DNA of 64,000 nucleotides, taken from NCBI GenBank assembly GCA_965205345.1, contig CBDBGQ010000039.1, forward strand, positions 19,600 to 83,599, written 5' to 3'. Within the stretch, counting starts at the first letter, position 1. The number at the start of each line of letters is the position of its first letter. The translations under genes were made by a program, and so were the position numbers. Below, piece after piece: positions 1 through 64,000 of this stretch. The notes beneath the pieces were generated by a model. The model was not told the DNA's origin, did no database searches, and worked only from the letters and a program-made list of their open reading frames with translations. This DNA comes from Acidobacteriota bacterium. Its GTDB lineage: Bacteria; Acidobacteriota; UBA6911; RPQK01; CBDAPI01.

Positions 1-946
1 TGACTACCTTTGAACCTTCCAGCTGTCCAACACTTGTCAAACCATAGATGGTTGTGTTGGGGCTTGCCGTCAACAACGTGGCAACGTTCGATGTGAGTCC
101 CGGAATCTCCTGCATCAGCTGGGTCGGGCTGTGAATGTAGCCTTCTTCCCTCAGGTCGTAAATCCGAGTGGCCATCTCTTCATCCAGATAGGGCAGGGCC
201 GCCAGCACCGGGAGAGGCGCGGCATTGGCATTGATTCTGTTGCCCTGGGCGAAGGTCGTGAAGTAGTGCTGCAAACCGTAGTAATCGACCTTTTCTCCAG
301 ATTCGGACAGCCCCTTCTTCCCATAGTAGATCTCAGGCGTGACACCCCTCACCAGCAGCAGCTGTTCGGGAACCTGAAAGGTCCCGTTGGCAGCCACGTA
401 GGGAGTCTCCAACGACAGGTAGTAGTCACTTTCAGCCCCGTTTGGACTGGGGAAGTCGTCCTGGTCGACCCAGTCGGCAATGGAGTCCGTGATCATATCG
501 GCGTGCATCGGTTCCACACCCACCATGATCAAGAGGTTGTAAACCAGATCCAGCTGGGTGTCGGTCATGGGGGTATTCAGATTGATCTTGCCACTCTCAT
601 CCGCCACCTCGATCCTCGCCACACCGTTGTAGAGTGGCAGAGTCAGGCTCCCGGTAAGCACCTCCGGAATCTGGTCCAGGTTGCCCTCCGACAGCTGCTG
701 CGTGGCACTGAATGCCGAGCGTGATTCCAGGATTTTGTAAACCGCATATTCGATTCCGGCCCGCGCCATATAAAAGGCCTGCTTCTGGTCGACCACGTTT
801 CGAACTGCGTTCACTTCAGTGCGAATAGCACCCGAAAAGGACATTCCCAAAAGGCCCATGGCGAGAGCAATCCAGAGCACGACGAGCAGAATCGCTCCTT
901 TTTCCGTTTGCTCCTTCCGGGAAGGCTCGCCCCTGCTGCGTCTCAT
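1..946 (-). CDS. gspK: type II secretion minor pseudopilin GspK (3' end runs off the window)
   Basis: Absent from the ORF track because it is open to the window edge. My own translation from ATG at 946-944 gives MRRSRGEPSRKEQTEKGAILLVVLWIALAMGLLGMSFSGAIRTEVNAVRNVVDQKQAFYMARAGIEYAVYKIL...ESGKINLN, which has a GspK-like N-terminal TM segment and core. ATGA overlap with the gspJ stop. Last gene of the gsp operon. Confidence 0.75.
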   Translation of the reverse strand, partial: MRRSRGEPSRKEQTEKGAILLVVLWIALAMGLLGMSFSGAIRTEVNAVRNVVDQKQAFYMARAGIEYAVYKILESRSAFSATQQLSEGNLDQIPEVLTGSLTLPLYNGVARIEVADESGKINLNTPMTDTQLDLVYNLLIMVGVEPMHADMITDSIADWVDQDDFPSPNGAESDYYLSLETPYVAANGTFQVPEQLLLVRGVTPEIYYGKKGLSESGEKVDYYGLQHYFTTFAQGNRINANAAPLPVLAALPYLDEEMATRIYDLREEGYIHSPTQLMQEIPGLTSNVATLLTASPNTTIYGLTSVGQLEGSKVV

Positions 947-1707
947 GTCGGGCCGTCTCCACTAAACAGCTTCCGCAGCTCCTGGGCCCCTCCCGCTCCG
1001 GGCCCGCTTGTCGTGTTGATCACAACCACAATCTTGAGATCGTCGGCACTGATTCGAATGGCACCTGGAACGGCCAGAGTGTCCAGGCCCGACCATTCCG
1101 TGTACCATTCTCCAATACCGGTTTGAGGATCGAATCCGTAGTACTCGAAGTAAAGATCCTTGACGTTCTTGATGACGGGAATCGGTTCGCCCTTCGGAAC
1201 TTCCACCATCTCATAGAAGGTCTCGGGACCCCGGTAGCGCGACTCCATGGCACCCAAGTAGCGCTCACCCCATTCGTCTTCCGCATGACCGTAACGCACG
1301 ACTGTCAGACCGGGGTTCCGTATGGTCTCAAACGGCGCCACAGTAACGAAGGTCAAAGCCGACGAACTCCCATAAAAAAGGGGAGCCCTGGCCTGCAGAG
1401 GATTCTGGGCTGCGGGAAGACCTCCCGGAGTCAACCCGGGCCTTTGTACCTGCATCTGGTTCGTGTTCCCTGCGGAGAGTCTGAGCGAGGGAACCAGGGG
1501 ATACAGGCTTCCCAGCTGGTGTCGAACCATATCTTCCAGGACACGCTGGCGGCCTTCCTCATCCATGCGTTCCTGGCTCCGCGCGTAGCTGTTGAGAGCC
1601 ACCGTGAGGCTTCCGAACACGGCAGCCCCCATCAGCGCCATCAAAGTGGCTGCAATCAGGAACTCGAGCAGGGTAAATCCGGCCTGTTGCCTCTGTTCTC
1701 TACTCAC
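943..1707 (-). CDS. gspJ: type II secretion minor pseudopilin GspJ-like
   Basis: N-terminus QQAGFTLLEFLIAATLMALM is a prepilin cleavage/methylation motif (G-F-T-L-x-E). Position between the gspI and gspK homologs. Confidence 0.7.
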   Translation of the reverse strand: MSREQRQQAGFTLLEFLIAATLMALMGAAVFGSLTVALNSYARSQERMDEEGRQRVLEDMVRHQLGSLYPLVPSLRLSAGNTNQMQVQRPGLTPGGLPAAQNPLQARAPLFYGSSSALTFVTVAPFETIRNPGLTVVRYGHAEDEWGERYLGAMESRYRGPETFYEMVEVPKGEPIPVIKNVKDLYFEYYGFDPQTGIGEWYTEWSGLDTLAVPGAIRISADDLKIVVVINTTSGPGAGGAQELRKLFSGDGPT

Positions 1708-1717
1708 CGTTTTCCAC

Positions 1718-2206
1718 CTAATTGAACCCCGGCGTCCTCTGGCCTTGAGATGGCTGCTGCTGCGGATTCCCCGGATCGGCCAGCGACTGAGGAAGAGCCG
1801 GGGTCGAAACCGTTTTCAGGGTGCTGAGCCGGTAGGACTTGCCAAAACGATCATTGACAAAATGAATCTGCACCGCCACCTGGAGCAGCCGGCTTGTGGG
1901 AACGGCCAGTTCCAGGGAGAGCTGCTCTTGTGGAATCTCCCACTCTGTTACCTCTGCCGTGTACCGGAACTCGTCGTCCAGTTCGCCCGACATCGCGCCC
2001 GCCCCAATGACTTCCCGATCTGCCAGTACCTCGTTCATGACATTCTCGGCATGGCTCATGGCTCGGTGGGCCAGCTCAATTCGCCGCAGATTCTTCAGGC
2101 CACCGGAGAAAATCTGCATCACGATGGCCACGGTGACGCCCAGGATGGCCAGTGCCACCACCACTTCAATGAGCGTAAAACCAGAGCTTCCGTTTTCTCG
2201 CTTCAT
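1718..2206 (-). CDS. gspI: type II secretion minor pseudopilin GspI-like
   Basis: MKRENGSSGFTLIEVVVALAILG prepilin motif. Small size (162 aa). Operon position. ATGA overlap with the upstream gene. Confidence 0.7.
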   Translation of the reverse strand: MKRENGSSGFTLIEVVVALAILGVTVAIVMQIFSGGLKNLRRIELAHRAMSHAENVMNEVLADREVIGAGAMSGELDDEFRYTAEVTEWEIPQEQLSLELAVPTSRLLQVAVQIHFVNDRFGKSYRLSTLKTVSTPALPQSLADPGNPQQQPSQGQRTPGFN

Positions 2207-2700
2207 CAGCCTTCCTCGTCCGGCCGCCGGGCCTTCGCCAGTCCACTGATTCTGTCCACCTCAACCTCCAGCCTGTAGTTCCGCCGATTCTGGATCAGAA
2301 GCTGGAAGCCAGAGCTCCGGCCATTGGGATAAAAGCTGACGACCGGCTCGATCTCGGGATCCAGGATCAGCTTGAAACCCCGGGGCAGTTCGATCTTTTC
2401 CACCTCGACACCGTAGTCATCGGTGATCGAATAAGTTGACTCCTCCTGCTCCGGGGAACCAAACGCCACTCGAAAGACCTTTTGCTCTGAGATTGCCCGA
2501 GATCGAGCCTGCTTGAGTTTCGTGACCATATCGCGGGCGGCCGTGTTCAGTCGGAGACCCTCCATTCCATTGGTGAAGGAAGGCAGGATCACCGCCGCCA
2601 CCAGCCCAAGCAGCACCATGACGACGATCAGCTCGAAAAGACTGAAGCCTGCCTCATGCCTGCCCGAGTCACAGGGCCTGGGAAGCGCTTCGATCACCAT
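2206..2700 (-). CDS. gspH: type II secretion pseudopilin GspH-like
   Basis: HEAGFSLFELIVVMVLLGLVAAV prepilin motif. I prefer the internal ATG at 2700 (MVIEALP...) over the 2760 ORF start because the latter would overlap gspG by 67 nt. Confidence 0.6.
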   Translation of the reverse strand: MVIEALPRPCDSGRHEAGFSLFELIVVMVLLGLVAAVILPSFTNGMEGLRLNTAARDMVTKLKQARSRAISEQKVFRVAFGSPEQEESTYSITDDYGVEVEKIELPRGFKLILDPEIEPVVSFYPNGRSSGFQLLIQNRRNYRLEVEVDRISGLAKARRPDEEG

Positions 2701-3119
2701 GAAGTCACGTCGGCAGAATCGTCTTCGCCGCCGCTGGTTCCATCCGCACCGTGACTCCAAAGGTCGTAGTCACCGTGCTGGCCGGGAGAACGATACTCGT
2801 AGTCGCGTCCCCAAGGATCCTTCGGAATGGTCGTTTTCTGCAGATAGGGACCGCTCCAGTTCTGGATGCCCGAATCGCGGGCCAGTGCCTCCAGACCCTC
2901 CCCAGAGGTCGGATAGCGGCCAACATCAAATCGAAACAACCCCAGAGCTCCGTCCAACTGGGCGATCTGGATTTTGGCAATCTCGGCCTTCCCTTGAGCC
3001 AGACGCTTCATGACCTGAGGGCCGACGACCGTGGCCAGCAGACCCAGGATCACGAGAACAACAATCAGCTCGATTAAGGTAAACCCTCTTTCCCGACTTC
3101 GTTTACGTTCGTTTTCCAT
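2694..3119 (-). CDS. gspG: type II secretion major pseudopilin GspG
   Basis: RGFTLIELIVVLVILGLLATVVGPQVM...DPWGRDYEYRSPGQHGDYDLWSHGADG is the canonical GspG sequence. GGGAGG Shine-Dalgarno lies upstream of ATG 3119. Confidence 0.9.
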   Translation of the reverse strand: MENERKRSRERGFTLIELIVVLVILGLLATVVGPQVMKRLAQGKAEIAKIQIAQLDGALGLFRFDVGRYPTSGEGLEALARDSGIQNWSGPYLQKTTIPKDPWGRDYEYRSPGQHGDYDLWSHGADGTSGGEDDSADVTSW

Positions 3120-3185
3120 TGGGCTGAACCTCCCTGTCACTAGGACTCCCTTTCATAGATGCAGTAATGTTTATGAAAGTGAGTA

Positions 3186-4406
3186 CTAAAGTGGCATGTC
3201 GTTAATGCTCAAGATCGAATAAAGAATCGAAACAATGACGCACCCAAACACAATACCCATAATTAAGATGATGGCCGGCTCGAGAAAGGCGATCAGACGT
3301 TGCAAGGCTGTCTTCAGATCGCGATCATAGGTCTCTGCGACCTGCAGCAGCATGGTATCGAGTTGCCCCGTTTCCTCACCCACTTCCAGCAGGTGGAGTG
3401 CAAAGGCCGGGAACACGTTCTCGCGCCGGATCGGCAGCACCAACCCCTCACCCCTCTTCACACCCGCCTTGATCGGCTCCATGGCCCTGGCAATCGCCTG
3501 GTTGTTGACCACCTCCTTGACCAGGGTAATCGAAGAGATCAGGGGGACACCACTGTTGAGCAGGGTGCCCAGGGTACGGCTGAAACGGCTCACCTCCACC
3601 TTCTGAAGAACGGGGCCCAGGAGTGGGATCCCCAGTACTCGGCGATCCCAGTTCAGCCGCCCCTCCTCTGTTTTGAGCCAGCGGCGAAAGGAATACCAGG
3701 TACTTCCAGCCCCAGCCACGATCAGCCACCAGTAGCCGGACAACACCCCACTGATCAGGAGCATGATCTGCATGGGCAGGGGAATCGGCGCCCCAGCGTT
3801 CTCAAAAATGACGGCAAATTTGGGAATCACAAAGCCGATCAGAATGACGAAGGAAGCAATCGCAACGAAAATCAGGATGCAGGGGTAAATGAGCGCCGAT
3901 ATGATATAATTTTTCAGCTCCTGGGAATTTTCCAGGTACTCTCGCAGGCGCTCCAGGATTTCATCCAGTGCCCCTCCGACCTCTCCCGCCTTCACCATGT
4001 TAATGTAGATTCTGGGGAACACGCGACGGTACAGGGCCATTCCTTCGGACAGAGATTTCCCGGCCTTGATCTCCTTGAGGAGATCTCCCACAATTTCCTT
4101 GAGATAGTCGTTTTCACTCAACTGAGCCAGGATCGTAAGGCAGCGATCCAGGGGTAGACCCGCCTTGGAAAGGCTGCTCAGCTCATAAGTAAAGACCAGT
4201 AGATCGTGTTGAGAGACCCGCTTGCGTTCCCAGGGCAGGCGGAACTCCCTGCCCAGCAACCCGGAGACTTCTTCGCTGCTGAGCCGGATAGGCATCTGCC
4301 CCTGCTCTTCCAGACGGGAAATCGCGCTCTTCTCGTCGGCGGCCTCCAGGGTGCCCTCGACCACCTTGCCTTCGGGCGTGACTGCCTTGAATTGGAAAAA
4401 AGGCAC
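3186..4406 (-). CDS. gspF: type II secretion inner-membrane platform protein GspF
   Basis: 406 aa. Duplicated GspF/PilC domain architecture with 3 TM segments. Lies between gspE and gspG. Confidence 0.9.
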   Translation of the reverse strand: MPFFQFKAVTPEGKVVEGTLEAADEKSAISRLEEQGQMPIRLSSEEVSGLLGREFRLPWERKRVSQHDLLVFTYELSSLSKAGLPLDRCLTILAQLSENDYLKEIVGDLLKEIKAGKSLSEGMALYRRVFPRIYINMVKAGEVGGALDEILERLREYLENSQELKNYIISALIYPCILIFVAIASFVILIGFVIPKFAVIFENAGAPIPLPMQIMLLISGVLSGYWWLIVAGAGSTWYSFRRWLKTEEGRLNWDRRVLGIPLLGPVLQKVEVSRFSRTLGTLLNSGVPLISSITLVKEVVNNQAIARAMEPIKAGVKRGEGLVLPIRRENVFPAFALHLLEVGEETGQLDTMLLQVAETYDRDLKTALQRLIAFLEPAIILIMGIVFGCVIVSILYSILSINDMPL

Positions 4407-4410
4407 TCTC

Positions 4411-6123
4411 TTATCCTTCCTGAGTAACTCTCAAAACCTCTCCCATAGAGGTTAGCCCGCGCCGCACCTTGTCAAAGCCGTCCTGTCGAAGTGTCCACAT
4501 TCCGTTCTCGATCGCCGCATGCCGCAACTTGGAGGCGTCCGCATTGCTGACGGTGAGTCGCCGCACGTCGTGATCCATCAGCATGAGCTCAAAAATGCCC
4601 AGACGACCCAGGAAACCAGTCTGACCACATTCCTGACAGCCGACCCCGTGGTAGACCGTGGGAGGCGGGCTCTCAAAAAACCCCGCTTCTCTCAGAACTT
4701 CCTGCTGAACCGCTTCGGGCTCGCGGCAGGAGGGGCAAATGACTCGAACCAGGCGCTGTGCAAGCACTCCCAGAATCGAGGAAGCCAGCAGGTAGTCCTC
4801 GGCTCCCATGTCGACCAGTCTGGCAATCGCACTGGGCGCATCGTTGGTGTGGAGCGTACTGAACACCAGATGACCCGTCAGAGCGGCGCGGATGCCGATC
4901 TCGGCGGTTTCCAGGTCGCGCATCTCCCCCACCATGATCACATCGGGATCCTGGCGGACGATCGAGCGCAGGCCGGCAGCAAAGGTGAGACCGATCTTGG
5001 GATTGACGTGGATCTGGTTGATCCCGTCAATCTGATACTCGACCGGATCCTCAATGGTGATGATCTTCCTGTCCGGGAGGTTGATCCTGGTCAGAGCGCC
5101 GTAAAGAGTTGTGGTCTTGCCGCTCCCGGTCGGTCCGGTCACCAGCAGGATACCGTTGGGACGCTCGATCAAGGTCTTGAACTGATCCAGGATCCCGGGT
5201 GAAAAGCCCAATTTCTCCAGATCGTAGATCTGCGTATTACTCTTGTCGAGAATCCGCATGACCACGCTCTCGCCGTACATGGTGGGAAGCGTCGAGACGC
5301 GAAGATCAATGTCCTTCCCCAGAACCCGCATCTTGATCCGACCATCCTGAGGCAAGCGCCTCTCAGCGATGTTCAATTTGGCCATGATCTTGATACGTGA
5401 GATCACCGCTGCCTTCAACCGTTTGGGCGGAGACTCCACGTCATTGAGAATGCCGTCGATTCGATATCGGACCTTCAGATCCTTTTCGAAGGGTTCGATA
5501 TGGATATCGGAGGCCCGGGACTCGATGGCCCGGGAGATAATGAGGTTGACCAGACGAATCACCGGAGCTTCCGAGGCCAGATCTCGCAAGTGTTCAATGT
5601 CTTCGCCGTCTTCGGCTAGAGCTTCCTGATCGTCAATCCCTTCCACGATCCTGCCCAGGGTGGTCGTCTCATCGCCATAGAACTTGTCGATTCGATCCAA
5701 CAGTTCGCTTTCCGACGCAACGACCACTTCGGTGCGCTGAAAGTGGGTGAAGAGCCGAACCGCATCCAGAACCGAAGTGTCCAGAGGGTCGGCCATGGCC
5801 ACAACGAGCGTGCCGTCTTCCTTGATCTCGATGGGAAGACACTTCGCTTCTTTCATGAAGCGCGGTGAAAAAGTGTCCTCCACCACCGGAACCTGAGGAA
5901 AACCGTCTCCTGTGATCAGGGCCAGGCCCAGGTGGCTGCTCAGATGCTTCACCATTTCCGCTTCAGAGAGTGCACCAATGTCGACCAGCAGCTTGCCCAG
6001 CTTGTCTGGAGACTGCTTCTGCAGGTTGAGGGCAGCCCCCAGTTCCTCCTTGGAGATGATCTCCTGTCGCACAAGAGCTTTACCAAAGTGATCCCGTGTC
6101 TTCAGTGTGGCCAGCTCAATCAT
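4411..6123 (-). CDS. gspE: type II secretion ATPase GspE
   Basis: 570 aa. Walker A GPTGSGKTTT, Asp/His boxes, and a tetracysteine CPSC...CQEC motif typical of GspE/PilB ATPases. Confidence 0.95.
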   Translation of the reverse strand: MIELATLKTRDHFGKALVRQEIISKEELGAALNLQKQSPDKLGKLLVDIGALSEAEMVKHLSSHLGLALITGDGFPQVPVVEDTFSPRFMKEAKCLPIEIKEDGTLVVAMADPLDTSVLDAVRLFTHFQRTEVVVASESELLDRIDKFYGDETTTLGRIVEGIDDQEALAEDGEDIEHLRDLASEAPVIRLVNLIISRAIESRASDIHIEPFEKDLKVRYRIDGILNDVESPPKRLKAAVISRIKIMAKLNIAERRLPQDGRIKMRVLGKDIDLRVSTLPTMYGESVVMRILDKSNTQIYDLEKLGFSPGILDQFKTLIERPNGILLVTGPTGSGKTTTLYGALTRINLPDRKIITIEDPVEYQIDGINQIHVNPKIGLTFAAGLRSIVRQDPDVIMVGEMRDLETAEIGIRAALTGHLVFSTLHTNDAPSAIARLVDMGAEDYLLASSILGVLAQRLVRVICPSCREPEAVQQEVLREAGFFESPPPTVYHGVGCQECGQTGFLGRLGIFELMLMDHDVRRLTVSNADASKLRHAAIENGMWTLRQDGFDKVRRGLTSMGEVLRVTQEG

Positions 6124-6168
6124 CTTCTGTGCCTTTGCTTGCGGGCATCTTTCATTCCTGTCACGTGC

Positions 6169-6717
6169 TCAATAGTCGAGCACATGCAGACGGTTCAGGA
6201 ACTCGTCCTGGGCGATCTTCTTCATTGCCAGCAAGTCCGCATTGTCTTTGGTCGTGGTGATCACGAGAACACGGCGGCGCTTGATGAGATCCAGTTCGTT
6301 CCTGTCTTCTATGTGCGCGCTGATAGAAATTCGGTCGTGGGCTCCCAGTTGCTTGATCGAGCCAGCGTGAGTCGCAAGACACTCTGACAGGATTTCACGG
6401 ACTTGCTGGATCTTCTTTTTCACCGCTTCTTTGTGCAACTTATTGGGCGCGTCAATCTCTCCGAAGGGAAGCCGGATCTTGCCACGGTCGATGCGCAGAT
6501 GGAAGGTCAAGATCACTCCATATCCCTGCATGTAACTCGCCCGCGAACCCAGGACCAAGGCGAACGGGTTCGTGAAGTTCAGTTTGATCCGCTCGTCGAT
6601 AATTTTCTCAAACACCTGTGTATCCTGCTTCAAGTTGGTCAAATTGAGCCTGGCCTGGCCAAATGCCAGACCTTCGAACATCATCGCGACCAGGAAAACA
6701 AAAAGTGTTTTGCGCAT
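6169..6717 (-). CDS. hypothetical secreted protein
   Basis: Internal ATG 6717 gives MRKTLFVFLVAMMFEGLAFGQA, a signal peptide, preceded by AGGAGGGAGA. The longer 6930 start overlaps the anti-sigma gene. No family recognised. Confidence 0.5.
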   Translation of the reverse strand: MRKTLFVFLVAMMFEGLAFGQARLNLTNLKQDTQVFEKIIDERIKLNFTNPFALVLGSRASYMQGYGVILTFHLRIDRGKIRLPFGEIDAPNKLHKEAVKKKIQQVREILSECLATHAGSIKQLGAHDRISISAHIEDRNELDLIKRRRVLVITTTKDNADLLAMKKIAQDEFLNRLHVLDY

Positions 6718-6775
6718 TGATCTCCCTCCTTGAGAACTCCGAAATGAGTACTGGGGCTCCCTGAAAGTGAGCAGA

Positions 6776-7324
6776 TTATTGAATCGCCAGCATCTGCAGA
6801 AGCCGATCCCGTTCTTCGGATGCCTGCAAAATCTTTTCCTCAAGCACCTGCAGACGTAGTCCCAGGTCCTGCTGATAGGCAGCCTGCTCCAGGCTCGCCG
6901 AGTCCGCCACGCTTCGAAGAACATTGCCAATCACAAGTTCGTGCTCCGTCTGCCTGGAGACAACGATGTCGGTGACCAGTTCCATCAACTGGCGTTCCGA
7001 GACCGAGAGGCTGTCCCCCCACAAACCCATCCCACGGAATATAGCGACCGCGCCGACGACGATCAGCACCGATGCAGCCAGCTTCTGAACGACAGACCAC
7101 CAGTTGAATCCGGATGCCGGCCGAACCTTCGTCGGGGCCGCTGCCTCCTCCTCTTCGATCTCCCAGGCTCCCAGCCACTGCCGTGCCTGAATCAGGCCTA
7201 GAAAGTCATTTCGGCAGCTCGGGCAGCCGTCGAGGTGCCGAAAGAACTCGGCAGACTGGACCGGCGATTCTCCTTCATCGTAGAGAACATCAATCATTCG
7301 CTCCTGACTCAACTCACAAGTCAT
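6776..7324 (-). CDS. anti-sigma factor (zf-HC2 type, single TM)
   Basis: HLDGCPSCRNDF (H-x3-C-x2-C) motif, central TM helix, and overlap with the upstream ECF sigma gene. Confidence 0.7.
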   Translation of the reverse strand: MTCELSQERMIDVLYDEGESPVQSAEFFRHLDGCPSCRNDFLGLIQARQWLGAWEIEEEEAAAPTKVRPASGFNWWSVVQKLAASVLIVVGAVAIFRGMGLWGDSLSVSERQLMELVTDIVVSRQTEHELVIGNVLRSVADSASLEQAAYQQDLGLRLQVLEEKILQASEERDRLLQMLAIQ

Positions 7325-7898
7325 AACTTCTCTCCACCAGTACCTTGAGTGCTTTCAGCCCCAGATAGAGGCGCGATTTAACCGTAGAAAGCGGGACATC
7401 CAGAATCTCCGCAATCTCCCTGAATTTGAGACCTTGATACTCCTTCATCACAATCACCGCCCGCTGTTCGCCGGGGAGCTCTTCAAACACTGACTCGAAA
7501 ACCCGCTGCAACTCGGTCTGACGATAAGCCGTCTCCGGTGTTCTTTCATCGACCTCAGCCCCGGCCGCCTCTCGATCTTCGTCCAGATCGACCTGCTTTG
7601 ACCTCTTGCTTCGCCGGAAGCGCATCCGACATTCATTCAGCGCGATTTTGTAAACCCACGCCGGAAAGCTGGTCGGATCACTCAATCGACCCAGGTTCTG
7701 ATAGGCCTTGGCAAACGTGTCCTGCGTCAGGTCCCGGGCGTCTTCCCGGTCTCCCGTATAGCGAAGAATGAAGCCGAACACACGGCTCTGCCAGCGCTCG
7801 ACGAGCCTGCCGAAACTGTCGGCATCCCCGCGCAGTGCGAGATCCAACAAATACTGATCAGTTTGCGTCATACGACTGCTTGCATTACGAAGATGCAT
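7314..7898 (-). CDS. ECF-type RNA polymerase sigma factor (sigma-70 family)
   Basis: Region 2 (DLTQDTFAKAYQNL...FPAWVYKIALNE) and region 4 (REIAEILDVPLSTVKSRLYLG) motifs are present. The true start may be ATG 7871. Confidence 0.9.
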   Translation of the reverse strand: MHLRNASSRMTQTDQYLLDLALRGDADSFGRLVERWQSRVFGFILRYTGDREDARDLTQDTFAKAYQNLGRLSDPTSFPAWVYKIALNECRMRFRRSKRSKQVDLDEDREAAGAEVDERTPETAYRQTELQRVFESVFEELPGEQRAVIVMKEYQGLKFREIAEILDVPLSTVKSRLYLGLKALKVLVERSYDL

Positions 7899-7923
7899 GA
7901 GCTACCGGAAAAGTCTAACGCCT

Positions 7924-8154
7924 TTTCACGTTCCACGAGGCTGCTCGGATCACTTTTCCCGACGGCCGGCGGGCCGCCACGCAGTCACTGTCGTTCCTGC
8001 CACTGTAGTTTCCTTGATTGTCGGCTTTCCTCGCCGCCTCCGGGCGGGTCCCGGAGATGATTCTGACCAGTCGCCGAGCCGGCAGAGGCGCGAATGCCAA
8101 TGAGCGCGCCAACGTGAAACGTGGAACGTGAAACGTGGAACGTGGAACGTGGAA
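7924..8154. repeat. inverted heptamer-array element X: (TTYCACG)2 - 175-nt core - (CGTGRAA)6
   Basis: Units read directly: TTTCACG TTCCACG at 7924-7937, and six CGTGRAA units at 8113-8154. The core shares GCAGTCACTGTCGTTCCTGC (7981-8000), CCTTGATTGTC (8012-8022) and ATGAGCGCGC with element Y at 42728-42894. Confidence 0.85.
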
Positions 8155-8158
8155 TTCC

Positions 8159-9037
8159 CTAAAGATGATCCCGGAAAAAGCGGAGAGGATTCAGGGATCG
8201 GCCATTGAGACGGACTTCATAATGAACATGAGGGCCGGTGGTCCGTCCTGTGGCTCCCACGTAGCCGATGACATCGCCCTTGCGGATCAACCGGCCCCGC
8301 TTGACCGCCAACTCCTTCAGGTGTCCGTAGCGGGTTGTCAGGCCGAAACGATGCTCGATTTTCACCAGCTTGCCGTAATTGAGCTGACGGCCCGCGAAAC
8401 GGACTACGCCGTCAGCCGTCGCAATCACCTTCGATCCGACCGGAGCCGAAAGGTCCAGGCCCGGATGAAAAGATCGATTGCCTGTAAAAGGATCGCGCCG
8501 CATCCCGAACCGACCGGAAGGGTACCCGATAACCGGCATGATTGAGGGCGTGGCACTGAGAAGGATGCTCCGGTCCTTGTAGTACTCCTGGAACTTGCGC
8601 AGCTCCTCGCGCACAGAAATACTCTTCTTCTCCAGAGAATTCAGCTGATCGAGCAGGGACTTCTCGTCGAAGGAGACTTCCAGATCGTTGGCTGCAGGAC
8701 CTCCGACGCCTCCCAGACCGTCCATGTCGAGACCCGTCATCACGCGCAGCTTCTGAGCCGCAACCTCCATCGACGAAAGACGCTCAGAGAGCTGCTTCGT
8801 CTTCACTCGAACCTTCTCATGATCGTTGTGAAGGAGCTCGAGCCGCTCCTGCACAGCTTCAAAGTCACTGCTGCGTTCCCACATCTGGAGATAGTGCACC
8901 GACAGAAGGCTCAAGACGAGCAGAAAGGCCCCGGAGCAGACCACCGCCAGATGCACCACAGAAGGCGCAATCGAGTACTGACGACTCGCCGGTTCCTGCA
9001 CTTGTGAGACAACTCTGCTCTGATCTTTTTTGCTCAT
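8159..9037 (-). CDS. M23 family metallopeptidase (murein DD-endopeptidase / EnvC-like, coiled-coil N-terminus)
   Basis: HPGLDLSAPVGSKVIATADGVV...GYVGATGRTTGPHVHYEVRLNG is the LytM/M23 signature. Confidence 0.9.
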   Translation of the reverse strand: MSKKDQSRVVSQVQEPASRQYSIAPSVVHLAVVCSGAFLLVLSLLSVHYLQMWERSSDFEAVQERLELLHNDHEKVRVKTKQLSERLSSMEVAAQKLRVMTGLDMDGLGGVGGPAANDLEVSFDEKSLLDQLNSLEKKSISVREELRKFQEYYKDRSILLSATPSIMPVIGYPSGRFGMRRDPFTGNRSFHPGLDLSAPVGSKVIATADGVVRFAGRQLNYGKLVKIEHRFGLTTRYGHLKELAVKRGRLIRKGDVIGYVGATGRTTGPHVHYEVRLNGRSLNPLRFFRDHL

Positions 9038-9114
9038 CGGTCACACAGGGAAACTAGAGTCAGAATACGCGGTAGTATAGTAGTCTAACTGGATTCATGT
9101 CAAGAAGATAGAGG

Positions 9115-9129
9115 TGGTGGAGGCGGTGG
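9115..9129 (-). repeat. 15-bp duplicate of the tmRNA 3' end (putative distal att site)
   Basis: TGGTGGAGGCGGTGG at 9115-9129 is identical to 13561-13575, the reverse complement of the ssrA acceptor/CCA end, and is in the same orientation. Confidence 0.6.
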
Positions 9130-9228
9130 CTACCCCATTGTTCTCTTAACTTACTGAGAACGATAGGCCTCGGCTTATGCGGAGTTTCTAGATACCCCCA
9201 AATGTACCCCCAATGCATAGCCGCTTAG

Positions 9229-9543
9229 ACTGATGGGCCGGGGAAAGCTGGCATTGCGCTGACGACACATTACCTGAACGAGGCGCTGAGGTTGTTCAGT
9301 GCTGGCGCTATTAGCCCAGAGCTGGTACGGGCCCAAAAGTTGCTGGCCTGGCTCCAGGAACGTCGGAAAAAAGAGATCACTTTGGTGGAGTTATATCGCT
9401 TTGGCCCAAATGAAATTAGAGACGCAAAGACAGCCCGGGCAGCCATGGCAATTCTGGAGAAACATGGATGGGCAATTAGCTTGGAAAACGGGGCTGACTT
9501 TCAAGGCATCAGACGGAGAGAAGCCTGGAGGATCAGAGAATGA
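9229..9543 (+). pseudogene. 3' fragment of a mobile-element replication protein (DUF3987 / P4 primase-helicase-like C-terminal winged helix)
   Basis: The frame is open from the stop at 9226-9228 and there is no plausible full-length N-terminus. The sequence ...HYLNEALRLFSAGAISPELVRAQKLLAWLQERRKKEITLVELYRFGPNEIRDAKTARAAMAILEKHGWAI resembles the C-termini of island-borne DUF3987 proteins (recognised from memory, not searched). Confidence 0.45.
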
Positions 9544-10031
9544 GCTCACCGCGTTTTACCTTTGACCTGGAGGGCGAGCTTCAAAACTTAGAAAGTGAAG
9601 TTGCGAATCCTGCGAATCCTGCGAATCGTGACCATAACATTCGCAACATTCGCAGCCAGGCGGATCTGAATTTGAAAGATAACTCGGGTCATATCACCCA
9701 GGACGATCATTCTTGGCGGAACTTTTACCCGGACCTGGCCCCGGCAGACTTTGAGATCACAGAGACAACCGGAGGCATCGCCGGACGAAAGATCAACGGA
9801 ACGATGGTCGGCACCGTTGGGTTCTTTATTCCCTGGGGGATGCTGGAAAAGGGACCACCACCACCGACTAACAGGAAGAGTCCGACACGGGCAGAGGGGG
9901 GCTTCTCAAGGCTTCACATTCCGAACCAAACCAACCCCGGCAAGGTGGATGTTTGGAGGTGTGGCGAGAGGGTGGATCCACCCCAGCTCAAATTCTGGTT
10001 TGTGAAAACAGTAAAGAGGGAGTGGACATAG
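9540..10031 (+). CDS. hypothetical protein (island remnant)
   Basis: 163-aa ORF with an ATGA overlap to the preceding fragment. It contains in-frame 9-nt repeats (ANPANPANR, NIRNIR). No family recognised, and coding status is uncertain. Confidence 0.3.
   Translation: MSSPRFTFDLEGELQNLESEVANPANPANRDHNIRNIRSQADLNLKDNSGHITQDDHSWRNFYPDLAPADFEITETTGGIAGRKINGTMVGTVGFFIPWGMLEKGPPPPTNRKSPTRAEGGFSRLHIPNQTNPGKVDVWRCGERVDPPQLKFWFVKTVKREWT
9602..9653. repeat. iteron-like 9-mers: 3x TGCGAATCN followed by 2x inverted AACATTCGC
   Basis: Read directly: TGCGAATCC TGCGAATCC TGCGAATCG at 9602-9628, and AACATTCGC AACATTCGC at 9636-9653. GCGAAT and ATTCGC are reverse complements. Confidence 0.7.
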
Positions 10032-10413
10032 GAGTGACCGCAGAAACCGGCATCCTCGGACCTAGAGGAAGTCGTAGCCGAGAGCTTGTTGACCAGCGGG
10101 ACTTGGGCCTTTTTGGCTGCCCCCCAGGAGCCCTTCCTGCCGAATCAATCGGTTCAGGTCGCCGAAGAGCTTCAGCTTGGGGGGCTCATAAGGCTTGCGG
10201 GGCATGGGCTAAGAATACCCGAGCCTGGCCAGGGTCACAAGGTGGCACAGGTGCCAGAGCAGTGATGATGATGAGGGAACAGCAACTGACCACCTGAAGC
10301 GATCATTGAGTAAGGACAAGTCATGCTGGGTTCCGGAAGACACCGGCCTCATGGACAGACCTTACCTCATGGATGGAATTACATAGAAGAGCTCAGAAGG
10401 AGGAAAACACTGG

Positions 10414-10725
10414 ATGAGATGTGAAGCCCAGAGCAAGCAAAGCGGCAACCGTTGCAAGCGTAGCTCTATCCCCGGGGGTACGGTCTGCTCCATGCATGGT
10501 GGTAAAACACCGGCTGTCATTGCCGAACGTTCCGAGATGGCAACCATGGCCCTGAAAATGGGTGATCTGTGCCAACGAGTTCAGTTCGGCACGGTTGATA
10601 ACCGTGCCCTACGAACGGCAAGCTGCCAATCGCAGGTTCGGCAACAGGCTCATCTTTCACTTTCCTCCTCGAAGATGGGTATTTATGGCGAGAGACCGGA
10701 TGATGTTATATTGAACTTTACTTGA
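10414..10725 (+). CDS. hypothetical protein with HGGxSTG-like cysteine/HGG motif (mobile-element associated)
   Basis: N-terminus CEAQSKQSGNRCKRSSIPGGTVCSMHGGKTP fits the C-x(8-10)-C-x(10)-C-x2-HGG pattern of phage/island HGGxSTG-type proteins. AGGAGG RBS upstream. Confidence 0.4.
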   Translation: MRCEAQSKQSGNRCKRSSIPGGTVCSMHGGKTPAVIAERSEMATMALKMGDLCQRVQFGTVDNRALRTASCQSQVRQQAHLSLSSSKMGIYGERPDDVILNFT

Positions 10726-10846
10726 AAGACAAAAGATTTCAACAATATTTGCCCCGTTCCTGTAGGTGGATGGGTAAGCTAGCCACGAGTTTCCCAGAGC
10801 CGGTTTTTATTGCCCCGGGGTACCCTGCAGAGTAGATTAGGAAGCA

Positions 10847-13315
10847 ATGATGATCAGGTTGTGGGTAGCGCTGTTGCTGCCATTCGTAAGTTGGGAGTTG
10901 GCGGCTGCGGATAATGGAGCAGTCTTCCGCCAACAACTCTTGCCGATTCTCCAGGCTCAATGTGCATCCTGCCATGATGGGCCAACCCCGCAGAACAACT
11001 TTTCTGTCTCGAGCCTGGAAAGCCTCCTTCGAGGAGGGAAAAACGGCCCCGCCGTTGTTCCGGGTTCTGCCCGCGACAGTCTTTTGATGCAATACGTCCG
11101 GGGCGAGCGGATGCCCCAAATGCCGTTGGGAGGAGCCCTTACGGCGCCCGTAATCCTGCAGTTGGCCGAAGCGCTTGATTCGATGGCTCCCTTAGCGAAG
11201 CCCGACCGAGTTGCTGACGGGCATTGGGGATGGTTATTGCGCAAGCCAGAGTCCCCGCCGATTCCCGAAGTGAAGAGCTACGACCGGGTAGAAAATCCGA
11301 TTGATGCTTTCATTCTTGCCCAACTGGAAGCGAAGGGCCTCAGGCCCGCGCCGCAGGCCGACCGACGCGCGCTGATCCGGCGATTATACTTCGACTTGAT
11401 CGGGCTGCCGCCCCCTCCCGAGGAGGTCCGCAGCTTTCTGCATGACTCCGACCCAGAAAGTTACGAGAAACTGATCAATCGACTCCTCGACGATCCCGGC
11501 TACGGAGAACGTTGGGCGCGCCACTGGTTGGATCTGGTGCGCTATGCAGAGTCGAACGGCTTTGCCACCGACATCGAACGGCCTACGGCCTGGCGATACC
11601 GGGATTATGTCATCCGCTCGTTCAACCGGGACACGCCCTTTGACGTTTTCATTAAAGAACAACTGGCCGGTGATGAACTGGTCGAGAACCTGAAATCGGA
11701 CGAGGACATGAAGCCGGAACGGTTGGTGGCTCTGGGCTTTCTGCGAATGGGGCCTTTTGAAGCTGATGCGAACTCCAAGAGAAAACTGCGGCAGGATTTC
11801 TTGAACGAGATCACCAAGACCACCAGTTCGGTCTTTCTGGGAGTGACAGTAGGATGCGCGCAGTGCCACGACCATAAGTACGATCCCATCTCCCAGAAGG
11901 ATTTCTACCGGATGCAGGCCTTCTTCGCCGCCACCCGCCGGGATGAGAGACGTGCTCCCTTCTTCGAGGCGGAGAGCCCGCGGAAGATGAGGGAGCGATA
12001 CCGCTTCTACGAGGATGAGGTGGAGCGGGCAACCGAGGAATTCCACAGCCGGCAGGAGAAGCTGGTCGCACGGTTCCGGGAGATGAAGAACATTCCGGAA
12101 GACGACCCGGCGGTGAAGGAGTTCTTGACGGAGCTGGACGTTCCAAATGCCTTTTTCCAGGAGCGGGGCGACCCCATCTTCAGCGAAGAGGTCTGGACCG
12201 CTTATCTGAAAGCGAAGGACGAAAAGGCTCGTCTTAAAGAGCTGTTGGAACGCCATCAGCCGTTGGCTTGTGCCGTGTCGGACATGGTCCCTCCAGAAGT
12301 GCCCGATGTCGTAGACACATACGTGTTGGCGGGAGGCGAACTGGATAGCAAAAGTGAAAAGGTCAATCCGGGCTTTCCGGAGGGTCTCACCGGGAAGCTG
12401 GAAGATGCCAAGATTCCTTACCGCGGCGGGGTTGCACGTTACAAGGGGAGTACAGGCCGCCGACTGGCATTGGCCGAATGGATTGCAAGCCCCGAGAATC
12501 CACTTACGGCGCGGGTCATGGTCAACCGCCTCTGGCAGCACCATTTCGGCCAGGGACTGGTTCGCACTCCAAGCGATTTCGGAATCAACGGGGAGCGGCC
12601 GACTCATCCGGAACTGCTCGACTGGCTTGCAGTTCGGTTCATCGAGGAAAAGTGGAGCGTCAAGGCGATGCACAAATTGATGCTCACCTCTCAAACTTAC
12701 CGCCAGTCCACTGAGCACCCGGAGTGGCAGGTCTGTTCCCAGACAGACCCCGAGAACCGTTATTTGTGGCGGATGAACTGGACTCGGCTGGAGGCGGAGG
12801 TGCTGCGGGACTCGATCCTGGCGCTCAGCGGGCGGCTGAATCAAGCTCGGAGCGGGCCCAGCGTTTTGTTGGATGTTCCCGAGGATGTAGCCGAAGGGTA
12901 CGAGATGTTCAAATGGTTTGCTTCGGAGGAAGAGGAACAGCGGCGGCGAAGTGTCTACGCCTTCCAGAGGCGCTCGGTAGGCTCCTCTTTTATGCAGACC
13001 TTCGATGTAGCCAATATGGGTGCGTCCTGCTCCCGTCGAAGCGTGACGACGGTTGCCCCCCAGGCCCTCACTCTTCTGAACGGCAAATTGACGAACACCG
13101 AAGCTCGGCACTTCGCAGAGCGCATCCTGAGAGAGGTCGAAATGGATCAGGAGGAGCCTGTCGAACGCGCTTTCTGGTCTGTTTTGAGTCGTCCTCCGTC
13201 CGAGCAGGAAAAGCGAGATGCGCTTAAGCTGCTGGCCCGAACGACACCGGTCGAGGGGCTCACGCGCCTGGGCGTGGTTCTGTTCAACCTGAACGAATTT
13301 CTCTATCTGGAGTAA
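10847..13315 (+). CDS. PSCyt (CxxCH) + DUF1549 + DUF1553 domain protein (PSD1 family)
   Basis: Signal peptide, CASCHDGP haem-binding-like motif, then ENPIDAFILAQLE...RRLYFDLIGLPP (DUF1549) and CAQCHDHKYDPISQKDFY...VNRLWQHHFGQGLV (DUF1553) signatures. Confidence 0.9.
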   Translation: MMIRLWVALLLPFVSWELAAADNGAVFRQQLLPILQAQCASCHDGPTPQNNFSVSSLESLLRGGKNGPAVVPGSARDSLLMQYVRGERMPQMPLGGALTAPVILQLAEALDSMAPLAKPDRVADGHWGWLLRKPESPPIPEVKSYDRVENPIDAFILAQLEAKGLRPAPQADRRALIRRLYFDLIGLPPPPEEVRSFLHDSDPESYEKLINRLLDDPGYGERWARHWLDLVRYAESNGFATDIERPTAWRYRDYVIRSFNRDTPFDVFIKEQLAGDELVENLKSDEDMKPERLVALGFLRMGPFEADANSKRKLRQDFLNEITKTTSSVFLGVTVGCAQCHDHKYDPISQKDFYRMQAFFAATRRDERRAPFFEAESPRKMRERYRFYEDEVERATEEFHSRQEKLVARFREMKNIPEDDPAVKEFLTELDVPNAFFQERGDPIFSEEVWTAYLKAKDEKARLKELLERHQPLACAVSDMVPPEVPDVVDTYVLAGGELDSKSEKVNPGFPEGLTGKLEDAKIPYRGGVARYKGSTGRRLALAEWIASPENPLTARVMVNRLWQHHFGQGLVRTPSDFGINGERPTHPELLDWLAVRFIEEKWSVKAMHKLMLTSQTYRQSTEHPEWQVCSQTDPENRYLWRMNWTRLEAEVLRDSILALSGRLNQARSGPSVLLDVPEDVAEGYEMFKWFASEEEEQRRRSVYAFQRRSVGSSFMQTFDVANMGASCSRRSVTTVAPQALTLLNGKLTNTEARHFAERILREVEMDQEEPVERAFWSVLSRPPSEQEKRDALKLLARTTPVEGLTRLGVVLFNLNEFLYLE

Positions 13316-13318
13316 GCC

Positions 13319-13447
13319 ATGGATTTTCTTGACAACCGAAGGAAATTTCTCTACTAGAGCCTGACCGGATTGGGGGGATTAGCGCTGCTGGACCTGCTGA
13401 ACCAGGATCTCCTGGCAGGTTCCACTGACAAACCCACCCTTGCATGA
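13319..13447 (+). pseudogene. N-terminal remnant of a DUF1501 (Tat-signal sulfatase-like) gene, the usual partner of DUF1553 proteins
   Basis: MDFLDNRRKFLY*SLTGLGGLALLDLLNQDLLAGSTDKPTLA*. It has a twin-arginine motif, an in-frame TAG at 13355-13357, and ends after about 42 codons, 113 nt before the tmRNA 3' end. Confidence 0.5.
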
Positions 13448-13560
13448 GATGGCAAGACATCTCCTGAGACGTTGTGAAACAGCTAATGACTGTAAATAAT
13501 TGATTTTACTGAAGATATGGAGAAGATTGAGACAGACTGAGACGGCCTGAAACTATAAAT

Positions 13561-13920
13561 TGGTGGAGGCGGTGGGAATCGAACCCACGTCCGGAAATGT
13601 TCCACAGTAGACTCTACATGCTTATCTGGTTTCGGGTTATCCGTCGCAAAGGCATAAGAAACCAGCAAATAGGCCCAGACGACGGTTCCCCAGTAAGGTT
13701 CTCACGATTCCCCTGGAGAAACCGGGAATCACGAAAAGCCCGTTGAATCGACGCCCCACCTTCTGCCACGGGCAGCAAAAAACGGAACGGCTGCGTTTAT
13801 TACGCAGCTAGTGCTAACTGATCGTTGGCAGTTATGCTTTTGACCGTAGATTAACGAGGGTACGGACACCTCGGCATGCATCTACCGCTTCAACTACTTC
13901 CGTCGAAGCCGGTCGCCCCC
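13561..13920 (-). ncRNA. ssrA: transfer-messenger RNA (tmRNA)
   Basis: 5' end GGGGGCGACCGGCTTCGACGG. 3' end GTGGGTTCGATTCCCACCGCCTCCACCA (T-arm plus acceptor plus CCA). Internal tag reading frame GCC AAC GAT CAG TTA GCA CTA GCT GCG TAA TAA encodes ANDQLALAA**. Confidence 0.92.
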
Positions 13921-14089
13921 GATCTCAGTTGCTATTGTAATACAAATCCCCGGTAAGCGGGGATTTCAAATTGCTGAGTGGCCAAGATGCTGACAAACTG
14001 ACAGCTGCCAATTGGCATGGGAAAATGTAGGAGTGGGTTCCATCCCGCGATCTGATCGGGATCGGACCCTGATCACGACATAACAAGCA

Positions 14090-14117
14090 GAACCCAGAAC
14101 CCAGAACCTAGAACCCA
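14090..14117. repeat. heptamer array (GAACCYA)4 ending 3 nt before an ATG
   Basis: GAACCCA GAACCCA GAACCTA GAACCCA ccc ATG, read directly. Confidence 0.9.
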
Positions 14118-14120
14118 CCC

Positions 14121-15353
14121 ATGTTCCTACTCTGGTTTTCTCTTCTGGTCCTCGCACTGGCCGAGGGGATGAACTCTCTTCGAGGCGGCTTGCGCCAGTT
14201 CCGGTGTTGGATGGCCGCACCAGGAGGACCTGGAGAAGAAGACGGGAAACGTTTTTCACCGGTGGTCGTGATCGTGCCGTGCCGGGGCCTGGATCAGGGA
14301 TTCAAGAAAAATATGGAGGCTTTGTTCGGCCTTGAGTGTCCGGACTTCCGACTCATTTTTGCAGTCGACTCCGAATCCGACCCGGCTATTGCGAAGCTGG
14401 TGAGTCTCCAGCAGCAGCATGCCGGCACAACTTCCGAGATTCTGACCGCTGGACCCGCCAGGGACTGTGGTCAGAAAGTGCACAACCTGCTCTTCGCAGT
14501 GGATCACCTGCCGCTGGAGACCCGGTCTCTGGTCTTGGCAGACTCGGATATCAGACCACTTCCTGACTGGTTGAGCGCCCTGACCCGAACACTGGGGCGG
14601 GAAGGGACCGGACTGGCCTCCGGCTTTCGCTGGTACCTGCCTTCTGAAAAGACCTCCTTTGGCTCTCTCCTCCGCTCTGCCTGGAACGGAGGAATCCTCT
14701 CGATGATGAGCCCAGAGGACAGTTTTTTCGGGTGGGGAGGGGCTCTGGCCTGCTCCCGGCAGGTCTTCGATGAGTGCGGGGCCAGGGAATCCTGGAAGGG
14801 CTCCCTCAGTGACGACTACTCTCTATCCGCTGCAGTTCGGGCTCACGGCTACAAGATCCGCTTTGTTCCAAGGGCCCTGAGTCTCAGCCACGGCACCTGT
14901 TCACTCGGAGAACTGCTCCGCTGGAGTGCTCGACAGACGGCGATTACTCGTGTTTATCACCCGAACCTCTGGAGGCTGACCTGGGTGTCACAGTTCCTTT
15001 ATGGAGCTGCCGTCTGGGCAACTCCCGTTCTGATCTGTCTCCCCGGTTCCTTTTCCCAGCTCACCCTGATCGACCGGTTGGTTCTGGGAACAATGGGATT
15101 GCTGGTTGCCGGGCTCAGCGGCGTGAAAGCCCAGCTTCGCCTCAACGCCGTGGCCGCCATTCTCTCCGAGAAGTCAGATCAGATTCTGCGCCACGCCTGG
15201 TTTTACAGACTGGCACCTCCACTCTGCAACCTGGTGACTCTCCTGGCGCTGGCTCGTTCACTGTTCTGCAGGGAGATTGAGTGGCGGGGGATTCGGTACC
15301 AGATGCTTTCGCCGGCCGAAACCAGGATCCTTTCCCGGTCGCAGCCAGAATGA
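14121..15353 (+). CDS. glycosyltransferase family 2/21 (ceramide glucosyltransferase / HpnI-like)
   Basis: VVVIVPCRGLDQG...LADSDIRPLPDWL...GELLRWSARQ motifs and multiple C-terminal TM helices. Confidence 0.75.
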   Translation: MFLLWFSLLVLALAEGMNSLRGGLRQFRCWMAAPGGPGEEDGKRFSPVVVIVPCRGLDQGFKKNMEALFGLECPDFRLIFAVDSESDPAIAKLVSLQQQHAGTTSEILTAGPARDCGQKVHNLLFAVDHLPLETRSLVLADSDIRPLPDWLSALTRTLGREGTGLASGFRWYLPSEKTSFGSLLRSAWNGGILSMMSPEDSFFGWGGALACSRQVFDECGARESWKGSLSDDYSLSAAVRAHGYKIRFVPRALSLSHGTCSLGELLRWSARQTAITRVYHPNLWRLTWVSQFLYGAAVWATPVLICLPGSFSQLTLIDRLVLGTMGLLVAGLSGVKAQLRLNAVAAILSEKSDQILRHAWFYRLAPPLCNLVTLLALARSLFCREIEWRGIRYQMLSPAETRILSRSQPE

Positions 15354-15477
15354 TCCGCGACCTCCCGGTAACGTGTGCGGGCTTTGCTATGATTCCGGCA
15401 TCGAAGCAAGACGAACTGCCCGCTGGGAGCTTTCGTTTTGACGACTCGAACGGAGTCCTAACGGAGAGACAAATCCA

Positions 15478-16392
15478 ATGATCCGGCTGCTTCAACGCCG
15501 TCTGCTGGAGACGGCAATTCTTGTCTTTCTCCTCTCTCTTCTGATCTTTGGACTGTTTGCAGCCATACCGGGTGACTACCTGAGCGAGATGGAGCTCAAC
15601 CCTGCGATTCCAGCCTCACAGGTCGAACGCATGCGTACTGAGTTCGGTCTGGATCAACCTTTCCATCTTCAATACTTCAAGTGGCTCGGCCAGATCGTGC
15701 AGGGCAATTTCGGGTATTCTTTTGCCCAGCGGCGACCTGCCACCAGCCTGATCGCCGAAAGAGCGGTGAACACCTTGATGCTGGCCTGCTTCGCACTGCT
15801 CTTTTCGCTGGGCCTGGCCCTGCCACTGGCGGTCGTCTCTTCTCTCTATTTCAATCGGTGGCCAGATCACCTCTCCAGGATCATTTCCCTCGGCGGGATG
15901 TCCATTCCTACACTCCTCACTTCCCTGCTTTTCCTCTATCTGGCCTTTCTGACCGGCTGGTTCCCGATCGGGGGTGCAGGGACTCTCCGACACGTTGTCC
16001 TGCCCGCGCTGACCCTGGCTCTTCCCCTGTTTCCCTTCCTGACACGAACCCTTCGACTGGAGCTCGTGGATGCCCTGTCTCAGCCTTTCATCACGGCCCT
16101 CAGGAGCAAGGGCCTACCCAGGTGGCGTGTCTTCTGGTATGCCTTCCGATACGCTCTGAATCCGATCATATCCCTGTCCGGCCTCATCGTGGGCGGGCTC
16201 CTGAGCGGTTCGATCGTGGTTGAGAGAGTCTTCAGCTGGCCGGGGCTGGGAGAACTGACGGTCGCTTCGATTCTGTCCAGAGACCTTTATGTCGCCTTGA
16301 ATTGCGTGCTGGTGGCCAGTGGGATGGTGATCATTGCCAACCTTGCCGCCGACATTGTTCTGGCCTGCAACGACCCCCGGGTGAGAGCATGA
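15478..16392 (+). CDS. ABC transporter permease (peptide/nickel, DppB/OppB-like)
   Basis: 304 aa, 6 TM segments, and the N-terminal MIRLLQRRLLETAILVFLLSLLIF pattern typical of the BPD_transp_1 OppB family. Confidence 0.9.
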   Translation: MIRLLQRRLLETAILVFLLSLLIFGLFAAIPGDYLSEMELNPAIPASQVERMRTEFGLDQPFHLQYFKWLGQIVQGNFGYSFAQRRPATSLIAERAVNTLMLACFALLFSLGLALPLAVVSSLYFNRWPDHLSRIISLGGMSIPTLLTSLLFLYLAFLTGWFPIGGAGTLRHVVLPALTLALPLFPFLTRTLRLELVDALSQPFITALRSKGLPRWRVFWYAFRYALNPIISLSGLIVGGLLSGSIVVERVFSWPGLGELTVASILSRDLYVALNCVLVASGMVIIANLAADIVLACNDPRVRA

Positions 16393-17420
16393 CTCGGACG
16401 ATTCTCCCTGGTATGGCCCTGTTGCTTCTGCTCTTCATTTACGCAGGAGCGTGGCTGGCTCCTGTCATTGCCCCCTACTCGCACCGGCATCAGTTCAGAG
16501 ATTTCGCCTTGGCACCTCCTTCCCGAATAGTATTTCAGAGCCAGACTGGAGCCCGGGGTCCGGCCTTTCACCCCATCCGGCGTCTGGACCTGAACCCCAC
16601 TTATGAACAAACCGGTGTTCTGGTTCCCATCCGCTTTTTCGTGAAGTCGGAAGCTTACACTTGGATGGGCCTGGAATTCCAAACTCATCTGTTCGGCTCC
16701 AGCGATGAGGCACAGCCCCTGTTTTTGCTTGGAACTGACGAACTGGGTCGAGACATCTTCTCCCGGATCCTGATTGGTTCGAGATACTCGTTGAGCATTG
16801 GTCTGGCTGCCATCTTCCTCACACTGGTCCTGGGCGTGCTGATGGGATCCCTGTCCGGTTATTTCGAAGGGTGGACTGATCGAATCGTGATGCGCATCTC
16901 TGATCTTTTCCTGTCCATACCGGGGCTCTTTCTGGTCCTGGGGATGCGGGCCATTTTCCCGGACCTGAGCGGCCGGCTCGGCCTCTATGTACTGATCGTC
17001 GCTACCTTTACATTACTGGGCTGGGCCTCTGTTGCCCGGGTGGTTCGAGGCCAGGTTCTGTCCCTCAAACAACGGGAGCACGTTCTTTACGCTGTCTCCT
17101 GCGGGGCTTCCCATGCCCGGATCCTGCTCCGGCACATCCTCCCTTTCACCCGGAACTTTCTGTTGGTTCAGGGATCGGTTCTTCTGCCTGCGTACATCAT
17201 CGGAGAGGTCACACTCACCTTCCTCGGACTGGGAGTGCAGGAACCGGACGTCAGCTGGGGGAACCTGCTGCAGGACGCCGCCTCCCTGAGGGCCCTGAGT
17301 GACTTCCCCTGGCTCCTGGCACCGGCTCTGGTCACCCTGCTCTCGGTACTGGCTTTCAGTTACGTGGCCGACGAGCTGAAGCTGATCATGGATGAACAGC
17401 GGAGCCTGGTTGGGTTCTAG
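16389..17420 (+). CDS. ABC transporter permease (DppC/OppC-like)
   Basis: ATGA overlap with the upstream permease. LGTDELGRDIFSRILIGSRYSL is the OppC signature. The TAG stop (17418-17420) lies inside the first GGTTCTA repeat unit. Confidence 0.9.
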   Translation: MTRTILPGMALLLLLFIYAGAWLAPVIAPYSHRHQFRDFALAPPSRIVFQSQTGARGPAFHPIRRLDLNPTYEQTGVLVPIRFFVKSEAYTWMGLEFQTHLFGSSDEAQPLFLLGTDELGRDIFSRILIGSRYSLSIGLAAIFLTLVLGVLMGSLSGYFEGWTDRIVMRISDLFLSIPGLFLVLGMRAIFPDLSGRLGLYVLIVATFTLLGWASVARVVRGQVLSLKQREHVLYAVSCGASHARILLRHILPFTRNFLLVQGSVLLPAYIIGEVTLTFLGLGVQEPDVSWGNLLQDAASLRALSDFPWLLAPALVTLLSVLAFSYVADELKLIMDEQRSLVGF

Positions 17421-17452
17421 GTTCTAGGTTCTAGGTTCTGGGTTCTAGGTTC
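17413..17452. repeat. heptamer array (GGTTCTR)5.7, left half of an array split by the IS
   Basis: GGTTCTA x3, GGTTCTG, GGTTCTA, GGTTC, then the IS terminus. Confidence 0.9.
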
Positions 17453-18832
17453 GAGCTCTTGTCAATAGGTGTGGAAAAACATCAGGCGGCTTTCTCCTCC
17501 GGGACTTGGTTGACCGGGACTCCATTGACATATTTGGCGCCCTGGTAGACGTCTTTCATCAGCTCCGGTGCCTTCAACCGGCGGAATCGCTGCTCCGCCA
17601 CCAGCAGCATCTTCCAGATCACCGCCTGGGCGTTTTCCACTTTCTTGAATCGCTTGGCCGCGTCCGTTCGCAGCCGAAGAGCGGCAAACGGTGACTCCAC
17701 TGGATTGGTGGTTCGCAGATGCTGCCACTGCTTCTTTGGATAGCAGGTAAAAGGTCACCATCCGGTCCCAGTCCTGCTCGATTAGCTCAGCCGCCAGAGT
17801 CAGCCCTCGCTGCCGGCACCAGTGCTGAAAAACCTTCTTGAGTCGTTGTGCTTCTTCTCGAGTCTCGGCGTAAGGGATCTGCCGCAGGATCAGCAAGGCC
17901 GGCTTGTGCACTCGCTTAGGGAGCTTGGTCAGCAGGTTGACGATCCGATGATTCCAGCAGCGCTGCTCCTCGGCCTGGGGATAGACGTTGCGCAAAGCTC
18001 CCCAGATGCCCAGGTGGCCGTCTCCGATCACCAGCCGTGGACAGCCCATCCCCCGGCGCTTCAAGTCGCGCAGTACTTCCGACCAGCTCTGGGTCGATTC
18101 CCGATAGCCGCTCGTGACCGACACCACGGCTTTGCTTCCGTCACTTAAGGCGGCCAGCACCACCAGCAGGACTGCCTTTTCCTTCTCCAGACCCGCCTTG
18201 ACGTAGATTCCATCTACCCATAAATACACCACTTCCAGATCATTCAAGGGTCGACTCTGCCAGACCTCCCATTCGGCCTGCCACTGCTCTTTCAATCTGG
18301 CCACCGTGGAGGACGACAGGTGCGCCTTTTCCCCTAAAAGCCCTCTCAGAGCCAGATCAAAATCCCCCAGCGCCAGACCATGCAAGTACAGCTCAGGGAT
18401 CAGTTCTCGAACCTGCCGCGTCCGCTTGGCAAACAGGGGCAACACCCGACTTTCAAAGTGTTCCTCTAGATCCCGCACTCGAGGCCTTCGAACCTGGATC
18501 GTCCCCGAGCTCAGCGTCAGATGCCTCGGCTTCCCATATCCATTGCCATAGCCCGACGGAGCGTCCACGGCCCTTCGCCGCTCACTCTTACGCCGCCCTA
18601 ATAACTCCGTGACTTCCTCCTCCAGCAGCTCTTGAACCCAGCCTTGGATCTTCTCCCGCACCCAATCTTCCAGCTCCTCGAAACAAACTCTTGACTCGAC
18701 ACTTTCCTCAATGTTCTGCTTGCTCATGCGGTGTGTACTCCTTCCGTTGCGGGCCTTTCGGCCCTGGGTTTTAAATCAACCCGGAAGGATACTCACCGCC
18801 TATGCTATTTACACACCTTCTGATGGTAGCTC
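17453..18832 (-). mobile_element. IS256-family insertion sequence, copy 1 (1380 bp)
   Basis: Termini GAGCTCTTGTCAATAGGTGTGGAAA... and ...TTTACACACCTTCTGATGGTAGCTC form imperfect IRs of about 26-38 bp. 9-bp direct repeat TCTAGGTTC at 17444-17452 and 18833-18841. Identical in length to the copies at 33414-34793 and 59841-61220. Confidence 0.9.
17462..18727 (-). CDS. IS256/Mutator-family transposase, interrupted by a +1 frameshift (C-terminal part continues in ORF 17482..17700)
   Basis: The DDE region includes VIGDGHLGIWGAL...CWNHRIVNLL. After ...DWDRMVTFY the conserved continuation YPKKQWQHLRTTNPVESPFAALRLRTDAAKRF is in the +1 frame (the 72-aa ORF). Confidence 0.85.
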   Translation of the reverse strand: MSKQNIEESVESRVCFEELEDWVREKIQGWVQELLEEEVTELLGRRKSERRRAVDAPSGYGNGYGKPRHLTLSSGTIQVRRPRVRDLEEHFESRVLPLFAKRTRQVRELIPELYLHGLALGDFDLALRGLLGEKAHLSSSTVARLKEQWQAEWEVWQSRPLNDLEVVYLWVDGIYVKAGLEKEKAVLLVVLAALSDGSKAVVSVTSGYRESTQSWSEVLRDLKRRGMGCPRLVIGDGHLGIWGALRNVYPQAEEQRCWNHRIVNLLTKLPKRVHKPALLILRQIPYAETREEAQRLKKVFQHWCRQRGLTLAAELIEQDWDRMVTFYLLSKEAVAASANHQSSGVTVCRSSAANGRGQAIQESGKRPGGDLEDAAGGGAAIPPVEGTGADERRLPGRQICQWSPGQPSPGGESRLMFFHTY

Positions 18833-18880
18833 TCTAGGTTCTGGGTTCTGGGTTCTGGGTTCTGGGTTCTGGGTTCTGGG
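18833..18880. repeat. heptamer array (GGTTCTG)6, right half of the split array
   Basis: TCTA then six GGTTCTG units (18837-18878), read directly. Confidence 0.9.
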
Positions 18881-18885
18881 GTACC

Positions 18886-18910
18886 GTAGGGGCGACCCTT
18901 GTGGTCGCCC
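18886..18910. repeat. REP-like palindrome GTAGGGGCGACCcttgtGGTCGCCC
   Basis: GTAG head followed by an 8-bp stem (GGGCGACC/GGTCGCCC) and a 5-nt loop. Confidence 0.7.
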
Positions 18911-18938
18911 GTCAACCTTCCACCTTTAACTTTCAACC
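18911..18938. repeat. degenerate heptamer array GTCAACC TTCCACC TTTAACT TTCAACC
   Basis: Read directly. The reverse complement reads GGTTGAA-type units. It ends 6 nt before the stop of the M24 peptidase gene. Confidence 0.7.
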
Positions 18939-18944
18939 AACGTC

Positions 18945-20126
18945 CTACAATTCGAATGTCAAAATCCGCTCCTGGGGCGGCGTGGTCACTTCCACCCCGT
19001 CGCCACCGACCAGAACGTTGATCTCAGTTCGAACCCCGAAGTCTTCCAGATAAATCCCCGGTTCCACGGAACAGAGCACTCCGGGGATCACCTTGCGGGT
19101 ATCGTGTGTTTCGAGGTTGTCGAAGTTCACTCCGTTCCCGTGGACCTCTCGCCCGATGTTGTGTCCGGTTCTGTGAACAAAGAAGTTACCGAACCCGGCC
19201 TTTTCAATCACGGCTCTGACCTGGTCGTCAACCTGCCACCCCTGCACGTCGCGACCCGAAGCCAGGGTCTCATCCAGAAACTCGACACCCCGATCGCGAG
19301 CCTCCCGCACGATGTCAAATGCCTGCCCAATCGGAGCCGGCACCGCGGGCCCGAAGAACGCCGTCCAGGTGATGTCGGCGTAAACACCGGCGGCCGGTCT
19401 GGCCCACAGGTCGATGAGCAGAAAATCCCCGCTGGAGATCCTTTCACTACCTTCGACCGGAGGGTAGTAGTGAGGGTTTCCGCTGTGGCCGTTCACGGCC
19501 ACGATGGGTGCATGGTCCCAGACCAGACCGCGATCCTCAAAAGCGGACAGAATCGATTGCTGCACTTCGTACTCCAGAAGCGACCGCCCCGACTGGATCT
19601 TCTCAGCTGTCTCCTGAAAGGTGGCATTGACGATCTCGGTGAGCGCTCGGGCAGTCTCTCTCTGTTGTTCAGCCTGCTGCGCTGTCAGGACGGCTTCAAA
19701 AAGCTGGATCAGGTCAGCGGAAGGGATGACTTCGACACCGGTAGATCTGACCAGTTCGACGGTTCCGGCATCAATCCTCGAAACATAAGGGATTCCGCAC
19801 TCGGGCGAGTACTGCATCGCCACCCGGTCATGCCCGTTCAAAAGCCGGGCTAGCTGTGACTTGAGTTCGCTCCACTTCAGATAGACCCGCTGCGAGCCGG
19901 GAAGATGGTCGAGTTGAAACGCTTCGATCCGATGGACCAGTTTCCTGGGCTCTCCCCGATCCGGAACCAGATAGAACCAGCGCCGGCTGATATGGGCATC
20001 CGCAGGGAAACCCAGAATGCTGAGGGCGAGGGGGTCGATGCGCTGGAAACCGTAAAAGAGCCAACCGGGAACAGACAGCCTGTAAAGCGCATCCTGCACA
20101 GCTTGAATCTGGAAGCTGGAACTCAT
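18945..20126 (-). CDS. M24 family metallopeptidase (Xaa-Pro aminopeptidase/dipeptidase-like)
   Basis: HRTGHNIGREVHGNG...CSVEPGIYLEDFGVRTE are pita-bread-fold metal ligand motifs. Confidence 0.85.
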   Translation of the reverse strand: MSSSFQIQAVQDALYRLSVPGWLFYGFQRIDPLALSILGFPADAHISRRWFYLVPDRGEPRKLVHRIEAFQLDHLPGSQRVYLKWSELKSQLARLLNGHDRVAMQYSPECGIPYVSRIDAGTVELVRSTGVEVIPSADLIQLFEAVLTAQQAEQQRETARALTEIVNATFQETAEKIQSGRSLLEYEVQQSILSAFEDRGLVWDHAPIVAVNGHSGNPHYYPPVEGSERISSGDFLLIDLWARPAAGVYADITWTAFFGPAVPAPIGQAFDIVREARDRGVEFLDETLASGRDVQGWQVDDQVRAVIEKAGFGNFFVHRTGHNIGREVHGNGVNFDNLETHDTRKVIPGVLCSVEPGIYLEDFGVRTEINVLVGGDGVEVTTPPQERILTFEL

Positions 20127-20851
20127 TATTCCTCCACCTGTCTGTAACTCTCTTCAATCATATGTTGAACCGTGTCACTCATCTGCCGAGAATCGAGGAG
20201 TGCATAGTCAGCGAATTCCAGAACCGGATGGAAGACCAATTCCATCGACCCTGGACGGATGACGGCAGAGCCCCTCGGCAGGCGCCGGTGGGCCCCGATG
20301 ATGGTGATGGGGACGATCGGAGCCCGTGCGTTCCCGGCCAGGAGGAACGCCCCCCGTTTGAAGCGGGCAAAACCGTCACCAAAAGTTCGCTCGCCCTCCG
20401 GGTAGATGACCAGCGACCAACCCTCTCCGATTCTCTCGCCAGCCTCCCTGAAACGCTGCAGCGTTCGTCTGGGTTTCCGCCGATCTACCGGCACGTTTCC
20501 GGACCGGGTCAAGTGCCAGCCTAGAAACGGAATCGCGAACAGAGAGGCTTTGGCAGCGAACCCGAACGGCACCGGCAGGTGGGCCAGCAGGGCCCAGTGG
20601 TCGAACATACTCAGATGATTTGGCATGAAGATGTAGCCCCGCTGCCTGTCCAGCCGATCCATCCCAGTGGTCAGAACCCGTACGCGCGAGATCCAGAGAA
20701 TGAAGCGTCCCCAGGTCCGCGCGCACTCGTGCTGGAGTTTGCCACTCGAGTCGATGAGTGAAAAGAACACGCTGATGATCGACAGTACCATCGTCATCAG
20801 GAGTATGATCGGAACTCTCCAGAGGGAGTTCACTACGGGCAGCAGACGCAT
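20126..20851 (-). CDS. plsC: 1-acyl-sn-glycerol-3-phosphate acyltransferase
   Basis: NHLSMFD (HX4D) and VIYPEGERT acyltransferase motifs, with an N-terminal TM segment. Confidence 0.85.
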   Translation of the reverse strand: MRLLPVVNSLWRVPIILLMTMVLSIISVFFSLIDSSGKLQHECARTWGRFILWISRVRVLTTGMDRLDRQRGYIFMPNHLSMFDHWALLAHLPVPFGFAAKASLFAIPFLGWHLTRSGNVPVDRRKPRRTLQRFREAGERIGEGWSLVIYPEGERTFGDGFARFKRGAFLLAGNARAPIVPITIIGAHRRLPRGSAVIRPGSMELVFHPVLEFADYALLDSRQMSDTVQHMIEESYRQVEE

Positions 20852-20874
20852 AAAAACTCAGATTCCGCTTTGCT

Positions 20875-23493
20875 ATGATACCGAGCGTGCCCTCCCGACT
20901 CTATCTCGTGGACGGAATGTCTCACATCTATCGTGCCTTTTACGCGATCAAGGGCCTGACCGATCGGTCCGGCCGGCCCACCAACGCCGTTTTTGGCTTT
21001 ACCAACATGCTCCGCAAGCTGATCGCAGAGGAAGAGCCCGAGTTCCTGGGAGTGGCGATCGACCTGCCCGGCCCAACCATTCGTCACCAGCAGTTCGAGG
21101 ACTACAAGGCCACCCGGCGACCCACCCCTCCGGATCTGCTGGATCAGGTGCCTCTGGTACTCGATGTGTGCCGGGTGCTCGAGATACCAGTTCTCTCCCT
21201 GCAACGTTACGAGGCTGATGACGTCATCGGAACGGTGGCAGCCAAGGCTGTCGAGGCTGATCTGGACGTAGTGATAGTGACGATCGACAAGGACATGTCC
21301 CAGCTCGTCTCAGAGCGTGTCTCCGTTCTTGACCCCAGAGACATGAAGTTGTTGGGACCTTCCGAGATCGGGAGGAAGTTCGGAGTCGAGCCTCATCAGA
21401 TCGTGGATGTGCTCAGCCTGGCAGGCGACAGCTCCGACAACATCCCCGGAGCACCTGGGATCGGGACCAAGGGCGCCCAGAAACTGATCCGACAGTATGG
21501 AAGCCTGGACGAGCTCCTGCGACACCGCTCCGAGGTCACACACAAGACCTACCGGACGAGCCTCGAGGACAATGAGGATCAGATCCTGCAGAGCCGCAAC
21601 CTGGTCACCATCCACAGGGACTTGCCGATCCCGCTGGATCTGGAGGAACTCCGGCTGAGTGAGCCCGACCGGGAGGCCGCCAGGGAGCTTTTCACCAAAC
21701 TGAACTTTCTCAGTCTGCTGGATGAGTTTATCCCGGCCGGGACGGGGCGAGAGGCTGCCTACAACCGCCTGGAAAGCCTCGACGCTTTGCGCTCCCTGCA
21801 AGAGCAGATCAAAGGCGAGAAACTCTCCCTTTTCCCCTTCCTAGAGGAATCATCAAAAGATGGCCGGCAGCTCTCCGGACTGGGGTTTTCGATGTCTGAG
21901 TGGACGGGGTGGTCGGTTTCTTCCCGGCTCTTGACGAGCCACACGGGCTCGGTCTTCGAGATTCTCGCTGCAGCCGGGGAGTGGATCGCTCACGACCTCA
22001 AGCCGCTGCTGGCCTGGCTGCGAGACAGGGAGATTCAACCGCCCTCTCATCTCTCGGACACCATGCTGATGGCCTACCTGCTGTCGCCTCACAGGAAGGA
22101 CTTCTCGCTGGAAAAAAGCTGCCTGGAACATCTCCACTACCGTTTTTCCGACACAGAAGACCAGAAGAGCCTCTTCTCCGCTCCCAACGGTGAGGAACTG
22201 GCCGAACGAGCCGATCTGACCAGGCAACTGGCTTTTCAGCTCAGCCCCGACCTTCTGACCCATGGCCTCGGGACGGTCCTGGAAAAGATTGAAATCCCGC
22301 TCATCGAGGTGCTGGTGTCCATGGAAAAGCGAGGCGTCATGATCGACGCCGAACTGCTCTCGGGAATGTCCGTCCAGACCGGTGAGGAAATCGACCGGTC
22401 AAGTAGCCGGATCTACGACCTGGCCGGCGCTGAGTTCAACATCAACTCCCCCCGCCAACTGGCCTCCGTATTGTTCGAAAAACTCGAGCTTCCAGTGGTC
22501 AAGCGGACCCGCAAAGCAGGTCACTACGCAACCGGCGCAGAGGTCCTGGAAAAGCTGGCCCAAGACCACGAAATCGCCGCCCTCATTCTCCAGTATCGGG
22601 AACTGGCCAAGCTCAAGAACACCTATCTCGATGCCCTGCCCCAACTGATCGACCGTCACACTGGAAGAGTCCACACCTCCTTCAACCAGATGGTCGCTGC
22701 CACGGGCCGACTCTCATCCAGCAACCCCAACCTCCAGAACATTCCCGTTCGAACCGAGCTGGGGCGAGCCATTCGAAAAGCCTTCATCGCGCCTCCCGGG
22801 TTCAGCATACTGACAGCCGATTATTCTCAGCTGGAACTGCGCATCATGGCTCATCTTTCCGGAGACACGACGCTGCGGCAAGCCTTTCTGGGAGGGGAAG
22901 ACATCCACTATCAGACGGCTCTTGAAGTCTTTGGCCAGGAGGTAGAAAACGATCCCCAGAGTTATCGACGAAAAGCCAAGGTTATCAACTTTGGAATCAT
23001 GTACGGCCTGAGCGCCTTTGGACTGGCCAATACTCTGAAAATCGAGAGGCGCAAAGCCCAGCAGTTCATCGACCAGTACTTTGCCCGCTACGAGGGAGTC
23101 AGGAACTGGATCGAGAACACGCTCAGCCAGGCTCGGGATTCGGGCCTGGTGACGACTCTGTTCGGACGAATCCGGCCCATCCCGGAGATCCACAGCCGAA
23201 ACTGGAACCTGCGCCACTTCGGCGAGCGAGCCGCCATCAACGCACCCATTCAGGGGACCGGAGCCGACTTGATCAAAATGGCCATGATCGACATCTATGG
23301 GAAGCTGCGGGGGCGACCTTTCAGTAGCTCGCTGATTCTCCAGGTCCACGATGAACTGGTGCTCGAGGTAGCCAACAGTGAGCTCGAGGAAGTCAGTGAA
23401 CTAGTCAAGCAGGCCATGGAATCAGCGACAGTTCTCGACGTTCCCCTGGAGGTCGAAACTGGGGTCGGCGAGTCCTGGTATCACGCCAAATAA
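20875..23493 (+). CDS. polA: DNA polymerase I
   Basis: 872 aa. 5'-nuclease N-terminus (LYLVDGMSHIYRAFYA), a 3'-5' exo-like middle region, and pol motifs RRKAKVINFGIMYG and QVHDELVLEV. Confidence 0.97.
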   Translation: MIPSVPSRLYLVDGMSHIYRAFYAIKGLTDRSGRPTNAVFGFTNMLRKLIAEEEPEFLGVAIDLPGPTIRHQQFEDYKATRRPTPPDLLDQVPLVLDVCRVLEIPVLSLQRYEADDVIGTVAAKAVEADLDVVIVTIDKDMSQLVSERVSVLDPRDMKLLGPSEIGRKFGVEPHQIVDVLSLAGDSSDNIPGAPGIGTKGAQKLIRQYGSLDELLRHRSEVTHKTYRTSLEDNEDQILQSRNLVTIHRDLPIPLDLEELRLSEPDREAARELFTKLNFLSLLDEFIPAGTGREAAYNRLESLDALRSLQEQIKGEKLSLFPFLEESSKDGRQLSGLGFSMSEWTGWSVSSRLLTSHTGSVFEILAAAGEWIAHDLKPLLAWLRDREIQPPSHLSDTMLMAYLLSPHRKDFSLEKSCLEHLHYRFSDTEDQKSLFSAPNGEELAERADLTRQLAFQLSPDLLTHGLGTVLEKIEIPLIEVLVSMEKRGVMIDAELLSGMSVQTGEEIDRSSSRIYDLAGAEFNINSPRQLASVLFEKLELPVVKRTRKAGHYATGAEVLEKLAQDHEIAALILQYRELAKLKNTYLDALPQLIDRHTGRVHTSFNQMVAATGRLSSSNPNLQNIPVRTELGRAIRKAFIAPPGFSILTADYSQLELRIMAHLSGDTTLRQAFLGGEDIHYQTALEVFGQEVENDPQSYRRKAKVINFGIMYGLSAFGLANTLKIERRKAQQFIDQYFARYEGVRNWIENTLSQARDSGLVTTLFGRIRPIPEIHSRNWNLRHFGERAAINAPIQGTGADLIKMAMIDIYGKLRGRPFSSSLILQVHDELVLEVANSELEEVSELVKQAMESATVLDVPLEVETGVGESWYHAK

Positions 23494-23495
23494 AG

Positions 23496-23681
23496 TTCCA
23501 CGTTCCACGTTCCACGTTTCTGCGAACAACCGGGGCATCGTCTGTGGACCGAACAGCGACAGATAGTGGAGCAGATGGTACGAGTCCAAGCACCGATCGC
23601 GGTCTGAGGCCCTCAGTCCAACCTTCCCAACCTAGAAACGTGAAACGTGAAACGCGGAACGTGGAACGTGGAACGTGGAAC
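23496..23681. repeat. inverted heptamer-array element W: (TTCCACG)3.5 - 114-nt core - (CGTGRAA)6.5
   Basis: The left array at 23496-23520 starts 2 nt after the polA stop. The right array is at 23635-23681. The core contains ATCGCGGTCTGAGGCCC (23596-23613), shared with elements Y and Z. Confidence 0.85.
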
Positions 23682-23730
23682 AAGTTAATTCCCTGGGGAG
23701 TGGAACCTATACCCTAAATAGATCGTCTAT

Positions 23731-24342
23731 ATGGCTATGGGAAGTGTTGCGACCATTGCACAGTCGTTTGTTGGTTTCGGAGACAATGCACTCGTCTCCG
23801 CCTATCTGGAAGGCAACGAGGACGCGTTCGAGGCTCTCGTTCACCGTTACCAGGACCGGCTCGTCAATTACCTCAACAACCTTCTTCACGACTACGAACT
23901 GGCTGTGGATCTGGCCCAGGAAGCCTTTATCCGGGTCTTCAAGAACGCCCATCGATATGAAGGGAAGTACCAGTTCTCAACCTGGGTTTATCGAATTGCT
24001 ACCAACCTCGCCATCGACGAAATCCGTCGACGGGAGCGCAAAGGCCGTTTCTTCTTCTACAACGTGATGTCGCTGTTCCAGAAGGACGAGCAGAGTTTCC
24101 CCCTGCCCGACCTTCGCGAGTCTCCAGAGAACGCTCTGGGAAGAAAAGAGCGTTTGCAGCGCCTGCAACTGGCGATCGACTCTCTGCCTGAGAAGTATCG
24201 GCTGGCGTTCATGTTGAAGGAGGCACAGGAACTTTCCTACGTGGAAACCGCCACCGTCCTGCAAATCTCCCTGGGAACGGCAAAGTCACGGATCCATCGC
24301 GCCAAGCTGCTTTTACGGGAGAAACTATCGGGTTGTCTATGA
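23731..24342 (+). CDS. ECF-type RNA polymerase sigma factor
   Basis: Region 2 (DLAQEAFIRVFKNAHRYEGKYQFSTWVYRIATNLAID) and region 4 (SYVETATVLQISLGTAKSRIHRAK). Confidence 0.9.
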   Translation: MAMGSVATIAQSFVGFGDNALVSAYLEGNEDAFEALVHRYQDRLVNYLNNLLHDYELAVDLAQEAFIRVFKNAHRYEGKYQFSTWVYRIATNLAIDEIRRRERKGRFFFYNVMSLFQKDEQSFPLPDLRESPENALGRKERLQRLQLAIDSLPEKYRLAFMLKEAQELSYVETATVLQISLGTAKSRIHRAKLLLREKLSGCL

Positions 24343-24863
24343 GTTGCAAAAAAATCGAAGAAAGACTTCTGGACGACGATCAAGCTTTTCTCGACCGGGC
24401 AGTCAGGGAGCATCTGAAAGACTGCCCTGCCTGTAGTAGGCTCTACGGGCAGCTGGAAGAAATTGAGGAACTGCATCGGGCGCTGGCCAGGAGTGAGAGG
24501 GCGCCTCTGAACTTCACCGGGCAGGTCATTGAGCAGATCTCGGCAGGCTCCCGGCTCAAGTTGCCTCTCCTTGCCACCGGTCTCATCCTGGCAGTCGTTG
24601 TTGGAATGGCCGGAATAGTAAGCTCACCCGAGCCTCCGCCCACCGACTCCGTCGCAAGTCAGATCGCCCCGGTCGGCGCTCCAACAACAGTCTACCCCCT
24701 TCTCGATCAGGCGGAGCGGGTGGAGTTCGATCTGAGCTACCCCCGAGTGCAGATCTATGTGATCGACCCCCCGGCAACCTTGAAACCTGAGGAAAACTCC
24801 CGTATAGAGATAATGCCAGTGGATCAGGCACAGACGGATTACTTGAAATACGTCAGTCACTAG
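24333..24863 (+). CDS. anti-sigma factor (zf-HC2, single TM)
   Basis: HLKDCPACSRLYGQ motif, TM helix LPLLATGLILAVVVGMAGIV, and overlap with the sigma gene. Confidence 0.7.
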   Translation: MSMSCKKIEERLLDDDQAFLDRAVREHLKDCPACSRLYGQLEEIEELHRALARSERAPLNFTGQVIEQISAGSRLKLPLLATGLILAVVVGMAGIVSSPEPPPTDSVASQIAPVGAPTTVYPLLDQAERVEFDLSYPRVQIYVIDPPATLKPEENSRIEIMPVDQAQTDYLKYVSH

Positions 24864-24875
24864 TACTCGACCTGG

Positions 24876-26267
24876 ATGGTCCGCTGCTGGAGAGCTATGA
24901 TCCGCCTCTCGGATTTCCTTCCTGTTCTGGCCCTTGCGACATCTGCTTCCCTCCATCTGGCGGCTGCACCGGCCCACGACAAGTCTCAAGTTGTTGTCCC
25001 AACTGAGTCTCTGGTCCGAGTGGTTGTCGAGCAGGAGACCTCCGCCATTCTGATGGGAGCCGATTACCAGGCCCGGCAGAAGATTCAGGAAAGAGCCTCC
25101 TTTGACGGCTTCGTCCTCGATTCCAAGGCGCACGTGGTTCTTTTTGTCGGTGAGTATCGCCCCTCCCTGCGAGCCAGCAAGGTTCGTTTTACGGTGCTGA
25201 CGCATGAAGGCAAGGCTTATCAGGCCCAGGCGGTTGGACTTGACGATCGAATCTCTGTCGCCATCGTGCGCGCCCCCATTCCTGGGGCCGTACCCTTAGA
25301 GCTGGCCAGCAATCCGAGCTTCAAGCATTTCAATGTAGCCAGTCCTGGCGACAGTGCATGCCCCCCCGCAGTTGCGTGTCTGCTGGCCGGAAACTCGCAA
25401 GACTGGTTGCCTTTCTCAGTGCTGAAGGTGTCGGGACTGGGAATCTGGGCAAAGCGGTGTCCCGTCCAGGGAACGCTGGCTCTGGATCCAAAGGGGAAGC
25501 TGGTCGGGTTTGTCACCGATGCTTCACCCCATCGCTACAACGACCGGATTGCCTACACCTATGTTCTACCGTCCAGCTTGATCGCCTCTTCGGTCGATAC
25601 CATCGTCAGCCGGGGCGAGAGCATTCCCGGAGGCTGGCTGGGGATCTACCTGGCCTCCCATACACAGCCGACGGTGGAGCGAGTGACCCCCGACAGTCCG
25701 GCAGAGCGGGCCGGTTTGCGGGCTCGCGATGTGATCCTGGGAATCGACGGTCACAGGGTCCGGAGCAAGTCGGACCTGATCCACGGTGTTCGTTTCAAGG
25801 GTGCCAACCAGAACGTCATGCTGGATGTCCGTCGAGGCAAGGCCGACGAAAGAATCGAGGTTTTGACCGGAAGCCGAGATCCCAGGTACGCGGCATCCTG
25901 GGCTATTGAGCTAGAACCGGATGCTCCCAATTACACGGCCCGGGCAGATCAACTGAGAGCCGAGAGGCTCGTCTGGAACCCACTGATGGATCTGGGCCTG
26001 ATCGTCTACCGGATCACTCAAGCCTCCGTCGTTCCCTTCCCGTTTCAATCCACGAGAGGTTTTCTGGTCAAGGCGATCCAGCGAGAAAGCCGGGCGGCCA
26101 GGGCTGGCTTCGAGAAGGGAGACATTCTGCTGCGGATCAATGAAGTCAACGTCAGCACCTTCCACGACCTCGGCGAAGGCATCAAACAGACCCAGGACGG
26201 AAAGCTCAGAATCGTTTTCCTTCGTAGCGGAAAGCTGAGAACCTCCGAACTCAGAATGGAGCCCTGA
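24876..26267 (+). CDS. secreted HtrA-like protein with two PDZ domains; protease domain apparently lacks the GNSGG serine motif
   Basis: Signal peptide. The trypsin-like region has H (SKAHVV) and D (GLDDRISVAIV) contexts, but CPVQGTLALDPKGKLVGFV appears where GNSGGPL is expected. Two PDZ segments (GGWLGIYL...RAGLRARDVILGIDG and RGFLVKAI...GFEKGDILLRINE). Confidence 0.7.
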   Translation: MVRCWRAMIRLSDFLPVLALATSASLHLAAAPAHDKSQVVVPTESLVRVVVEQETSAILMGADYQARQKIQERASFDGFVLDSKAHVVLFVGEYRPSLRASKVRFTVLTHEGKAYQAQAVGLDDRISVAIVRAPIPGAVPLELASNPSFKHFNVASPGDSACPPAVACLLAGNSQDWLPFSVLKVSGLGIWAKRCPVQGTLALDPKGKLVGFVTDASPHRYNDRIAYTYVLPSSLIASSVDTIVSRGESIPGGWLGIYLASHTQPTVERVTPDSPAERAGLRARDVILGIDGHRVRSKSDLIHGVRFKGANQNVMLDVRRGKADERIEVLTGSRDPRYAASWAIELEPDAPNYTARADQLRAERLVWNPLMDLGLIVYRITQASVVPFPFQSTRGFLVKAIQRESRAARAGFEKGDILLRINEVNVSTFHDLGEGIKQTQDGKLRIVFLRSGKLRTSELRMEP

Positions 26268-26379
26268 CCGGTCCCAGATTCCCTTCTACCCCCCGTAGCA
26301 GCCCGTGGTGGAAGTCCCACGCGGTCGCGGGCCAGGTTGCAGTGCTTCCACGCGCGGTTCAAAATAGATCTCTTGTGCC

Positions 26380-29208
26380 ATGCAGAAAATCATCGTCCGA
26401 GGGGCCCGGCAGCACAACCTGCGCGACCTGAACCTGGAAATCCCCAGAAACCGGCTGTGCGTGGTGACCGGTCTGAGCGGTTCAGGAAAGAGCAGTCTCG
26501 CCTTCGACACGCTTTATGCAGAGGGCCAGAGACGTTATATCGAGTCGCTTTCCAGCTATGCCCGGCAGTTTCTGGCCCAGATGGAGAAGCCCGACGTCGA
26601 CACGATTGAAGGTCTTTCACCGGCTATTGCCGTTGAGCAAAAGACAACCAGCCGCAGTTCCCGGTCTACAGTCGGCACGATCACCGAGGTATACGATTAC
26701 TTCAGGCTGCTTTTTTCGAGTGTCGGCGTTCCCCACTGCCCGCAGTGCGGGCGAGAGATCAGTAAGCAATCGATTGAACAGATCCTCGACCAGGTTTGCG
26801 GACTCTCCAACGGGAGCCGAGTGACTGTGTATGCGCCCGTTGTGCGGGAACGCAAGGGTGAGTTCAAGAAACTCTTCAAGCGCTTCTACAAGGAAGGGTA
26901 CCTGCGCTGCCGGGTCGATAGTAAAGAAGCTTTTCTGGAAAACCCTCCGGACCTGGACAAGCGAAGAAACCATTCGATCGATGTGGTGGTGGACCGGATC
27001 ATCGTTGGCCCGGACCAGCGGGAGCGATTGGAGTCCTCGATCCGCCAGGCGCTCCGCCTGGCCGACGGGATTGTCACGGTTTCGATGCTGGGGGGAACTG
27101 AAATGCTCTTTTCCGAACGGATGGCCTGCATTCAATGCAATCTCAGCTTCCCTTCTCTGGAGCCCCGGAGCTTCTCCTTCAACAGCCGCTTCGGTGCCTG
27201 CTCGACCTGCAGCGGTCTTGGCACTCAAGCAGAAGTTGATCTCGAGCGGCTGGTCCTCGACTCTTCCAGGCCTGCTTCGGTAGTTCGCCTCCAACTCGAG
27301 CTGCCGGAGCTGGAGTCTCTGTTCAAGGAATCCCTGAGTGCCCTGCTCAGACATTTCCACCAGTCCCCGTCTACCCCTTTCAGCGGCCTCGGGGACGATC
27401 TCAAGCAGGCCCTGCTCTTTGGCTCCAGCGAGCGGCTCACCTTCCACTACGACGACGTTTCCTACCAGGCGGTCTTCCAGGGTCTCAACCAGTGGTTCGA
27501 GGACAGGATCCGCTCTTCCCACAGCCAGCCGCGACGCCAGCAATTGAAGGCCTTCTTGAAGACCACGGACTGCGGGGCCTGCCAGGGCACTCGACTGCAG
27601 TCCGCCAGCCGTTCCGTCAAAGTCAACGGGCTCTCCATTTCGGACTACTGTCGTATGGATCTGCAAGCCTGCGATCAGGCCCTGCAAAGGATCCAGTTCA
27701 GAGAGAGAGAGCAGGCAATCGCCGGATCGATTCTCCTGGAAATCGGAGCCCGGCTCAGAGTCATGCTCGACGTCGGCCTGGGCTATCTGACGATGGACCG
27801 CCAGGGGGGATCTCTCTCCGCCGGCGAGGCACAGCGCATCCGTCTGGCAACGCAAGTGGGATCTCAGCTGAGAGGAGTTCTCTATGTCCTGGATGAGCCA
27901 TCGATCGGCTTGCATCCACGCGACACGAGCAAGCTCCTCCAGACCCTGAAGGAGCTTCGCGATCTGGGAAACACGATTGTGCTGGTGGAACACGACGAGG
28001 ACACCATCCGGGCAGCCGATTACATCCTCGACCTGGGTCCCGGAGGCGGGCACGCCGGTGGACATCTGGTGGCCAGTGGAAGCCTGCAGGATATCATGGC
28101 AAGACCGGCTTCCCTGACCGGGCAATACCTGACTGGAGAGAAGCAGATCAAGCTCCCAACAGAGCGCCGAAAAGGCAATGGTCTGGAGCTCAGGCTCAAG
28201 GGAGTGCGGCACAACAACTTGAAGAACCTCAATGTCTCCTTCCCCCTTGGAAAATTCATTGGCGTCTGCGGTGTTTCCGGGTCCGGCAAATCATCTCTCG
28301 TCGATGAAGTCCTCTACCGAGCCCTCTCTAAGCAGCTCTACGGGTCACTATTGCAGCCGGGAGACCTGGACAACCTGGAAGGGGCCGAACACGTGGATAA
28401 GGTCATCGAGATCGATCAGGCTCCCATCGGGAGGACTCCACGCTCGAATCCTGCGACCTACACCGGCGTTTTTGCCCCCATCCGGGAGTTGTTCGCTTTG
28501 CTCCCGGAATCCCGCGTGCGTGGATACAAGCCCGGTCGCTTCAGTTTTAATGTCAAGGGGGGCCGCTGCGAAGTCTGTAGAGGCGGCGGTCTGCGCAAGA
28601 TCGAGATGAGCTTTCTGCCCGACGTGTACGTGGAATGTGAGGCGTGCCGCGGAAAACGCTACAATCGTGAGACGCTCTCCGTGCGTTTGAAGGGCCACAC
28701 CATCGCCGACATCCTGGAGATGAGCATCGAGATGGCCTATCCCCTGCTGGAGAACATTCCCCAGATCGAAAGGAGGCTCCGCACCCTGATGGATGTCGGG
28801 CTCGGGTACGTGCGCCTGGGACAGCCTGCTACCACGCTTTCAGGAGGAGAGGCTCAGAGAGTCAAGCTGGCGCGAGAGCTGAGCAAGCGGTCCACCGGGG
28901 AGACCCTCTACATCCTGGATGAGCCGACCACGGGTCTCCACTTCGAGGACGTACGGCGCTTGCTTGATATACTGCAGGAGCTCGTCGCGCTTGGAAACAC
29001 GGTCATCGTCATAGAGCACAACCTGGAAGTGATCAAATGCGTCGACTGGCTCATCGATCTGGGTCCCGAGGGTGGCTACGCGGGAGGCCAGATCGTCGTT
29101 CAGGGAACTCCCGAACAGGTCGCCAATTGCGGCGCCTCGTATACCGGCCAGGCACTCCGGAGAGTCTTATTCACAAACCAGCAGAGGACAGCCTCCAGGG
29201 ACCACTGA
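26380..29208 (+). CDS. uvrA: excinuclease ABC subunit A
   Basis: 942 aa. Two ABC modules ([14 protein letters not shown] and [11 protein letters not shown]), zinc-finger cysteines, and LSGGEAQR signatures. Confidence 0.97.
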
Positions 29209-29223
29209 TTTTGCAGTCTTATC

Positions 29224-30195
29224 GTGTCCAAGTATAAGCAGTTTCGACCCGACAGAATCAACGACTATTCGCTTAGAAACCGTCCCAGCAAGGTGCATCA
29301 GTCCCAATTTGCCAGGCCCTTCACGGGAGACAGTTTCCAGGATTTCCTGGCCTCCCTGCCCGACATCCTGGCCGCGGCCGAACTCAAGCAACTGGCGCAG
29401 CGCATTGCTGCCGCCCGGAGTCGCGATCGCGCCATCATCTGGGCCCTGGGAGGGCATGTCATCAAGACGGGACTCGCTCCTCTCCTCATCCAGTTGCTGA
29501 AGGAAGAGTTCGTCACTGCCATCGCTACGAATGGCAGCGTTATCATTCACGACTTTGAAATTGCCTATTGTGGATCCACTTCCGAAGACGTCGAGAAACA
29601 GCTCGGATCCGGAGCCTTTGGAATGGCCCGGGAGACTGGCCAGTTCCTCAACGAGGCGATCAATCGGGGGGCGGATCAGGACACCGGGATCGGAGAAGCG
29701 GTCGGGCGCTACCTTCAGTCCTGTGCGCTCGAGTTCCCTGACTACTCCCTGGTCCTGCAGGCCTATCAACAGGACGTCCCCCTTACCGTCCATGCGGCCT
29801 ACGGAACCGACATCATCCATAACCACCCCCGTGCCAGTGGCGCCAGCCTGGGAAAGTGTACCGAGATCGATTATCGGATCTTCACTCAGGAGGTGTCACG
29901 GCTTCACGACGGGGGCGTGTTCATCAACGTCGGGTCGGCCGTGCTCCTGCCCGAAGTCTTTTTGAAAGCGGTGTCAGCCGTCCGTAACAGCGGGCAGGAA
30001 CTGTCGGGATTCAGCACGGCCAACTTTGACTTTCTTCAACATTACCGCCCCACCCAGAATGTAGTGAATCGTCCCGTGGAGGGCGACGGAAAAGGATTTG
30101 CCATCACGGGTCACCACGAACTCACCATTCCGCTCCTGGCGGGAATCCTCCTGAACTTGAACGAACCCACAGAGTCAACGAGGTCAGGGGCATGA
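29224..30195 (+). CDS. deoxyhypusine-synthase-like (DHS-like NAD-binding fold) protein
   Basis: ALGGHVIKTGLAPLLIQLLKEEFVTAIATNGSVIIHDFEIA resembles the ...GM...TTGANLxHD motif of COG1899 proteins. Recognised from memory only. Confidence 0.45.
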   Translation: MSKYKQFRPDRINDYSLRNRPSKVHQSQFARPFTGDSFQDFLASLPDILAAAELKQLAQRIAAARSRDRAIIWALGGHVIKTGLAPLLIQLLKEEFVTAIATNGSVIIHDFEIAYCGSTSEDVEKQLGSGAFGMARETGQFLNEAINRGADQDTGIGEAVGRYLQSCALEFPDYSLVLQAYQQDVPLTVHAAYGTDIIHNHPRASGASLGKCTEIDYRIFTQEVSRLHDGGVFINVGSAVLLPEVFLKAVSAVRNSGQELSGFSTANFDFLQHYRPTQNVVNRPVEGDGKGFAITGHHELTIPLLAGILLNLNEPTESTRSGA

Positions 30196-30290
30196 ATGCT
30201 TTCCAGAACATCCTCGAAGCGGTCGGGAATACGCCTCTGATCAAGCTTGAGAAGATCAGCTCTGGTGTCTACATTCACGAGGTTATTTAG
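30192..30290 (+). pseudogene. 32-codon N-terminal remnant of a cysteine synthase / PLP-dependent CBS-family gene
   Basis: Own translation: MNAFQNILEAVGNTPLIKLEKISSGVYIHEVI*. The ILEAxGNTPLxxL segment is the CysK/CysM N-terminal signature. ATGA overlap with the upstream gene. The reading frame ends where a full gene should continue for about 270 more codons. Confidence 0.5.
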
Positions 30291-30314
30291 ATCTCGGACA
30301 AAGAAAGCTCCCAG

Positions 30315-31052
30315 ATGGCCAGGGGTCCCAACAAACGTCATCGTATTCATGAAAGTGGCACCAGGAATCTCGCCGTAGTTATCCCGGCACTGGACGAGGC
30401 CGCGACTGTCGGCGTCGTCGTTCGTGAGGTTCTCGAGCATACTGCTGACTGGTTCACCCGGGTGGTGGTGGCAGACAACGGGTCCAAGGACAAGACGGGT
30501 CAGGTCGCTCGCCAGGCAGGGGCCGAGGTTGTCCTTGCCAGCCCGCGGGGCTACGGTCTTGCCTGCCTCACCGCAGTTGACCATTTGTCTGACTGGCCGG
30601 ACGTTCTCCTCTTCCTGGACGCCGACGGCTCGAGCCGTGCAGCGCAGATTCCATCCCTCCTGATCCCCATCCAGCGCCGGGCGGTCGACCTGGTAATCGG
30701 ATGCCGGCCAGACCGTTCAACGATGACTTTTCCCCAGCGCTGGGGCACTCAACTGGCGATCTCCCTGATCCGCTGTCGCTGGGGATATCGCTTCCAGGAT
30801 ATGGGTCCCTTTCGGGCCATTCGCCATGACGCCTACTGTAAACTGGGGATGCAGGACCAAACCTGGGGGTGGACCGTCGAGATGCAGATCCTGGCTGTTT
30901 TGCAGGGACTCAGCATCCTGGAGGTTCCGGTCAGCTGGCTGCCCCGCCAGGGCGGCGTGTCGAAAATCAGCGGAACTCTGAGCGGAGTGACCCGGGCGGG
31001 AGGCAGGATCCTCTGGACGATTGCTAAGTATTCGTTTCGGTCCAGGGGCTGA
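30315..31052 (+). CDS. glycosyltransferase family 2 (dolichyl-phosphate mannose synthase-like)
   Basis: LAVVIPALDEAATV...VVADNGSKDKTG...LLFLDADGS motifs. Confidence 0.8.
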   Translation: MARGPNKRHRIHESGTRNLAVVIPALDEAATVGVVVREVLEHTADWFTRVVVADNGSKDKTGQVARQAGAEVVLASPRGYGLACLTAVDHLSDWPDVLLFLDADGSSRAAQIPSLLIPIQRRAVDLVIGCRPDRSTMTFPQRWGTQLAISLIRCRWGYRFQDMGPFRAIRHDAYCKLGMQDQTWGWTVEMQILAVLQGLSILEVPVSWLPRQGGVSKISGTLSGVTRAGGRILWTIAKYSFRSRG

Positions 31053-31080
31053 GTTACTGTTAATGGTTAATGGTTATAGG
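31053..31080. repeat. heptamer array GTTACTG TTAATGG TTAATGG TTATAGG
   Basis: Starts at the first base after the GT2 stop codon. Read directly. Confidence 0.75.
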
Positions 31081-31116
31081 CAAAATGAAATAGCACCCCC
31101 CTAATAGGGGGGTCGA

Positions 31117-32340
31117 ATGAGGCATTGTAGAGGCGATGATCTCGAAAAAAAAGCGATACGTCGACGGCGCCAGGTACAGCAACTGTACTTTGACAGAAGA
31201 TGGTCCAAGAAACGGATTGCAAGCCATTTAAGGATGAGTAAGCACACCGTGATCCGGTGGACACAATCTAAGGGAGAGGACGTGAAACGAGACGGGCGTG
31301 GCTGGCCCAAGGGCAAGCGGCGACGCTGGAGCTCGCAGACAGAAAAGCAGGTTGCTGCAATTCATCGCTATCTGAGTCAGGAGCCGACTGAGTTTTACAC
31401 AGGAGCTTCGGCCATTGAGCTTGAGTGGCGGCGGCGGTGGCCTCAAGAGCCGTCTCCACCGCTGAGGACGATAGGGCAGATGATGTCGGATCTGGGGCTC
31501 ACGAAGTCGCCCAAGAAAAGAGACCATCGTGGAGCAGCCGCCTATCTGTGCTACCCGGAACACACGATTTACCAGAGCCTGGGTGGCCGGGTAGTGGAGG
31601 CTGACTTTGTGGGCCAGAAGTATCTGGCCGGCCGCAGTGAACCTCTGCATTTCATAGGCTTTAGCTTCAAGCAGGCCCCCAGGCTTCGCTACTACCAGCG
31701 GGTGAAAGGGCAGACGGCAAAGGCGTTTATCGACGAGACGAGCCGTTTTTTTGAACGCTTCGAAAAGCCATCCTTTATGAAAATCGATAACTGTGCTGCC
31801 ACGATTGGGAGCACTTCGGGGCGACGAAACATCAGCCGGGTTATGCATTTTCTTCTCCAACACCAGGTCGTTCCCATCTACTCGGTCCCCAGAAAGCCCT
31901 TCTCTCAGGCTTCCATCGAGGGCAACAACTCGGTGTTTGCCCGAAAGTTTTGGCGGGCCCGTCATTTTGACAGCCTCAAGTCAGTCGATCAGCAGCTGCA
32001 ATGGTTCAACCAGTCCACTCTCCATTACACTGGCTACCAGAAACCGAAGTGCCGGCAGTCGTGTGAATCATTTCGGCCGCGAGTTTATTTCCTGAGGCAG
32101 GTCCGAGAAGATGACCGCGGCCGATCCACTATCTCGGTGCTCAATGAATCCCTGGAGCTCGATCCCAGCTACGTCAGCTATTTCGTGATCGCTGAATGGA
32201 GTCTGGACACTGAGCGACTAGACGTCCATTTCGAACGGGATCGGCAGCTGTCCACGATTCACTCTCAGCGGTTTTCCATCAATGCCAGTAGCAAGAAGAG
32301 AATCCGGTCAAATGGGGGTGCTGTTTTATCTTGCATCTAA
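31117..32340 (+). CDS. DDE-type (rve/integrase-core-like) transposase with N-terminal HTH
   Basis: 407 aa. HTH-like N-terminus (KKRIASHLRMSKHTVIRW). Candidate DDE residues in EADFVG, KIDNCAA and SIEGNN. Flanked by the 13-nt inverted repeat AAATAGCACCCCC (31087-31099) / GGGGGTGCTGTTT (32311-32323). Family not assigned. Confidence 0.65.
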   Translation: MRHCRGDDLEKKAIRRRRQVQQLYFDRRWSKKRIASHLRMSKHTVIRWTQSKGEDVKRDGRGWPKGKRRRWSSQTEKQVAAIHRYLSQEPTEFYTGASAIELEWRRRWPQEPSPPLRTIGQMMSDLGLTKSPKKRDHRGAAAYLCYPEHTIYQSLGGRVVEADFVGQKYLAGRSEPLHFIGFSFKQAPRLRYYQRVKGQTAKAFIDETSRFFERFEKPSFMKIDNCAATIGSTSGRRNISRVMHFLLQHQVVPIYSVPRKPFSQASIEGNNSVFARKFWRARHFDSLKSVDQQLQWFNQSTLHYTGYQKPKCRQSCESFRPRVYFLRQVREDDRGRSTISVLNESLELDPSYVSYFVIAEWSLDTERLDVHFERDRQLSTIHSQRFSINASSKKRIRSNGGAVLSCI

Positions 32341-32412
32341 CCGTTACCTGTTACCGATTGTTAGTTGGATGTTGAAAACGGCAAGAACCGGAAACTAGCA
32401 ACCAGTAACCGG
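32341..32412. repeat. inverted heptamer arrays CCGTTAC CTGTTAC ... GAACCGG AAACTAG CAACCAG TAACCGG
   Basis: Begins directly after the transposase stop. The left part (32341-32356) and right part (32385-32412) are in mutually inverted orientation around a spacer of about 28 nt. Confidence 0.65.
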
Positions 32413-32433
32413 CGCGAGCGGCAGCGAGCGCCC

Positions 32434-33054
32434 TCAGGACCGTGAGACCAGCTCCAGGAACGTGTGGTGAATCTGCCGCCGGGTGTCGGAGAGCCGACTC
32501 GAATTGTCGATCACAAAATCTGCGTAACGGACCTTCTCCAGCAGCGGCATCTGGCTGCGAATCCGCAGCAGGGCCTCGGACTCGGGCAGTCCGTCCCGGG
32601 TCATTAGACGCCGCAACTGAATCTCCTGGTGGCAGTACACCACCAGGATCACGTCGTACTTCCTGTAAGACCCTGTCTCGACCATGAGCGCTGCGTCCAC
32701 CATTGCCACTTGGGGTCGCAGCGTGCTCAGTTCATCCTCGAGACTGCGTAGAATCCTCTCCTGCTCGGCCAGAATGCAAGGATGGACGATCTGGTTCAAG
32801 TCCTGGCGCCTGGACTCATCTGAGAAGACAATACTTCCCAGCCGGCTCCGATCAATGGTTCTGTCTTCGTTGAGGATTTCGGTGCCGAACTTCTCAACCA
32901 CATCGCTGTAGGCCGAGCCATCTGGTTGGATGACTTCATGGCCGATCTGATCGGCATCGATTCCATAAACACCCAGCCTCTCGAACTCGGCCAGGGCGTT
33001 CGTTTTTCCGCAGGCGATTCCACCTGTGAGACCTACCCGTAACACTCCTTCCAT
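32434..33054 (-). CDS. coaE: dephospho-CoA kinase
   Basis: VGLTGGIACGKT P-loop, about 200 aa, CoaE-type sequence throughout. Confidence 0.9.
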   Translation of the reverse strand: MEGVLRVGLTGGIACGKTNALAEFERLGVYGIDADQIGHEVIQPDGSAYSDVVEKFGTEILNEDRTIDRSRLGSIVFSDESRRQDLNQIVHPCILAEQERILRSLEDELSTLRPQVAMVDAALMVETGSYRKYDVILVVYCHQEIQLRRLMTRDGLPESEALLRIRSQMPLLEKVRYADFVIDNSSRLSDTRRQIHHTFLELVSRS

Positions 33055-33087
33055 GATACGCCGAGTAGTTGCGCTCGCTCCACTCGC

Positions 33088-33218
33088 GCCGTTCCACGTT
33101 GCGCGCTCATGAAAGTGGGCCTCAGGCCGCGACGTCTTGAAAGTGGGAGGTAGACTCAGGGCAGCGACCGTTTAAATCCTCCCGGGAGCCGCCCTGAGTC
33201 TGCCTTCCACTTTCCGCG
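33088..33218. repeat. heptamer-derived element Z (opposite orientation to Y) containing a 24-bp inverted repeat
   Basis: 33091-33117 is a perfect 27-nt reverse-complement match to 42862-42888. Box GGGCCTCAGGCCGCGAC lies at 33117-33133. Arms 33139-33162 and 33191-33214 pair at 22/24 positions. Confidence 0.8.
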
Positions 33219-33413
33219 AGGAACTGTATCGTGCTCATTGTTCACTTCGCTCACTGCGCTTCCTGGGCCAGATCAACATTGCCTTTACACTGCTTCGCCA
33301 GGGATGCACACTGAGGCGCCGACAGTTTGGCATTCGCGCTCTGCCCACCCGGTGCACTGGACAGATCATCTCCGGGACCGGCCCGGACGCCGCACGGAAA
33401 TGGTTGGATTTCG

Positions 33414-34793
33414 GAGCTACCATCAGAAGGTGTGTAAATAGCATAGGCGGTGAGTATCCTTCCGGGTTGATTTAAAATCCAGGGCCGAAAGGCCCGCAAC
33501 GGAAGGAGTACACACCGCATGAGCAAGCAGAACATTGAGGAAAGTGTCGAGTCAAGAGTTTGTTTCGAGGAGCTGGAAGATTGGGTGCGGGAGAAGATCC
33601 AAGGCTGGGTTCAAGAGCTGCTGGAGGAGGAAGTCACGGAGTTATTAGGGCGGCGTAAGAGTGAGCGGCGAAGGGCCGTGGACGCTCCGTCGGGCTATGG
33701 CAATGGATATGGGAAGCCGAGGCATCTGACGCTGAGCTCGGGGACGATCCAGGTTCGAAGGCCTCGAGTGCGGGATCTAGAGGAACACTTTGAAAGTCGG
33801 GTGTTGCCCCTGTTTGCCAAGCGGACGCGGCAGGTTCGAGAACTGATCCCTGAGCTGTACTTGCATGGTCTGGCGCTGGGGGATTTTGATCTGGCTCTGA
33901 GAGGGCTTTTAGGGGAAAAGGCGCACCTGTCGTCCTCCACGGTGGCCAGATTGAAAGAGCAGTGGCAGGCCGAATGGGAGGTCTGGCAGAGTCGACCCTT
34001 GAATGATCTGGAAGTGGTGTATTTATGGGTAGATGGAATCTACGTCAAGGCGGGTCTGGAGAAGGAAAAGGCAGTCCTGCTGGTGGTGCTGGCCGCCTTA
34101 AGTGACGGAAGCAAAGCCGTGGTGTCGGTCACGAGCGGCTATCGGGAATCGACCCAGAGCTGGTCGGAAGTACTGCGCGACTTGAAGCGCCGGGGGATGG
34201 GCTGTCCACGGCTGGTGATCGGAGACGGCCACCTGGGCATCTGGGGAGCTTTGCGCAACGTCTATCCCCAGGCCGAGGAGCAGCGCTGCTGGAATCATCG
34301 GATCGTCAACCTGCTGACCAAGCTCCCTAAGCGAGTGCACAAGCCGGCCTTGCTGATCCTGCGGCAGATCCCTTACGCCGAGACTCGAGAAGAAGCACAA
34401 CGACTCAAGAAGGTTTTTCAGCACTGGTGCCGGCAGCGAGGGCTGACTCTGGCGGCTGAGCTAATCGAGCAGGACTGGGACCGGATGGTGACCTTTTACC
34501 TGCTATCCAAAGAAGCAGTGGCAGCATCTGCGAACCACCAATCCAGTGGAGTCACCGTTTGCCGCTCTTCGGCTGCGAACGGACGCGGCCAAGCGATTCA
34601 AGAAAGTGGAAAACGCCCAGGCGGTGATCTGGAAGATGCTGCTGGTGGCGGAGCAGCGATTCCGCCGGTTGAAGGCACCGGAGCTGATGAAAGATGTCTA
34701 CCAGGGCGCCAAATATGTCAATGGAGTCCCGGTCAACCAAGTCCCGGAGGAGAAAGCCGCCTGATGTTTTTCCACACCTATTGACAAGAGCTC
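33414..34793 (+). mobile_element. IS256-family insertion sequence, copy 2 (1380 bp)
   Basis: Same termini as copy 1. 8-bp target duplication GGATTTCG at 33406-33413 and 34794-34801. Confidence 0.92.
33519..34784 (+). CDS. IS256/Mutator-family transposase with the same +1 frameshift (C-terminal part in ORF 34546..34764)
   Basis: The protein differs from copy 1 by one residue in the listed ORF. The frameshift is at the same ACCTTTTACCTGCTATCC site (34491-34508). Confidence 0.85.
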   Translation: MSKQNIEESVESRVCFEELEDWVREKIQGWVQELLEEEVTELLGRRKSERRRAVDAPSGYGNGYGKPRHLTLSSGTIQVRRPRVRDLEEHFESRVLPLFAKRTRQVRELIPELYLHGLALGDFDLALRGLLGEKAHLSSSTVARLKEQWQAEWEVWQSRPLNDLEVVYLWVDGIYVKAGLEKEKAVLLVVLAALSDGSKAVVSVTSGYRESTQSWSEVLRDLKRRGMGCPRLVIGDGHLGIWGALRNVYPQAEEQRCWNHRIVNLLTKLPKRVHKPALLILRQIPYAETREEAQRLKKVFQHWCRQRGLTLAAELIEQDWDRMVTFYLLSKEAVAASANHQSSGVTVCRSSAANGRGQAIQESGKRPGGDLEDAAGGGAAIPPVEGTGADERCLPGRQICQWSPGQPSPGGESRLMFFHTY

Positions 34794-35012
34794 GGATTTC
34801 GAGATCGATCTGCTAGTCTTTACTGAACAGATACAGGAGGCGCAGCTTGAACCGTCGATCTTTTCTGATCACCACCGCTGGTACGGCAACCACTTTGAAA
34901 CTGGCCCGATCCGCACCTGGGCAAGTCATTGGAACCATCGAGGACCCGGCCAGCCTGACCATCCAAAGGGCGGCAGAGCTGATCCGCCGCCGTCAGCTTT
35001 CTCCCACCGAAC

Positions 35013-36326
35013 TTGACGAGGGCCTGCCTGGAACGGATTGAGAGGTACAATCTGAAGCTGAATGCTTTTATCACGGTGACGCCCGACCTTGCCCTCGAGC
35101 AGGCGACCGCAATGGAAGCCGAACTAACCGCTGGAACCCATCGAGGTCCCCTGCACGGTATACCCATCGCCCTCAAAGACAATATCGACACGGCGGGAGT
35201 GCGGACGACGGCTGGCAGCGCCGTGTTTGCAGATCGGACCCCCACCGAGGATGCCGAAGTGACTCTCCGATTGAAGGAGGCAGGTGCTGTGTTGCTGGGC
35301 AAGCTCAACATGCACGAGTGGGCGGCGGGAGGCAGTTCGGTCATCAGTTTCTGGGGGCCCGTCCACAACCCCTGGAACCTGGACCACGAGACGGGAGGCT
35401 CCTCGGGTGGCTCCGCCGCGGCGGTGGCCGCCGATCTGTGCCTGGGAGCCCTGGGTACCGACACAGGCGGTTCTGTCCGGGTTCCCTCAGCTCACTGCGG
35501 CATCGTGGGCCTCAAACCCAATTATGGAAGAGTCAGTAACCGCGGAGTGATTCCTCTGGCGTGGTCGCGTGACCATGTAGGACCCATGTGCAAGACGGTC
35601 GCGGATGCTGCCTTGATGCTCCAGGTCCTGGCCGGCTACGATTCGGATGATCTCTCCTCTGCCGATGTGGCCGTTCCCAACTATGCCGAGGCGATCGGCC
35701 AGTCCGTGAAGGATTTTCGACTGGGCGTGCCACAGGCCTTCTTCTACGACGTGCTCGAAGACGAAGTGGGGGAAGCGGCCAGAGCAGCAGTCGAAGTGCT
35801 TCGTCCCCTGGTGGCCAGCGTCAGAGACGCAGTTCTGCCCGCAGTCCTGGACTTCTCTGGTGCGCTGGGCGCCGAGGTCTATGCTTACCACCGACCCTTG
35901 CTCCAGCGCGCTGGCGGGCGCTACCAGCCGGCTACCCGAAAAGGGATCGGTGCCCTGAAAGAGATCAGCGGGGCAGACTACGTACTGGCCCAGCGAACTC
36001 TGCAGAAACGGCGCCGCCAGATCATGAAGGTCTTTGACAGAGTGGACGTACTGGTGACCCCTACGGTCAAGTACGCCCCCCGTACCATCCAGTATTGGCT
36101 GGAGAGAGCCGAGGCGGAAAAACCGTTTCCACCGGAGATCTGGAACACCTGGCTGTTCAACATTTTCGGCCTGCCAGCCATCTCGATTCCCTGCGGTTTT
36201 ACGGAATCCGGCCATCCCATTGGTCTGCAGGTCGCGGGACCTCCGTTCCAAGAAAAGAAAGTCCTGGCGGTCGCCCATGCCTTTGAACAGGCCACCGAGT
36301 GGCACCTCCGCAACCCCACGCTTTGA
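35013..36326 (+). CDS. amidase-signature family amidase; its Tat-signal N-terminus (34847..35041) lies in a different frame
   Basis: GGSSGGSAAAVAADLC, KDNIDTAGVRTTAGS and the GLKPNYG Ser-cisSer-Lys motif context. The upstream ORF (TTG 34847 after AGGAGG) encodes NRRSFLITTAGTATTLKLA...QLSPTEL, which would join TRACLERIERYN if one nucleotide near 35013-35016 were removed. Confidence 0.85.
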   Translation: MTRACLERIERYNLKLNAFITVTPDLALEQATAMEAELTAGTHRGPLHGIPIALKDNIDTAGVRTTAGSAVFADRTPTEDAEVTLRLKEAGAVLLGKLNMHEWAAGGSSVISFWGPVHNPWNLDHETGGSSGGSAAAVAADLCLGALGTDTGGSVRVPSAHCGIVGLKPNYGRVSNRGVIPLAWSRDHVGPMCKTVADAALMLQVLAGYDSDDLSSADVAVPNYAEAIGQSVKDFRLGVPQAFFYDVLEDEVGEAARAAVEVLRPLVASVRDAVLPAVLDFSGALGAEVYAYHRPLLQRAGGRYQPATRKGIGALKEISGADYVLAQRTLQKRRRQIMKVFDRVDVLVTPTVKYAPRTIQYWLERAEAEKPFPPEIWNTWLFNIFGLPAISIPCGFTESGHPIGLQVAGPPFQEKKVLAVAHAFEQATEWHLRNPTL

Positions 36327-36342
36327 GAAAAACGGCCCCTCT

Positions 36343-37071
36343 TCACTTCCCCTTCCTGGCCAGGCAGCGGTAGCAGAGGGTGAACTCCTGGTCTCGATCA
36401 AATCGATCCAGGTAGTAGCACAGCAGCGGCCCCAGAAAGCAGAATAGGGCCAGAGACAGCAGCTCGATCGGGAAAAGCAGGATCCGAAGAACCTTCCCTC
36501 GAGGCCAGAAGAGAATTTTGGGGATGTACGTCAGTCGGTGGCCCAGGTAATGGAAGTAGCCGCCGATCGGATCGATCGTCCAGCTCTCAAAACCGGCTCC
36601 GGCGAGCAGACGCTCCAGGACGAAGCTCGTGAAACGGTAATAATCGTACGGTTGCTGGTGCTCGTGCCACCCCTGAGGAGCGGTCAGCCAGAGCCTTCCT
36701 CCCGGCTCGAGAATGCGATACATCTCCTGCAGAGCTCGACCGGGTTCCGGCAGGTGCTCCAGAACCTGGATATTGATCACCGCAGCAGCACAACCGGCCC
36801 TGAGTGGAAGATGCTGCAAATCGCCAACTACATCCAGGCGTGAATAATCCCAGCCGTCGTCTCCCCGGCCGAAATCGAGGGCTAGATAGAGGTTGCTCCT
36901 GAAAAGCTCGGCGAACCGGGGCTGGCCGGCTCCGGCGTCAACGATGACCGCGCTTGGGCCCACCGCCGCCGCTTCCGAGACGAACCTGCAGACGGCGTCC
37001 TCCAGAGGATTGATACGCCTCCTGAGGAAGGCCGGCAAAAGGTCGTAAACCCTGAAGTAAAAGCCCGACAT
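36343..37071 (-). CDS. class I SAM-dependent methyltransferase (type 11) with C-terminal membrane segment
   Basis: VIVDAGAGQPRF motif I and an LEHLPEPGRALQEMYRILEPGGRLWL post-I/II region. Confidence 0.8.
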   Translation of the reverse strand: MSGFYFRVYDLLPAFLRRRINPLEDAVCRFVSEAAAVGPSAVIVDAGAGQPRFAELFRSNLYLALDFGRGDDGWDYSRLDVVGDLQHLPLRAGCAAAVINIQVLEHLPEPGRALQEMYRILEPGGRLWLTAPQGWHEHQQPYDYYRFTSFVLERLLAGAGFESWTIDPIGGYFHYLGHRLTYIPKILFWPRGKVLRILLFPIELLSLALFCFLGPLLCYYLDRFDRDQEFTLCYRCLARKGK

Positions 37072-37132
37072 GGGGTCGCCATGCTATCATCAAATCCCTC
37101 GACCCGACCACGGATCGGATCCTGGATTCCGG

Positions 37133-38749
37133 ATGCTGAATACGCGCAGGAAGATACTCGTCGTGTGGGTCGTTTTGATCCTGGCGGGCAGCCAGTCCCT
37201 CTTTTCCCGCAATCTGCTCGTCTTCAGCATCGACTCCTGCCGGGCCGACCGATTCGGCATCTACGGATACCCGCGGGCGACCAGTCCAAACATCGATTCC
37301 TGGGCCAGGACTGGAACCGTCTTTCGGCATGCATACAGCACCTCCGCCTGGACGGCACCGGGACTGGTTTCTCTTCTGAGCGGGCTCTATCCGGCGACGC
37401 ACGAGGTGAACAATCGCGACAGGATGGGCTCCCCGGACCTCGTCACTCTGCCCAAACTCCTGAGGCAACGAGGGTACGAGGTGCCCAACCTGAATTTCTT
37501 CACCTTCGCTCCCTACTACGTGAACCTGGGTCTGGCGCCTGTAGAGAGACGGTATTTCGGTAGGAAACCCGGCGACGAGCTCTTGAACTGGCTCACAGAG
37601 AACCTGGACAGCGAAAGAACCGAACCTTTTTTCGTCTTCTATCACTCCACCATCGTCCACCAGCCCTACAATCCGAGCGACGATGTTCTTCCTGCTCCGC
37701 GAGAGGAACTGGAAAAACGACCCGCGATCCGAGCTGTCCTGAACGGAGCCATCGTGCCCCTTGGATCGACACGGTTCGCTGAAGGCGACAAAGAGATTCT
37801 GGACCAGCTCTATGATGCCGAGATTCGGGAAGTTGACCTGCTGTTCGGATCGATGCTCGACATCCTCAAAGACAAGGGCCTGCTCGGCGAGACTCTGATC
37901 GTGCTCACGGCTGATCATGGTGAAGAACTCCTTGATCACGGCTTCGTGGGGCACGCTTCGACCTCTCTGCAGGCCAAGCTGTATGAGGAACTCATCCGAA
38001 TTCCTCTCATCTTCTCCTGGCCGGGACACGTTCCCGTTAACCGGATCGAAGATGGTCTGGCGAGCCAGATCGATGTTCTCCCAACCGTTTTGAGCCTTCT
38101 CGGTTGGGAGCCCCCCGGGGCGGTCGAAGGAATCAATCTGCTGGCGCCGGAATCCACGCAGCGGACTCTCTATTTCGAGTCGATCATTGCCGGAAACCAG
38201 ACCACCAAAGAGAATGAGAAACTGTGGGTCAGAGCGGCTCGTAAGGGACACTTCAAGTTCATCACGACCGAAGAACTGTACGATCTGCATACCGACCCCC
38301 TGGAGACAACCAATCTGGCCGAAGTCAATTCAGCGCTAGCCAGGGCAATGCGAAGGGACATCGACGCCTGGGTCGGCGCTTCCTATCAGAAAGCCCGAGA
38401 GATTTTCCAGACTCAGCCCCGGCTCTACGTTCCCAGAGGGAAAGCCACCAGGTGCCCTACCATCCAGGTGCCGTCTGACGGATCCGTTCTCAGCTATGAC
38501 AAACACACGGGGGCTGTCCTGCTCCAGTGGCGGGGAGATCTGAGGACAGACTATCTGATTCAGTACGATATCGGGACCGGCGACCACCACATCACCGGGA
38601 TCTTCCCTGTGCGCGGGAATCATCAATTGCTTGGGCCTATCCATCCCGAACTGTGGACCAACCTCAAGGCGTGGAACCCGTTCAAGATTCGGGTATCCCC
38701 AAGAGCCTCGCGCGCCTGCTGGAGTGAGTGGGTTTCTTTTCAGTTCTAA
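37133..38749 (+). CDS. sulfatase-like hydrolase/transferase (alkaline phosphatase superfamily)
   Basis: LLVFSIDSCRADRFGIYGY and LTADHGEELLDHGFVGH motifs. Signal/TM at MLNTRRKILVVWVVLILAG. The start was chosen at the internal ATG 37133. Confidence 0.85.
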   Translation: MLNTRRKILVVWVVLILAGSQSLFSRNLLVFSIDSCRADRFGIYGYPRATSPNIDSWARTGTVFRHAYSTSAWTAPGLVSLLSGLYPATHEVNNRDRMGSPDLVTLPKLLRQRGYEVPNLNFFTFAPYYVNLGLAPVERRYFGRKPGDELLNWLTENLDSERTEPFFVFYHSTIVHQPYNPSDDVLPAPREELEKRPAIRAVLNGAIVPLGSTRFAEGDKEILDQLYDAEIREVDLLFGSMLDILKDKGLLGETLIVLTADHGEELLDHGFVGHASTSLQAKLYEELIRIPLIFSWPGHVPVNRIEDGLASQIDVLPTVLSLLGWEPPGAVEGINLLAPESTQRTLYFESIIAGNQTTKENEKLWVRAARKGHFKFITTEELYDLHTDPLETTNLAEVNSALARAMRRDIDAWVGASYQKAREIFQTQPRLYVPRGKATRCPTIQVPSDGSVLSYDKHTGAVLLQWRGDLRTDYLIQYDIGTGDHHITGIFPVRGNHQLLGPIHPELWTNLKAWNPFKIRVSPRASRACWSEWVSFQF

Positions 38750-38771
38750 TCCGCGATAAACTCGGCACAAG

Positions 38772-38806
38772 TAACCTAGAACCCAGAACCTAGAACCCAG
38801 AACCCA
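38772..38806. repeat. heptamer array TAACCTA GAACCCA GAACCTA GAACCCA GAACCCA
   Basis: Lies between convergent stops (38749 and 38809) and ends 2 nt from the rmlC-like stop. Confidence 0.9.
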
Positions 38807-38808
38807 TT

Positions 38809-39276
38809 TCAAGTAATCGCTGCCGGGGCCAGCCAGTCATATCCAATCACGGGATCATCGTGCGGAAGGCGGCCCTCATCCTCGGGCTCGTAGACTGCAG
38901 AGGTCAGATAGAAGAGTCCAGCCGGGCCACTCAGGATCTTGCAGCCATGCGCGACTCCAGGTGGGATAGCCACGACTATCGGCTCCTGGTGGTCCCCCAT
39001 CAGAAAGTCCTGGGTCACCCGAAAGGTCGATGAATCTTCGCGCAGATCGTGAAGGGCCACCTTGAGGACTCCATGGGAGACATACCACCAGTCGGTTTGC
39101 CTGCGGTGAAAATGCCAGGCCTTGATCACGCCCGGGTACATGATGGAATGACTCCACTGCCCAAATTCGCCAAAGAAACCATCCGTAACTCGAACCAGTT
39201 CTCGGAAAAAACCCCTTTCATCACGATGGGTCACCAACGACTTGAAAACCACGTCTTGAATGGTCGGCTCTGTCAT
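38809..39276 (-). CDS. dTDP-4-dehydrorhamnose 3,5-epimerase family (cupin) protein
   Basis: HRDERGFFRELV...KAWHFHRRQTDWWYV...PPGVAHGCK...RLPHDDPVIGYDW are RmlC-family motifs. Confidence 0.8.
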   Translation of the reverse strand: MTEPTIQDVVFKSLVTHRDERGFFRELVRVTDGFFGEFGQWSHSIMYPGVIKAWHFHRRQTDWWYVSHGVLKVALHDLREDSSTFRVTQDFLMGDHQEPIVVAIPPGVAHGCKILSGPAGLFYLTSAVYEPEDEGRLPHDDPVIGYDWLAPAAIT

Positions 39277-40007
39277 CAGAATCGCTTTCCTATTCTCCGG
39301 ATCTGGCCGTCACGAGTCAGAGCATACTCCTCGGGTAGAGTCTCTTCGATTCTTGGCCGGTACCCCCTCACACTCCACCTCAGCTGTTCCAGTCTCTCCA
39401 GAAGGTGTCCCCGAATCCGAGGGTGATCGTCCGAGTCCAGATAGCATTCGAGAATCGCTTCCCTGACGTCCTGCTCGGGAAGCTCGAACAGGTAATCGAT
39501 CGACGCCAGGCGGATATCGTCGTCACGCTCCTGCAAGTGCAGGCGCACGACCTCCTCCAGGCCAGGACTGTGGAGATCCCGGAGGCTGCGAATCATCTGG
39601 GCCTGGGGCTCCGGACTTGCCGGCGGGTTCTCCCAGTGGTGCCTTAACAGATCCTCCAGACGGGAGATTAACTCCTCTCGACTCAGAATTTCCCGCAAGG
39701 CACGAAGGGGCCAGTAAACCTGTCTCTCGGTCTTCAGGAACTGCATCAGCGGCGGAATCGTCTTCTCTCCGTGATGCACGATCCAGCTCAGCACCTGTTC
39801 CTTTTCCTCCTCGTCCTGCACCGAGGGAGAAACGGTGATCTGGAATCGGTCCAGGAGGGCCCGAAGAGCCTCCGGAGTACCCATCTCAGCAAGCTTCTGG
39901 GCAGCCCCGACGCGAACGGACGCATCACCATGCGGTTCCTTGACGCGCTTGCGCGCCTTTGCGATCTGGCGTTCCGGGGAGGGCCGGAAAATTGAGAGCA
40001 AGTCCAT
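39276..40007 (-). CDS. HEAT-repeat-like hypothetical protein
   Basis: All-helical repeat-like sequence (AAQKLAEMGTPEALRALLDRF...). ATGA-type overlap with the downstream gene. Weak family assignment. Confidence 0.45.
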   Translation of the reverse strand: MDLLSIFRPSPERQIAKARKRVKEPHGDASVRVGAAQKLAEMGTPEALRALLDRFQITVSPSVQDEEEKEQVLSWIVHHGEKTIPPLMQFLKTERQVYWPLRALREILSREELISRLEDLLRHHWENPPASPEPQAQMIRSLRDLHSPGLEEVVRLHLQERDDDIRLASIDYLFELPEQDVREAILECYLDSDDHPRIRGHLLERLEQLRWSVRGYRPRIEETLPEEYALTRDGQIRRIGKRF

Positions 40008-40096
40008 TTCGTTCTTGAAGCAAGTGGCATTTTAGCCCGACTGGGGCGACACCACAACACTTCCAGCCGGCGGGACGAATTCCTGAAATGGCGTAA

Positions 40097-41560
40097 TTGG
40101 GCTATGATGCACGCTCGATGGCGGCTGAACCATTACCCCGAAAGGGGCAGGAGATCGAGCTGGCGGTGACCACTTCCGGGTTTCAAGGAAAGTCCATCGC
40201 ACGAAAAGACGGGCTGGTGTTTTTCGTCGCCGGCGCAGTACCTGGAGATCGCGTCCGGGCAGTGGTTCTGAAGAGAAAAAAGAACTTCGTCGAGGCCGTA
40301 CTGACAGAATTGCTGGAACCCTCCGAAGATCGAATTGAGCCCCGCTGCCGACACTTTGGAATCTGTGGGGGTTGCCGCTGGCAGAATCTGAGCTACGCGC
40401 GCCAGTTGGCAGAAAAGCAGCTGCATGTTCAGGATCTGCTGGCTCGGATCGGGGGTCTGGAGCTGGAGGTCGCGGCTCCCATTCCGTCACCCAGACCCTA
40501 TTTCTACCGGAACAAGATGGAGTTCTCATTCGGGACGAATCGCTGGCTCTCCAGAGAAGAGATCGACACAGGTCTCCCCTTGAACAAAGGGTTCGCTCTG
40601 GGCCTGCACGTTCCTGGACGCTTTGACAAACTGGTGGACGTGAGGGAGTGCTTCCTGCAAAGCAGTCTCAGTGCCAGGGTTGTGAATCGAGTTCGGGAGA
40701 TTGCCCGGAGCAAAGGCTGGAGTGCTTACGACAATCGCATTCACAAGGGTTTCCTCAGGAACCTGGTGATCCGAACCTCCGAGGCGACCGGTGAGATCCT
40801 GGCCGCGGTCGTGACGATCAGATCTGACGAGGGGCGCATGGAAGAGCTCGGCTCTGCGCTGGCAAGTGAGTTCAAAGAGATCGTGACTCTTGTCAACGCA
40901 GTCAATCCGACCAGATCACCGGTGGCTCAGGGGGAGGAAAATATTATCTATGGAAGTGGTGCGATCACCGAGAGGATTCGAGATCTGTCCTTTCGCATCT
41001 CTCTGACGAGCTTTTTCCAACCCAATACACTGCAGGCAGAGAAGCTCTGCTTCCTCATCCAGGAACTGCTTCAACCTCGGCGTACTGAGCTGTTGTTCGA
41101 TATTTACTCCGGAGTCGGATGCATCGGGCTGTTCATGGCGTCCAGTGTGAAGCAGGTCGTGGGCTTCGAAAACAACCCCGGAGCGGTGGAAAACGCGCAA
41201 AGAAATGCCCGTGAGAATGGCATCCAGAATGTTGAATTCAAGGTCTCCGACGCCACAGAGGCTCTGTCCAGGGAAAGCCTCCGTGCTTTTGGGCACCCCG
41301 ATAAGGTTGTGCTGGATCCGCCGCGTCCAGGATTGAACAAGCGCATGTTGGCGAGACTCATGAAAGCGCGGCCCCGACGAATGATTTATGTGAGCTGTAA
41401 CCCGGCCACCCAGGCCCGAGACATCTCCGGCCTCACATCCTGCTACCAGGTTACCGCTGTTCAACTCCTGGACATGTTTCCGCAGACACCGCACATTGAA
41501 TGCGTGGTGCGCCTGGACCGCATCGAAAAGAAAGTCGCGGTCCCGCCGAGTGACCTCTAG
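40097..41560 (+). CDS. rlmD: 23S rRNA (uracil-C5)-methyltransferase RlmD/RumA family
   Basis: TRAM-like N-terminus, 4Fe-4S cysteines CRHFGICGGCRWQ, a SAM motif DIYSGVGCIG, and a C-terminal VSCNPATQARD...FPQTPHIECV. Confidence 0.9.
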   Translation: MGYDARSMAAEPLPRKGQEIELAVTTSGFQGKSIARKDGLVFFVAGAVPGDRVRAVVLKRKKNFVEAVLTELLEPSEDRIEPRCRHFGICGGCRWQNLSYARQLAEKQLHVQDLLARIGGLELEVAAPIPSPRPYFYRNKMEFSFGTNRWLSREEIDTGLPLNKGFALGLHVPGRFDKLVDVRECFLQSSLSARVVNRVREIARSKGWSAYDNRIHKGFLRNLVIRTSEATGEILAAVVTIRSDEGRMEELGSALASEFKEIVTLVNAVNPTRSPVAQGEENIIYGSGAITERIRDLSFRISLTSFFQPNTLQAEKLCFLIQELLQPRRTELLFDIYSGVGCIGLFMASSVKQVVGFENNPGAVENAQRNARENGIQNVEFKVSDATEALSRESLRAFGHPDKVVLDPPRPGLNKRMLARLMKARPRRMIYVSCNPATQARDISGLTSCYQVTAVQLLDMFPQTPHIECVVRLDRIEKKVAVPPSDL

Positions 41561-41571
41561 TGTCTAAAGCT

Positions 41572-41732
41572 AGTGTACTGTCCGGGAAGTTCGCGTCGTT
41601 AATTCGGGATGGATTTTCGTCGTCAGTGAGGCGCGCGACGCAGCAATGCCGGGAGTATTTCGAGGTAGCGCAACAAAGCTGTCGGCGAAAAGACGCCCGA
41701 AGTAGCGGCGTGAACTTTCCGGACAGTGCACT
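41572..41732. repeat. 24-bp inverted repeat arms (21/24) spanning a convergent intergenic region
   Basis: AGTGTACTGTCCGGGAAGTTCGCG (41572-41595) against the reverse complement of CGTGAACTTTCCGGACAGTGCACT (41709-41732). 113-nt spacer. Confidence 0.8.
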
Positions 41733-42714
41733 AGGGAACTTCCAGCACGATCTTTCCTGTATTCCGATTGGATTCCAGGTAGGCGTGAGCCTGGTCCGCC
41801 AGTGAAAGTGGGAAGACCCTGTCCACCACCGGGCGGATGGCACCGGAGTCCAGGAGCGGACAGGTGTGGGCCTTGAAATCGGCAACCAGACGGGCTTTCT
41901 CCTCCAGCCTTCGGGAACGCAGAACCGTGCCGATAATGGTGAGCCGCTTTCGCAGCAGTACCGACAGGTCAATCTCCGCTTTTCTGCCCCCGACCAGTCC
42001 CACCACTACCATCCGTCCAAGTTCCGCCAGGCAATCCAGATTGGGAGCGAAATGGCTGGCCCCCACCAGATCGAGAATGGCCGTGACCCCCTTCCCCCGT
42101 GTTGCTTTCAACACCTCCTCACGGAAACTCTGCTCCCGGTAGTTGATGGGGAGGTCGAGGCCCAGTTCTGACAGAGCGTCCAGCTTGGACTTCAATGAAG
42201 CTGTTCCAAACACTCGGACCCCCTCGCTCCTGGCGAGCTGAATCGCCGCCGTCCCCACGCCACTGGCAGCCGCGTGAATCAGCAGGCTCTCCCCTGAACG
42301 AATCCGGAGGCGGTTGAAGAGAGCGTCGTAAGCGGTAATAAAGACCTCGGGCAGGGCTGTGGCCTGAATGAAAGTCATCCCGGAGGGGACAGGAATCAAG
42401 AGCCGGTCAGGGCAGGCCACGTACTGTGCATACGCCGCTCCGGAAACCAGTCCCATGACCCGGTCACCCGCTTTCCAGCCCTCGACCTCAGCCCCGGGCT
42501 CTTCGACTTCCCCGGCAAACTCGAGTCCCGGAATGTCTTCCCGGATCCCCGGGGGTGGAGGGTAGAGACCCTGGCGCTGTAAGAGATCCGCCCGGTTGAC
42601 CCCGGCTGCACGGACACGTACAAGGACTTCTCCGGTATTCGGTCCGGGAGGGTCTGTTTCACCGATTTTGAGAACCTCCGGGGATCCCGGCCGGGACATT
42701 ATCACTGCCTTCAT
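41731..42714 (-). CDS. NAD(P)H:quinone oxidoreductase (zinc-type ADH superfamily, Qor/PIG3-like)
   Basis: MKAVIMSRPGSPEVLKIGE...AAASGVGTAAIQLA. The start was moved to ATG 42714 because the 42747 extension is read through a heptamer array. Confidence 0.88.
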   Translation of the reverse strand: MKAVIMSRPGSPEVLKIGETDPPGPNTGEVLVRVRAAGVNRADLLQRQGLYPPPPGIREDIPGLEFAGEVEEPGAEVEGWKAGDRVMGLVSGAAYAQYVACPDRLLIPVPSGMTFIQATALPEVFITAYDALFNRLRIRSGESLLIHAAASGVGTAAIQLARSEGVRVFGTASLKSKLDALSELGLDLPINYREQSFREEVLKATRGKGVTAILDLVGASHFAPNLDCLAELGRMVVVGLVGGRKAEIDLSVLLRKRLTIIGTVLRSRRLEEKARLVADFKAHTCPLLDSGAIRPVVDRVFPLSLADQAHAYLESNRNTGKIVLEVP

Positions 42715-42727
42715 GGGGGCCCCATTG

Positions 42728-42894
42728 TTCCACGTTTCACGTTCCACGTTCCACGTTGCGCAGTCACTATCGTTCCTGCTAATCGGCTTCCCTTGATTGT
42801 CACCTTTCTCCGGCGGGGCTTTTGAACATCACGCCGGGCGGTCGCGGCCCGAGGCCCCTCCCACTTTCATGAGCGCGCAACGTGGAACCTGGAA
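42728..42894. repeat. inverted heptamer-array element Y: (TTYCACG)4 - 125-nt core - CGTGGAA CCTGGAA
   Basis: Arrays at 42728-42755 and 42881-42894. The terminal stems TTCCACGTTGCGC...GCGCAACGTGGAA are complementary. Core boxes lie at 42760-42779, 42791-42801, 42841-42857 and 42862-42888 and are shared with X, W and Z. Confidence 0.85.
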
Positions 42895-42949
42895 CCTCCC
42901 TCCGCCCCCCAAGTACAATACGCCAGCACATGGAACGCGGTGTCCCATC

Positions 42950-44575
42950 ATGAAAAAGCTGTTCCCAGCCCTCCTGTTGGCAGTCCTTCTGGTCTCCTGT
43001 GCCGAATCGCCGGCTCCCGAAAAAGCCCCATCCCCGCCCTCGGACTTCAGGCTGGTCCTGGTCCTGGCCATTGATCAGTTCCGGACGGACTACCTGGATC
43101 GCTTTGCGCCCGTCCTCAAAGGCGGGCTGGCAAGGCTGGCCGAGCGGGGAGTCTTTTTTGTCGATGGCCACCAGGATCACGCCGTCACCAATACCGGCCC
43201 GGGGCATGCCTCCATTTCGACAGGGGCTTACCCGAGCCGGTCCGGAATCATCACCAACCAGTGGTTCGACAAGCAGAGAGGGATCTCCATGTATTGCGTC
43301 GGCGACGCCAACTGGCCCCTGATCGGGTCCATCGCCCCGGGTGGCCGCTCGCCGAACAATCTCCAGGTCTCTGCCCTGCCCGACTGGATGAAGGAGCAGT
43401 GGCCCGCTTCGAAGGTCTTCACGGCCAGTTACAAAGACCGGGCAGCCATTCTACTGGGGGGACACGGAGCGGACGGAGCCTACTGGTACAGCGGCGGGGA
43501 CTTCGTGACGAGCACCTACTACCAGACCAGCTACCCCCGGTGGGTCACTGATTTCAATGACCGCAACCTGCCCGATGAATATTTTGGAAAGCTGTGGGAA
43601 CCTCTCCCGGTCGATGAAAGTGTCAAGAAGTCGATTTCCATTGAGACCACTGACTTTGGATGGTTCGAGCGCGGATTTCCGCACGCTCTTGGGGGCCGCA
43701 GCTTCCGCCCGGGACCGTCCTTTTATTCATCTTTCGCCATCAGCCCCATGCTCGACGGGTACCTTGCCGAGTTTGCGAAAGAGCTGATCGTTCGGGAAGC
43801 CATCGGTCAGGACGAGAGCCCCGATTACCTTGGATTGTCTTTTTCCGCTCCCGACCTGGTGGGGCACAGCTACGGGCCCAACAGCCCTGAACTCCTGGAT
43901 ACGCTAATCCGTCTGGACACCTATATCGGGGATCTGCTCGACTTCATCGACCAGCACATTGGATTGGATGGGACACTCATCGCACTGAGCGCGGATCATG
44001 GAGTCTGCCCCATGCCGGAATTTCAGCAGGCAAACGGTCTTCCCGGGCGCCGTGCCGATGAGGAGGATACCGCCTGCTGGCAGAATCAGATCAGCGAGAT
44101 CTCTTCCCGCCTGGGGGTCGAGGCGGCCTGGCTGCTAGACGATTTCTACCTGGACTACGAGTTGATTGAGCAGATGGAGCTCGACCCTGCCAGGGTTGAA
44201 AAAGTGGCGGCCGAAGTGCTCGAGGAGTGCCCCGCGATCCGACGCATCTGGACCCGGACGGAACTGCTCACCGAATCCGACGATCCCTTTCACCGGCTGT
44301 TCAAGAACAGCTTTCACCTGGAGCGGAGCCCGGACCTGATGCCCCAGCTGGAGGAGTACCAGGTGGCAACCAGCCTCGGGACCACTCATGGATCACCGTA
44401 CCGCTATGACACCCACGTACCCATCCTCTTTTTTCAGCCGGGCGTGGCACCGAAACGAGTCGAAGGCCGGGTTCGAACCATTGACATGGCCCCTACTCTG
44501 GCCGAGATCCTGGGCCTCGAGATCCCTCCCCATGTCCAGGGTCGAAGTCTGGTTTCTGACTTCAAAGAAGACTGA
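42950..44575 (+). CDS. alkaline phosphatase / nucleotide pyrophosphatase-phosphodiesterase family lipoprotein
   Basis: Lipobox LLVSC after MKKLFPALLLAVL. AIDQFRTDYL, TNTGPGHASISTG and SADHG motifs. The start was set at ATG 42950. Confidence 0.85.
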   Translation: MKKLFPALLLAVLLVSCAESPAPEKAPSPPSDFRLVLVLAIDQFRTDYLDRFAPVLKGGLARLAERGVFFVDGHQDHAVTNTGPGHASISTGAYPSRSGIITNQWFDKQRGISMYCVGDANWPLIGSIAPGGRSPNNLQVSALPDWMKEQWPASKVFTASYKDRAAILLGGHGADGAYWYSGGDFVTSTYYQTSYPRWVTDFNDRNLPDEYFGKLWEPLPVDESVKKSISIETTDFGWFERGFPHALGGRSFRPGPSFYSSFAISPMLDGYLAEFAKELIVREAIGQDESPDYLGLSFSAPDLVGHSYGPNSPELLDTLIRLDTYIGDLLDFIDQHIGLDGTLIALSADHGVCPMPEFQQANGLPGRRADEEDTACWQNQISEISSRLGVEAAWLLDDFYLDYELIEQMELDPARVEKVAAEVLEECPAIRRIWTRTELLTESDDPFHRLFKNSFHLERSPDLMPQLEEYQVATSLGTTHGSPYRYDTHVPILFFQPGVAPKRVEGRVRTIDMAPTLAEILGLEIPPHVQGRSLVSDFKED

Positions 44576-44605
44576 AAACCCCTGGGGTGCGACCAGGTTC
44601 CTAAT

Positions 44606-44640
44606 CGTGGAACCTGGAACCTGGAACGTGGAACCTGGAA
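44606..44640. repeat. heptamer array CGTGGAA CCTGGAA CCTGGAA CGTGGAA CCTGGAA
   Basis: Read directly. A mixed array that links the CGTGGAA and GAACCYN unit types. Confidence 0.9.
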
Positions 44641-44770
44641 CTCCAGGAGCACGAAGGGACCCTTTGAGGTAAAATTTGGGCTTGCCTCTCGAGACATGAT
44701 CGGCTATCAGTGTTCGGGACGCGTCACTGAAACCATGTAGTAGTTTCCTCCACATCTCGGAGAAAAGACC

Positions 44771-45790
44771 ATGCAAACTGGCATCAACCGCGCCTTCATC
44801 CTGATGGCTCTTGCCGCCTGGCTCTGGATTCCGGGAGGAGCCGTTCTTGCTCAGGACCCGATGGAAGCGCCGGACGGGATTCCGGTCGAGTCGGACTGGC
44901 TTTATCGCAGGCACTACACCCAGGTCCAGGAGATCATGCAGGCTCCCCTGTATGAGCGGGAGCCGAAGCTGGAGAACTTCCATCGGAAGCTTCACGCCCG
45001 GGCCAAGATGCGCCAGGTCATGGTCAGCTTTTTCGGACAGCTCGTGAAGGACTACGAGGCCGCCGGGCAGAGCCAGGAGGCCAAGGCCTTGACCGCCAGG
45101 ATGATGGATCTTTTTCCGCAGCTGAAGCCGACGCCCGAACAGATACTTGGACAGGCCTATCTGAGCAAGAACTACGCCGAGGTCATCGAACTGGGTGAGC
45201 AGTTGTACGCCGCGAAGCCGGATTCTACACTTGCCGCCATGCTGGCTGACAGTTACATCGCGACTCAAAATGGGCCCAAGGCGCTTGAATACAGCCAGAA
45301 GGCGCTCCGGGCACTCGGCAGCAAAGAAGGAGTTTACTTTGCTGTGTGGCTGGCAGAGTACTACACGAACCAGCAGGACATGAATCACGCTCTGCAGTAT
45401 TACGACCAGCTCCTGGCAACCTTCCCCGACCAGGTCCCGTCGGGGTGGGATGCCCAGCGTTGGTCCCAGATTCTCGGAACGGCTTACCAGCTGAAGGCCA
45501 ACGATGCCTATCTGAGAACGGACTACAAGTCGGCCATCCAGCAGTTCTACGAGTCGCTAAGGTATTCACCCCAGAATGAACAGGCGTATCTGTTCATCGG
45601 CCTGGCCCACTGGAAGGAGACGGAGATGGTCGAGGCCATGGGAGCGTTTGCCATGGCCGCGGTGCTGGACAGGCCCGCTTCGGCCAAGGCCCGCGGTTAC
45701 CTGGAGCAAATCTACAAGTCCCGCAACAGTGATTCGCTGGACGGCATCGAGGAACTGCTCGATAGCGCGAGACAGGCGCTGGATCAATAG
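44771..45790 (+). CDS. TPR-repeat protein with signal peptide
   Basis: N-terminal LMALAAWLWIPGGAVLAQ signal and repeated A/Y/L TPR-like helices (ALEYSQKAL..., ALQYYDQLL..., AIQQFYESL...). Confidence 0.65.
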   Translation: MQTGINRAFILMALAAWLWIPGGAVLAQDPMEAPDGIPVESDWLYRRHYTQVQEIMQAPLYEREPKLENFHRKLHARAKMRQVMVSFFGQLVKDYEAAGQSQEAKALTARMMDLFPQLKPTPEQILGQAYLSKNYAEVIELGEQLYAAKPDSTLAAMLADSYIATQNGPKALEYSQKALRALGSKEGVYFAVWLAEYYTNQQDMNHALQYYDQLLATFPDQVPSGWDAQRWSQILGTAYQLKANDAYLRTDYKSAIQQFYESLRYSPQNEQAYLFIGLAHWKETEMVEAMGAFAMAAVLDRPASAKARGYLEQIYKSRNSDSLDGIEELLDSARQALDQ

Positions 45791-45797
45791 GATTCAG

Positions 45798-45968
45798 TTC
45801 CACGTTTCACGTCTTTCTCTGGGATCTGAAATCGAGAGGGCCGCGATTCGGACAGTTTCTTCTCACTTGGTTCAAGGGTTAAAGGTCAACAGTCGAAAGT
45901 CGAATTTCCCAACTCGGCAAAGCGTTGCCAAACCAGGTGACGTGGAACGTGAAACGTGAAACGTGGAA
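45798..45968. repeat. inverted heptamer-array element V: (TTYCACG)2 - core with internal NGTYNAA array - (CGTGRAA)4
   Basis: 45798-45811 reads TTCCACG TTTCACG. An internal GGTTCAA GGGTTAA AGGTCAA .. AGTCGAA AGTCGAA run lies at about 45869-45905. 45941-45968 has four CGTGRAA units ending 4 nt before ATG 45973. Confidence 0.8.
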
Positions 45969-45972
45969 CCGA

Positions 45973-48306
45973 ATGAAAGCCATGGCAAGATCTCCTATCC
46001 CCAAGTTCATTGGTGCCCGTGTCCGGCGCCGTGAAGACCCCGGACTGATCACTGGTGAAGGCCGCTACGTGGCGGACATCCACAGCGGGGAGGCTTTGAA
46101 TGCAGTCTTCCTGCGCAGTCCCTATGCACATGCTCGAATCCAGCGCATTGACACAGCCCAGGCCGAGAAGTGCCGCGGCGTCGTGGCGGTTCTGTCGGGT
46201 GCAGATCTCAATCCTGAGGTGGTGGGATCGCTATCGGTCATCGCAGCGGCACCCTGCGGAGAGTACGAAAGAGTGCAGGAACCAGATCGCCAGCTGCTCC
46301 AGAGTGAGCGAGTCCGCTTCATGGGCGATCCGGTTGCCGTGGTCGTCGCCGAAACAGCGGCGGCAGCCGAGGACGCCGCGGAACAGATTCTGGTCGACTA
46401 CGATCCCCTGCCGGTGGCGGCCTCACTCGCTCGGGCCCTGGCTGCGGAAGCTCCCAGGTTGCATCCGGAGGGGAATGAAGCGTACTCCTGGACAACCGAA
46501 GGGGGAGATGTGGACCGCGCTTTTGCCGAGGCAGACGTGGTTACCGAGCTGGAGGTCCGGGTACAGCGGGTGATTCCAAATGCGATGGAGCCCCGGGCCG
46601 TCCTGGCCTCCTATGATCCGGAGACAGAATCGCTCACGATCTGGTCCACGACGCAGATACCTCACGGGCTGCGAGACGAACTGGCACAGGTGATCGGGGT
46701 CCCACCGGAAAGGATTCGTGCCATTGCCCCCGAAGTCGGCGGGGGTTTTGGTGCGAAATGCAATATTTATCCGGAGGAAGTACTGGTTCCCCTGCTGGCT
46801 CGCCGACTCGGACGCCTGGTCCGCTGGGTGGCTTCGCGCAGTGAAGACTACCTGGCGACCGTCCACGGACGGGATCAGACCAACAGGATTCGACTGGCGG
46901 CTACCAGCGAGGGTCGTGTTCTGGGAGCCGAGCTTTCCGTGACAGCGGATTGTGGGGCCTACCTCGGTCGCGTAACCGCCTCAGTCGGGCCCCTGACAGG
47001 AGTGATGATGACCGGGATTTACGCGATCCCCCATGCCCGGTCTCGTGTCCGGGGAGTGTTCACGAACAAACCTCCCATGGAGCCTTATCGGGGGGCCGGG
47101 AGGCCCGAGGCCTGCTACATGATCGAAAGAGGGATGGACCATCTGGCACGCGAGCTCTCCCTCGATCCCATCGAGCTGAGAAGGAGGAATTTTATTCCTC
47201 CTGACCGTTTCCCGTACACCACGGCTCTGGGGCTGACCTACGACAGCGGGGATTACGCTCGACCTGTGGAGAAGGCTCTGCGCTTGATCGACTACGAAGG
47301 ACTGCGCTCCGAACAGTCGCGGCGACTCCAGGAAGGAGCCCATCCGCTGGGGATCGGTGTCTCAGGTTATGTCGAGATCTGCGGCTTTGGGCCCTGGGAG
47401 TCTGGATCGGTTGAGGTGGGGCCGGACGGGAGTGTAGTGGTTCTCACGGGCACTTCTCCAACTGGTCAGGGACACGAGACGAGCTGGGCCCAGATTGTGG
47501 CTGAGATTCTTCAGGTCCCCATCGATCGAATCGAAGTCAAGCATGGGGACACGGCTATCGTTCGCGAGGGGATTGGTACCTTCGGCAGCCGCAGCGCTCC
47601 CGTCGGGGGTACGGCAGTCCTGCAGAGTTCCGAAATCGTCCAGGAGGGGGCCAGGCGGATTGCCGGCCATCTGCTGGAGGCCGCCGTGGCGGACATCAGG
47701 CTGGAGGAGGGCGAGTTCCGGGTGGTGGGAAGCCCGGGCCACCGGGTGAGCTGGGTGGTGGTGGCCGCTGCCGCATACAGCGAGAGTTTACCCGAGGATC
47801 TGCGAGGGAAGCTCCACTCCGAGGGACGCTTTGAACCTGAAGGGGAGACCTATCCTTTTGGCTTTCATTTCTGTGTCATTGAAATCGACCCGGAAACAGG
47901 ATCGGTCCGGATCCTTCGCTACCTGTCGGTGGACGACTGCGGGCGTGTCATCAATCCACTGCTGGTCGAGGGACAGGTCCACGGGGGTATTGCTCAAGGC
48001 ATCGGCCAGGCTCTATTCGAGGCAGCCCATTACGATGAGAATGGAAGCCTCCTGACCGGAACCCTGATGGACTATGCAGTGCCGAAAGCCCATCAATTGC
48101 CGAGCTTTGAGACGAGCCGAACAGAAACCCCCACCCACTTGAATCCGCTGGGGGTGAAAGGGATTGGCGAAGCGGCCACCATCGGCTCCACTCCTGCCGT
48201 CGTGAATGCAGTGGTGGATGCACTGGCTCACCTGGGAGTCGACCACCTCGACACTCCCCTCACGCCTGAGAGAATCTGGCGGGCAATGCGGTCGAGAAGG
48301 AAATGA
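45973..48306 (+). CDS. xanthine dehydrogenase family molybdopterin-binding subunit (CoxL form-II-like)
   Basis: RRREDPGLITGEGRYVADI N-terminus, PYRGAGRPEA (AYRGAGR-type) active-site loop, and a C-terminal GVKGIGEAATIGSTPAV. The start was set at ATG 45973, downstream of the repeat array. Confidence 0.9.
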   Translation: MKAMARSPIPKFIGARVRRREDPGLITGEGRYVADIHSGEALNAVFLRSPYAHARIQRIDTAQAEKCRGVVAVLSGADLNPEVVGSLSVIAAAPCGEYERVQEPDRQLLQSERVRFMGDPVAVVVAETAAAAEDAAEQILVDYDPLPVAASLARALAAEAPRLHPEGNEAYSWTTEGGDVDRAFAEADVVTELEVRVQRVIPNAMEPRAVLASYDPETESLTIWSTTQIPHGLRDELAQVIGVPPERIRAIAPEVGGGFGAKCNIYPEEVLVPLLARRLGRLVRWVASRSEDYLATVHGRDQTNRIRLAATSEGRVLGAELSVTADCGAYLGRVTASVGPLTGVMMTGIYAIPHARSRVRGVFTNKPPMEPYRGAGRPEACYMIERGMDHLARELSLDPIELRRRNFIPPDRFPYTTALGLTYDSGDYARPVEKALRLIDYEGLRSEQSRRLQEGAHPLGIGVSGYVEICGFGPWESGSVEVGPDGSVVVLTGTSPTGQGHETSWAQIVAEILQVPIDRIEVKHGDTAIVREGIGTFGSRSAPVGGTAVLQSSEIVQEGARRIAGHLLEAAVADIRLEEGEFRVVGSPGHRVSWVVVAAAAYSESLPEDLRGKLHSEGRFEPEGETYPFGFHFCVIEIDPETGSVRILRYLSVDDCGRVINPLLVEGQVHGGIAQGIGQALFEAAHYDENGSLLTGTLMDYAVPKAHQLPSFETSRTETPTHLNPLGVKGIGEAATIGSTPAVVNAVVDALAHLGVDHLDTPLTPERIWRAMRSRRK

Positions 48307-48313
48307 TGACGGC

Positions 48314-48348
48314 GGTTGACCGTGGAACGTGGACCGTGGACCGTGGAA
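48314..48348. repeat. heptamer array GGTTGAC CGTGGAA CGTGGAC CGTGGAC CGTGGAA
   Basis: Lies between the convergent stops of coxL-like (48306) and hpf-like (48359). Confidence 0.9.
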
Positions 48349-48358
48349 CGGTGTTGCG

Positions 48359-48670
48359 CTAGTGTTCGAACTGGTCTTTGAGCTTGACGATCCGGCGAAG
48401 GGCTCGATCGGCCGATAGCGAGGCGGCCTGCACAGGATCTTCAGCCAGGGCACTCGTGAAAACGTCCTCCCAGCGCTCCATCTTCACATGCACGCTGCAG
48501 CGCTTGTCCGGACCTCCACGCGGTCCGTTCTCGTCATCCACAACGACATCGACGTGACGGATCCTGTCGCTGAACCTGTCAAAAGCGAAACGAATACGAC
48601 GTTCAATCTGTTCTCGACTCTGTTCGTTCAAATGACAGTGTCGTTCCTTCACATTCACTTCCATTCGCAT
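48359..48670 (-). CDS. HPF/RaiA-family ribosome-associated protein (short form)
   Basis: RIRHVDVVVDDENGPRGGPDKRCSVHVKM... resembles S30AE/HPF-family small proteins. GAAGGGA RBS before ATG 48670. Confidence 0.6.
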   Translation of the reverse strand: MRMEVNVKERHCHLNEQSREQIERRIRFAFDRFSDRIRHVDVVVDDENGPRGGPDKRCSVHVKMERWEDVFTSALAEDPVQAASLSADRALRRIVKLKDQFEH

Positions 48671-48766
48671 TTCCCTTCGTGAAGCACCTGCCAACTACTA
48701 TAACTGATTCCCGGACCCAGAATGGGATGATCGCGTCACACATTGACAAGGGTCAATGACAACAGA

Positions 48767-48801
48767 CGTGGAACGTGGAACCTGGAACCTGGAACGTGCA
48801 A
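48767..48801. repeat. heptamer array CGTGGAA x2, CCTGGAA x2, CGTGCAA, abutting a stop codon
   Basis: The last unit ends at 48801, and the stop codon of the gluconolactonase-like gene is at 48802-48804. Confidence 0.9.
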
Positions 48802-49893
48802 TTAGGTAATGTGCGCCCCCTGGGCTTCCACGTACACGGCGTAGAGCGACTGGCTGGCGGTCATGAACAGACGGTTGCGCTTGGTGCCTCCAAAGCACAC
48901 GTTGCCGCAGATCTCGGGCAGGCGAATCTGACCGATGCGTTCTCCGTCCGGGGCAAAGACGTGCACTCCATCATAGCCGTCTCCGACCCAGCCGGCGCTG
49001 GCCCAGATGTTTCCATCCCTGTCTGCCCGTATGCCGTCGGCCAACCCGGTCTTACCCTCCAGTTCCATGGACGTGAACTCCCTTCCCCCGGAGAGCCTGA
49101 CCGAGTCGATCACATCCCAGACCTTGATGTTCCGAGCGGATCCCGTGTCACTCACATAGAGCTTCCGATAGTCAGGAGAGAAGCACAGCCCGTTCGGCTT
49201 TTCGATCTCGTCGGTCACCTTGCCAAGCTTCCCATTCTGCGGATCGATCCGGTAGATGGCCTCTTTGATCTCGAGCACGCTCTTCTTTCCTTCGTAATGG
49301 ATCATGCTTCCGTAACCGGGATCGGTAAACCAGAGACCTCCGTCCGGGTGAACGATCGCATCATTGGGAGCATTCAGCGGCTTCCCTTCCCAGTTGTCGG
49401 CCAGAACCGTAAAGGATCCATCGTACTCGTAGCGAACCACTCGACGATTTCCATGCTCACAGGAGATCTGGCGGCCTCGGAAATCGAAAGTGTTCCCGTT
49501 GCTGTTTCCAGAAGGGTGACGGAAGGTGCTGACCTGTCCATTCTCTTCCAGCCAGCGCAGCTGAACATTGTTGGGAATGTCACTCCAGACCAGGTAACGG
49601 CCAACTCCGTTCCAGGCAGGACCCTCCGACCACAACATTTTCTTGCTGTGGTAAAGACGCTGGATGGGAGTGTTCCCGAGTTTGTATTTCGAGAAGCGCT
49701 GATCCAGGACGACGATGTCGGGATCCGGATAGCGCACCGGCCCAGCGTTGGGGCTGTACCGATCCTGAACGAGTCCGGCTCCGGCAAGTCCGGCGGCTCC
49801 CGCCACAAAGGAGCGGCGACCCATCCGTACTCTTGCAGGCCGCAGTTCCGGGTTTTCTTTTGCCACTCTACTCTCTGTCAATGGGTTCTTCAT
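48802..49893 (-). CDS. SMP-30/gluconolactonase/LRE family protein with Tat signal
   Basis: RRSFVAGAAGLAGAGL twin-arginine signal and beta-propeller motifs (GLCFSPDYRKLYVSDTG, ADGIRADRDGNIW). Confidence 0.85.
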   Translation of the reverse strand: MKNPLTESRVAKENPELRPARVRMGRRSFVAGAAGLAGAGLVQDRYSPNAGPVRYPDPDIVVLDQRFSKYKLGNTPIQRLYHSKKMLWSEGPAWNGVGRYLVWSDIPNNVQLRWLEENGQVSTFRHPSGNSNGNTFDFRGRQISCEHGNRRVVRYEYDGSFTVLADNWEGKPLNAPNDAIVHPDGGLWFTDPGYGSMIHYEGKKSVLEIKEAIYRIDPQNGKLGKVTDEIEKPNGLCFSPDYRKLYVSDTGSARNIKVWDVIDSVRLSGGREFTSMELEGKTGLADGIRADRDGNIWASAGWVGDGYDGVHVFAPDGERIGQIRLPEICGNVCFGGTKRNRLFMTASQSLYAVYVEAQGAHIT

Positions 49894-50000
49894 CCTTGGG
49901 CTCCTTGATTGGACGGGGTCGGGGTTCGCTTTCTCCAGGTTGCGATCAGGGCCAGCACCCCTTCACCCCCAGCACCGGAGGCTGCTCATCTCTTCGCTTT

Positions 50001-50042
50001 AAGTTGAAGGTTAAAGGTTGAAGGTTGAAGGTTCAAGGTTGA
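50001..50042. repeat. heptamer array AGTTGAA GGTTAAA GGTTGAA GGTTGAA GGTTCAA GGTTGAT
   Basis: Read directly. Lies 60 nt upstream of the polB start. Confidence 0.9.
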
Positions 50043-50101
50043 TCCACCAAAATCGGGGGCCTTCCCTGACTACCGCCCGGGGCGCTATTCTGGATCCAGC
50101 G

Positions 50102-52420
50102 ATGGAAACTCGCGGCTTCATCCTCCAACCCACCTACCGCATCGAATCGGGCCGGCCTGTCGTGCATCTGTTCGGACGTCTCGAGACAGGAGAGCCCTTT
50201 CTGGTCCGTGACGATCGGGAAATCCCTCACTTCTACATCAATCGAGACGACCGTGAGAGGGCTGAGGCAGCAGGAGCCACTCGAATCGTGAGTTCCCGCC
50301 GCGAGACCATGGACGGGCTTCCCGTGGCACGCGTTGAGGTCGCGATTCCCTCCCAAACACCTCCCCTGCGCTCCCGTCTCCAGAAGGCCGGCATCCCCTG
50401 CTACGAGTCGGATGTTCGCTTTGCGATGCGGTATCTCATCAACCGGGGCATTCAGGGATCCCTCTCGATCGAGGGACCTGCCCGACCTGACCCGAACCTG
50501 GGTCAGGTGTACGAAAACCCAGCGGTCTCCGGGGCCGACTGGGGGCCACGTCTGTCTGTTCTCTCCATTGATATCGAGACCGACCCAAAGGCTCAGAATC
50601 TGCTCTCGGTGGCCCTTCACGGCTGTGGTCAGTCCGAGGTTCTGATTAGAGATGACCGAAACCGGGAGATGCCCCCGGGCGCATTCTCCTTTCCGAATCA
50701 GAGAGAACTGCTCGAAGCCTTCTCGGCTCGAGTTCGGGAGCTCGACCCGGACGTCATCACGGGATGGAACGTGGTCGATTTCGATTTCATGGTCCTGCTC
50801 CGTCTCGCTTCCCGCCTGGGCCTGAAACTGAGACTGGGAAGGGGATTCGAGGAGGCCCGACTGCGTAGTTCCCGCTCCCCCTGGGCGAGTTACGAAGCTC
50901 TTCTTCCCGGGAGAGTGGTTGTTGACGGGATTCAACTCCTGCGAGGTTCGTTCGTGAAGATGGAGAACTACTCCCTGGAGTCAGTGGCTTCCAGTGTTCT
51001 GGGGGAAACCAAGACGATCACAGGTCATGATCGGGCTGCTGAGATTTTCTGCAACTACGAAAGCGACCTGGAACGCTTCATTGAGTACAACCGAAACGAT
51101 GCCCGTCTGGCTCTGAAGATCCTGGAAAAGCTGAAGCTTTTCGAGCTGGCGGTGCAACGCAGCATGCTGACGGGACTGCCGATCGATCGAGTGTCCGGGT
51201 CCATTGCAGCCTTCGATTTCCTCTATTTGAGTCGCCTTCACGAACGAGGAATCGTGGCACCCAGCGTTGGCTCCAGCGACACGTCGACCTCGAATCCTGG
51301 TGGTCACGTACTCGAGCCCAAACCCGGACTGCACGAACATGTTCTGGTGTTCGACTTCAAGAGCCTGTACCCCAGCCTCATCCGGACCTTCCACATCGAC
51401 CCTCTGGGATACGTGGAGGAACCGGTTGAGGATCCAGAGTTGATCGTCGCTCCCAACGGCGCCGCCTTTCGACGCCAGTCAGGGATCCTTGCGCAGCTCC
51501 TCGATGGGCTTTTTCCCCGGCGCGAGGCTGCCCAGGCAGAGGGAGACCAGGTGGCCAGCCATGCGATCAAGATCCTGATGAATTCCTTTTACGGGGTGCT
51601 GGGGACACCGGCCTGCCGCTTTTTTCGCCCCCAGCTTGCTGGTGCCATCACAACCCTCGGTCGCGAGATCCTTCTCTGGTCCAAGCAGCGTGCTGAAGGA
51701 TGCGGCTTCGAAGTACTCTACGGAGACACAGACAGTCTCTTTGTCCAGTCGAATCAGTCCAATCCACAGGCAGCACTGGAGGAAGGTCTGAAACTGGTAG
51801 AAGGTTTGAATGCTGACCTGACCAGCTTCGTTACAGAGCGGTGGGGCGTTGAAAGCCGGCTCGAGCTGGAACTCGAAAGGCTTTACCGAAAGCTGCACCT
51901 TCCATCGGTGCGTCACGGGACCGCCGGAGCCCGCAAGCGCTATGTGGGACTTATCGGCGAGGACGAGGCCTCGGAGATCGTTTTCACAGGAATGGAAGTG
52001 GTGCGACGAGACTGGACGGGATTGGCTAAACAGGTTCAGAGGGAACTCTACCGCCGGCTCTTCGATGGGGAAGAGGTGGCCACCTACCTGGAGGGAATCG
52101 TGTCCGATCTCAGGGCGGGTCGCCTCGATGAATTTCTGGTGTATCGCAAGGGACTCCGGAAGAGCATCGACGAGTACACGTCCACCACGCCTCCGCACGT
52201 AGCAGCGGCACGCAAGCTCTCCAGCCCTCCCGGTCGAATCATCTCCTACCTGATGACAAGCGATGGTCCCGAACCGTTCGAGGAGTCCAGCCACCCCATT
52301 GACTACGAGCACTACGTCCAGAAGCAGGTTCGCCCCATCGCGGAGCCCATCCTGGAACTCCTGGGTCAGGACTTCGACAAGGTGATCGGGGATGACCGTC
52401 AACTCGAGCTCTTCTTCTAG
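50102..52420 (+). CDS. polB: DNA polymerase II (family B)
   Basis: Exo motifs SIDIETD and YNRNDARL; pol motifs DFKSLYPSLI, KILMNSFYG and YGDTDSLFV. The start was set at ATG 50102 (METRGFILQPTY). Confidence 0.95.
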   Translation: METRGFILQPTYRIESGRPVVHLFGRLETGEPFLVRDDREIPHFYINRDDRERAEAAGATRIVSSRRETMDGLPVARVEVAIPSQTPPLRSRLQKAGIPCYESDVRFAMRYLINRGIQGSLSIEGPARPDPNLGQVYENPAVSGADWGPRLSVLSIDIETDPKAQNLLSVALHGCGQSEVLIRDDRNREMPPGAFSFPNQRELLEAFSARVRELDPDVITGWNVVDFDFMVLLRLASRLGLKLRLGRGFEEARLRSSRSPWASYEALLPGRVVVDGIQLLRGSFVKMENYSLESVASSVLGETKTITGHDRAAEIFCNYESDLERFIEYNRNDARLALKILEKLKLFELAVQRSMLTGLPIDRVSGSIAAFDFLYLSRLHERGIVAPSVGSSDTSTSNPGGHVLEPKPGLHEHVLVFDFKSLYPSLIRTFHIDPLGYVEEPVEDPELIVAPNGAAFRRQSGILAQLLDGLFPRREAAQAEGDQVASHAIKILMNSFYGVLGTPACRFFRPQLAGAITTLGREILLWSKQRAEGCGFEVLYGDTDSLFVQSNQSNPQAALEEGLKLVEGLNADLTSFVTERWGVESRLELELERLYRKLHLPSVRHGTAGARKRYVGLIGEDEASEIVFTGMEVVRRDWTGLAKQVQRELYRRLFDGEEVATYLEGIVSDLRAGRLDEFLVYRKGLRKSIDEYTSTTPPHVAAARKLSSPPGRIISYLMTSDGPEPFEESSHPIDYEHYVQKQVRPIAEPILELLGQDFDKVIGDDRQLELFF

Positions 52421-52481
52421 AACCAGCAGGTCTGAAGAATGGGAGGAGGGCACCGGGCCAGTGGTTTGCTTGCACCCGTCC

Positions 52482-52562
52482 GTAGGGCACGGTTATCAAC
52501 CGTGCCGAACTGAACTCGCTGGCAGCCTGCTACGTTCGGCACGCCAGATTGGCGTGCCCTAC
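52482..52562. repeat. REPIN-like doublet of GTAG-headed palindromes in inverted orientation
   Basis: GTAGGGCACGGttatcaaCCGTGCC (52482-52506) and GGCACGCCagattGGCGTGCCCTAC (52538-52562). GAAC/GTTC flanks extend the pairing. Confidence 0.75.
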
Positions 52563-52592
52563 AATGGCCACGGAGGGTTCTCCTACGCTGAC

Positions 52593-53384
52593 TTACTCCA
52601 CTGTGGCAGGAAACACTGTCGCCGCCGTCCAGCCTCCATCGACTGTGAGCATGCAGCCGGTCACATAACTCGAGGATTCGCTGGCCAGAAAGACCGCCGG
52701 AGCCCGGATCTCCTGCAACCGTCCCCAGCGATTCATCGGAACCGCGTTACGGATAAAGGCCTCAAACTCTTTGACGACCGACTGATTCATGGGCGTGAGA
52801 AAAGGCCCCGGACAGAGGGCGTTGCAGGTGACGCCGTAAGAGGCCAGTTCGGCGGCCAGGGTACGCGTAATCTGCACCACGGCTCCCTTGCTCGCATTGT
52901 AGGAGCTCCGATAGGAGAGACCCACTATTCCGAGAGCGCTGGCCAGGTTGATGATCCGTCCGTAGCCGGCTTTCTTCATGTGCGGGACCACCGCGCGACA
53001 CCCCAGCCACACTCCCTCCACGTTCACCTTTTGAACCGCCCGGAAGTCTTCAAAGCTGAGTTGCTCAATGGGCCCCCGGATATTGATCCCGGCGTTGTTG
53101 ACCAGGATGTCCACTTTGCCCCAGAGTCCCAGGGCCGTCTCGACCATGGTCTGGATGTCGTCCGGACGACTCACATCGGCAACCAGTCCCGAGGCCCGGC
53201 TTCCGGTTTCCTGGGTGATCGACTCGGCTGCAGCCTGGATTTCTGTCTGGTTCCGCGACGTGATCATGACTTCAGCACCTGCAGCAGCAAGAGCACCGGC
53301 CATCTCACGGCCAAGACCCTTGGACCCGCCGGTGACAATCGCGACCCGGTCCGTCAAGTCAAAAAGCTGGTTTCCATCGGGCAT
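52593..53384 (-). CDS. SDR family oxidoreductase (FabG / gluconate 5-dehydrogenase-like)
   Basis: [12 protein letters not shown] (TGxxxGxG), NNAG, and the YNASKGAV catalytic motif. Confidence 0.9.
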
Positions 53385-53552
53385 TTTGTTCTCCTTTTCT
53401 GCTTCGGTGCCGACTTCGCTCGAGTGAAGCGGATCTGCAATTCGGAGTCAAGTCAGCTCGGGGCGCGAGAACAGAACGGTCAGGCGTCAGCCCACAGAGT
53501 GGGAGACGCCTCAGGGCGGCGATGCATAAGCAGTGGTTTGCCCCCGAACCCA

Positions 53553-54410
53553 TCACCTCGACCTTCCCAACAGGGACAATCCTATCCCTCCCAGTATCAG
53601 CACTGCCGAAAACAGTAAACGAACGGTGACTGTCTCGAAAAGAAACAGGACGCCTCCGACAGCCGCCAGCACCGGCACCGAGAGCTGAACCGTGGCGGCC
53701 CGCGTGGCACTCAGGCCCGGCAGAGCCGCATACCAGATCACGTACCCGAGTCCGGAGGTCAGAGCCCCGGATGCCATGGCCAGCAGCACACCGCTTCCGG
53801 AAAGCTCCAGACTGCGGAAAGCAACAGCGCTGACCAGGAGAGTGAAAGGGACAGAGCGTACGAAGTTTCCGGTCGTGACACCAACCGGGTCCTGGACCCC
53901 CCTCCCCAGAAGCGAGTACAGGCCCCAGGAGATTCCTGCCAGTCCCATGAGCAGGGATCCGGCTGCTGAAGGTGCGGAGAGCCCCGGCGAAACGAGATAG
54001 ATCAGTCCGACCAGGGCAGCTACCAGGCCCAGCCACTCCAGTTGAGCCGGTCGTTCTCCTGCCAGCAGGGCCGCCAGAATCATGGTCAGCTGAACCGCCC
54101 CGAACAGAATCAGGGCACCTGTGCCCGCACTCAGGCTCAGGTAGGCAAAAGAAAAGGCAATCGCGTAGAGAAACAGCAGGGAGGCGGCCCCCCAGTTGCC
54201 CGGGCGTACGGACGTGGTCGACCTCGAAGCCAGGGACGAGAAAACGAGTAGCGTCAGCGCACCGGAAAGAAGACGAACCGTTGTGAAACTGGCGGCGTCA
54301 ATGGCCGGCTCTTCCAGGGCCAGACGGCACAGGATCGAATTGGCCGCGAACGCCGTCAGGGCCAGCATCGTGCAGAGGGCAGTTCGCCTGGGCGTCGGGG
54401 CGTTGTTCAT
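53553..54410 (-). CDS. DMT superfamily (EamA-like) transporter
   Basis: 285 aa, 10 predicted TM helices, duplicated EamA-like halves. Confidence 0.85.
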   Translation of the reverse strand: MNNAPTPRRTALCTMLALTAFAANSILCRLALEEPAIDAASFTTVRLLSGALTLLVFSSLASRSTTSVRPGNWGAASLLFLYAIAFSFAYLSLSAGTGALILFGAVQLTMILAALLAGERPAQLEWLGLVAALVGLIYLVSPGLSAPSAAGSLLMGLAGISWGLYSLLGRGVQDPVGVTTGNFVRSVPFTLLVSAVAFRSLELSGSGVLLAMASGALTSGLGYVIWYAALPGLSATRAATVQLSVPVLAAVGGVLFLFETVTVRLLFSAVLILGGIGLSLLGRSR

Positions 54411-54624
54411 CGAGGTGGCTGCTTCCTTTGGAGCAGAGCAGATGCTATCGGAAGTCGACCCCGCAGGCCAGCAGCATTCCCGGGTTTACCGGAACCACCG
54501 TGTTCACGTACGATTAGTGGATCTTCTCACACTGGTGAAGGACGAGACCGGCGCATAATGGCAAGTTGCACTTCCGTTTCGTCGCTCGTTCCGACTGGCC
54601 GGGCCACAGGAGCTTGAACATAAG

Positions 54625-55245
54625 GTGGAAATAGAAGGACTCAACGATTCGAAGCCCTCCGTGGGGCAGGAGTACGCCAACGGGGAGGAAGCAGCAGACC
54701 AGCCAGTAGAAGGGATTCCCGAAAAAGGACGGTTGTTCTGGCTGCTCCTCCTCTCCCAGGCCTTTTGCCTGGTGTGGGTCGTTATCAATGTGCTGGCCTT
54801 CGATATTGCCTGGCGACTGGCCAGGCCTGTTTCCCTGGGCGTCGTATGGGCCATTCAAGAGACAGCACGCCAGAGCGGTCTCCCGGTTGGAGATGATCAC
54901 AGCCTGGTTGGAGCGGCTCTCTTCATGGCCTTTTTCTTTTCAACGATCGTTGGCTTCCAATGGGTGGCGGTACGGGGATCAACTCTGTTGCTGGGAGGTC
55001 TTCCCATTCCGAGACAGAGCTGGCCCTTTGAGCTGGCGGGTTTGCGCCTGGCCCGCCTGGGAGTGCTGGGAACAGTCGGCTTGATGACACTGCTGGCAGC
55101 CATCTTCGCCCAGCCCTGGGTACCTGCCGCCAGCTGTGCCTCCTGCGGGCATGTTCCAGCCGCCATCATCGGTGGTCTGTTTGGCGCTGTCTCCGGACCG
55201 GCCCTGGTCTGGTGGCTGCGTTCCCCGAAGCCAACCGTCTCCTGA
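54625..55245 (+). CDS. hypothetical membrane protein
   Basis: GTG-start ORF with 4-5 hydrophobic helices. No family recognised. The competing antisense ORFs look less protein-like. Confidence 0.4.
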   Translation: MEIEGLNDSKPSVGQEYANGEEAADQPVEGIPEKGRLFWLLLLSQAFCLVWVVINVLAFDIAWRLARPVSLGVVWAIQETARQSGLPVGDDHSLVGAALFMAFFFSTIVGFQWVAVRGSTLLLGGLPIPRQSWPFELAGLRLARLGVLGTVGLMTLLAAIFAQPWVPAASCASCGHVPAAIIGGLFGAVSGPALVWWLRSPKPTVS

Positions 55246-55284
55246 ACCGGGTCGTGCCGCGCTCAGCCGCCGGGGCAGTATTCT

Positions 55285-55313
55285 GACAGAACGGCATGGC
55301 GTCAGCGTGCCGT
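55285..55313. repeat. REP-like palindrome GACAGAACGGCATGgcgtcagCGTGCCGT
   Basis: 8-bp stem (one mismatch) with a 7-nt loop. A near-identical copy lies at 55813-55841 and a degenerate half-copy at about 53480-53505. Confidence 0.7.
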
Positions 55314-55373
55314 GATGAGGAATAACCTTGGAGGGTTGGAAGGGGGCGCTGCGGAGGGCAGCGCCCGCTCCAC

Positions 55374-55625
55374 TCATGATTGCGGTTTATCGGGGCATCT
55401 GCAGCCAGTCGAAGCCTTTCCGGGATTCGTCGGACAGTCGCCGTGCCTCAGGTGCGCCGCCTCGGCGGCGTGCTTAACGTGAATCTTATGACCTCTGTCA
55501 AACAAAAACGTCCGGACAGTCACGTGACACAAATAGACCTTTCCATGGTCCGCCATCAGCAGATGTGAGAGCGGCAGCGCGGCGAGTGCCAGCAGGACGA
55601 TACTTGCACAGATTGTTTTCTTCAT
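55374..55625 (-). CDS. small secreted hypothetical protein (His/Cys-rich)
   Basis: Internal ATG 55625 gives MKKTICASIVLLALAALPLSHLLMA, a signal peptide. The mature part contains HGKVYLCHVT...HKIHVKHAAEAAHLRHGDC...GCRC. Confidence 0.45.
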   Translation of the reverse strand: MKKTICASIVLLALAALPLSHLLMADHGKVYLCHVTVRTFLFDRGHKIHVKHAAEAAHLRHGDCPTNPGKASTGCRCPDKPQS

Positions 55626-55812
55626 GATTGAAAGCCTCCCCTGACTAAATGTTTGTAAGAAAAGCTGTGGAAGATGTTTGTACAGAGGGGATGTGAAAGG
55701 CAAGAGAATTGTGAGTTCTCTGGGAAAAATCGTACCGGCTTGTGTTCTGCGTCACGGTCTCGGACTTGAGCCCGGTAGAGTAGGCGCCTCAGGCTGCAAT
55801 CAGGGATGTGCG

Positions 55813-55841
55813 GACAGAACGGCACGGCGTAAGCGTGCCGT
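55813..55841. repeat. REP-like palindrome GACAGAACGGCACGgcgtaagCGTGCCGT
   Basis: Second copy, same orientation as 55285-55313. Together the two copies flank the small secreted-protein gene. Confidence 0.7.
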
Positions 55842-55873
55842 TAGCGGCACTCAGGTGTCAGGACCGCGTTGAG

Positions 55874-55914
55874 GGTCGACCGTTGACGTGAAACGTGAAA
55901 CGTGGAACGTGGAA
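55874..55914. repeat. heptamer array GGTCGAC CGTTGA CGTGAAA CGTGAAA CGTGGAA CGTGGAA
   Basis: Ends 1 nt before the stop codon (55916-55918) of the VKOR-DsbA gene. Confidence 0.9.
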
Positions 55915-55915
55915 C

Positions 55916-57130
55916 TTAGTTCCCGAGGAGCTCCTCAATCAGCGCCTCCAGCGCCGCCGCCCTCACATCCGGCACCCGCCGATTGTTCAAAAAGACGCTG
56001 GGAGTCGAGTTGATATCCAGCTCGATCCCCATCTGGATATCCGCGGCCACCCGCCCGGCAACAGCCTCGCTGGACAGGTCCTCAGCAAAGCGCTCCGTGT
56101 CCAGCCCGGCGCTGGCCGCCAGCTTGCTAAAGACGTTGGGATCGGTGCCCATGTCCTGCAGGAAGAGCACATCATGAAAGTCCCAGAACTTTCCCTGCAG
56201 CCGGGCTGCTTCTCCCGCCCGAGCCGCTTCGCAGGCCCGGTCATGCAGCTCCCGTGTCATGATCGGATTGCAGCCCTTGCCCAGTGGAAAGTGAACGAAG
56301 ACGAGACGCAGCTGCTCGGAGTAGTGCTCCTCCAGATGCCGTGCCTGGAAAGCGAAATCCTTGCAGTAGGGGCACTGAAAGTCACTGAAGACAACCATCT
56401 GCAGCAGAGCATCCTCAGAACCCAGAGACGGGTGATCGGCCCTGATCGCGACAGGCTGCAGCGGACTGGACTGATAGGCAGTCAGGAGTTCTGCCCCATT
56501 GATTTGCGGAGCTTTGCCCTCAAAGCGGACGAACTCCACCAGGACCCACTGGTAGATGACAATTCCGACCAGCAGCGGCAGCAGCAGGGCCACCAGTCTC
56601 CAGGAACTGAGCCGGGACTCGGGATCGTCGGAACTCCGCAGAAAACGGCCGGACCGGACGATCCCTCGAGCCGCGCCCGACCAGGAGAGCCCCGAGGCCA
56701 TTTTCAGTCCTGTCAGCAAAGCCAGATTGAGCGCGTTGATGAGAGCACAGGCCGGACAGAAGGGCCAGGTTCCAGAAACGAGCCCGACCAGCAGATAGAC
56801 GCTCACCACAGCACCGATACCACTGACGGCGATAGCGGCGATCATCCCCTCTCTACGGAAATCATCTCCCAGGAGAGAGGTCAACCAGACCAGGGTCAAA
56901 AGGAACCCGAAATAGACCAGTCCCCAGCCCGCCAGAGGGATGCCCATCTGGATGGAGCCCTGGCTGTGCAGTGTCCGGTCACAGCTCGCACCTAAGAGAG
57001 TCGAGCAGGCATCCCGCCCCACCTCCCAGGCTCCCAGCAGCCCCAGGTGGCGGTAAAGGAGATACCCGGAGAGCAGCCCTCCAATCAGGATCAGGATTGT
57101 GCTGAGTCGTAATGCAGTTCGCTGGCTCAT
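55916..57130 (-). CDS. vitamin K epoxide reductase (VKOR) domain fused to a DsbA-like thioredoxin domain
   Basis: N-terminal 4-5 TM segments with loop cysteines (DACSTLLGASC) and CPAC. C-terminal VVFSDFQCPYCKDF thioredoxin-fold CxxC. Confidence 0.85.
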   Translation of the reverse strand: MSQRTALRLSTILILIGGLLSGYLLYRHLGLLGAWEVGRDACSTLLGASCDRTLHSQGSIQMGIPLAGWGLVYFGFLLTLVWLTSLLGDDFRREGMIAAIAVSGIGAVVSVYLLVGLVSGTWPFCPACALINALNLALLTGLKMASGLSWSGAARGIVRSGRFLRSSDDPESRLSSWRLVALLLPLLVGIVIYQWVLVEFVRFEGKAPQINGAELLTAYQSSPLQPVAIRADHPSLGSEDALLQMVVFSDFQCPYCKDFAFQARHLEEHYSEQLRLVFVHFPLGKGCNPIMTRELHDRACEAARAGEAARLQGKFWDFHDVLFLQDMGTDPNVFSKLAASAGLDTERFAEDLSSEAVAGRVAADIQMGIELDINSTPSVFLNNRRVPDVRAAALEALIEELLGN

Positions 57131-57187
57131 TCTTTTCCGACCTCCAACCCCCGTGACAGGCTAAAGAGCTTACTGTTTCAGCTCGGA

Positions 57188-57230
57188 AGTGGAAAGTGGA
57201 AAGTGGGAGGTCGAAAAGTCGAAAGTGGGA
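57188..57230. repeat. heptamer array AGTGGAA AGTGGAA AGTGGGA GGTCGAA (A) AGTCGAA AGTGGGA
   Basis: Read directly. There is a one-nucleotide phase slip at 57216. Confidence 0.85.
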
Positions 57231-57245
57231 GGGGCCTCTGGTGTG

Positions 57246-57291
57246 CGGTGCCATGACATCCTTTACACGGTGTGCCAGGACATCCTTTACA
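57246..57291. repeat. tandem 22/24-nt direct repeat CGGTG(TG)CCAKGACATCCTTTACA x2
   Basis: Unit A is at 57246-57267 and unit B at 57268-57291. The repeat lies just outside the putative left end of the second IS256-family element. Confidence 0.75.
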
Positions 57292-57307
57292 GAATGGGGT
57301 AAGAAGA

Positions 57308-58654
57308 GAGCTAGGGGTGTACCGTTCTTTCTGTAATTTGAGGAAGGTGAGCTAAAAGGATCAGAGGTCTGGGGCAGGATTTCTCCAAAAACTCAAGACA
57401 AGAGCAAGGAGGATCCGAATGACCCCAGACCCAGAACAGAGGCTACCACGAGAATTGTTGAAAGAACTGATCGAAGAAGGCAGCGACGCGTTTCGAGGAG
57501 TGTTGGAGAAACTGCTCAACACCGCCATGCAGATGGAACGAGAAGAGTTTCTGGGAGCTCGACGCTGGGAGCGGAGCGAGCAGCGTCGAGACCACGCCAA
57601 CGGGTACAAGGCCAAGACGCTGTCAACTCGAGTGGGACAGCTTCAAATCCGGATTCCACAAGTACGTCACCTGGACTTCTATCCCCGATCCCTGGAGCGA
57701 GGGTGCCGCTCGGAGAAAGCCCTGAAGCTGGCCATCGCCGAGATGTACGTGATGGGCGTGTCGACGCGCAAGGTCACTGAGATTACCGAGCAGCTGTGCG
57801 GCACCGAGATCTCCGCCAGCCAGGTCTCAAGAATCTCCAAGCTGCTGGACGACGAACTCGAGCAGTTTCGCAACCGCCCTTTGGGCAGCTATCCAGTTGT
57901 GTACCTAGATGCCCACTACGAGAAGGTCCGTCGCCAGGGCAGCATTCAGGATGTGGCCGTCTTGAAAGCGACCGGAGTCAACTGCTGGGGCAAGCGGGAG
58001 GTGATTGGGGTCAGCTGCCGACTCAGCGAGGCGGAGGTCCACTGGCGAGAGTTTCTGCAGCAGCTTCAAAAGCGTGGTCTGGAGGGTGTGCAGCTGATTG
58101 TCAGCGATGACCACTCAGGACTACGAGCTGCCAGAAGAGCTGTCTTTCCTTCAGTGCCCTGGCAACGCTGTCAGTTTCACCTGAGCCAGAATGCTCAGCG
58201 ATACGCCCGCCGATCCGACCAACGTGCCGCCATCGCCACTGACATTCGAGACATCTTCAATGCCCCGTCTGGAGGCGAAGCTGAGGCGATGCTTCGGGCC
58301 AGAGTCGAGCAATACTACGACCGCAACCCGGAGCTGGCCGATTGGATGGAGACCAATCTGCCGGAAGGCTTTACGGTCTTTCGTTTTGCACGTTCTACCT
58401 GGCGGCGCATTCGCACCAACAACGGGCTGGAGAACCTAAACCGTCAGATTCGCCGGCGTACCCGGGTCGTCGGTATCTTTCCAAACACCGAGTCCGCACT
58501 ACGACTCATCACCGCTGTCGTCGAGGAGATTCACGAAGACTGGCTGATCGGGAAACAGTACCTCAGCCTGGTCGATTTCAAACCACAGGAGAATCCGATC
58601 TCAGATCACTCTCAGTCAAATTACAGAAAAACAGTTGCTTAGCCAATTCTGCTC
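57308..58654 (+). mobile_element. second, distinct IS256-family element (boundaries approximate)
   Basis: Intact transposase gene. Perfect 14-bp inverted repeat TTTCTGTAATTTGA (57328-57341) / TCAAATTACAGAAA (58616-58629). Both candidate ends begin GAGC, like the 1380-bp IS. No clean target duplication was found, so the ends are uncertain. Confidence 0.35.
57419..58642 (+). CDS. IS256/Mutator-family transposase (intact, 407 aa)
   Basis: Uninterrupted ORF with VVYLDAHYEKVR, IVSDDHSGLRAA, WQRCQFHLSQN and IRTNNGLENLNRQIRRR motifs. Confidence 0.95.
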   Translation: MTPDPEQRLPRELLKELIEEGSDAFRGVLEKLLNTAMQMEREEFLGARRWERSEQRRDHANGYKAKTLSTRVGQLQIRIPQVRHLDFYPRSLERGCRSEKALKLAIAEMYVMGVSTRKVTEITEQLCGTEISASQVSRISKLLDDELEQFRNRPLGSYPVVYLDAHYEKVRRQGSIQDVAVLKATGVNCWGKREVIGVSCRLSEAEVHWREFLQQLQKRGLEGVQLIVSDDHSGLRAARRAVFPSVPWQRCQFHLSQNAQRYARRSDQRAAIATDIRDIFNAPSGGEAEAMLRARVEQYYDRNPELADWMETNLPEGFTVFRFARSTWRRIRTNNGLENLNRQIRRRTRVVGIFPNTESALRLITAVVEEIHEDWLIGKQYLSLVDFKPQENPISDHSQSNYRKTVA

Positions 58655-58889
58655 TCCTTTGGGTACACTTGCGGCTACTGTAATCAGGGGGTAAAGAGGC
58701 TGTTACTTCTTACAATACGGGGACAACTTTAGGGCCTCCTCAACCCGCGCGGGCCCGAACAGGGCACAACTATCTCTGGTCCTGCCCGTTCGGGAGCGCC
58801 TGCGAGACTCAGGCATGGGAGGCCGTCCTCGAAGAGGCAGCTCCGAATCATCCCCTCGATTACTGGTTCAGTGAAGACGCTGTCTGCTT

Positions 58890-59840
58890 ATGCGAGATCT
58901 TGCTACGAGATTCGTGGGCTCCAATCGGGCATTCGTACCCGTTTCAAGTCGCCTCCAACTGAGCGGCAAGTTTCTGAGCACCGGGGACACGAAAATCTTC
59001 CTCCGTGGAGTCACCTATGGACCCTTTCGTCCCGGTGACAATGGATGCGAGTACAAGACGCCCGCTTCGGTGAACCGCGACTTCTCCCGCATCGCCCGCA
59101 ACGGGATTAATTCGATCCGAACCTACACGGTTCCCCCCCGTTGGCTCCTGGACTCTGCCGCTGAGCACGGTCTTCGGGTCATGATCGGGATTCCCTGGGA
59201 GCAGCACGTTACTTTTCTGGATGAACGTCGTCGAAGACGGAATATTGAAGAGCGGGTTCGAGCGGGTGTTCGAGAATTCGCTGGCCATCCCGCCGTTCTG
59301 GCCTACTCGGTTGGAAACGAGATTCCAGCCCCGATCGTGCGCTGGTATGGCCGAAAGAAGATCGAATGGTTCATCAAGCGGCTTTACTCCGCGGCCAAGG
59401 AAGAGGATCCGGATGGACTGGTGACGTACGTCAACTATCCAATGACCGAGTACCTGCAGCTTCAGTTCCTGGACTTCGCCTGCTTCAACGTGTACCTGGA
59501 GAAGCAGGATCGGCTGAGTGCTTACCTGAAGAGGCTCCAGAGCATCGCCAGCGACAGACCTCTGGTCATGGCTGAAGTGGGTCTGGACAGCCGTCGAAAC
59601 GGCCTGGACAAACAGGCGGAAGTTCTCGACTGGCAGATTCGGACATTGTTCGAAGAGGGATGTTCGGGAGCCTTCATTTTTTCCTGGACCGACGAGTGGC
59701 ACCGCGGCGGAGTTGACATTGAAGACTGGGATTTCGGGCTGACCACCCGCGATCGCCAGGAGAAACCCGCTCTTCACTCGGTGCGTAAAAACTTCCAGCA
59801 GGTTCCTTTCCCGAAGAATGGGAAGAATGGAAGGAGATGG
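58890..59840 (+). pseudogene. clan GH-A (TIM-barrel) glycoside hydrolase-like gene, 3' end cut by IS copy 3
   Basis: VGNEIP (acid/base NE) and MAEVGLD (nucleophile E) contexts. The native sequence ends ...QQVPFPKNGKNGRRW at the IS terminus (59841), and the remaining ORF residues are IS-encoded. Confidence 0.6.
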
Positions 59841-61220
59841 GAGCTCTTGTCAATAGGTGTGGAAAAACATCAGGCGGCTTTCTCCTCCGGGACTTGGTTG
59901 ACCGGGACTCCATTGACATATTTGGCGCCCTGGTAGACGTCTTTCATCAGCTCCGGTGCCTTCAACCGGCGGAATCGCTGCTCCGCCACCAGCAGCATCT
60001 TCCAGATCACCGCCTGGGCGTTGTCCACTTTCTTGAATCGCTTGGCCGCGTCCGTTCGCAGCCGAAGAGCGGCAAACGGTGACTCCACTGGATTGGTGGT
60101 TCGCAGATGCTGCCACTGCTTCTTTGGATAGCAGGTAAAAGGTCACCATCCGGTCCCAGTCCTGCTCGATTAGCTCAGCCGCCAGAGTCAGCCCTCGCTG
60201 CCGGCACCAGTGCTGAAAAACCTTCTTGAGTCGTTGTGCTTCTTCTCGAGTCTCGGCGTAAGGGATCTGCCGCAGGATCAGCAAGGCCGGCTTGTGCACT
60301 CGCTTAGGGAGCTTGGTCAGCAGGTTGACGATCCGATGATTCCAGCAGCGCTGCTCCTCGGCCTGGGGATAGACGTTGCGCAAAGCTCCCCAGATGCCCA
60401 GGTGGCCGTCTCCGATCACCAGCCGTGGACAGCCCATCCCCCGGCGCTTCAAGTCGCGCAGTACTTCCGACCAGCTCTGGGTCGATTCCCGATAGCCGCT
60501 CGTGACCGACACCACGGCTTTGCTTCCGTCACTTAAGGCGGCCAGCACCACCAGCAGGACTGCCTTTTCCTTCTCCAGACCCGCCTTGACGTAGATTCCA
60601 TCTACCCATAAATACACCACTTCCAGATCATTCAAGGGTCGACTCTGCCAGACCTCCCATTCGGCCTGCCACTGCTCTTTCAATCTGGCCACCGTGGAGG
60701 ACGACAGGTGCGCCTTTTCCCCTAAAAGCCCTCTCAGAGCCAGATCAAAATTCCCCAGCGCCAGACCATGCAAGTACAGCTCAGGGATCAGTTCTCGAAC
60801 CTGCCGCGTCCGCTTGGCAAACAGGGGCAACACCCGACTTTCAAAGTGTTCCTCTAGATCCCGCACTCGAGGCCTTCGAACCTGGATCGTCCCCGAGCTC
60901 AGCGTCAGATGCCTCGGCTTCCCATATCCATTGCCATAGCCCGACGGAGCGTCCACGGCCCTTCGCCGCTCACTCTTACGCCGCCCTAATAACTCCGTGA
61001 CTTCCTCCTCCAGCAGCTCTTGAACCCAGCCTTGGATCTTCTCCCGCACCCAATCTTCCAGCTCCTCGAAACAAACTCTTGACTCGACACTTTCCTCAAT
61101 GCTCTGCTTGCTCATGCGGTGTGTACTCTTTCCGTTGCGGGCCTTTCGGCCCTGGGTTTTAAATCAACCCGGAAGGATACTCACCGCCTATGCTATTTAC
61201 ACACCTTCTGATGGTAGCTC
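59841..61220 (-). mobile_element. IS256-family insertion sequence, copy 3 (1380 bp), no target duplication
   Basis: Same termini as copies 1 and 2. The flanks GGAGATGG | IS | AATAACCG do not match. Confidence 0.9.
59850..61115 (-). CDS. IS256/Mutator-family transposase with the same +1 frameshift (C-terminal part in ORF 59870..60088)
   Basis: Three amino-acid differences from copy 1 in the listed ORF (N5S, D122N, K/Q). The frameshift is at the homologous site (about 60128-60140). Confidence 0.85.
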   Translation of the reverse strand: MSKQSIEESVESRVCFEELEDWVREKIQGWVQELLEEEVTELLGRRKSERRRAVDAPSGYGNGYGKPRHLTLSSGTIQVRRPRVRDLEEHFESRVLPLFAKRTRQVRELIPELYLHGLALGNFDLALRGLLGEKAHLSSSTVARLKEQWQAEWEVWQSRPLNDLEVVYLWVDGIYVKAGLEKEKAVLLVVLAALSDGSKAVVSVTSGYRESTQSWSEVLRDLKRRGMGCPRLVIGDGHLGIWGALRNVYPQAEEQRCWNHRIVNLLTKLPKRVHKPALLILRQIPYAETREEAQRLKKVFQHWCRQRGLTLAAELIEQDWDRMVTFYLLSKEAVAASANHQSSGVTVCRSSAANGRGQAIQESGQRPGGDLEDAAGGGAAIPPVEGTGADERRLPGRQICQWSPGQPSPGGESRLMFFHTY

Positions 61221-61711
61221 AATAACCGCATGGTTGCCGCTTCGCTTTAACCCCACAATGCACATTTCGTATCGATTTGCCACTCTAGCCCTCAACAACA
61301 CGCATTATAGCCTCCGTTTCCATGATCAGCGCAGCTAGCGCTCAAGAAAGAAGACATGTGCGGTGTTGGGTGACCTAACCGATGTGCTACAGGAATCAGT
61401 AGGCTCAGCATCTAGCGATACGGAAAAAAACTAGGGGAAAACCCTCAACAAGTCTCAAAAAGGGCTTTTGGCACGACGCGATCACTCATTCCGCAGAAGA
61501 TCGAGTCCTGATCGATCACGGATACACTTTACTAAAAAGTCGAACCAAGAAATATAGGCAAGCCTTGTGCTAAATAACATAATTCCTCAACCGAGGAAAC
61601 CCGGATAGTCTTTTTTGAGCGAATTTCGTTCAGAGGACAGGGGGGTTATAGTTACTATCCGTCAGCATGAAACTTGGAGTCCATTGCTAACAGCCTCGAT
61701 CTATTTGTCGA

Positions 61712-63279
61712 ATGCTCTTTAACTCTCACATTTTCATCTTTTTCTTTGTGCCCATCACCTTGCTGGTTTTTCACCAAAGTGGTCGAAGGGGAAAGCATAG
61801 ACTTGCCATTAGTTGGCTCGTTGCAGCATCATTTGTCTTCTACGGTTGGTGGAACCCACCCTATTCTCGGATTAATTCTGATATCCATACTTTTCAATTA
61901 TGTTTTGGGCGTCTCTTTATCTAGGATACCTCGAAAGACTCTGCTCATTGTCGGCATATCTGGAAACCTTGCTCTTTTGGGATACTTTAAGTACGCCAAT
62001 TTCTTTACAGACACCCTTAACACACTCACAGACGCTAACATCGCGCTACAACAAATCGTTCTTCCGATCGCAATTTCATTTTTCACGTTTCAGCAGATCA
62101 CCTATCTAGTAGATGCATACCGTGGAGAAACAGAGGAGTACAACTTTCTGCACTACTGCCTGTTTGTCACGTTTTTCCCCCCAATTGATCGCGGGTCCGA
62201 TCGTTCACCATAAAGAAATGCTCCCCCAGTTTGCAGAAAAGTCGCTGTACAAGATTAAGGCCGACAACCTTGCTGTAGGCGTAACCATATTCAGCATCGG
62301 CCTGTTCAAGAAAGTGATTCTCGCTGATGGCATTGCAGTTTACGCGACCCCGATGTTCGACGCAGCAGAATGGTATGATTCTTTGACTTTCTTTGAGGCA
62401 TGGTGTGGCGCGCTTGCATACTCACTCCAGTTGTATTTTGATTTTTCGGGTTACTCTGACATGGCCATTGGCATCGCCCGAATGTTTGGCGTGAAGCTTC
62501 CCATTAATTTCTACTCCCCTTACAAGGCGCACAATATTATTGAGTTCTGGCGACGGTGGCACATCACCCTATCCAGATTCCTACGAGACTATCTCTATTT
62601 TCCAATCGGCGGAAATCGAAGGGGAGTCTCGCGACGATACGTGAACGTAATGATTACAATGCTACTTGGAGGACTATGGCACGGCGCCGGCTGGACATTC
62701 GTAGTCTGGGGGGGTCTTCACGGCGGTTACATAATTATCAACGACGGATGGTTGGCAATCAGGAAGCGGTTCTTGGGCGATAAAGCAGGAGACAATACTC
62801 TAGTGGGCAGGGCAACTGGGCGAATCATGACGTTTACTGTTGTCGTTATTGCCTGGGTTGTCTTCCGTGCGGAAAGTTTGGACGGAGCCATGAATATGTA
62901 CGCTGCGATGTTCGGGTTAAATGGCATATCGTTGCCATGGGAATTGGTGGGAACACTTGGTGCCTTAGAATCTTGGCTGCTAGGTTTGGGAGTCACTTTC
63001 GACGGCGCGTTCTACAACACTTTCGTTGAAGAGACCACCTCAGGAGGCGTATTTATCGCTTCTCTCTTACTATTGGTTTGGTTCTTTCCAAATACTCTTG
63101 AATGTATGACAAATCAGCGACCTGCCCTCGGGTTAGACAGATTTGGTATCGAACCAACGACCGTTCGTTTGACCCGTTGGAGGCCGCGGACGGGGTGGGC
63201 GATAGGCGTTGCCACGCTGGCCCTATTTTCGATTTTATCTCTGACAAACGTAAGCGAGTTTCTCTATTTTCAATTCTGA
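61712..63279 (+). pseudogene. MBOAT family O-acyltransferase (AlgI/DltB-like) with two frameshifts
   Basis: MLFNSHIFIFFFVPITLLVF...FYGWWNP (frame 1), then ILGLILISILFNYVLG...FFTFQQITYLVDAYRG...VTFFP (frame 2), then QLIAGPIVHHKEM...YFDFSGYSDMAIG...FWRRWHITLSRFLRDYLYFPIGG...LWHGAGW (frame 3). The second shift is in a C6 run at about 62178-62183. Confidence 0.8.
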
Positions 63280-63285
63280 ATAGCT

Positions 63286-64000
63286 ATGTGTACCTTAACC
63301 TCAAAGCGATATTTGCAGGTCATTTGTGTATTCGTTGCTACACCTCTTGTTTGTGTATTTATCGTCAATTGCGTGATTGATCCACTTTGGTATTTGAAGG
63401 GCAATGTGATCACTTCAGAAAACTACGCCTTTGACGAACGCTTATCCAAAACCAATCGACTTCTAAGGATGTCAGGGGATATCGATAGTTTTATTTTTGG
63501 CAGCTCGAGAGTTACCTTGATCAAGGAAACGACTATAAATAACCATAGATGTTTCAACTATTCGTTTTCAGCCGGAAAGATAGGTGAATTCGTCGCTTTT
63601 GGTACTTATATCAAGAGTTTAGGTTTCGCTCCGAAACTCGTTATCGTAGGAGTGGATGGGTTAAACTTTTTTGCGAAGAGTGTTAACGACTCGATACCAG
63701 ACTTCATACGGAGTCGAACGAGACCGCCGTCCTTTATGGAATATTATTCATCACTTGATGCCTTCAAACTTTCGCTTCGAAGCTTGCAAAAGAAGTCGCC
63801 ACGACGGAGATATTATGCGAGCGAGGTTTCTCCAAGGATCATAAGCGGTACGCTTCCATACGACCTATCGAGAAAAGGCCCCAACTGGGAAAAGAAATAC
63901 AAACGAACCAAACCATATTACCCGGGCAGGATTACCCGGTATCGACGACTGGTAGAACTCTTCCAAGATTCCCGTATCATATTTTATGTTCCGCCTATTG
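63286..64000 (+). CDS. membrane-anchored hypothetical protein, possible DltD/AlgJ-type partner of the MBOAT (runs off window)
   Basis: Own translation from ATG 63286: MCTLTSKRYLQVICVFVATPLVCVFIVNCVIDPLWYLKGN...SFIFGSSRVTLIK..., open to the window end. The functional call rests on gene context and the GSS motif only. Confidence 0.45.
   Translation, partial: MCTLTSKRYLQVICVFVATPLVCVFIVNCVIDPLWYLKGNVITSENYAFDERLSKTNRLLRMSGDIDSFIFGSSRVTLIKETTINNHRCFNYSFSAGKIGEFVAFGTYIKSLGFAPKLVIVGVDGLNFFAKSVNDSIPDFIRSRTRPPSFMEYYSSLDAFKLSLRSLQKKSPRRRYYASEVSPRIISGTLPYDLSRKGPNWEKKYKRTKPYYPGRITRYRRLVELFQDSRIIFYVPPI

Follow-up and report, generated by a model that had tools for sequence, protein, structure and literature searches.

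Tandem heptanucleotides close to genes are known from Xanthomonas (GGGAATC) and Nostoc (GGGGAYT), where they lie 0-50 bp from open reading frames, obey a strand rule at starts and stops, occur solo or as inverted pairs, and comprise about four units (Rehm et al., 2015, PMC4692102). The TAACTGA repeats of Beggiatoaceae have a comparable anatomy, and CspB binds heptamers, one protein each (MacGregor, 2015, PMC4679880). Both papers cite Mrazek 2007. Here we analyze heptamer arrays in a 64-kb stretch of DNA (the window) from an uncultured Acidobacteriota MAG lineage. The original prediction fairly named the cyanobacterial STRR as an analogue; it also knew of no annotated feature class for such arrays in this kind of genome, and in fact the two papers above had already described one. 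That the arrays are very dense, lineage-specific intergenic heptanucleotide simple-sequence repeats within this described class is well supported.

Results

The window contains about 22 period-7 arrays, with none in shuffles and none at periods 5, 6, 8 or 9. The original prediction is borne out. Tandem Repeats Finder returned 17 period-7 rows at its coordinates. Our own scan found 15 arrays scoring at least 12 in the window, against a mean of 0.0 and a maximum of 0 in 100 Markov-1 shuffles; in its comparison of periods, 13 arrays of period 7 stood against 0 each at periods 5, 6, 8 and 9. A family-specific scan gave 12 runs where 0.28 were expected. Arrays occur in 16 of the window's 28 gaps of at least 30 nt and take up 698 of its 6754 intergenic nucleotides (10.3%); they are common, but to say that they fill most gaps was an overstatement. 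Such arrays also turn up in assemblies produced independently by many projects from short and from long reads, and are therefore not the assembly artefacts that had been considered as an alternative.

The predicted coordinates check out with three caveats (Table 1). The run at 18911-18938 is present but degenerate, with three units only. The supposed single tandem array at 32341-32412 in fact combines two or three GTTACC units with their inverted complement, and 17413-17452 and 18833-18880 are one array of ~79 nt split by an IS256-family insertion. Three further arrays had been missed (42875-42897, 7935-7950 and 45797-45811).

Table 1. Heptamer arrays and adjoining features in the window. The R-type strand is the strand reading NTTYNAC.
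Coordinates	Strand	Feature	Context
7314-7898	-	ECF sigma gene	start 36 nt from array 7935..7950
7935..7950	+	two units, TTTTCAC GTTCCAC	R-type on +; 36 nt from ECF sigma start; left partner of array 8111-8155
8111..8155	-	6.3 units CGTGGAA/CGTGAAA on +	R-type on -; 3 nt after M23 peptidase stop
8159-9037	-	M23 peptidase gene	stop adjoins array 8111..8155
14088..14117	-	4.3 units CAGAACC on + (GGGTTCT on -)	R-type, G4-capable; 3 nt before ATG 14121 of a glycosyltransferase gene
17413..17452	+	GGTTCTA/GGTTCTG, left half of ~79-nt array	overlaps TAG of ABC permease gene, whose end (17420) lies inside the array
17453..18832	-	IS256-family insertion sequence, 1380 nt	splits ~79-nt array; one of 3 near-identical copies; 9-bp target duplication TCTAGGTTC
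18833..18880	+	GGTTCTG x6.9, right half of split array	yields G3N4 tracts
18911..18938	+	degenerate CTTCCAC CTTTAAC TTTCAAC	6 nt from M24 peptidase stop; orientation ambiguous or exception
18945-20126	-	M24 peptidase gene	stop near run 18911..18938
23495..23518	+	3.4 perfect GTTCCAC units	begins 1 nt past polA stop (23493); 5' stem arm
23635..23681	-	6.4 units GAAACGT/GGAACGT on +	49 nt upstream of ECF sigma ATG 23731; 3' stem arm
31053..31080	+	GTTACTG/GTTAATG units	0 nt past stop 31052, GT2 glycosyltransferase
32341..32365	+	two or three GTTACC-type units	0 nt past stop 32340
32395..32412	-	inverted complement CCAGTAACCGG of run 32341..32365	21 nt from coaE stop
32434-33054	-	coaE	stop 21 nt from run 32395..32412
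38773..38806	-	4.9 units AACCYAG on + (GGGTTCT-type on -)	2 nt after epimerase stop
38809-39276	-	epimerase gene	stop adjoins array 38773..38806
42727..42757	+	4.4 units GTTCCAC/GTTTCAC	12 nt from corrected ADH start 42714 (gene on -)
42875..42897	-	~3 units CGTGGAA/CCTGGAA on +	just 5' of phosphodiesterase start ~42911 (homology-supported)
44606..44641	-	4.9 mixed units CGTGGAA/CCTGGAA on +	30 nt after stop 44575, 129 nt before ATG 44771; orientation exception relative to nearest CDS; first unit and upstream CCAGGTTCC form a 9-bp hairpin
45797..45811	+	two units, GTTCCAC GTTTCAC	6 nt past stop 45790; 5' arm of 16-20-bp stem
45940..45969	-	4.3 units ACGTGGA/ACGTGAA on +	3 nt before ATG 45973 of xanthine dehydrogenase-like (XDH) large subunit; 3' stem arm
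48314..48350	-	~4.5 units CGTGGAA/CGTGGAC on +	between convergent stops XDH 48306 and hpf 48359 (52-nt gap); R-type on hpf sense strand
48766..48801	-	4.7 units on +	0 nt from stop of gluconolactonase-like gene 48802-49893 (-)
50001..50042	-	5.7 units GGTTGAA/GGTTAAA on + (CTTCAAC on -)	R-type on -; ~60 nt upstream of probable PolB start
55886..55915	-	4.3 units ACGTGAA/ACGTGGA on +	0 nt from stop of VKOR-DsbA gene 55916-57130 (-)
57187..57230	-	degenerate AGTGGAA/AGTCGAA on +	56 nt from start 57130; orientation exception

Gene calls were checked by Pfam and homology, and three start codons were corrected (alcohol dehydrogenase, ADH, to 42714, phosphodiesterase to near 42911 and DNA polymerase B, PolB, to near 50103). 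With these curated boundaries, the median distance from array to CDS end in the window is 3 nt; as predicted, most arrays lie 0-3 nt from a CDS end and they fall mostly within 0-13 nt, the majority after stop codons. They are also all non-coding, as had been claimed, no supported CDS in the window containing one. Compared with uniform placement within each gap, the adjacency is significant (Fisher p = 3e-7).

Orientation is fixed as well. Of 18 cases, 16 have (NTTYNAC)n on the strand leading away from the CDS (16:2, p = 0.0013), in agreement with the prediction that the sense strand reads TTYCACG past stops and CGTGRAA before starts. These two rules reduce to a single symmetric one, NTTYNAC running outward from the abutted CDS, and therefore every two-array gap reads (GTTCCAC)n ... 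(GTGGAAC)n. An annotation-free test of neighbouring inverted pairs found 29 in R-to-F order and 1 in F-to-R order. For a mirrored control heptamer, an unrelated unit, the corresponding ratio was 19:1. With at least 120 stretches, this control matches or exceeds CGTGGAA in frequency across phyla, so the sharing of CGTGGAA between phyla is nothing special. Arrays of the control unit gave no sign of growth polarity.

The unit types of the window arrays form one mutational network in which T2 and T3 are invariant (95-100%) and A6 reaches 87%. The predicted single mutational family is thereby supported, though part of it is weak because 14 possible alignments per unit make 3-substitution distances non-significant. 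Copy number peaks at about four units with no decay with length, and variant units are grouped in blocks within arrays. Comparison of orthologous intergenic regions, as proposed with the original prediction, revealed arrays gained and lost, copy numbers changed and units replaced: among genomes at 76-89% protein identity, both copy number and dominant variant differ. The 57187-57230 site, for example, has GAAAGTG in the window genome, GAAAGTT in the relative L088 and GAAAGTC in L089. The array at 44606..44641 is found in the window genome only (L089, L091 and L097 lack it in the orthologous gap) and lies inside a ~90-nt insertion missing in three relatives; the XDH/hpf array is likewise present in the window genome alone. 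Arrays also stand at the 45940..45969 site in L088, L089 and L090, at the 50001..50042 site in five of six related genomes, and at the 48766..48801 site in L089. L088 has an array at this last site too, but of period 8, with a GGAAC core kept and the other 3 nt varying. Of the compared gaps, B and E bear arrays in 4-5 of the 6 genomes. At the 55886..55915 site, L089 has a 6-unit array and L088 and L091 have none. Over the same syntenic 22 kb, array density drops from the window genome to near zero in L097 and L152, and the arrays are shared with the closest relatives only. Since close relatives that possess these genes have almost no arrays, the arrays are dispensable for those genes. These comparisons show that the arrays are made and remodelled by slipped-strand mispairing.

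Paired arrays can form stems of ~29 bp in the polA gap (MFE -86 kcal/mol, z = -5.4) and of 16-20 bp in the XDH gap (45797-45811 with 45940-45969, z = -2.9). Orthologous stems in L089 (z = -5.4) and L090 (z = -4.6) have non-homologous loops of different lengths; the orthologous pair in L088 and L097 folds no better than shuffles, so pairing is not consistently maintained. Single arrays also fold no better than shuffles and are not terminator hairpins (terminators had been suggested), and canonical hairpins with T-runs are not enriched (17 found, 15.7 expected). Because both orientations are needed, the proposed 5'/3' mRNA pairing or RNase III-type sites are possible in the 5 of 16 array-bearing gaps that have both, and not elsewhere, where one orientation is present. 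Nor do hairpins explain the orientation rule, since the opposite order (F...R) pairs equally well.

Discussion

Our best guess, to which we give a probability of roughly 0.45, is that the arrays act as leaders and trailers at the RNA level, made by slippage and under selection as RNA. The arrays are assumed to be transcribed; if promoters lie inside the gaps, as we also assume, an mRNA would begin with a GUGGAAC-type leader and end with a GUUCCAC-type trailer. A single array would then be a weakly structured spacer RNA at the outermost UTR edge. On one read-through transcript, the trailer of one gene and the leader of the next would form a 16-30-bp stem that buries the region just 5' of the start codon; this stem could insulate the downstream gene against read-through or, alternatively, be cleaved as double-stranded RNA.

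One unit family, two invariant positions, the GGAAC core of the period-8 array and the mode at about four copies fit a specific factor or active spreading better than selected slippage. Such a factor might be a sequence-specific protein that recognizes a TTY..AC / GT..RAA core at 7-nt intervals, the arrays being polar platforms at gene boundaries. It could bind double-stranded DNA in the manner of ribbon-helix-helix proteins, or single-stranded RNA or DNA as cold-shock or S1-like OB-folds do. For ribbon-helix-helix proteins the targets are contiguous heptads or 8-bp boxes, as in the analogous cases of omega on its heptads and MetJ on the metbox, and OB-fold cold-shock or S1 domains cover ~7 nt. 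A dedicated reader or writer would account for the genome's single unit family (T2/T3 95-100%, A6 87%), the GGAAC retained in L088, the strict orientation (16:2; 29:1), the peak near four copies and the retention of arrays at given sites between genomes of 76-89% protein identity, and the heptamer binding of CspB (MacGregor, 2015, PMC4679880) is a precedent. Nevertheless, Pfam and homology point to no such protein among the window genes, most arrays are missing in close relatives, and the 3-substitution distances are non-significant with 14 alignments per unit. Moreover, a mirrored heptamer of arbitrary sequence is no less widespread and just as polar, and therefore period 7 and polarity need no unit-specific reader. 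We regard such a protein as unlikely, with a chance still worth taking seriously.

The arrays might instead be neutral microsatellites, generated by slippage in 7-nt registers, purged from genes by frameshift selection, and left at edges and in orientations where they are harmless. Mrazek, in 2007, is said to have proposed slippage favouring 7-nt registers. Arbitrary heptamer arrays are indeed pervasive (at least 120 control-unit stretches, with no growth polarity detected), arrays come, go and change units rapidly, and an insertion sequence has split one array with both flanking genes still intact. Yet orientation ratios of 16:2, 29:1 and 19:1 would need an unstated reason, and neutrality leaves unexplained the single unit family, the peaked length distribution and the arrays 3 nt 5' of start codons, where the ribosome-binding sequence is normally constrained. 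We consider neutrality quite unlikely.

It is improbable that the arrays are MITE remnants, with heptamer arrays as terminal inverted repeats, pairs as whole and solo arrays as half elements, and orientation set by outward-facing ends. Such elements would fit the near-exclusive R...F order (29:1), the ~90-nt insertion around 44606..44641 missing from three relatives, and the mosaic, array-bracketed internal modules common to gaps 7899-8158, 42715-42910 and 33055-33413. However, spacers between paired arrays are non-homologous across loci and orthologues, no target-site duplications were seen, and no matching transposase ends were found, those of the IS256 family being GAGCT.... Arrays 0-3 nt from CDS ends would remain unexplained, and the control-unit asymmetry in ~90 unrelated genomes would demand countless element families.

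We give very little weight to Rho loading, in which C-rich, G-poor, unstructured (GUUCCAC)n after stops would serve as rut-like tracts ending transcripts. In its favour, GUUCCAC contains three C to one G, the arrays start 0-6 nt past stops, single arrays have little structure, and canonical intrinsic terminators are not enriched. A rut composition is not supported, however: the mean sense-strand (C-G)/(C+G) past stops is -0.01 where there is an array and -0.05 where there is none, sister units in like orientation (GGGTTCT, GTTAATG) are rich in G, rut sites are typically longer than these arrays (28-45 nt), and the control and Xanthomonas units place their G-rich strand at that position. Contingency repeats that switch neighbours on or off by copy-number change, the phase variation once suggested, are hardly credible because the flanking genes are housekeeping by Pfam and homology (polA, the uvrA region, coaE, hpf, dehydrogenases, glycosyltransferases, ECF sigma factors), most arrays lie 3' of stops, about half of the gaps bear one and the lineage is environmental and free-living, even though copy number varies among related genomes and heptanucleotide repeats 5' of hmw1A in Haemophilus influenzae behave in this way.

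The near-exclusive (U)n…(rcU)n order of inverted pairs may be new. In ORF adjacency, the symmetric strand rule, inverted pairs and about four units, the arrays of this Acidobacteriota lineage match the GGGAATC and GGGGAYT heptamers of Xanthomonas and Nostoc, and the cyanobacterial STRR and the TAACTGA repeats of Beggiatoaceae are related cases.

Period-7 arrays are abundant and abut coding sequences

Scanning the window against itself, we recovered 13–15 period-7 arrays of at least 2.7 units, and the excess was confined to this period (13 arrays, versus 0 at periods 5, 6, 8 and 9). Tandem Repeats Finder returned 17 period-7 rows whose positions match those originally predicted, and 15 arrays were counted in the window versus 0.0 across 100 Markov-1 shuffles, showing that the arrays are real. 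A scan for the GTTCCAC family, in which a run comprised at least two units each within one mismatch of GTTCCAC, gave 12 runs where 0.28 were expected. The statement that arrays fill most intergenic gaps proved too strong, as they are present in 16 of the 28 gaps of at least 30 nt and account for 10.3% of intergenic bases; their share is 44–100% in five short gaps. Some coordinates also had to be revised. The runs at 17413-17452 and 18833-18880 form one array split by an insertion sequence, the units at 18911-18938 are present as a degenerate three-unit run, and 32341-32412, taken for a single array, is instead a short GTTACC run plus an inverted complement. Three short arrays were added (see table). 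Among unseeded arrays of all units, copy number peaks at 3–4 and falls sharply at 5.

Once three start codons had been corrected, all 22 arrays lay outside Pfam- or homology-supported coding sequences (CDSs), with one (17413) overlapping a stop codon. The median distance from array to CDS end, using curated boundaries in the window, is 3 nt, and this adjacency departs strongly from uniform placement inside each gap (combined p = 3e-7), bearing out the claim that arrays abut CDS boundaries. By Pfam, the neighbours are ordinary housekeeping genes: ECF sigma factors, M23 and M24 peptidases, glycosyltransferases, ABC permeases, polA, uvrA, coaE, a zinc alcohol dehydrogenase, a phosphodiesterase, a xanthine-dehydrogenase-type subunit, hpf, a gluconolactonase-like protein, a family-B DNA polymerase and a VKOR-DsbA fusion. 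Taken as a whole, the original observation was confirmed, and its interpretation was supported in part.

All six frames of the arrays are free of stop codons, and their GTGGAAC strand supplies GTG codons, so mechanical ORF calls extend into them. Longest-ORF starts at 45925, 50018, 42747 and 42797 fall inside or upstream of arrays, which supply GTG and TTG codons, and shadow ORFs begin in arrays, for example 48775-49908(+) and 55895-56995(+). Arrays are thus a likely cause of mis-annotated starts in genomes of this kind, and three such starts were corrected here.

Positions of corrected, added and incidental features in the window
Feature	Position	Strand	Details
Split array	17413-17452 + 18833-18880		~79 nt, ~11 units; interrupted by 1380-nt IS256-family element with 9-bp target duplication TCTAGGTTC
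Short array, added	7935-7950
Short array, added	42875-42897
Short array, added	45797-45811
Relocated start, dehydrogenase	42714		homology and N-terminal sequence
Relocated start, phosphodiesterase	~42911		homology and N-terminal sequence
Relocated start, polymerase	~50103		homology and N-terminal sequence
IS256-family element, copy 1	17453-18832	-	9-bp target duplication, inside heptamer array
IS256-family element, copy 2	33414-34794	+	8-bp target duplication GGATTTCG
IS256-family element, copy 3	59834-61220	-	no target duplication
Different Transposase_mut gene	57419-58642	+
REP-like hairpin repeat GACAGAACGGCAYGGCGTMAGCGTGCCGT	55285-55313; 55813-55841		dispersed repeat; two copies in one gap
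Second REP-like hairpin repeat	10570-10618; 52476-52524		49 nt, 96% identity, inverted, 42 kb apart
Mosaic gaps	7899-8158; 42715-42910; 33055-33413		common modules, e.g. CAGTCACTRTCGTTCCTGC...CCTTGATTGTC; and CCCACTTTCATGAGCGCGCAACGTGGAAC (29 nt, 100% identical)
tmRNA gene	13561-13920	-	Rfam, 186 bits; tag peptide ANDQLALAA
Stretch without Pfam-supported gene	9038-10846		1.8 kb
9-nt tandem repeats	around 9602-9654		TGCGAATCC x2.9 and AACATTCGC x2.1, mutually part-complementary
Region of lower G+C	60001-64000		G+C 0.49 vs 0.56-0.60 elsewhere

Several other elements were seen along the way. The three copies of the 1380-nt IS256-family element (Transposase_mut) are 99–100% identical. The modules of the three mosaic gaps are bracketed by heptamer arrays and could be either a composite repeat or regulatory sequence common to the three; the relatives that we fetched yielded no copies. 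A GGGTTCT-type array lies between the tmRNA gene and the next gene. The region of lower G+C, just past the third insertion-sequence copy, holds a gene for an MBOAT acyltransferase and may have been acquired.

The units form one family

Aligned to GTTCCAC, the units of this lineage have TT at positions 2–3 in 95–100% of cases and A at position 6 in 87%, the remaining positions being 67–77% conserved. Mixed arrays connect the variants through single substitutions, in one chain GTTCCAC - GTTCCAG - GTTCTGG - GTTCTAG and in a second GTTCCAC - CTTCCAC - CTTCAAC - TTTCAAC - TTTCGAC. These chains uphold the view that all units belong to one family, but with 14 possible alignments per unit a distance of 3 substitutions is not significant by itself.

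Among GTDB species representatives, (CGTGGAA)4 occurs in 87 stretches from many phyla. As a control we used the mirrored unit AAGGTGC, and (AAGGTGC)4 occurs in at least 120 stretches, which indicates that heptamer arrays of arbitrary sequence are common in bacteria and that nothing special need be invoked when phyla share a unit. We accordingly rejected the occurrence of CGTGGAA in several phyla as a sign of horizontal transfer or of a unit-specific function. A search for phage association gave one viral contig match only.

Arrays read away from the coding sequence

In 16 of the 18 arrays that could be assigned, (NTTYNAC)n reads 5' to 3' away from the CDS that it abuts, whether at the start or the stop end (p = 0.0013). 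Both exceptions, the arrays at 44606 and 57187, are also the farthest from any CDS. The strand pattern first described, TTYCACG after stops and CGTGRAA before starts, is as observed; the two rules that it implied reduce to one symmetric rule that covers both. By this symmetry, a gap that holds two arrays has the sequence (GTTCCAC)n ... (GTGGAAC)n whichever strand is read. In the window, arrays lie as pairs in five gaps and are otherwise solo.

Inverted pairs can be counted independently of gene annotation. Taking neighbouring arrays of opposite orientation up to 300 nt apart, in fetched loci L001–L166 and L247–L366 plus the window, we found 29 GTTCCAC pairs in the order (GTTCCAC)n ... (GTGGAAC)n and 1 in the reverse order. 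The control unit AAGGTGC gave 19 pairs with the unit first and its reverse complement second, and 1 in reverse. The preference spans many phyla; near CDS ends, the orientation of the control unit split 46:18. We give a low probability to the reading in which the orientation rule is a general property of bacterial heptamer arrays. If it is, a conserved process would have to set it, either a mutational mechanism that is polar and linked to gene boundaries or widespread machinery for which tandem 7-mers mark the limits of genes or transcripts. No denser case would then be known for studying the rule than this Acidobacteriota lineage, in which about half of the intergenic gaps hold an array. The pairing asymmetry, strong in an annotation-free test, is the point that we would follow up.

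Three further regularities were considered and rejected. The orientation of CGTGGAA appeared conserved across phyla when pooled (41:14), but this was driven by Acidobacteriota, one Syntrophorhabdaceae MAG and Gemmatimonadota and was not significant by lineage; outside the Acidobacteriota lineage the signal comes mainly from the Syntrophorhabdaceae MAG (12:0) and Gemmatimonadota, other lineages being close to 50:50. A general rule that the G-rich strand faces outward was suggested by a count of 41:15, but this fell to 11:6 without stop-containing units, as the count arises largely because stop codons inside G-rich units delimit ORFs. Polar growth, with degenerate units on one side of the array, had little support in the main unit (49:30, where the adjacent CDS is a confounder) and none in the control.

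The Syntrophorhabdaceae MAG CAXXUO01 has an arrangement of its own. At positions 200–480 of its locus L021 an 83-nt sequence is repeated in tandem at least three times, a 4-unit GTTCCAC array and an invariant 50-nt spacer making up each copy, and the series ends in an inverted GTGGAAC array. Paired arrays in this MAG have an A-run outside on the left and a T-run outside on the right, and resemble oversized bidirectional terminators.

Array sites persist among relatives as their contents change

Judged by the protein of the xanthine dehydrogenase-like large subunit gene (XDH), the closest relatives are six Acidobacteriota MAGs with 75–89% identity and conserved gene order. A planctomycete host, hinted at by PSD1/PSCyt domains and sulfatases, was set aside on this basis. 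In JGI metagenomes the best relative was 67% identical, with nothing closer, and the window proteins were not on record. Period-7 arrays are present in four of the six relative loci and essentially absent from about 70 loci of more distant Acidobacteriota and Chloroflexota. Across the syntenic 22 kb, the window has about 11 arrays, L089 5–6, L088 4, L090 3, L091 1, and L097 and L152 about 0, indicating that the arrays are dispensable for the neighbouring genes. This drop from very high density to near zero between close relatives also provides a contrast with which comparative genomics might look for a gene responsible.

The comparison of orthologous gaps, proposed with the original prediction, gave a positive answer: in gaps B (upstream of XDH), D, E (upstream of the family-B polymerase gene), G and H, the position of the array is kept among L088–L091 and L097 as its length and sequence vary. 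Upstream of XDH, the stop is followed by a GTTCCAx run and the start preceded by a GTGGAAC-type run; the window, L088, L089 and L090 share this layout, and L097 has it in degenerate form. A GGTTGAA array precedes the polymerase gene in five of six genomes. Concerted change is seen in the array some 55 nt from where VKOR-DsbA starts, whose units read GAAAGTG (window), GAAAGTT (L088) and GAAAGTC (L089). Two arrays occur in the window only, one between XDH and its convergent neighbour hpf and the other after the phosphodiesterase stop, within a segment of about 90 nt that is missing from three relatives. Within arrays, variant units are grouped in blocks, for example (GAAACGT)3(GGAACGT)4. Collectively, this gain and loss, persistence, concerted change and block structure are marks of slipped-strand mispairing.

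Upstream of the hpf homologue in L088 (~14350–14480), the site of the window's period-7 array is occupied by a 13-unit period-8 array, GGAACNNN, in which GGAAC is conserved and the last 3 nt vary. It lies beside an insertion of about 1.6 kb that apparently encodes a transposase.

Paired arrays, not solo arrays, form stable stems

Solo arrays in the window were no more stable than their shuffles (z from -1.9 to +1.9). The pair in the polA gap folds into a stem of about 29 bp (-86 kcal/mol, z = -5.4 relative to shuffles), and the XDH gap pair into a 16–20-bp stem (z = -2.9). Orthologous XDH gaps gave z = -5.4 in L089 and -4.6 in L090, with short, non-homologous loops, and folded no better than shuffles in L088 and L097. 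The RNA-pairing role originally suggested would be possible only for paired arrays and not for solo arrays. Because its arms are repeats, such a stem remains paired when either arm slips. Pairing cannot set the orientation, however, since the opposite arrangement would pair equally well.

The terminator role was not borne out: hairpin-plus-T-run terminators of the canonical kind are not enriched in the window (17 vs 15.7 expected) and none is at an array, solo arrays fold no better than shuffles, and paired arrays in the window genome form long stems that lack the U-tract of an intrinsic terminator. An Rfam search of the window found the tmRNA only. The 7-nt units are contiguous and spacer-free, and so differ from CRISPR arrays, with their 23–47-nt repeats and unique spacers. 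Mimicry of ECF-sigma promoters (GGAAC ... CGT) was rejected from a reading of the sequence, since the spacing within arrays is 6, 13 or 20 nt and not 16–17. CsrA GGA sites were also rejected, since GTGAAAC and GAACCCA units have no GGA. Four or more tracts of at least three G on one strand occur in the GGGTTCT arrays at 14088, 18833 and 38773; the majority GTTCCAC/GTGGAAC arrays have GG only, on the inward strand. With no G-tracts on the outward GTTCCAC strand, G-quadruplexes would not explain the position of the main unit or its mode of about four units.

A proposed transcript-based model and its rivals

We favour, at a rough probability of 0.45, a model in which selection acts on the array-bearing transcript. 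Promoters inside the gaps would give an mRNA that begins with a GUGGAAC-type leader and ends with a GUUCCAC-type trailer. A solo array would then serve as weakly structured spacer RNA at the edge of the UTR, and in read-through RNA the trailer could pair with the leader of the next gene to form a long stem over the region just before the start codon. Neither this model nor any of the alternatives that follow explains why inverted pairs split 29:1 and 19:1.

A protein dedicated to reading 7-nt registers is an unlikely basis for the arrays. It is also rather unlikely that the arrays are purely neutral microsatellites, a reading that sits comfortably with the marks of slippage and the dispensability of the arrays, and less so with the pairing asymmetry. 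Decayed ends of transposable elements are improbable: the inverted layout is that of a MITE, but no target duplications were seen, internal sequence is shared by three gaps only and as mosaic modules, and the spacers between paired arrays lack homology between loci and between orthologues, which also led us to reject a MITE body inside the pairs. Even less credence attaches to Rho-loading tracts, as the sequence downstream of stops has a mean (C-G)/(C+G) of -0.01 with arrays and -0.05 without (range -0.48 to +0.39), and a rut-like composition is not supported. Phase variation, a role raised at the outset, is barely credible for arrays that mostly follow stop codons and whose neighbours are housekeeping genes and not surface, virulence or restriction-modification genes.

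Comparison with known heptamer repeats and other systems

Haemophilus influenzae reportedly carries heptanucleotide contingency repeats upstream of hmw1A, with double-stranded RNA processing said to be implicated. Those repeats likewise have period 7, lie in a 5' region and change copy number by slippage, but they concern single loci for surface adhesins in a host-adapted pathogen, whereas here about 22 arrays in 50 kb have housekeeping neighbours and mostly follow stops. The REP and BIME elements of enterobacteria and pseudomonads are palindromic 20–40-mers with a GTAG/CGTC head, spread by RAYT transposases. Like them, the arrays are short, numerous and extragenic, lie for the most part at the 3' ends of genes, would form read-through stems as inverted pairs and are targets of insertion sequences; unlike them, they consist of non-palindromic tandem 7-mers, their solo copies fold like shuffles, and neither a RAYT gene nor a Y1 transposase domain was seen among the window's proteins.

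Heptanucleotide repeats have reportedly been known since the cyanobacterial STRR (short tandemly repeated repetitive) sequences of Mazel in 1990. The arrays resemble these in being intergenic tandem heptanucleotides with multiple unit types per genome. The units differ, however, and STRRs are defined for heterocystous cyanobacteria and described without an orientation rule or a position flush with the CDS. We take the arrays to lie outside STRR in the strict sense, presumably sharing none of the STRR1-3 units, as their own units are GTTCCAC, GGTTCTR, CTTCAAC and others, and the relatives of the host are Acidobacteriota.

In marine Beggiatoaceae, some cyanobacteria and Bacteroidetes, TAACTGA repeats occur just upstream of starts, as 2–6 direct copies in sense orientation a few nt from the start codon, with 169 sets per genome, and S1, Csp and CsrA have been proposed as candidate binders (MacGregor, 2015; PMC4679880). 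They too are heptamer direct repeats with a unit found in distant phyla. TAACTGA, however, carries stop codons and lies mainly upstream of starts, and related heptamers are rare there, whereas the window's arrays are mostly after stops, come in many variants and commonly form inverted pairs. The same source (PMC4679880) summarizes Mrazek (2007), who ranked heptanucleotides first in abundance among the long simple repeats of many bacteria and proposed that they arise by polymerase slippage.

The closest match is the class described in Xanthomonas (GGGAATC) and Anabaena/Nostoc (GGGGA(C/T)T), whose heptamers are 89–93% intergenic, lie 0–50 bp from ORFs and sometimes overlap a stop codon (Rehm, 2015; PMC4692102). 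In that study, the repeat lay on the coding strand where it followed a stop and on the non-coding strand where it preceded a start, occurred solo or as inverted pairs with a preference for four units, and was found at sites shared by related species with varying length and sequence, beside genes of all functional classes; most repeats were transcribed, and no function was found (PMC4692102). The anatomy of the arrays had thus been published. In our searches, neither the GTTCCAC unit nor repeats of this kind in Acidobacteria were the subject of any paper, and no literature after 2016 explained the heptamer-repeat class.

All the defining features of the class that we tested (Mrazek, 2007; Rehm, 2015) are present in the window, namely tandem non-coding units, a strand rule near ORFs, solo or inverted-pair layout and conserved position. 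We are therefore confident that the arrays are a new, very dense member of the class of intergenic heptanucleotide repeats, made and reshaped by slippage. As in Xanthomonas and Nostoc, they are tandem 7-mers beside ORFs with a symmetric strand rule, solo or paired, of about four units, at conserved sites. The likeness to Xanthomonas extends to the window's GGGTTCT arrays (14088, 17413/18833 and 38773), which are G3N4 tracts whose G-rich strand faces outward from the CDS. Unlike in Xanthomonas, the main unit, GTTCCAC, has no G-tracts on its outward strand, and the host belongs to the Acidobacteriota. That a unit not of the G-quadruplex type obeys the same edge and orientation rule, with the same mode of about four units, weakens the G-quadruplex explanation proposed for Xanthomonas. 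Relative to X. campestris, where about 117 intergenic regions were analysed, the window's approximately 0.4 arrays per kb would be an order of magnitude denser, by a rough extrapolation that takes the window as typical.

What the first reader, a model, noticed from the sequence alone, without database searches (positions are those of the whole stretch)
42728..42894. Elements Y (42728-42894) and X (7924-8154) are homologous ~140-nt cores capped by inverted heptamer arrays: MITE- or structured-RNA-like family
Both elements have the layout (TTYCACG)n - core - (CGTGRAA)n, and their cores align at roughly 65-75 percent by eye. Shared blocks are GCAGTCACT[A/G]TCGTTCCTGC (42760-42779 vs 7981-8000, 19/20), CCTTGATTGTC (42791-42801 vs 8012-8022, 11/11), a CTTTC(C)TC..CGG GC-rich hairpin region, GTCGC[G/C]G..GCC, and ATGAGCGCGC(C)AACGTGRAAC at the right end. 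In Y the ends TTCCACGTTCCACGTTGCGC and GCGCAACGTGGAACCTGGAA are terminal inverted repeats of about 20 nt, so the whole unit can fold into one long-stemmed hairpin. A more diverged relative may lie at 49903-50042, where CCTTGATTG ... CTTTCTCC is followed by the GGTTGAA array. Y sits in a divergent promoter region and X sits between two co-directional genes, so the element is not tied to one gene context. No ORF is plausible because the frames are closed or array-derived.
Basis: seen in the sequence. Interest (0 to 1): 0.72.

Follow-up and report, generated by a model that had tools for sequence, protein, structure and literature searches.

The report
Mosaic intergenic repeat in heptamer arrays
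X and Y are two copies, one intact and one scrambled, of a roughly 150-base non-coding repeat present in at least 50 places in one related soil Acidobacteriota genome, usually sitting between two mirror-image runs of 7-base repeats that are themselves a genome-wide, fast-changing feature of these bacteria.

Summary
The shared blocks of X (7924-8156) and Y (42727-42899) are real. The 20-mer GCAGTCACTNTCGTTCCTGC found 79 stretches in public genomes, more than 50 of them in one Acidobacteriota MAG chromosome. X is a full-length member (covariance model 157 bits). Y is a weak, chimeric member (28.6 bits). It keeps the 5' unit and the 3' terminus, but its middle comes from a second palindromic repeat family. 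The proposed relative at 49903-50042 is not a member. A new partial copy lies at 33340-33413 (-). The core has conserved imperfect terminal inverted repeats, no ORF, no Rfam match and no orientation bias towards neighbouring genes. Covariation is weak, and no autonomous partner was found. The heptamer arrays are not part of the element. They fill 19 non-coding sites in the window and change in unit number between near-identical strains. They attract IS elements and frame other cargos, or none. At the orthologous site, relatives carry a deleted mini-copy or an IS110 between the same arrays. Best reading: a non-autonomous MITE/BIME-like repeat that accumulates in array-framed sites. Its mobilising enzyme is unknown. 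A structured RNA is unlikely.

The parts
7924..7937 (+). X: left (L-type) heptamer array, TTTCACG TTCCACG, 2 units
   Evidence: The near-identical strain L001 has 3 more units here.
7938..7980 (+). X: partial 5' unit with GC hairpin H1 (CGGCC 7963-7967 / GGCCG 7972-7976)
   Evidence: The H1 hairpin shows the GC<->AU double changes across copies.
7981..8000 (+). X: conserved 5' terminal 20-mer GCAGTCACTGTCGTTCCTGC, the left arm of the imperfect TIR
   Evidence: The region is also conserved in copies ascertained from the 3' block only.
8001..8082 (+). X: variable interior (CACTG, TTCCTTGATTGTC, hairpin H2 CCGCC-TCCG-GGCGG, GTCGCCGAG)
   Evidence: Alignment A2 of 35 copies. Copies are 65-95% identical across the core (alignment columns 25-158).
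8083..8110 (+). X: conserved 3' terminal block CAGAGGCGCGAAT-GCCA-ATGAGCGCGCC, the right arm of the TIR
   Evidence: It pairs with the 5' block, with several G-U pairs on this strand.
8111..8156 (+). X: right (R-type) heptamer array, AACGTGR x6.3
   Evidence: Strain L001 has 2 fewer units.
42727..42757 (+). Y: left heptamer array, GTTCCAC/GTTTCAC x4.4
42758..42779 (+). Y: 5' terminus GC + 20-mer GCAGTCACTATCGTTCCTGC, joined directly to the array as in L044
42780..42821 (+). Y: linker of the first family unit (TAATCGGCTTCCCTTGATTGTCACCTTTCTCCGG...). It resembles the upstream unit of two-unit copies (L009, L029, L044).
42822..42868 (+). Y: segment of a second, palindromic repeat family (..CGGTCGCGGCCCGAGGCCCCTCCCACTTTC)
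   Evidence: blastn hits in 9 distinct sequences (the window itself plus 8 loci), and separately to window 33090-33215. The family stem is broken here.
42869..42878 (+). Y: 3' terminus ATGAGCGCGC
42879..42899 (+). Y: right heptamer array, AACGTGG AACCTGG AACCT
33340..33413 (-). Third, 5'-truncated copy of the family. It abuts an IS256-family element (33414-34794).
   Evidence: nhmmer E 1.2e-9; CM 26.5 bits, E 4.6e-4; sequence; IS boundary.
33090..33215 (-). Copy of the second repeat family followed by ..CATGAGCGCGCAACGTGGAAC, the same junction as the right end of Y

Best explanation
X and Y are copies of a dispersed, non-coding, non-autonomous mosaic repeat of one lineage of uncultured soil Acidobacteriota. 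The window comes from that lineage. In kind the element is a MITE/BIME-like element.

Shown. The full element (X) is about 150 nt. It has a near-invariant 5' block (GCGCAGTCACTGTCGTTCCTGCCTCTG) and a near-invariant 3' block (CAGAGGCGCGAAT..ATGAGCGCGCC). These form a 23-27 nt imperfect terminal inverted repeat. The interior is built from repeatable modules (CCTTGAYNGTC-N4-TTTCYYCG plus a short GC hairpin plus the 20-mer), and these modules can be iterated in tandem.

Shown. Copies lie in any orientation and in any kind of intergenic context. More than half of them are flush against a run of 7-bp repeats on the 3' side. The commonest arrangement of neighbouring arrays is (GTTCNNN)n - cargo - (NNNGAAC)n.

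Inferred. These inverted array pairs are independent, hypervariable intergenic structures that act as preferred sites where repeats and IS elements settle. The element is copied into them either by a transposase supplied in trans or by recombination that uses the array homology.

Y is a decayed, recombinant copy. It has the 5' unit, then part of a second repeat family, then the 3' terminus, and it sits at a break of synteny. Shown: the family, its anatomy, its context and the array behaviour. Inferred: mobility and its mechanism.
For: Copy number and spread. The 20-mer scan returned 79 stretches, more than 50 of them in MAG chromosome OZ240092.1, and others in four more Acidobacteriota MAGs. 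The profile HMM gave 114 hits over the loci fetched to that point plus the window, about 0.7 Mb. A scan using only the 3' block found 12 further copies in one JGI metagenome.

The window's organism is close to OZ240092.1. The ECF sigma ortholog is 94% identical and the neighbourhood is syntenic.

Anatomy and TIR.

No orientation bias: flanking-gene configurations are ++ 9, -- 9, +- 10, -+ 9.

An R array starts 0-1 nt after the 3' terminus in most of the 27 (of 47) copies that have one.

Tandem iteration of the 43-45 nt and ~71 nt modules.

The orthologous M23-peptidase/ECF-sigma spacer keeps the same array frame. It holds the full element (window, L001), an internally deleted mini-copy (L082, L083) or an IS110-family IS (L081). 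More distant relatives have no arrays and no element there.

Arrays as an independent, unstable feature. 19 of 20 arrays lie in the 12.7% of the window that is non-coding. Near-identical strains differ by +3 and -2 units at X. They also differ by an IS inserted inside another array. An IS256-family copy sits inside an array with a 9-bp duplication. For neighbouring arrays, L->R pairs number 16, against 4 R->L, 5 L-L and 4 R-R. Some of these pairs are empty or carry other cargo. Array type is not correlated with core similarity.

Y is a chimera at a synteny break.
Against: No target-site duplication could be defined, because the flanks are inverted arrays rather than direct repeats. No autonomous element with the same termini was found in about 845 kb of related sequence, or in plasmid or phage collections. 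No clean empty-site allele was seen: the more distant spacers are simply unalignable. No two copies are identical (maximum 94.5%, mean 81%), so there is no sign of recent bursts. Several blocks that were not used to find the copies are nearly invariant (CTCTG, TTCCTTG, CCGAG, CAGAGGCGCGAAT), while the interior has diverged by 20-35%. That pattern could mean each copy is under selection for a host function rather than being merely selfish. The 20-mer's own invariance in alignment A2 is partly an ascertainment effect.
Confidence: 0.6

Rival explanations
1. Host-domesticated structural or regulatory DNA/RNA element of the REP/BIME type. Each copy would be kept because it binds a nucleoid or topology protein. 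Alternatively, as part of the flanking mRNA, its long hairpin would stabilise or terminate transcripts. Mobility would be secondary.
For: There is position-specific conservation in blocks not used for ascertainment, while the interior diverges. Location is strictly intergenic, often a few nucleotides from stop or start codons. Hairpin-plus-tag units are iterated in tandem as in REP clusters. The element persists at the same orthologous site in two species-level relatives.
Against: There is no preference for 3' ends of genes or for convergent spacers. No terminator-like U tract was found. There is no GTAG or CGTC tag as in the two REP super-families (PMC3733652; sequence). At the orthologous site the element can be reduced to about 50 nt or replaced by an IS without loss of the neighbouring genes. 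Y lacks most of the conserved interior.
Confidence: 0.2
2. A multi-copy structured non-coding RNA gene or cis-regulatory RNA, transcribed from the strand that carries the 20-mer first.
For: 96% of cells are paired in the consensus fold, and the pairing is lost when partners are slid. Many G-U pairs make the long stem fold better on the + strand than on the - strand. Hairpin H1 shows GC<->AU double changes.
Against: No Rfam family matches, even at E<=10. Ten of the 21 pairs of the long stem (helices 2 and 3) never vary, and none of the 21 shows a double-sided change. The H1 double changes may reflect two subfamilies rather than repeated compensation. Orientation relative to genes is random. No promoter or terminator consensus was found. 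Y and the L082 mini-copy lack the inner stem.
Confidence: 0.1
3. A foldback-type transposon whose terminal inverted repeats are the heptamer arrays themselves, with the X/Y core as one of several loop cargos carried along.
For: The L-cargo-R geometry dominates (16 of 29 classified neighbouring pairs). L and R units are complementary in 7 of 10 copies that have both. Different cargos occur between the same kind of arms.
Against: Array type is not co-inherited with core relatedness (permutation p 0.25). 17 of 47 copies have only an R array and 13 have none. At orthologous spacers arrays appear to grow in place from single GTTCC/GGAAC or AACCC seeds. Arrays also occur singly next to genes.
Confidence: 0.1

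Closest known systems
MITEs (miniature inverted-repeat transposable elements) of bacteria
   Same: Small (~150 nt), non-coding, AT LEAST 50 intergenic copies per genome, imperfect terminal inverted repeats (16 of 23 positions), able to fold into a long hairpin, and no orientation preference.
   Different: No target-site duplication could be defined. No parent IS with the same ends was found. The element has a modular interior with tandemly iterated units, and its ends are usually fused to 7-bp tandem arrays.
REP / BIME / REPIN mosaic elements of proteobacteria, and the TIR repeats associated with tyrosine transposases (TIRYT) reported in Acidobacteria (PMC3733652)
   Same: Mosaic combinations of a short GC hairpin plus a conserved tag, found singly, in inverted pairs or in tandem clusters in intergenic DNA. 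They are also targets for IS insertion (Tobes and Pareja 2006, as listed in PMC3116915).
   Different: There is no GTAG or CGTC tag. The conserved tag is 20 nt long and lies 3' of the hairpin. The Y1 transposase genes seen in the related genome have unrelated ends, so no REPtron-like or TIRtron-like association was found.
BOX elements of Streptococcus pneumoniae (own knowledge)
   Same: Modular structure with fixed terminal modules and an internal module that varies in copy number. The elements are intergenic and hairpin-forming, and no transposase is known.
   Different: The sequence is unrelated, the phylum is different, and BOX elements are not framed by heptamer arrays.
STRR (short tandemly repeated repetitive) heptamer sequences of filamentous cyanobacteria (PMC2670836)
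   Same: This comparison applies to the arrays, not the core. Both are 7-bp tandem repeats in intergenic regions, can form hairpins, and have no known function.
   Different: Unit sequences differ (GTTCCAC, GGTTCTR, GGTTGAA, AATCTGG and others), and the phylum differs. Here the arrays come predominantly as inverted L->R pairs that frame repeats and IS elements.
Foldback (FB) transposons of eukaryotes (own knowledge)
   Same: Long inverted arms made of short tandem repeats of variable number around a variable middle.
   Different: Here the arms are not co-inherited with the middle, no transposase is associated, and the host is a bacterium.

Membership tests
MITE | Small, non-coding, multi-copy, intergenic | tested here: met
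   The core is ~150 nt. ORFs across X and Y are short and unconserved. 79 stretches carry the 20-mer and there are 114 HMM hits. Copies lie between genes.
MITE | Terminal inverted repeats | tested here: met
   GCGCAGTCACTGTCGTTCCTGCC against the reverse complement of the 3' end, GCGCGCTCATTGGCATTCGCGCC: 16 of 23 positions match (sequence of X). The two blocks pair in the consensus fold.
MITE | Target-site duplication flanking each copy | tested here: inconclusive
   The flanks are inverted heptamer arrays or unrelated sequence, and the left boundary varies with the number of units. No direct repeat was recognised.
MITE | Autonomous IS with the same termini | tested here: not met
   No 20-mer ... 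3' block pair encloses a gene in ~845 kb of related loci. All 12 copies found from the 3' block alone are short. There are no plasmid or phage matches. Whole genomes could not be scanned.
MITE | Presence/absence polymorphism at orthologous sites | tested here: inconclusive
   The full copy is in the window and L001, a deleted mini-copy in L082/L083, and an IS110 in its place in L081. The element is absent from relatives at 83% and 71% protein identity, but their spacers are unalignable.
REP/BIME (REPIN) | Short palindromic unit with GTAG or CGTC tag | tested here: not met
   The unit is a 5-6 bp GC hairpin followed by GGC and the 20-mer. No GTAG or CGTC tag is at the hairpin foot. Definition from PMC3733652.
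REP/BIME (REPIN) | Association with a RAYT/TIRYT Y1 transposase gene flanked by the repeats | tested here: not met
   Y1 transposase genes lie in L036, L039, L050 and L009, but 1-5 kb from the elements. The 604-bp IS that carries three of them has unrelated ends.
Structured RNA family | Match to a curated RNA family | tested here: not met
   Rfam 15 gave only the tmRNA in the window. There is nothing at X or Y at E<=10 except a chance lncRNA hit at E 9.3.
Structured RNA family | Compensatory base changes supporting the fold | tested here: inconclusive
   6 of 36 pairs show double changes, and none of them is in the long closing stem. The shuffle and slide controls favour the structure, but the structure was derived from the same alignment.
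Structured RNA family | Consistent strand relative to a promoter/terminator or to the regulated gene | tested here: not met
   Orientation relative to flanking genes is random. No promoter or terminator consensus was found. Expression itself is not testable with these tools.
STRR-like heptamer arrays (the caps) | Tandem 7-bp units, intergenic, hairpin-forming | tested here: met
   255 such arrays occur in 783 kb of related loci.
Foldback transposon | Arms of tandem repeats move together with the middle | tested here: not met
   Array type is independent of core similarity. Many copies have one array or none.

The most novel reading that the evidence does not exclude
The real novelty would be the frame, not the core. 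This Acidobacteriota lineage would maintain some thousand or more inverted pairs of hypervariable 7-bp arrays, (GTTCNNN)n ... (NNNGAAC)n, at gene boundaries. The L->R geometry is what results if the same unit is added to both 3' ends of a break, or if one arm is copied from the other in a foldback. The arrays would be produced or homogenised by a dedicated activity, and would serve as exchangeable docking sites where short repeats (the X/Y family and at least two others) and IS elements are swapped in and out. That would be a bacterial cassette-exchange or foldback system with no described counterpart.
Probability: 0.15. Interest if true: 0.8.

Novelty: new variant of a known kind. Interest (0 to 1): 0.55.

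Why it matters
Dispersed intergenic repeats shape bacterial chromosomes. They seed rearrangements, attract insertion sequences and can alter expression of neighbouring genes. Almost all that is known about them comes from proteobacteria, firmicutes and cyanobacteria. Here a large family is defined in an abundant but uncultured soil phylum. It is tied to 7-bp arrays that differ in unit number between near-identical strains and that repeatedly host IS elements. One copy (Y) sits exactly where gene order breaks. If the arrays prove to be active docking sites, they would explain how such genomes shuffle small DNA modules. They would also give strain-level markers for long-read metagenomics.

Tried and rejected
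1. 'Z' at 49903-50042 as a diverged relative. There was no HMM or CM hit. The shared CCTTGATTG is the complement of a ribosome-binding site.

2. A known RNA family. Rfam found nothing. I also looked by eye for a hammerhead-like CUGAUGA/GAAA arrangement in GGCGCGAAUCUUGAUGAGCGCGCC. The order of the motifs does not fit a three-way junction.

3. A sigma-54 or ECF-sigma promoter in the conserved blocks or arrays. The spacings do not fit, and the blocks are not oriented towards genes.

4. A small ORF. The ATG in ATGAGCGCGC opens different frames in X and Y, and Y's open frame to the downstream gene precedes a clear lipoprotein signal peptide.

5. Homology with 20-mer hits in Woesearchaeota MAGs (L057, L074, L079). 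The CM scores are not significant (E 0.35-0.4, and 0.012).

6. A larger autonomous element, sought where the 20-mer is followed by other sequence (L014, L017, L045 and others). No matching 3' end was found.

7. The IS256-family element (three copies in the window), the IS110 in L081 and the IS200-type IS in relatives as parents. Their ends are unrelated.

8. Arrays as part of the element. Rejected by the array-type against core-similarity test.

9. Literature. No paper on heptamer repeats or MITEs of this kind in Acidobacteria was found. Elhai et al. 2008 could not be read.

10. Plasmid and phage collections gave no real match.

Full report
**Observation.**

Both loci have the described layout. 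Y is 42727-42899: (GTTCCAC/GTTTCAC)x4.4, then a core, then AACGTGG AACCTGG AACCT. X is 7924-8156: TTTCACG TTCCACG, then a core, then (AACGTGR)x6.3.

The array motif is far above chance, with 31 matches to CGTGRAACGTGRAA against 0.06 expected. The 20-mer GCAGTCACTRTCGTTCCTGC occurs only in X and Y, with 0.02 expected. Both units fold into long hairpins closed by the arrays on either strand.

**What the family is.**

A scan of one genome per species for GCAGTCACTNTCGTTCCTGC returned 79 stretches (the list may be capped near 80). More than 50 lie in a single Acidobacteriota MAG chromosome, OZ240092.1. Others lie in four further Acidobacteriota MAGs, and the rest are scattered matches in unrelated genomes.

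Around nearly all the Acidobacteriota hits the same ~150-nt sequence follows. Its consensus is ..hairpin-GGC | GCAGTCACTGTCGTTCCTGC CTCTGYAGTTTCCTTGACGGTCAGCTTTCCTCG CGGCTGGCGGGCCG GTCCCGGAGATGATCTGTCCCGTCGCCGAGCGGGCAGAGGCGCGAATCTTGATGAGCGCGCC | array. Thirty-five distinct full-length copies, X among them, align at 82% mean column identity.

The window's organism is a close relative of OZ240092.1. Its ECF sigma factor next to X has a 94% identical ortholog on that chromosome, in conserved synteny. The window's source, or a near-identical strain of it, is ENA metagenome contig ERZ25766727:ctg352177.

A second scan used only the 3' block (CAGAGGCGCGAAT-N2-8-ATGAGCGCGC). It found 12 more copies in one JGI metagenome. 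In those copies the 20-mer region is still conserved, mostly as GCAGTCACTGGCGTTCCTGC. This matters because the invariance of the 20-mer in alignment A2 is partly an effect of how those copies were found.

**Members in the window.**

- A profile HMM of A2 hits X, Y and a new partial copy on the minus strand near 33328-33401.
- A covariance model run with filters off gives X 157 bits, Y 28.6 bits (E 1.6e-4) and 33340-33427(-) 26.5 bits.
- Nothing appears at 49903-50042, even at E<=10.
- The supposed 'Z' shares only CTCCTTGATTG. That string is the complement of a ribosome-binding site in front of the minus-strand gene 48802-49893.
- The partial copy really ends at 33413, where an IS256-family element begins.

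**Y is a chimera.**

Its left end (array, GC, 20-mer, TAATCGGCTTCCCTTGATTGTCACCTTTCTCCGG) matches the first unit of two-unit copies such as L044, L029 and L009. Segment 42822-42868 belongs to a second, palindromic repeat family (GAGAGTGGGAGGGGCC..GGCCCCTCCCACTCTC). That family is found in 9 distinct sequences (the window itself plus 8 loci), and also at window 33090-33215. The same junction ..CCCACTTTCATGAGCGCGCAACGTGGAAC occurs at 33140-33090(-). In the model alignment the inner half of the family stem is broken in Y.

Y also lies at a break of synteny. In four relatives the quinone oxidoreductase is preceded by AtuA, whereas in the window it is preceded by a phosphodiesterase.

**Structure and strand.**

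RNAalifold pairs the 5' block with the 3' block into a long closing stem, with an internal hairpin and a hairpin 5' of the 20-mer. In that fold 96% of cells are paired, against 38-48% when partners are slid.

Ten of the 21 pairs of the long stem (helices 2 and 3) never vary, and none of the 21 has a change on both sides. Double-sided changes occur in hairpin H1, in a two-pair helix and in one pair of H2. Several conserved G-U pairs make the stem fold on the 20-mer strand and not on its complement. One-sided changes are compatible with independent transitions. Read as DNA, the two blocks are a 23-nt imperfect inverted repeat with 16 of 23 positions matching.

**Context.**

Among 37 full copies with callable neighbours, the four configurations of flanking genes are equally frequent: 9, 9, 10 and 9. 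No sigma-70 promoter or intrinsic terminator consensus lies in or near X or Y.

No Rfam family matches. Copies are 65-95% identical and none are identical. The conserved blocks CTCTG, TTCCTTG, CCGAG and CAGAGGCGCGAAT were not used to find the copies, yet they are 97-100% conserved.

**The heptamer arrays are a separate phenomenon.**

- In the window, 19 of 20 period-7 arrays lie in the 12.7% of sequence that is non-coding (P about 1e-16). They often lie within a few bases of a stop or start codon.
- Unit types differ from site to site: AACGTGG, AACCYAG, AACCTTC, AATCTGG and others.
- In 783 kb of related loci there are 255 arrays.
- Neighbouring arrays within 400 nt are L->R in 16 cases, against 4 R->L, 5 L-L and 4 R-R. 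Some L->R pairs are empty (gaps of -2, 19 and 31 nt) and others carry a different repeat family.
- In the window, the L->R pairs at 23493-23684 and 45798-45970 enclose sequence with no relative in the sampled loci.
- Of 47 near-full copies of the X/Y family, 27 have an R array, in most cases starting 0-1 nt after the 3' terminus, and 17 have an L array. In 7 of the 10 copies with both, the units are complementary.
- Array type does not follow core relatedness (permutation p 0.25).

**Arrays are unstable and attract IS elements.**

The window and the near-identical contig L001 are 99.4-99.9% identical. They differ by +3 heptamers at 7923 and -2 heptamers at 8111. They also differ by one 10-nt unit elsewhere and by a ~1.6 kb IS inside the (CAGAACC)n array at 14094. 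An IS256-family element sits inside the (GGTTCTR)n array at 17452-18832, with a 9-bp duplication.

**Orthologous sites.**

The spacer between the M23 peptidase and the ECF sigma gene differs between relatives:

| Locus | Content of the spacer |
|---|---|
| window, L001 | L array, full X, R array |
| L082, L083 (94% protein identity) | L array, hairpin, 20-mer joined directly to AATGAGCGCGCC, R array. This form is unique to that locus and has TGCC at both junctions, so it is an internal deletion. |
| L081 (same protein, another genome) | L array, a ~1.6 kb IS110-family element, R array |
| relative at 83% identity | other repeats |
| relatives at 71% identity | an AT-rich spacer with no arrays |

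At two other spacers the OZ240092-like genome has 13-nt and 45-nt gaps. These hold only single AACCC or GTTCC..GGAAC seeds, whereas the window and other relatives have arrays of several types there. So the arrays grow in place and the middle is exchangeable.

**Mobilising enzyme.**

None was identified. No pair of family termini encloses a gene. Y1 (IS200-type) transposase genes occur in four of the 20-mer loci, but they lie 1-5 kb away. The 604-bp IS carrying three of them has unrelated ends. Those ends share GAGAGTGGGA with the arms of the second repeat family, which may be worth following. Acidobacteria are known to carry tyrosine transposases flanked by TIR repeats that form repeat families (PMC3733652), which makes a Y1 enzyme a reasonable candidate. 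There are no matches in plasmid or phage collections.

**Verdict.**

The best explanation (confidence about 0.6) is a non-autonomous, mosaic, MITE/BIME-like repeat family that accumulates within independent, hypervariable inverted heptamer arrays. Y is a recombinant, decayed copy.

The rivals are a REP-like domesticated element (0.2), a structured RNA (0.1) and a true foldback transposon (0.1).

The closest known analogues are bacterial MITEs, REP/BIME/REPIN and BOX elements for the core. For the arrays the closest analogue is the cyanobacterial STRR heptamers, which are 7-bp repeats that form hairpins and have no known function (PMC2670836).

The family is new. Its coupling to array frames is, to my knowledge and in the searched literature, undescribed. 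I rate it a new variant of a known kind, of moderate interest.

Noticed in passing
window 17452-18832, 33414-34794, 59841-61220: Three 99.7-99.9% identical copies of a 1380-1381 bp IS256-family insertion sequence (421-aa Mutator-type transposase). Copy 1 lies inside a (GGTTCTR)n heptamer array with a 9-bp duplication, TCTAGGTTC. Copy 2 has an 8-bp duplication, GGATTTCG. Copy 3 has none, which suggests a rearrangement between copies.
   Followed up: yes
window, 20 sites (e.g. 14087-14117, 17411-17455, 18833-18883, 23493-23521, 23634-23684, 38773-38808, 44606-44642, 48321-48351, 48765-48801, 50003-50042, 55885-55919): Period-7 tandem arrays of several unit types fill non-coding spacers (19 of 20 arrays in 12.7% of the sequence). 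They often touch stop or start codons. The operon 14121-17420 has (AACCCAG)n just before its start and the complementary (GGTTCTA)n over its stop.
   Followed up: partly
window 7923, 8111, 14094 compared with locus L001: A near-identical strain differs by +3 and -2 heptamers in the two arrays of X. It also carries a ~1.6 kb insertion sequence inside the (CAGAACC)n array. The arrays are therefore hot spots of length change and IS insertion.
   Followed up: yes
window 44593-44642; 23493-23684; 45798-45970: These are inverted L->R array pairs without X/Y cargo. One is almost empty (CCAGGTTCC-TAATCGT-GGAACCTGG...), and two enclose 112-128 nt of sequence with no relative in the sampled loci.
   Followed up: partly
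window 33090-33215 (-), 33216-33330, 18884-18915: Other repeat families of the same genomes are present: a ~70-nt palindrome (GAGAGTGGGAGGGGCC...GGCCCCTCCCACTCTC), a ~100-nt family (AATGTTGATCTGGCCCAGGAAGCGC...), and a REP-like hairpin GTACCGTAGGGGCGACCCTTGTGGTCGCCC. Each has hits in 8-11 related loci.
   Followed up: partly
window 41731-44575 compared with loci L089-L092: Gene order breaks exactly at Y. Relatives have AtuA divergent from the quinone oxidoreductase, and the window has a type I phosphodiesterase instead.
   Followed up: partly
L081 8226-10000: In a relative, an IS110-family element occupies the space between the same inverted heptamer arrays that hold X in the window. Its end GGCGCCTTGGGGCGGCGAC recurs next to the second repeat family in L048.
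   Followed up: partly
L050 (6472-7075), L039 993-1596, L009 3936-4392: A 604-bp IS200-type element with a Y1 transposase is present, one copy internally deleted. Its ends GGGTCCCACTCT.. and ..GAGAGTGGGACCC share GAGAGTGGGA with the arms of the second repeat family. It is a possible parent or mobiliser of that family.
   Followed up: no
L057 2247-2266, L074 4633-4652, L079 5147-5166: The exact 20-mer also occurs in three Woesearchaeota MAG contigs, followed by a hairpin and, in two of them, by CTGAGGCGCGAGTG..GCGAGCGCC. In L079 it lies in a small insert flanked by a ~38-nt duplication of a tRNA 3' end. The covariance model does not support homology (E 0.01-0.4).
   Followed up: partly
window 13561-13920 (-): A tmRNA gene (186 bits) with tag peptide ANDQLALAA lies next to the array at 14087.
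   Followed up: yes
window 48321-48801: Two R-type arrays in the same orientation flank a small minus-strand ORF (48359-48694, 112 aa) and its upstream region. This is an unusual R...R arrangement.
   Followed up: no
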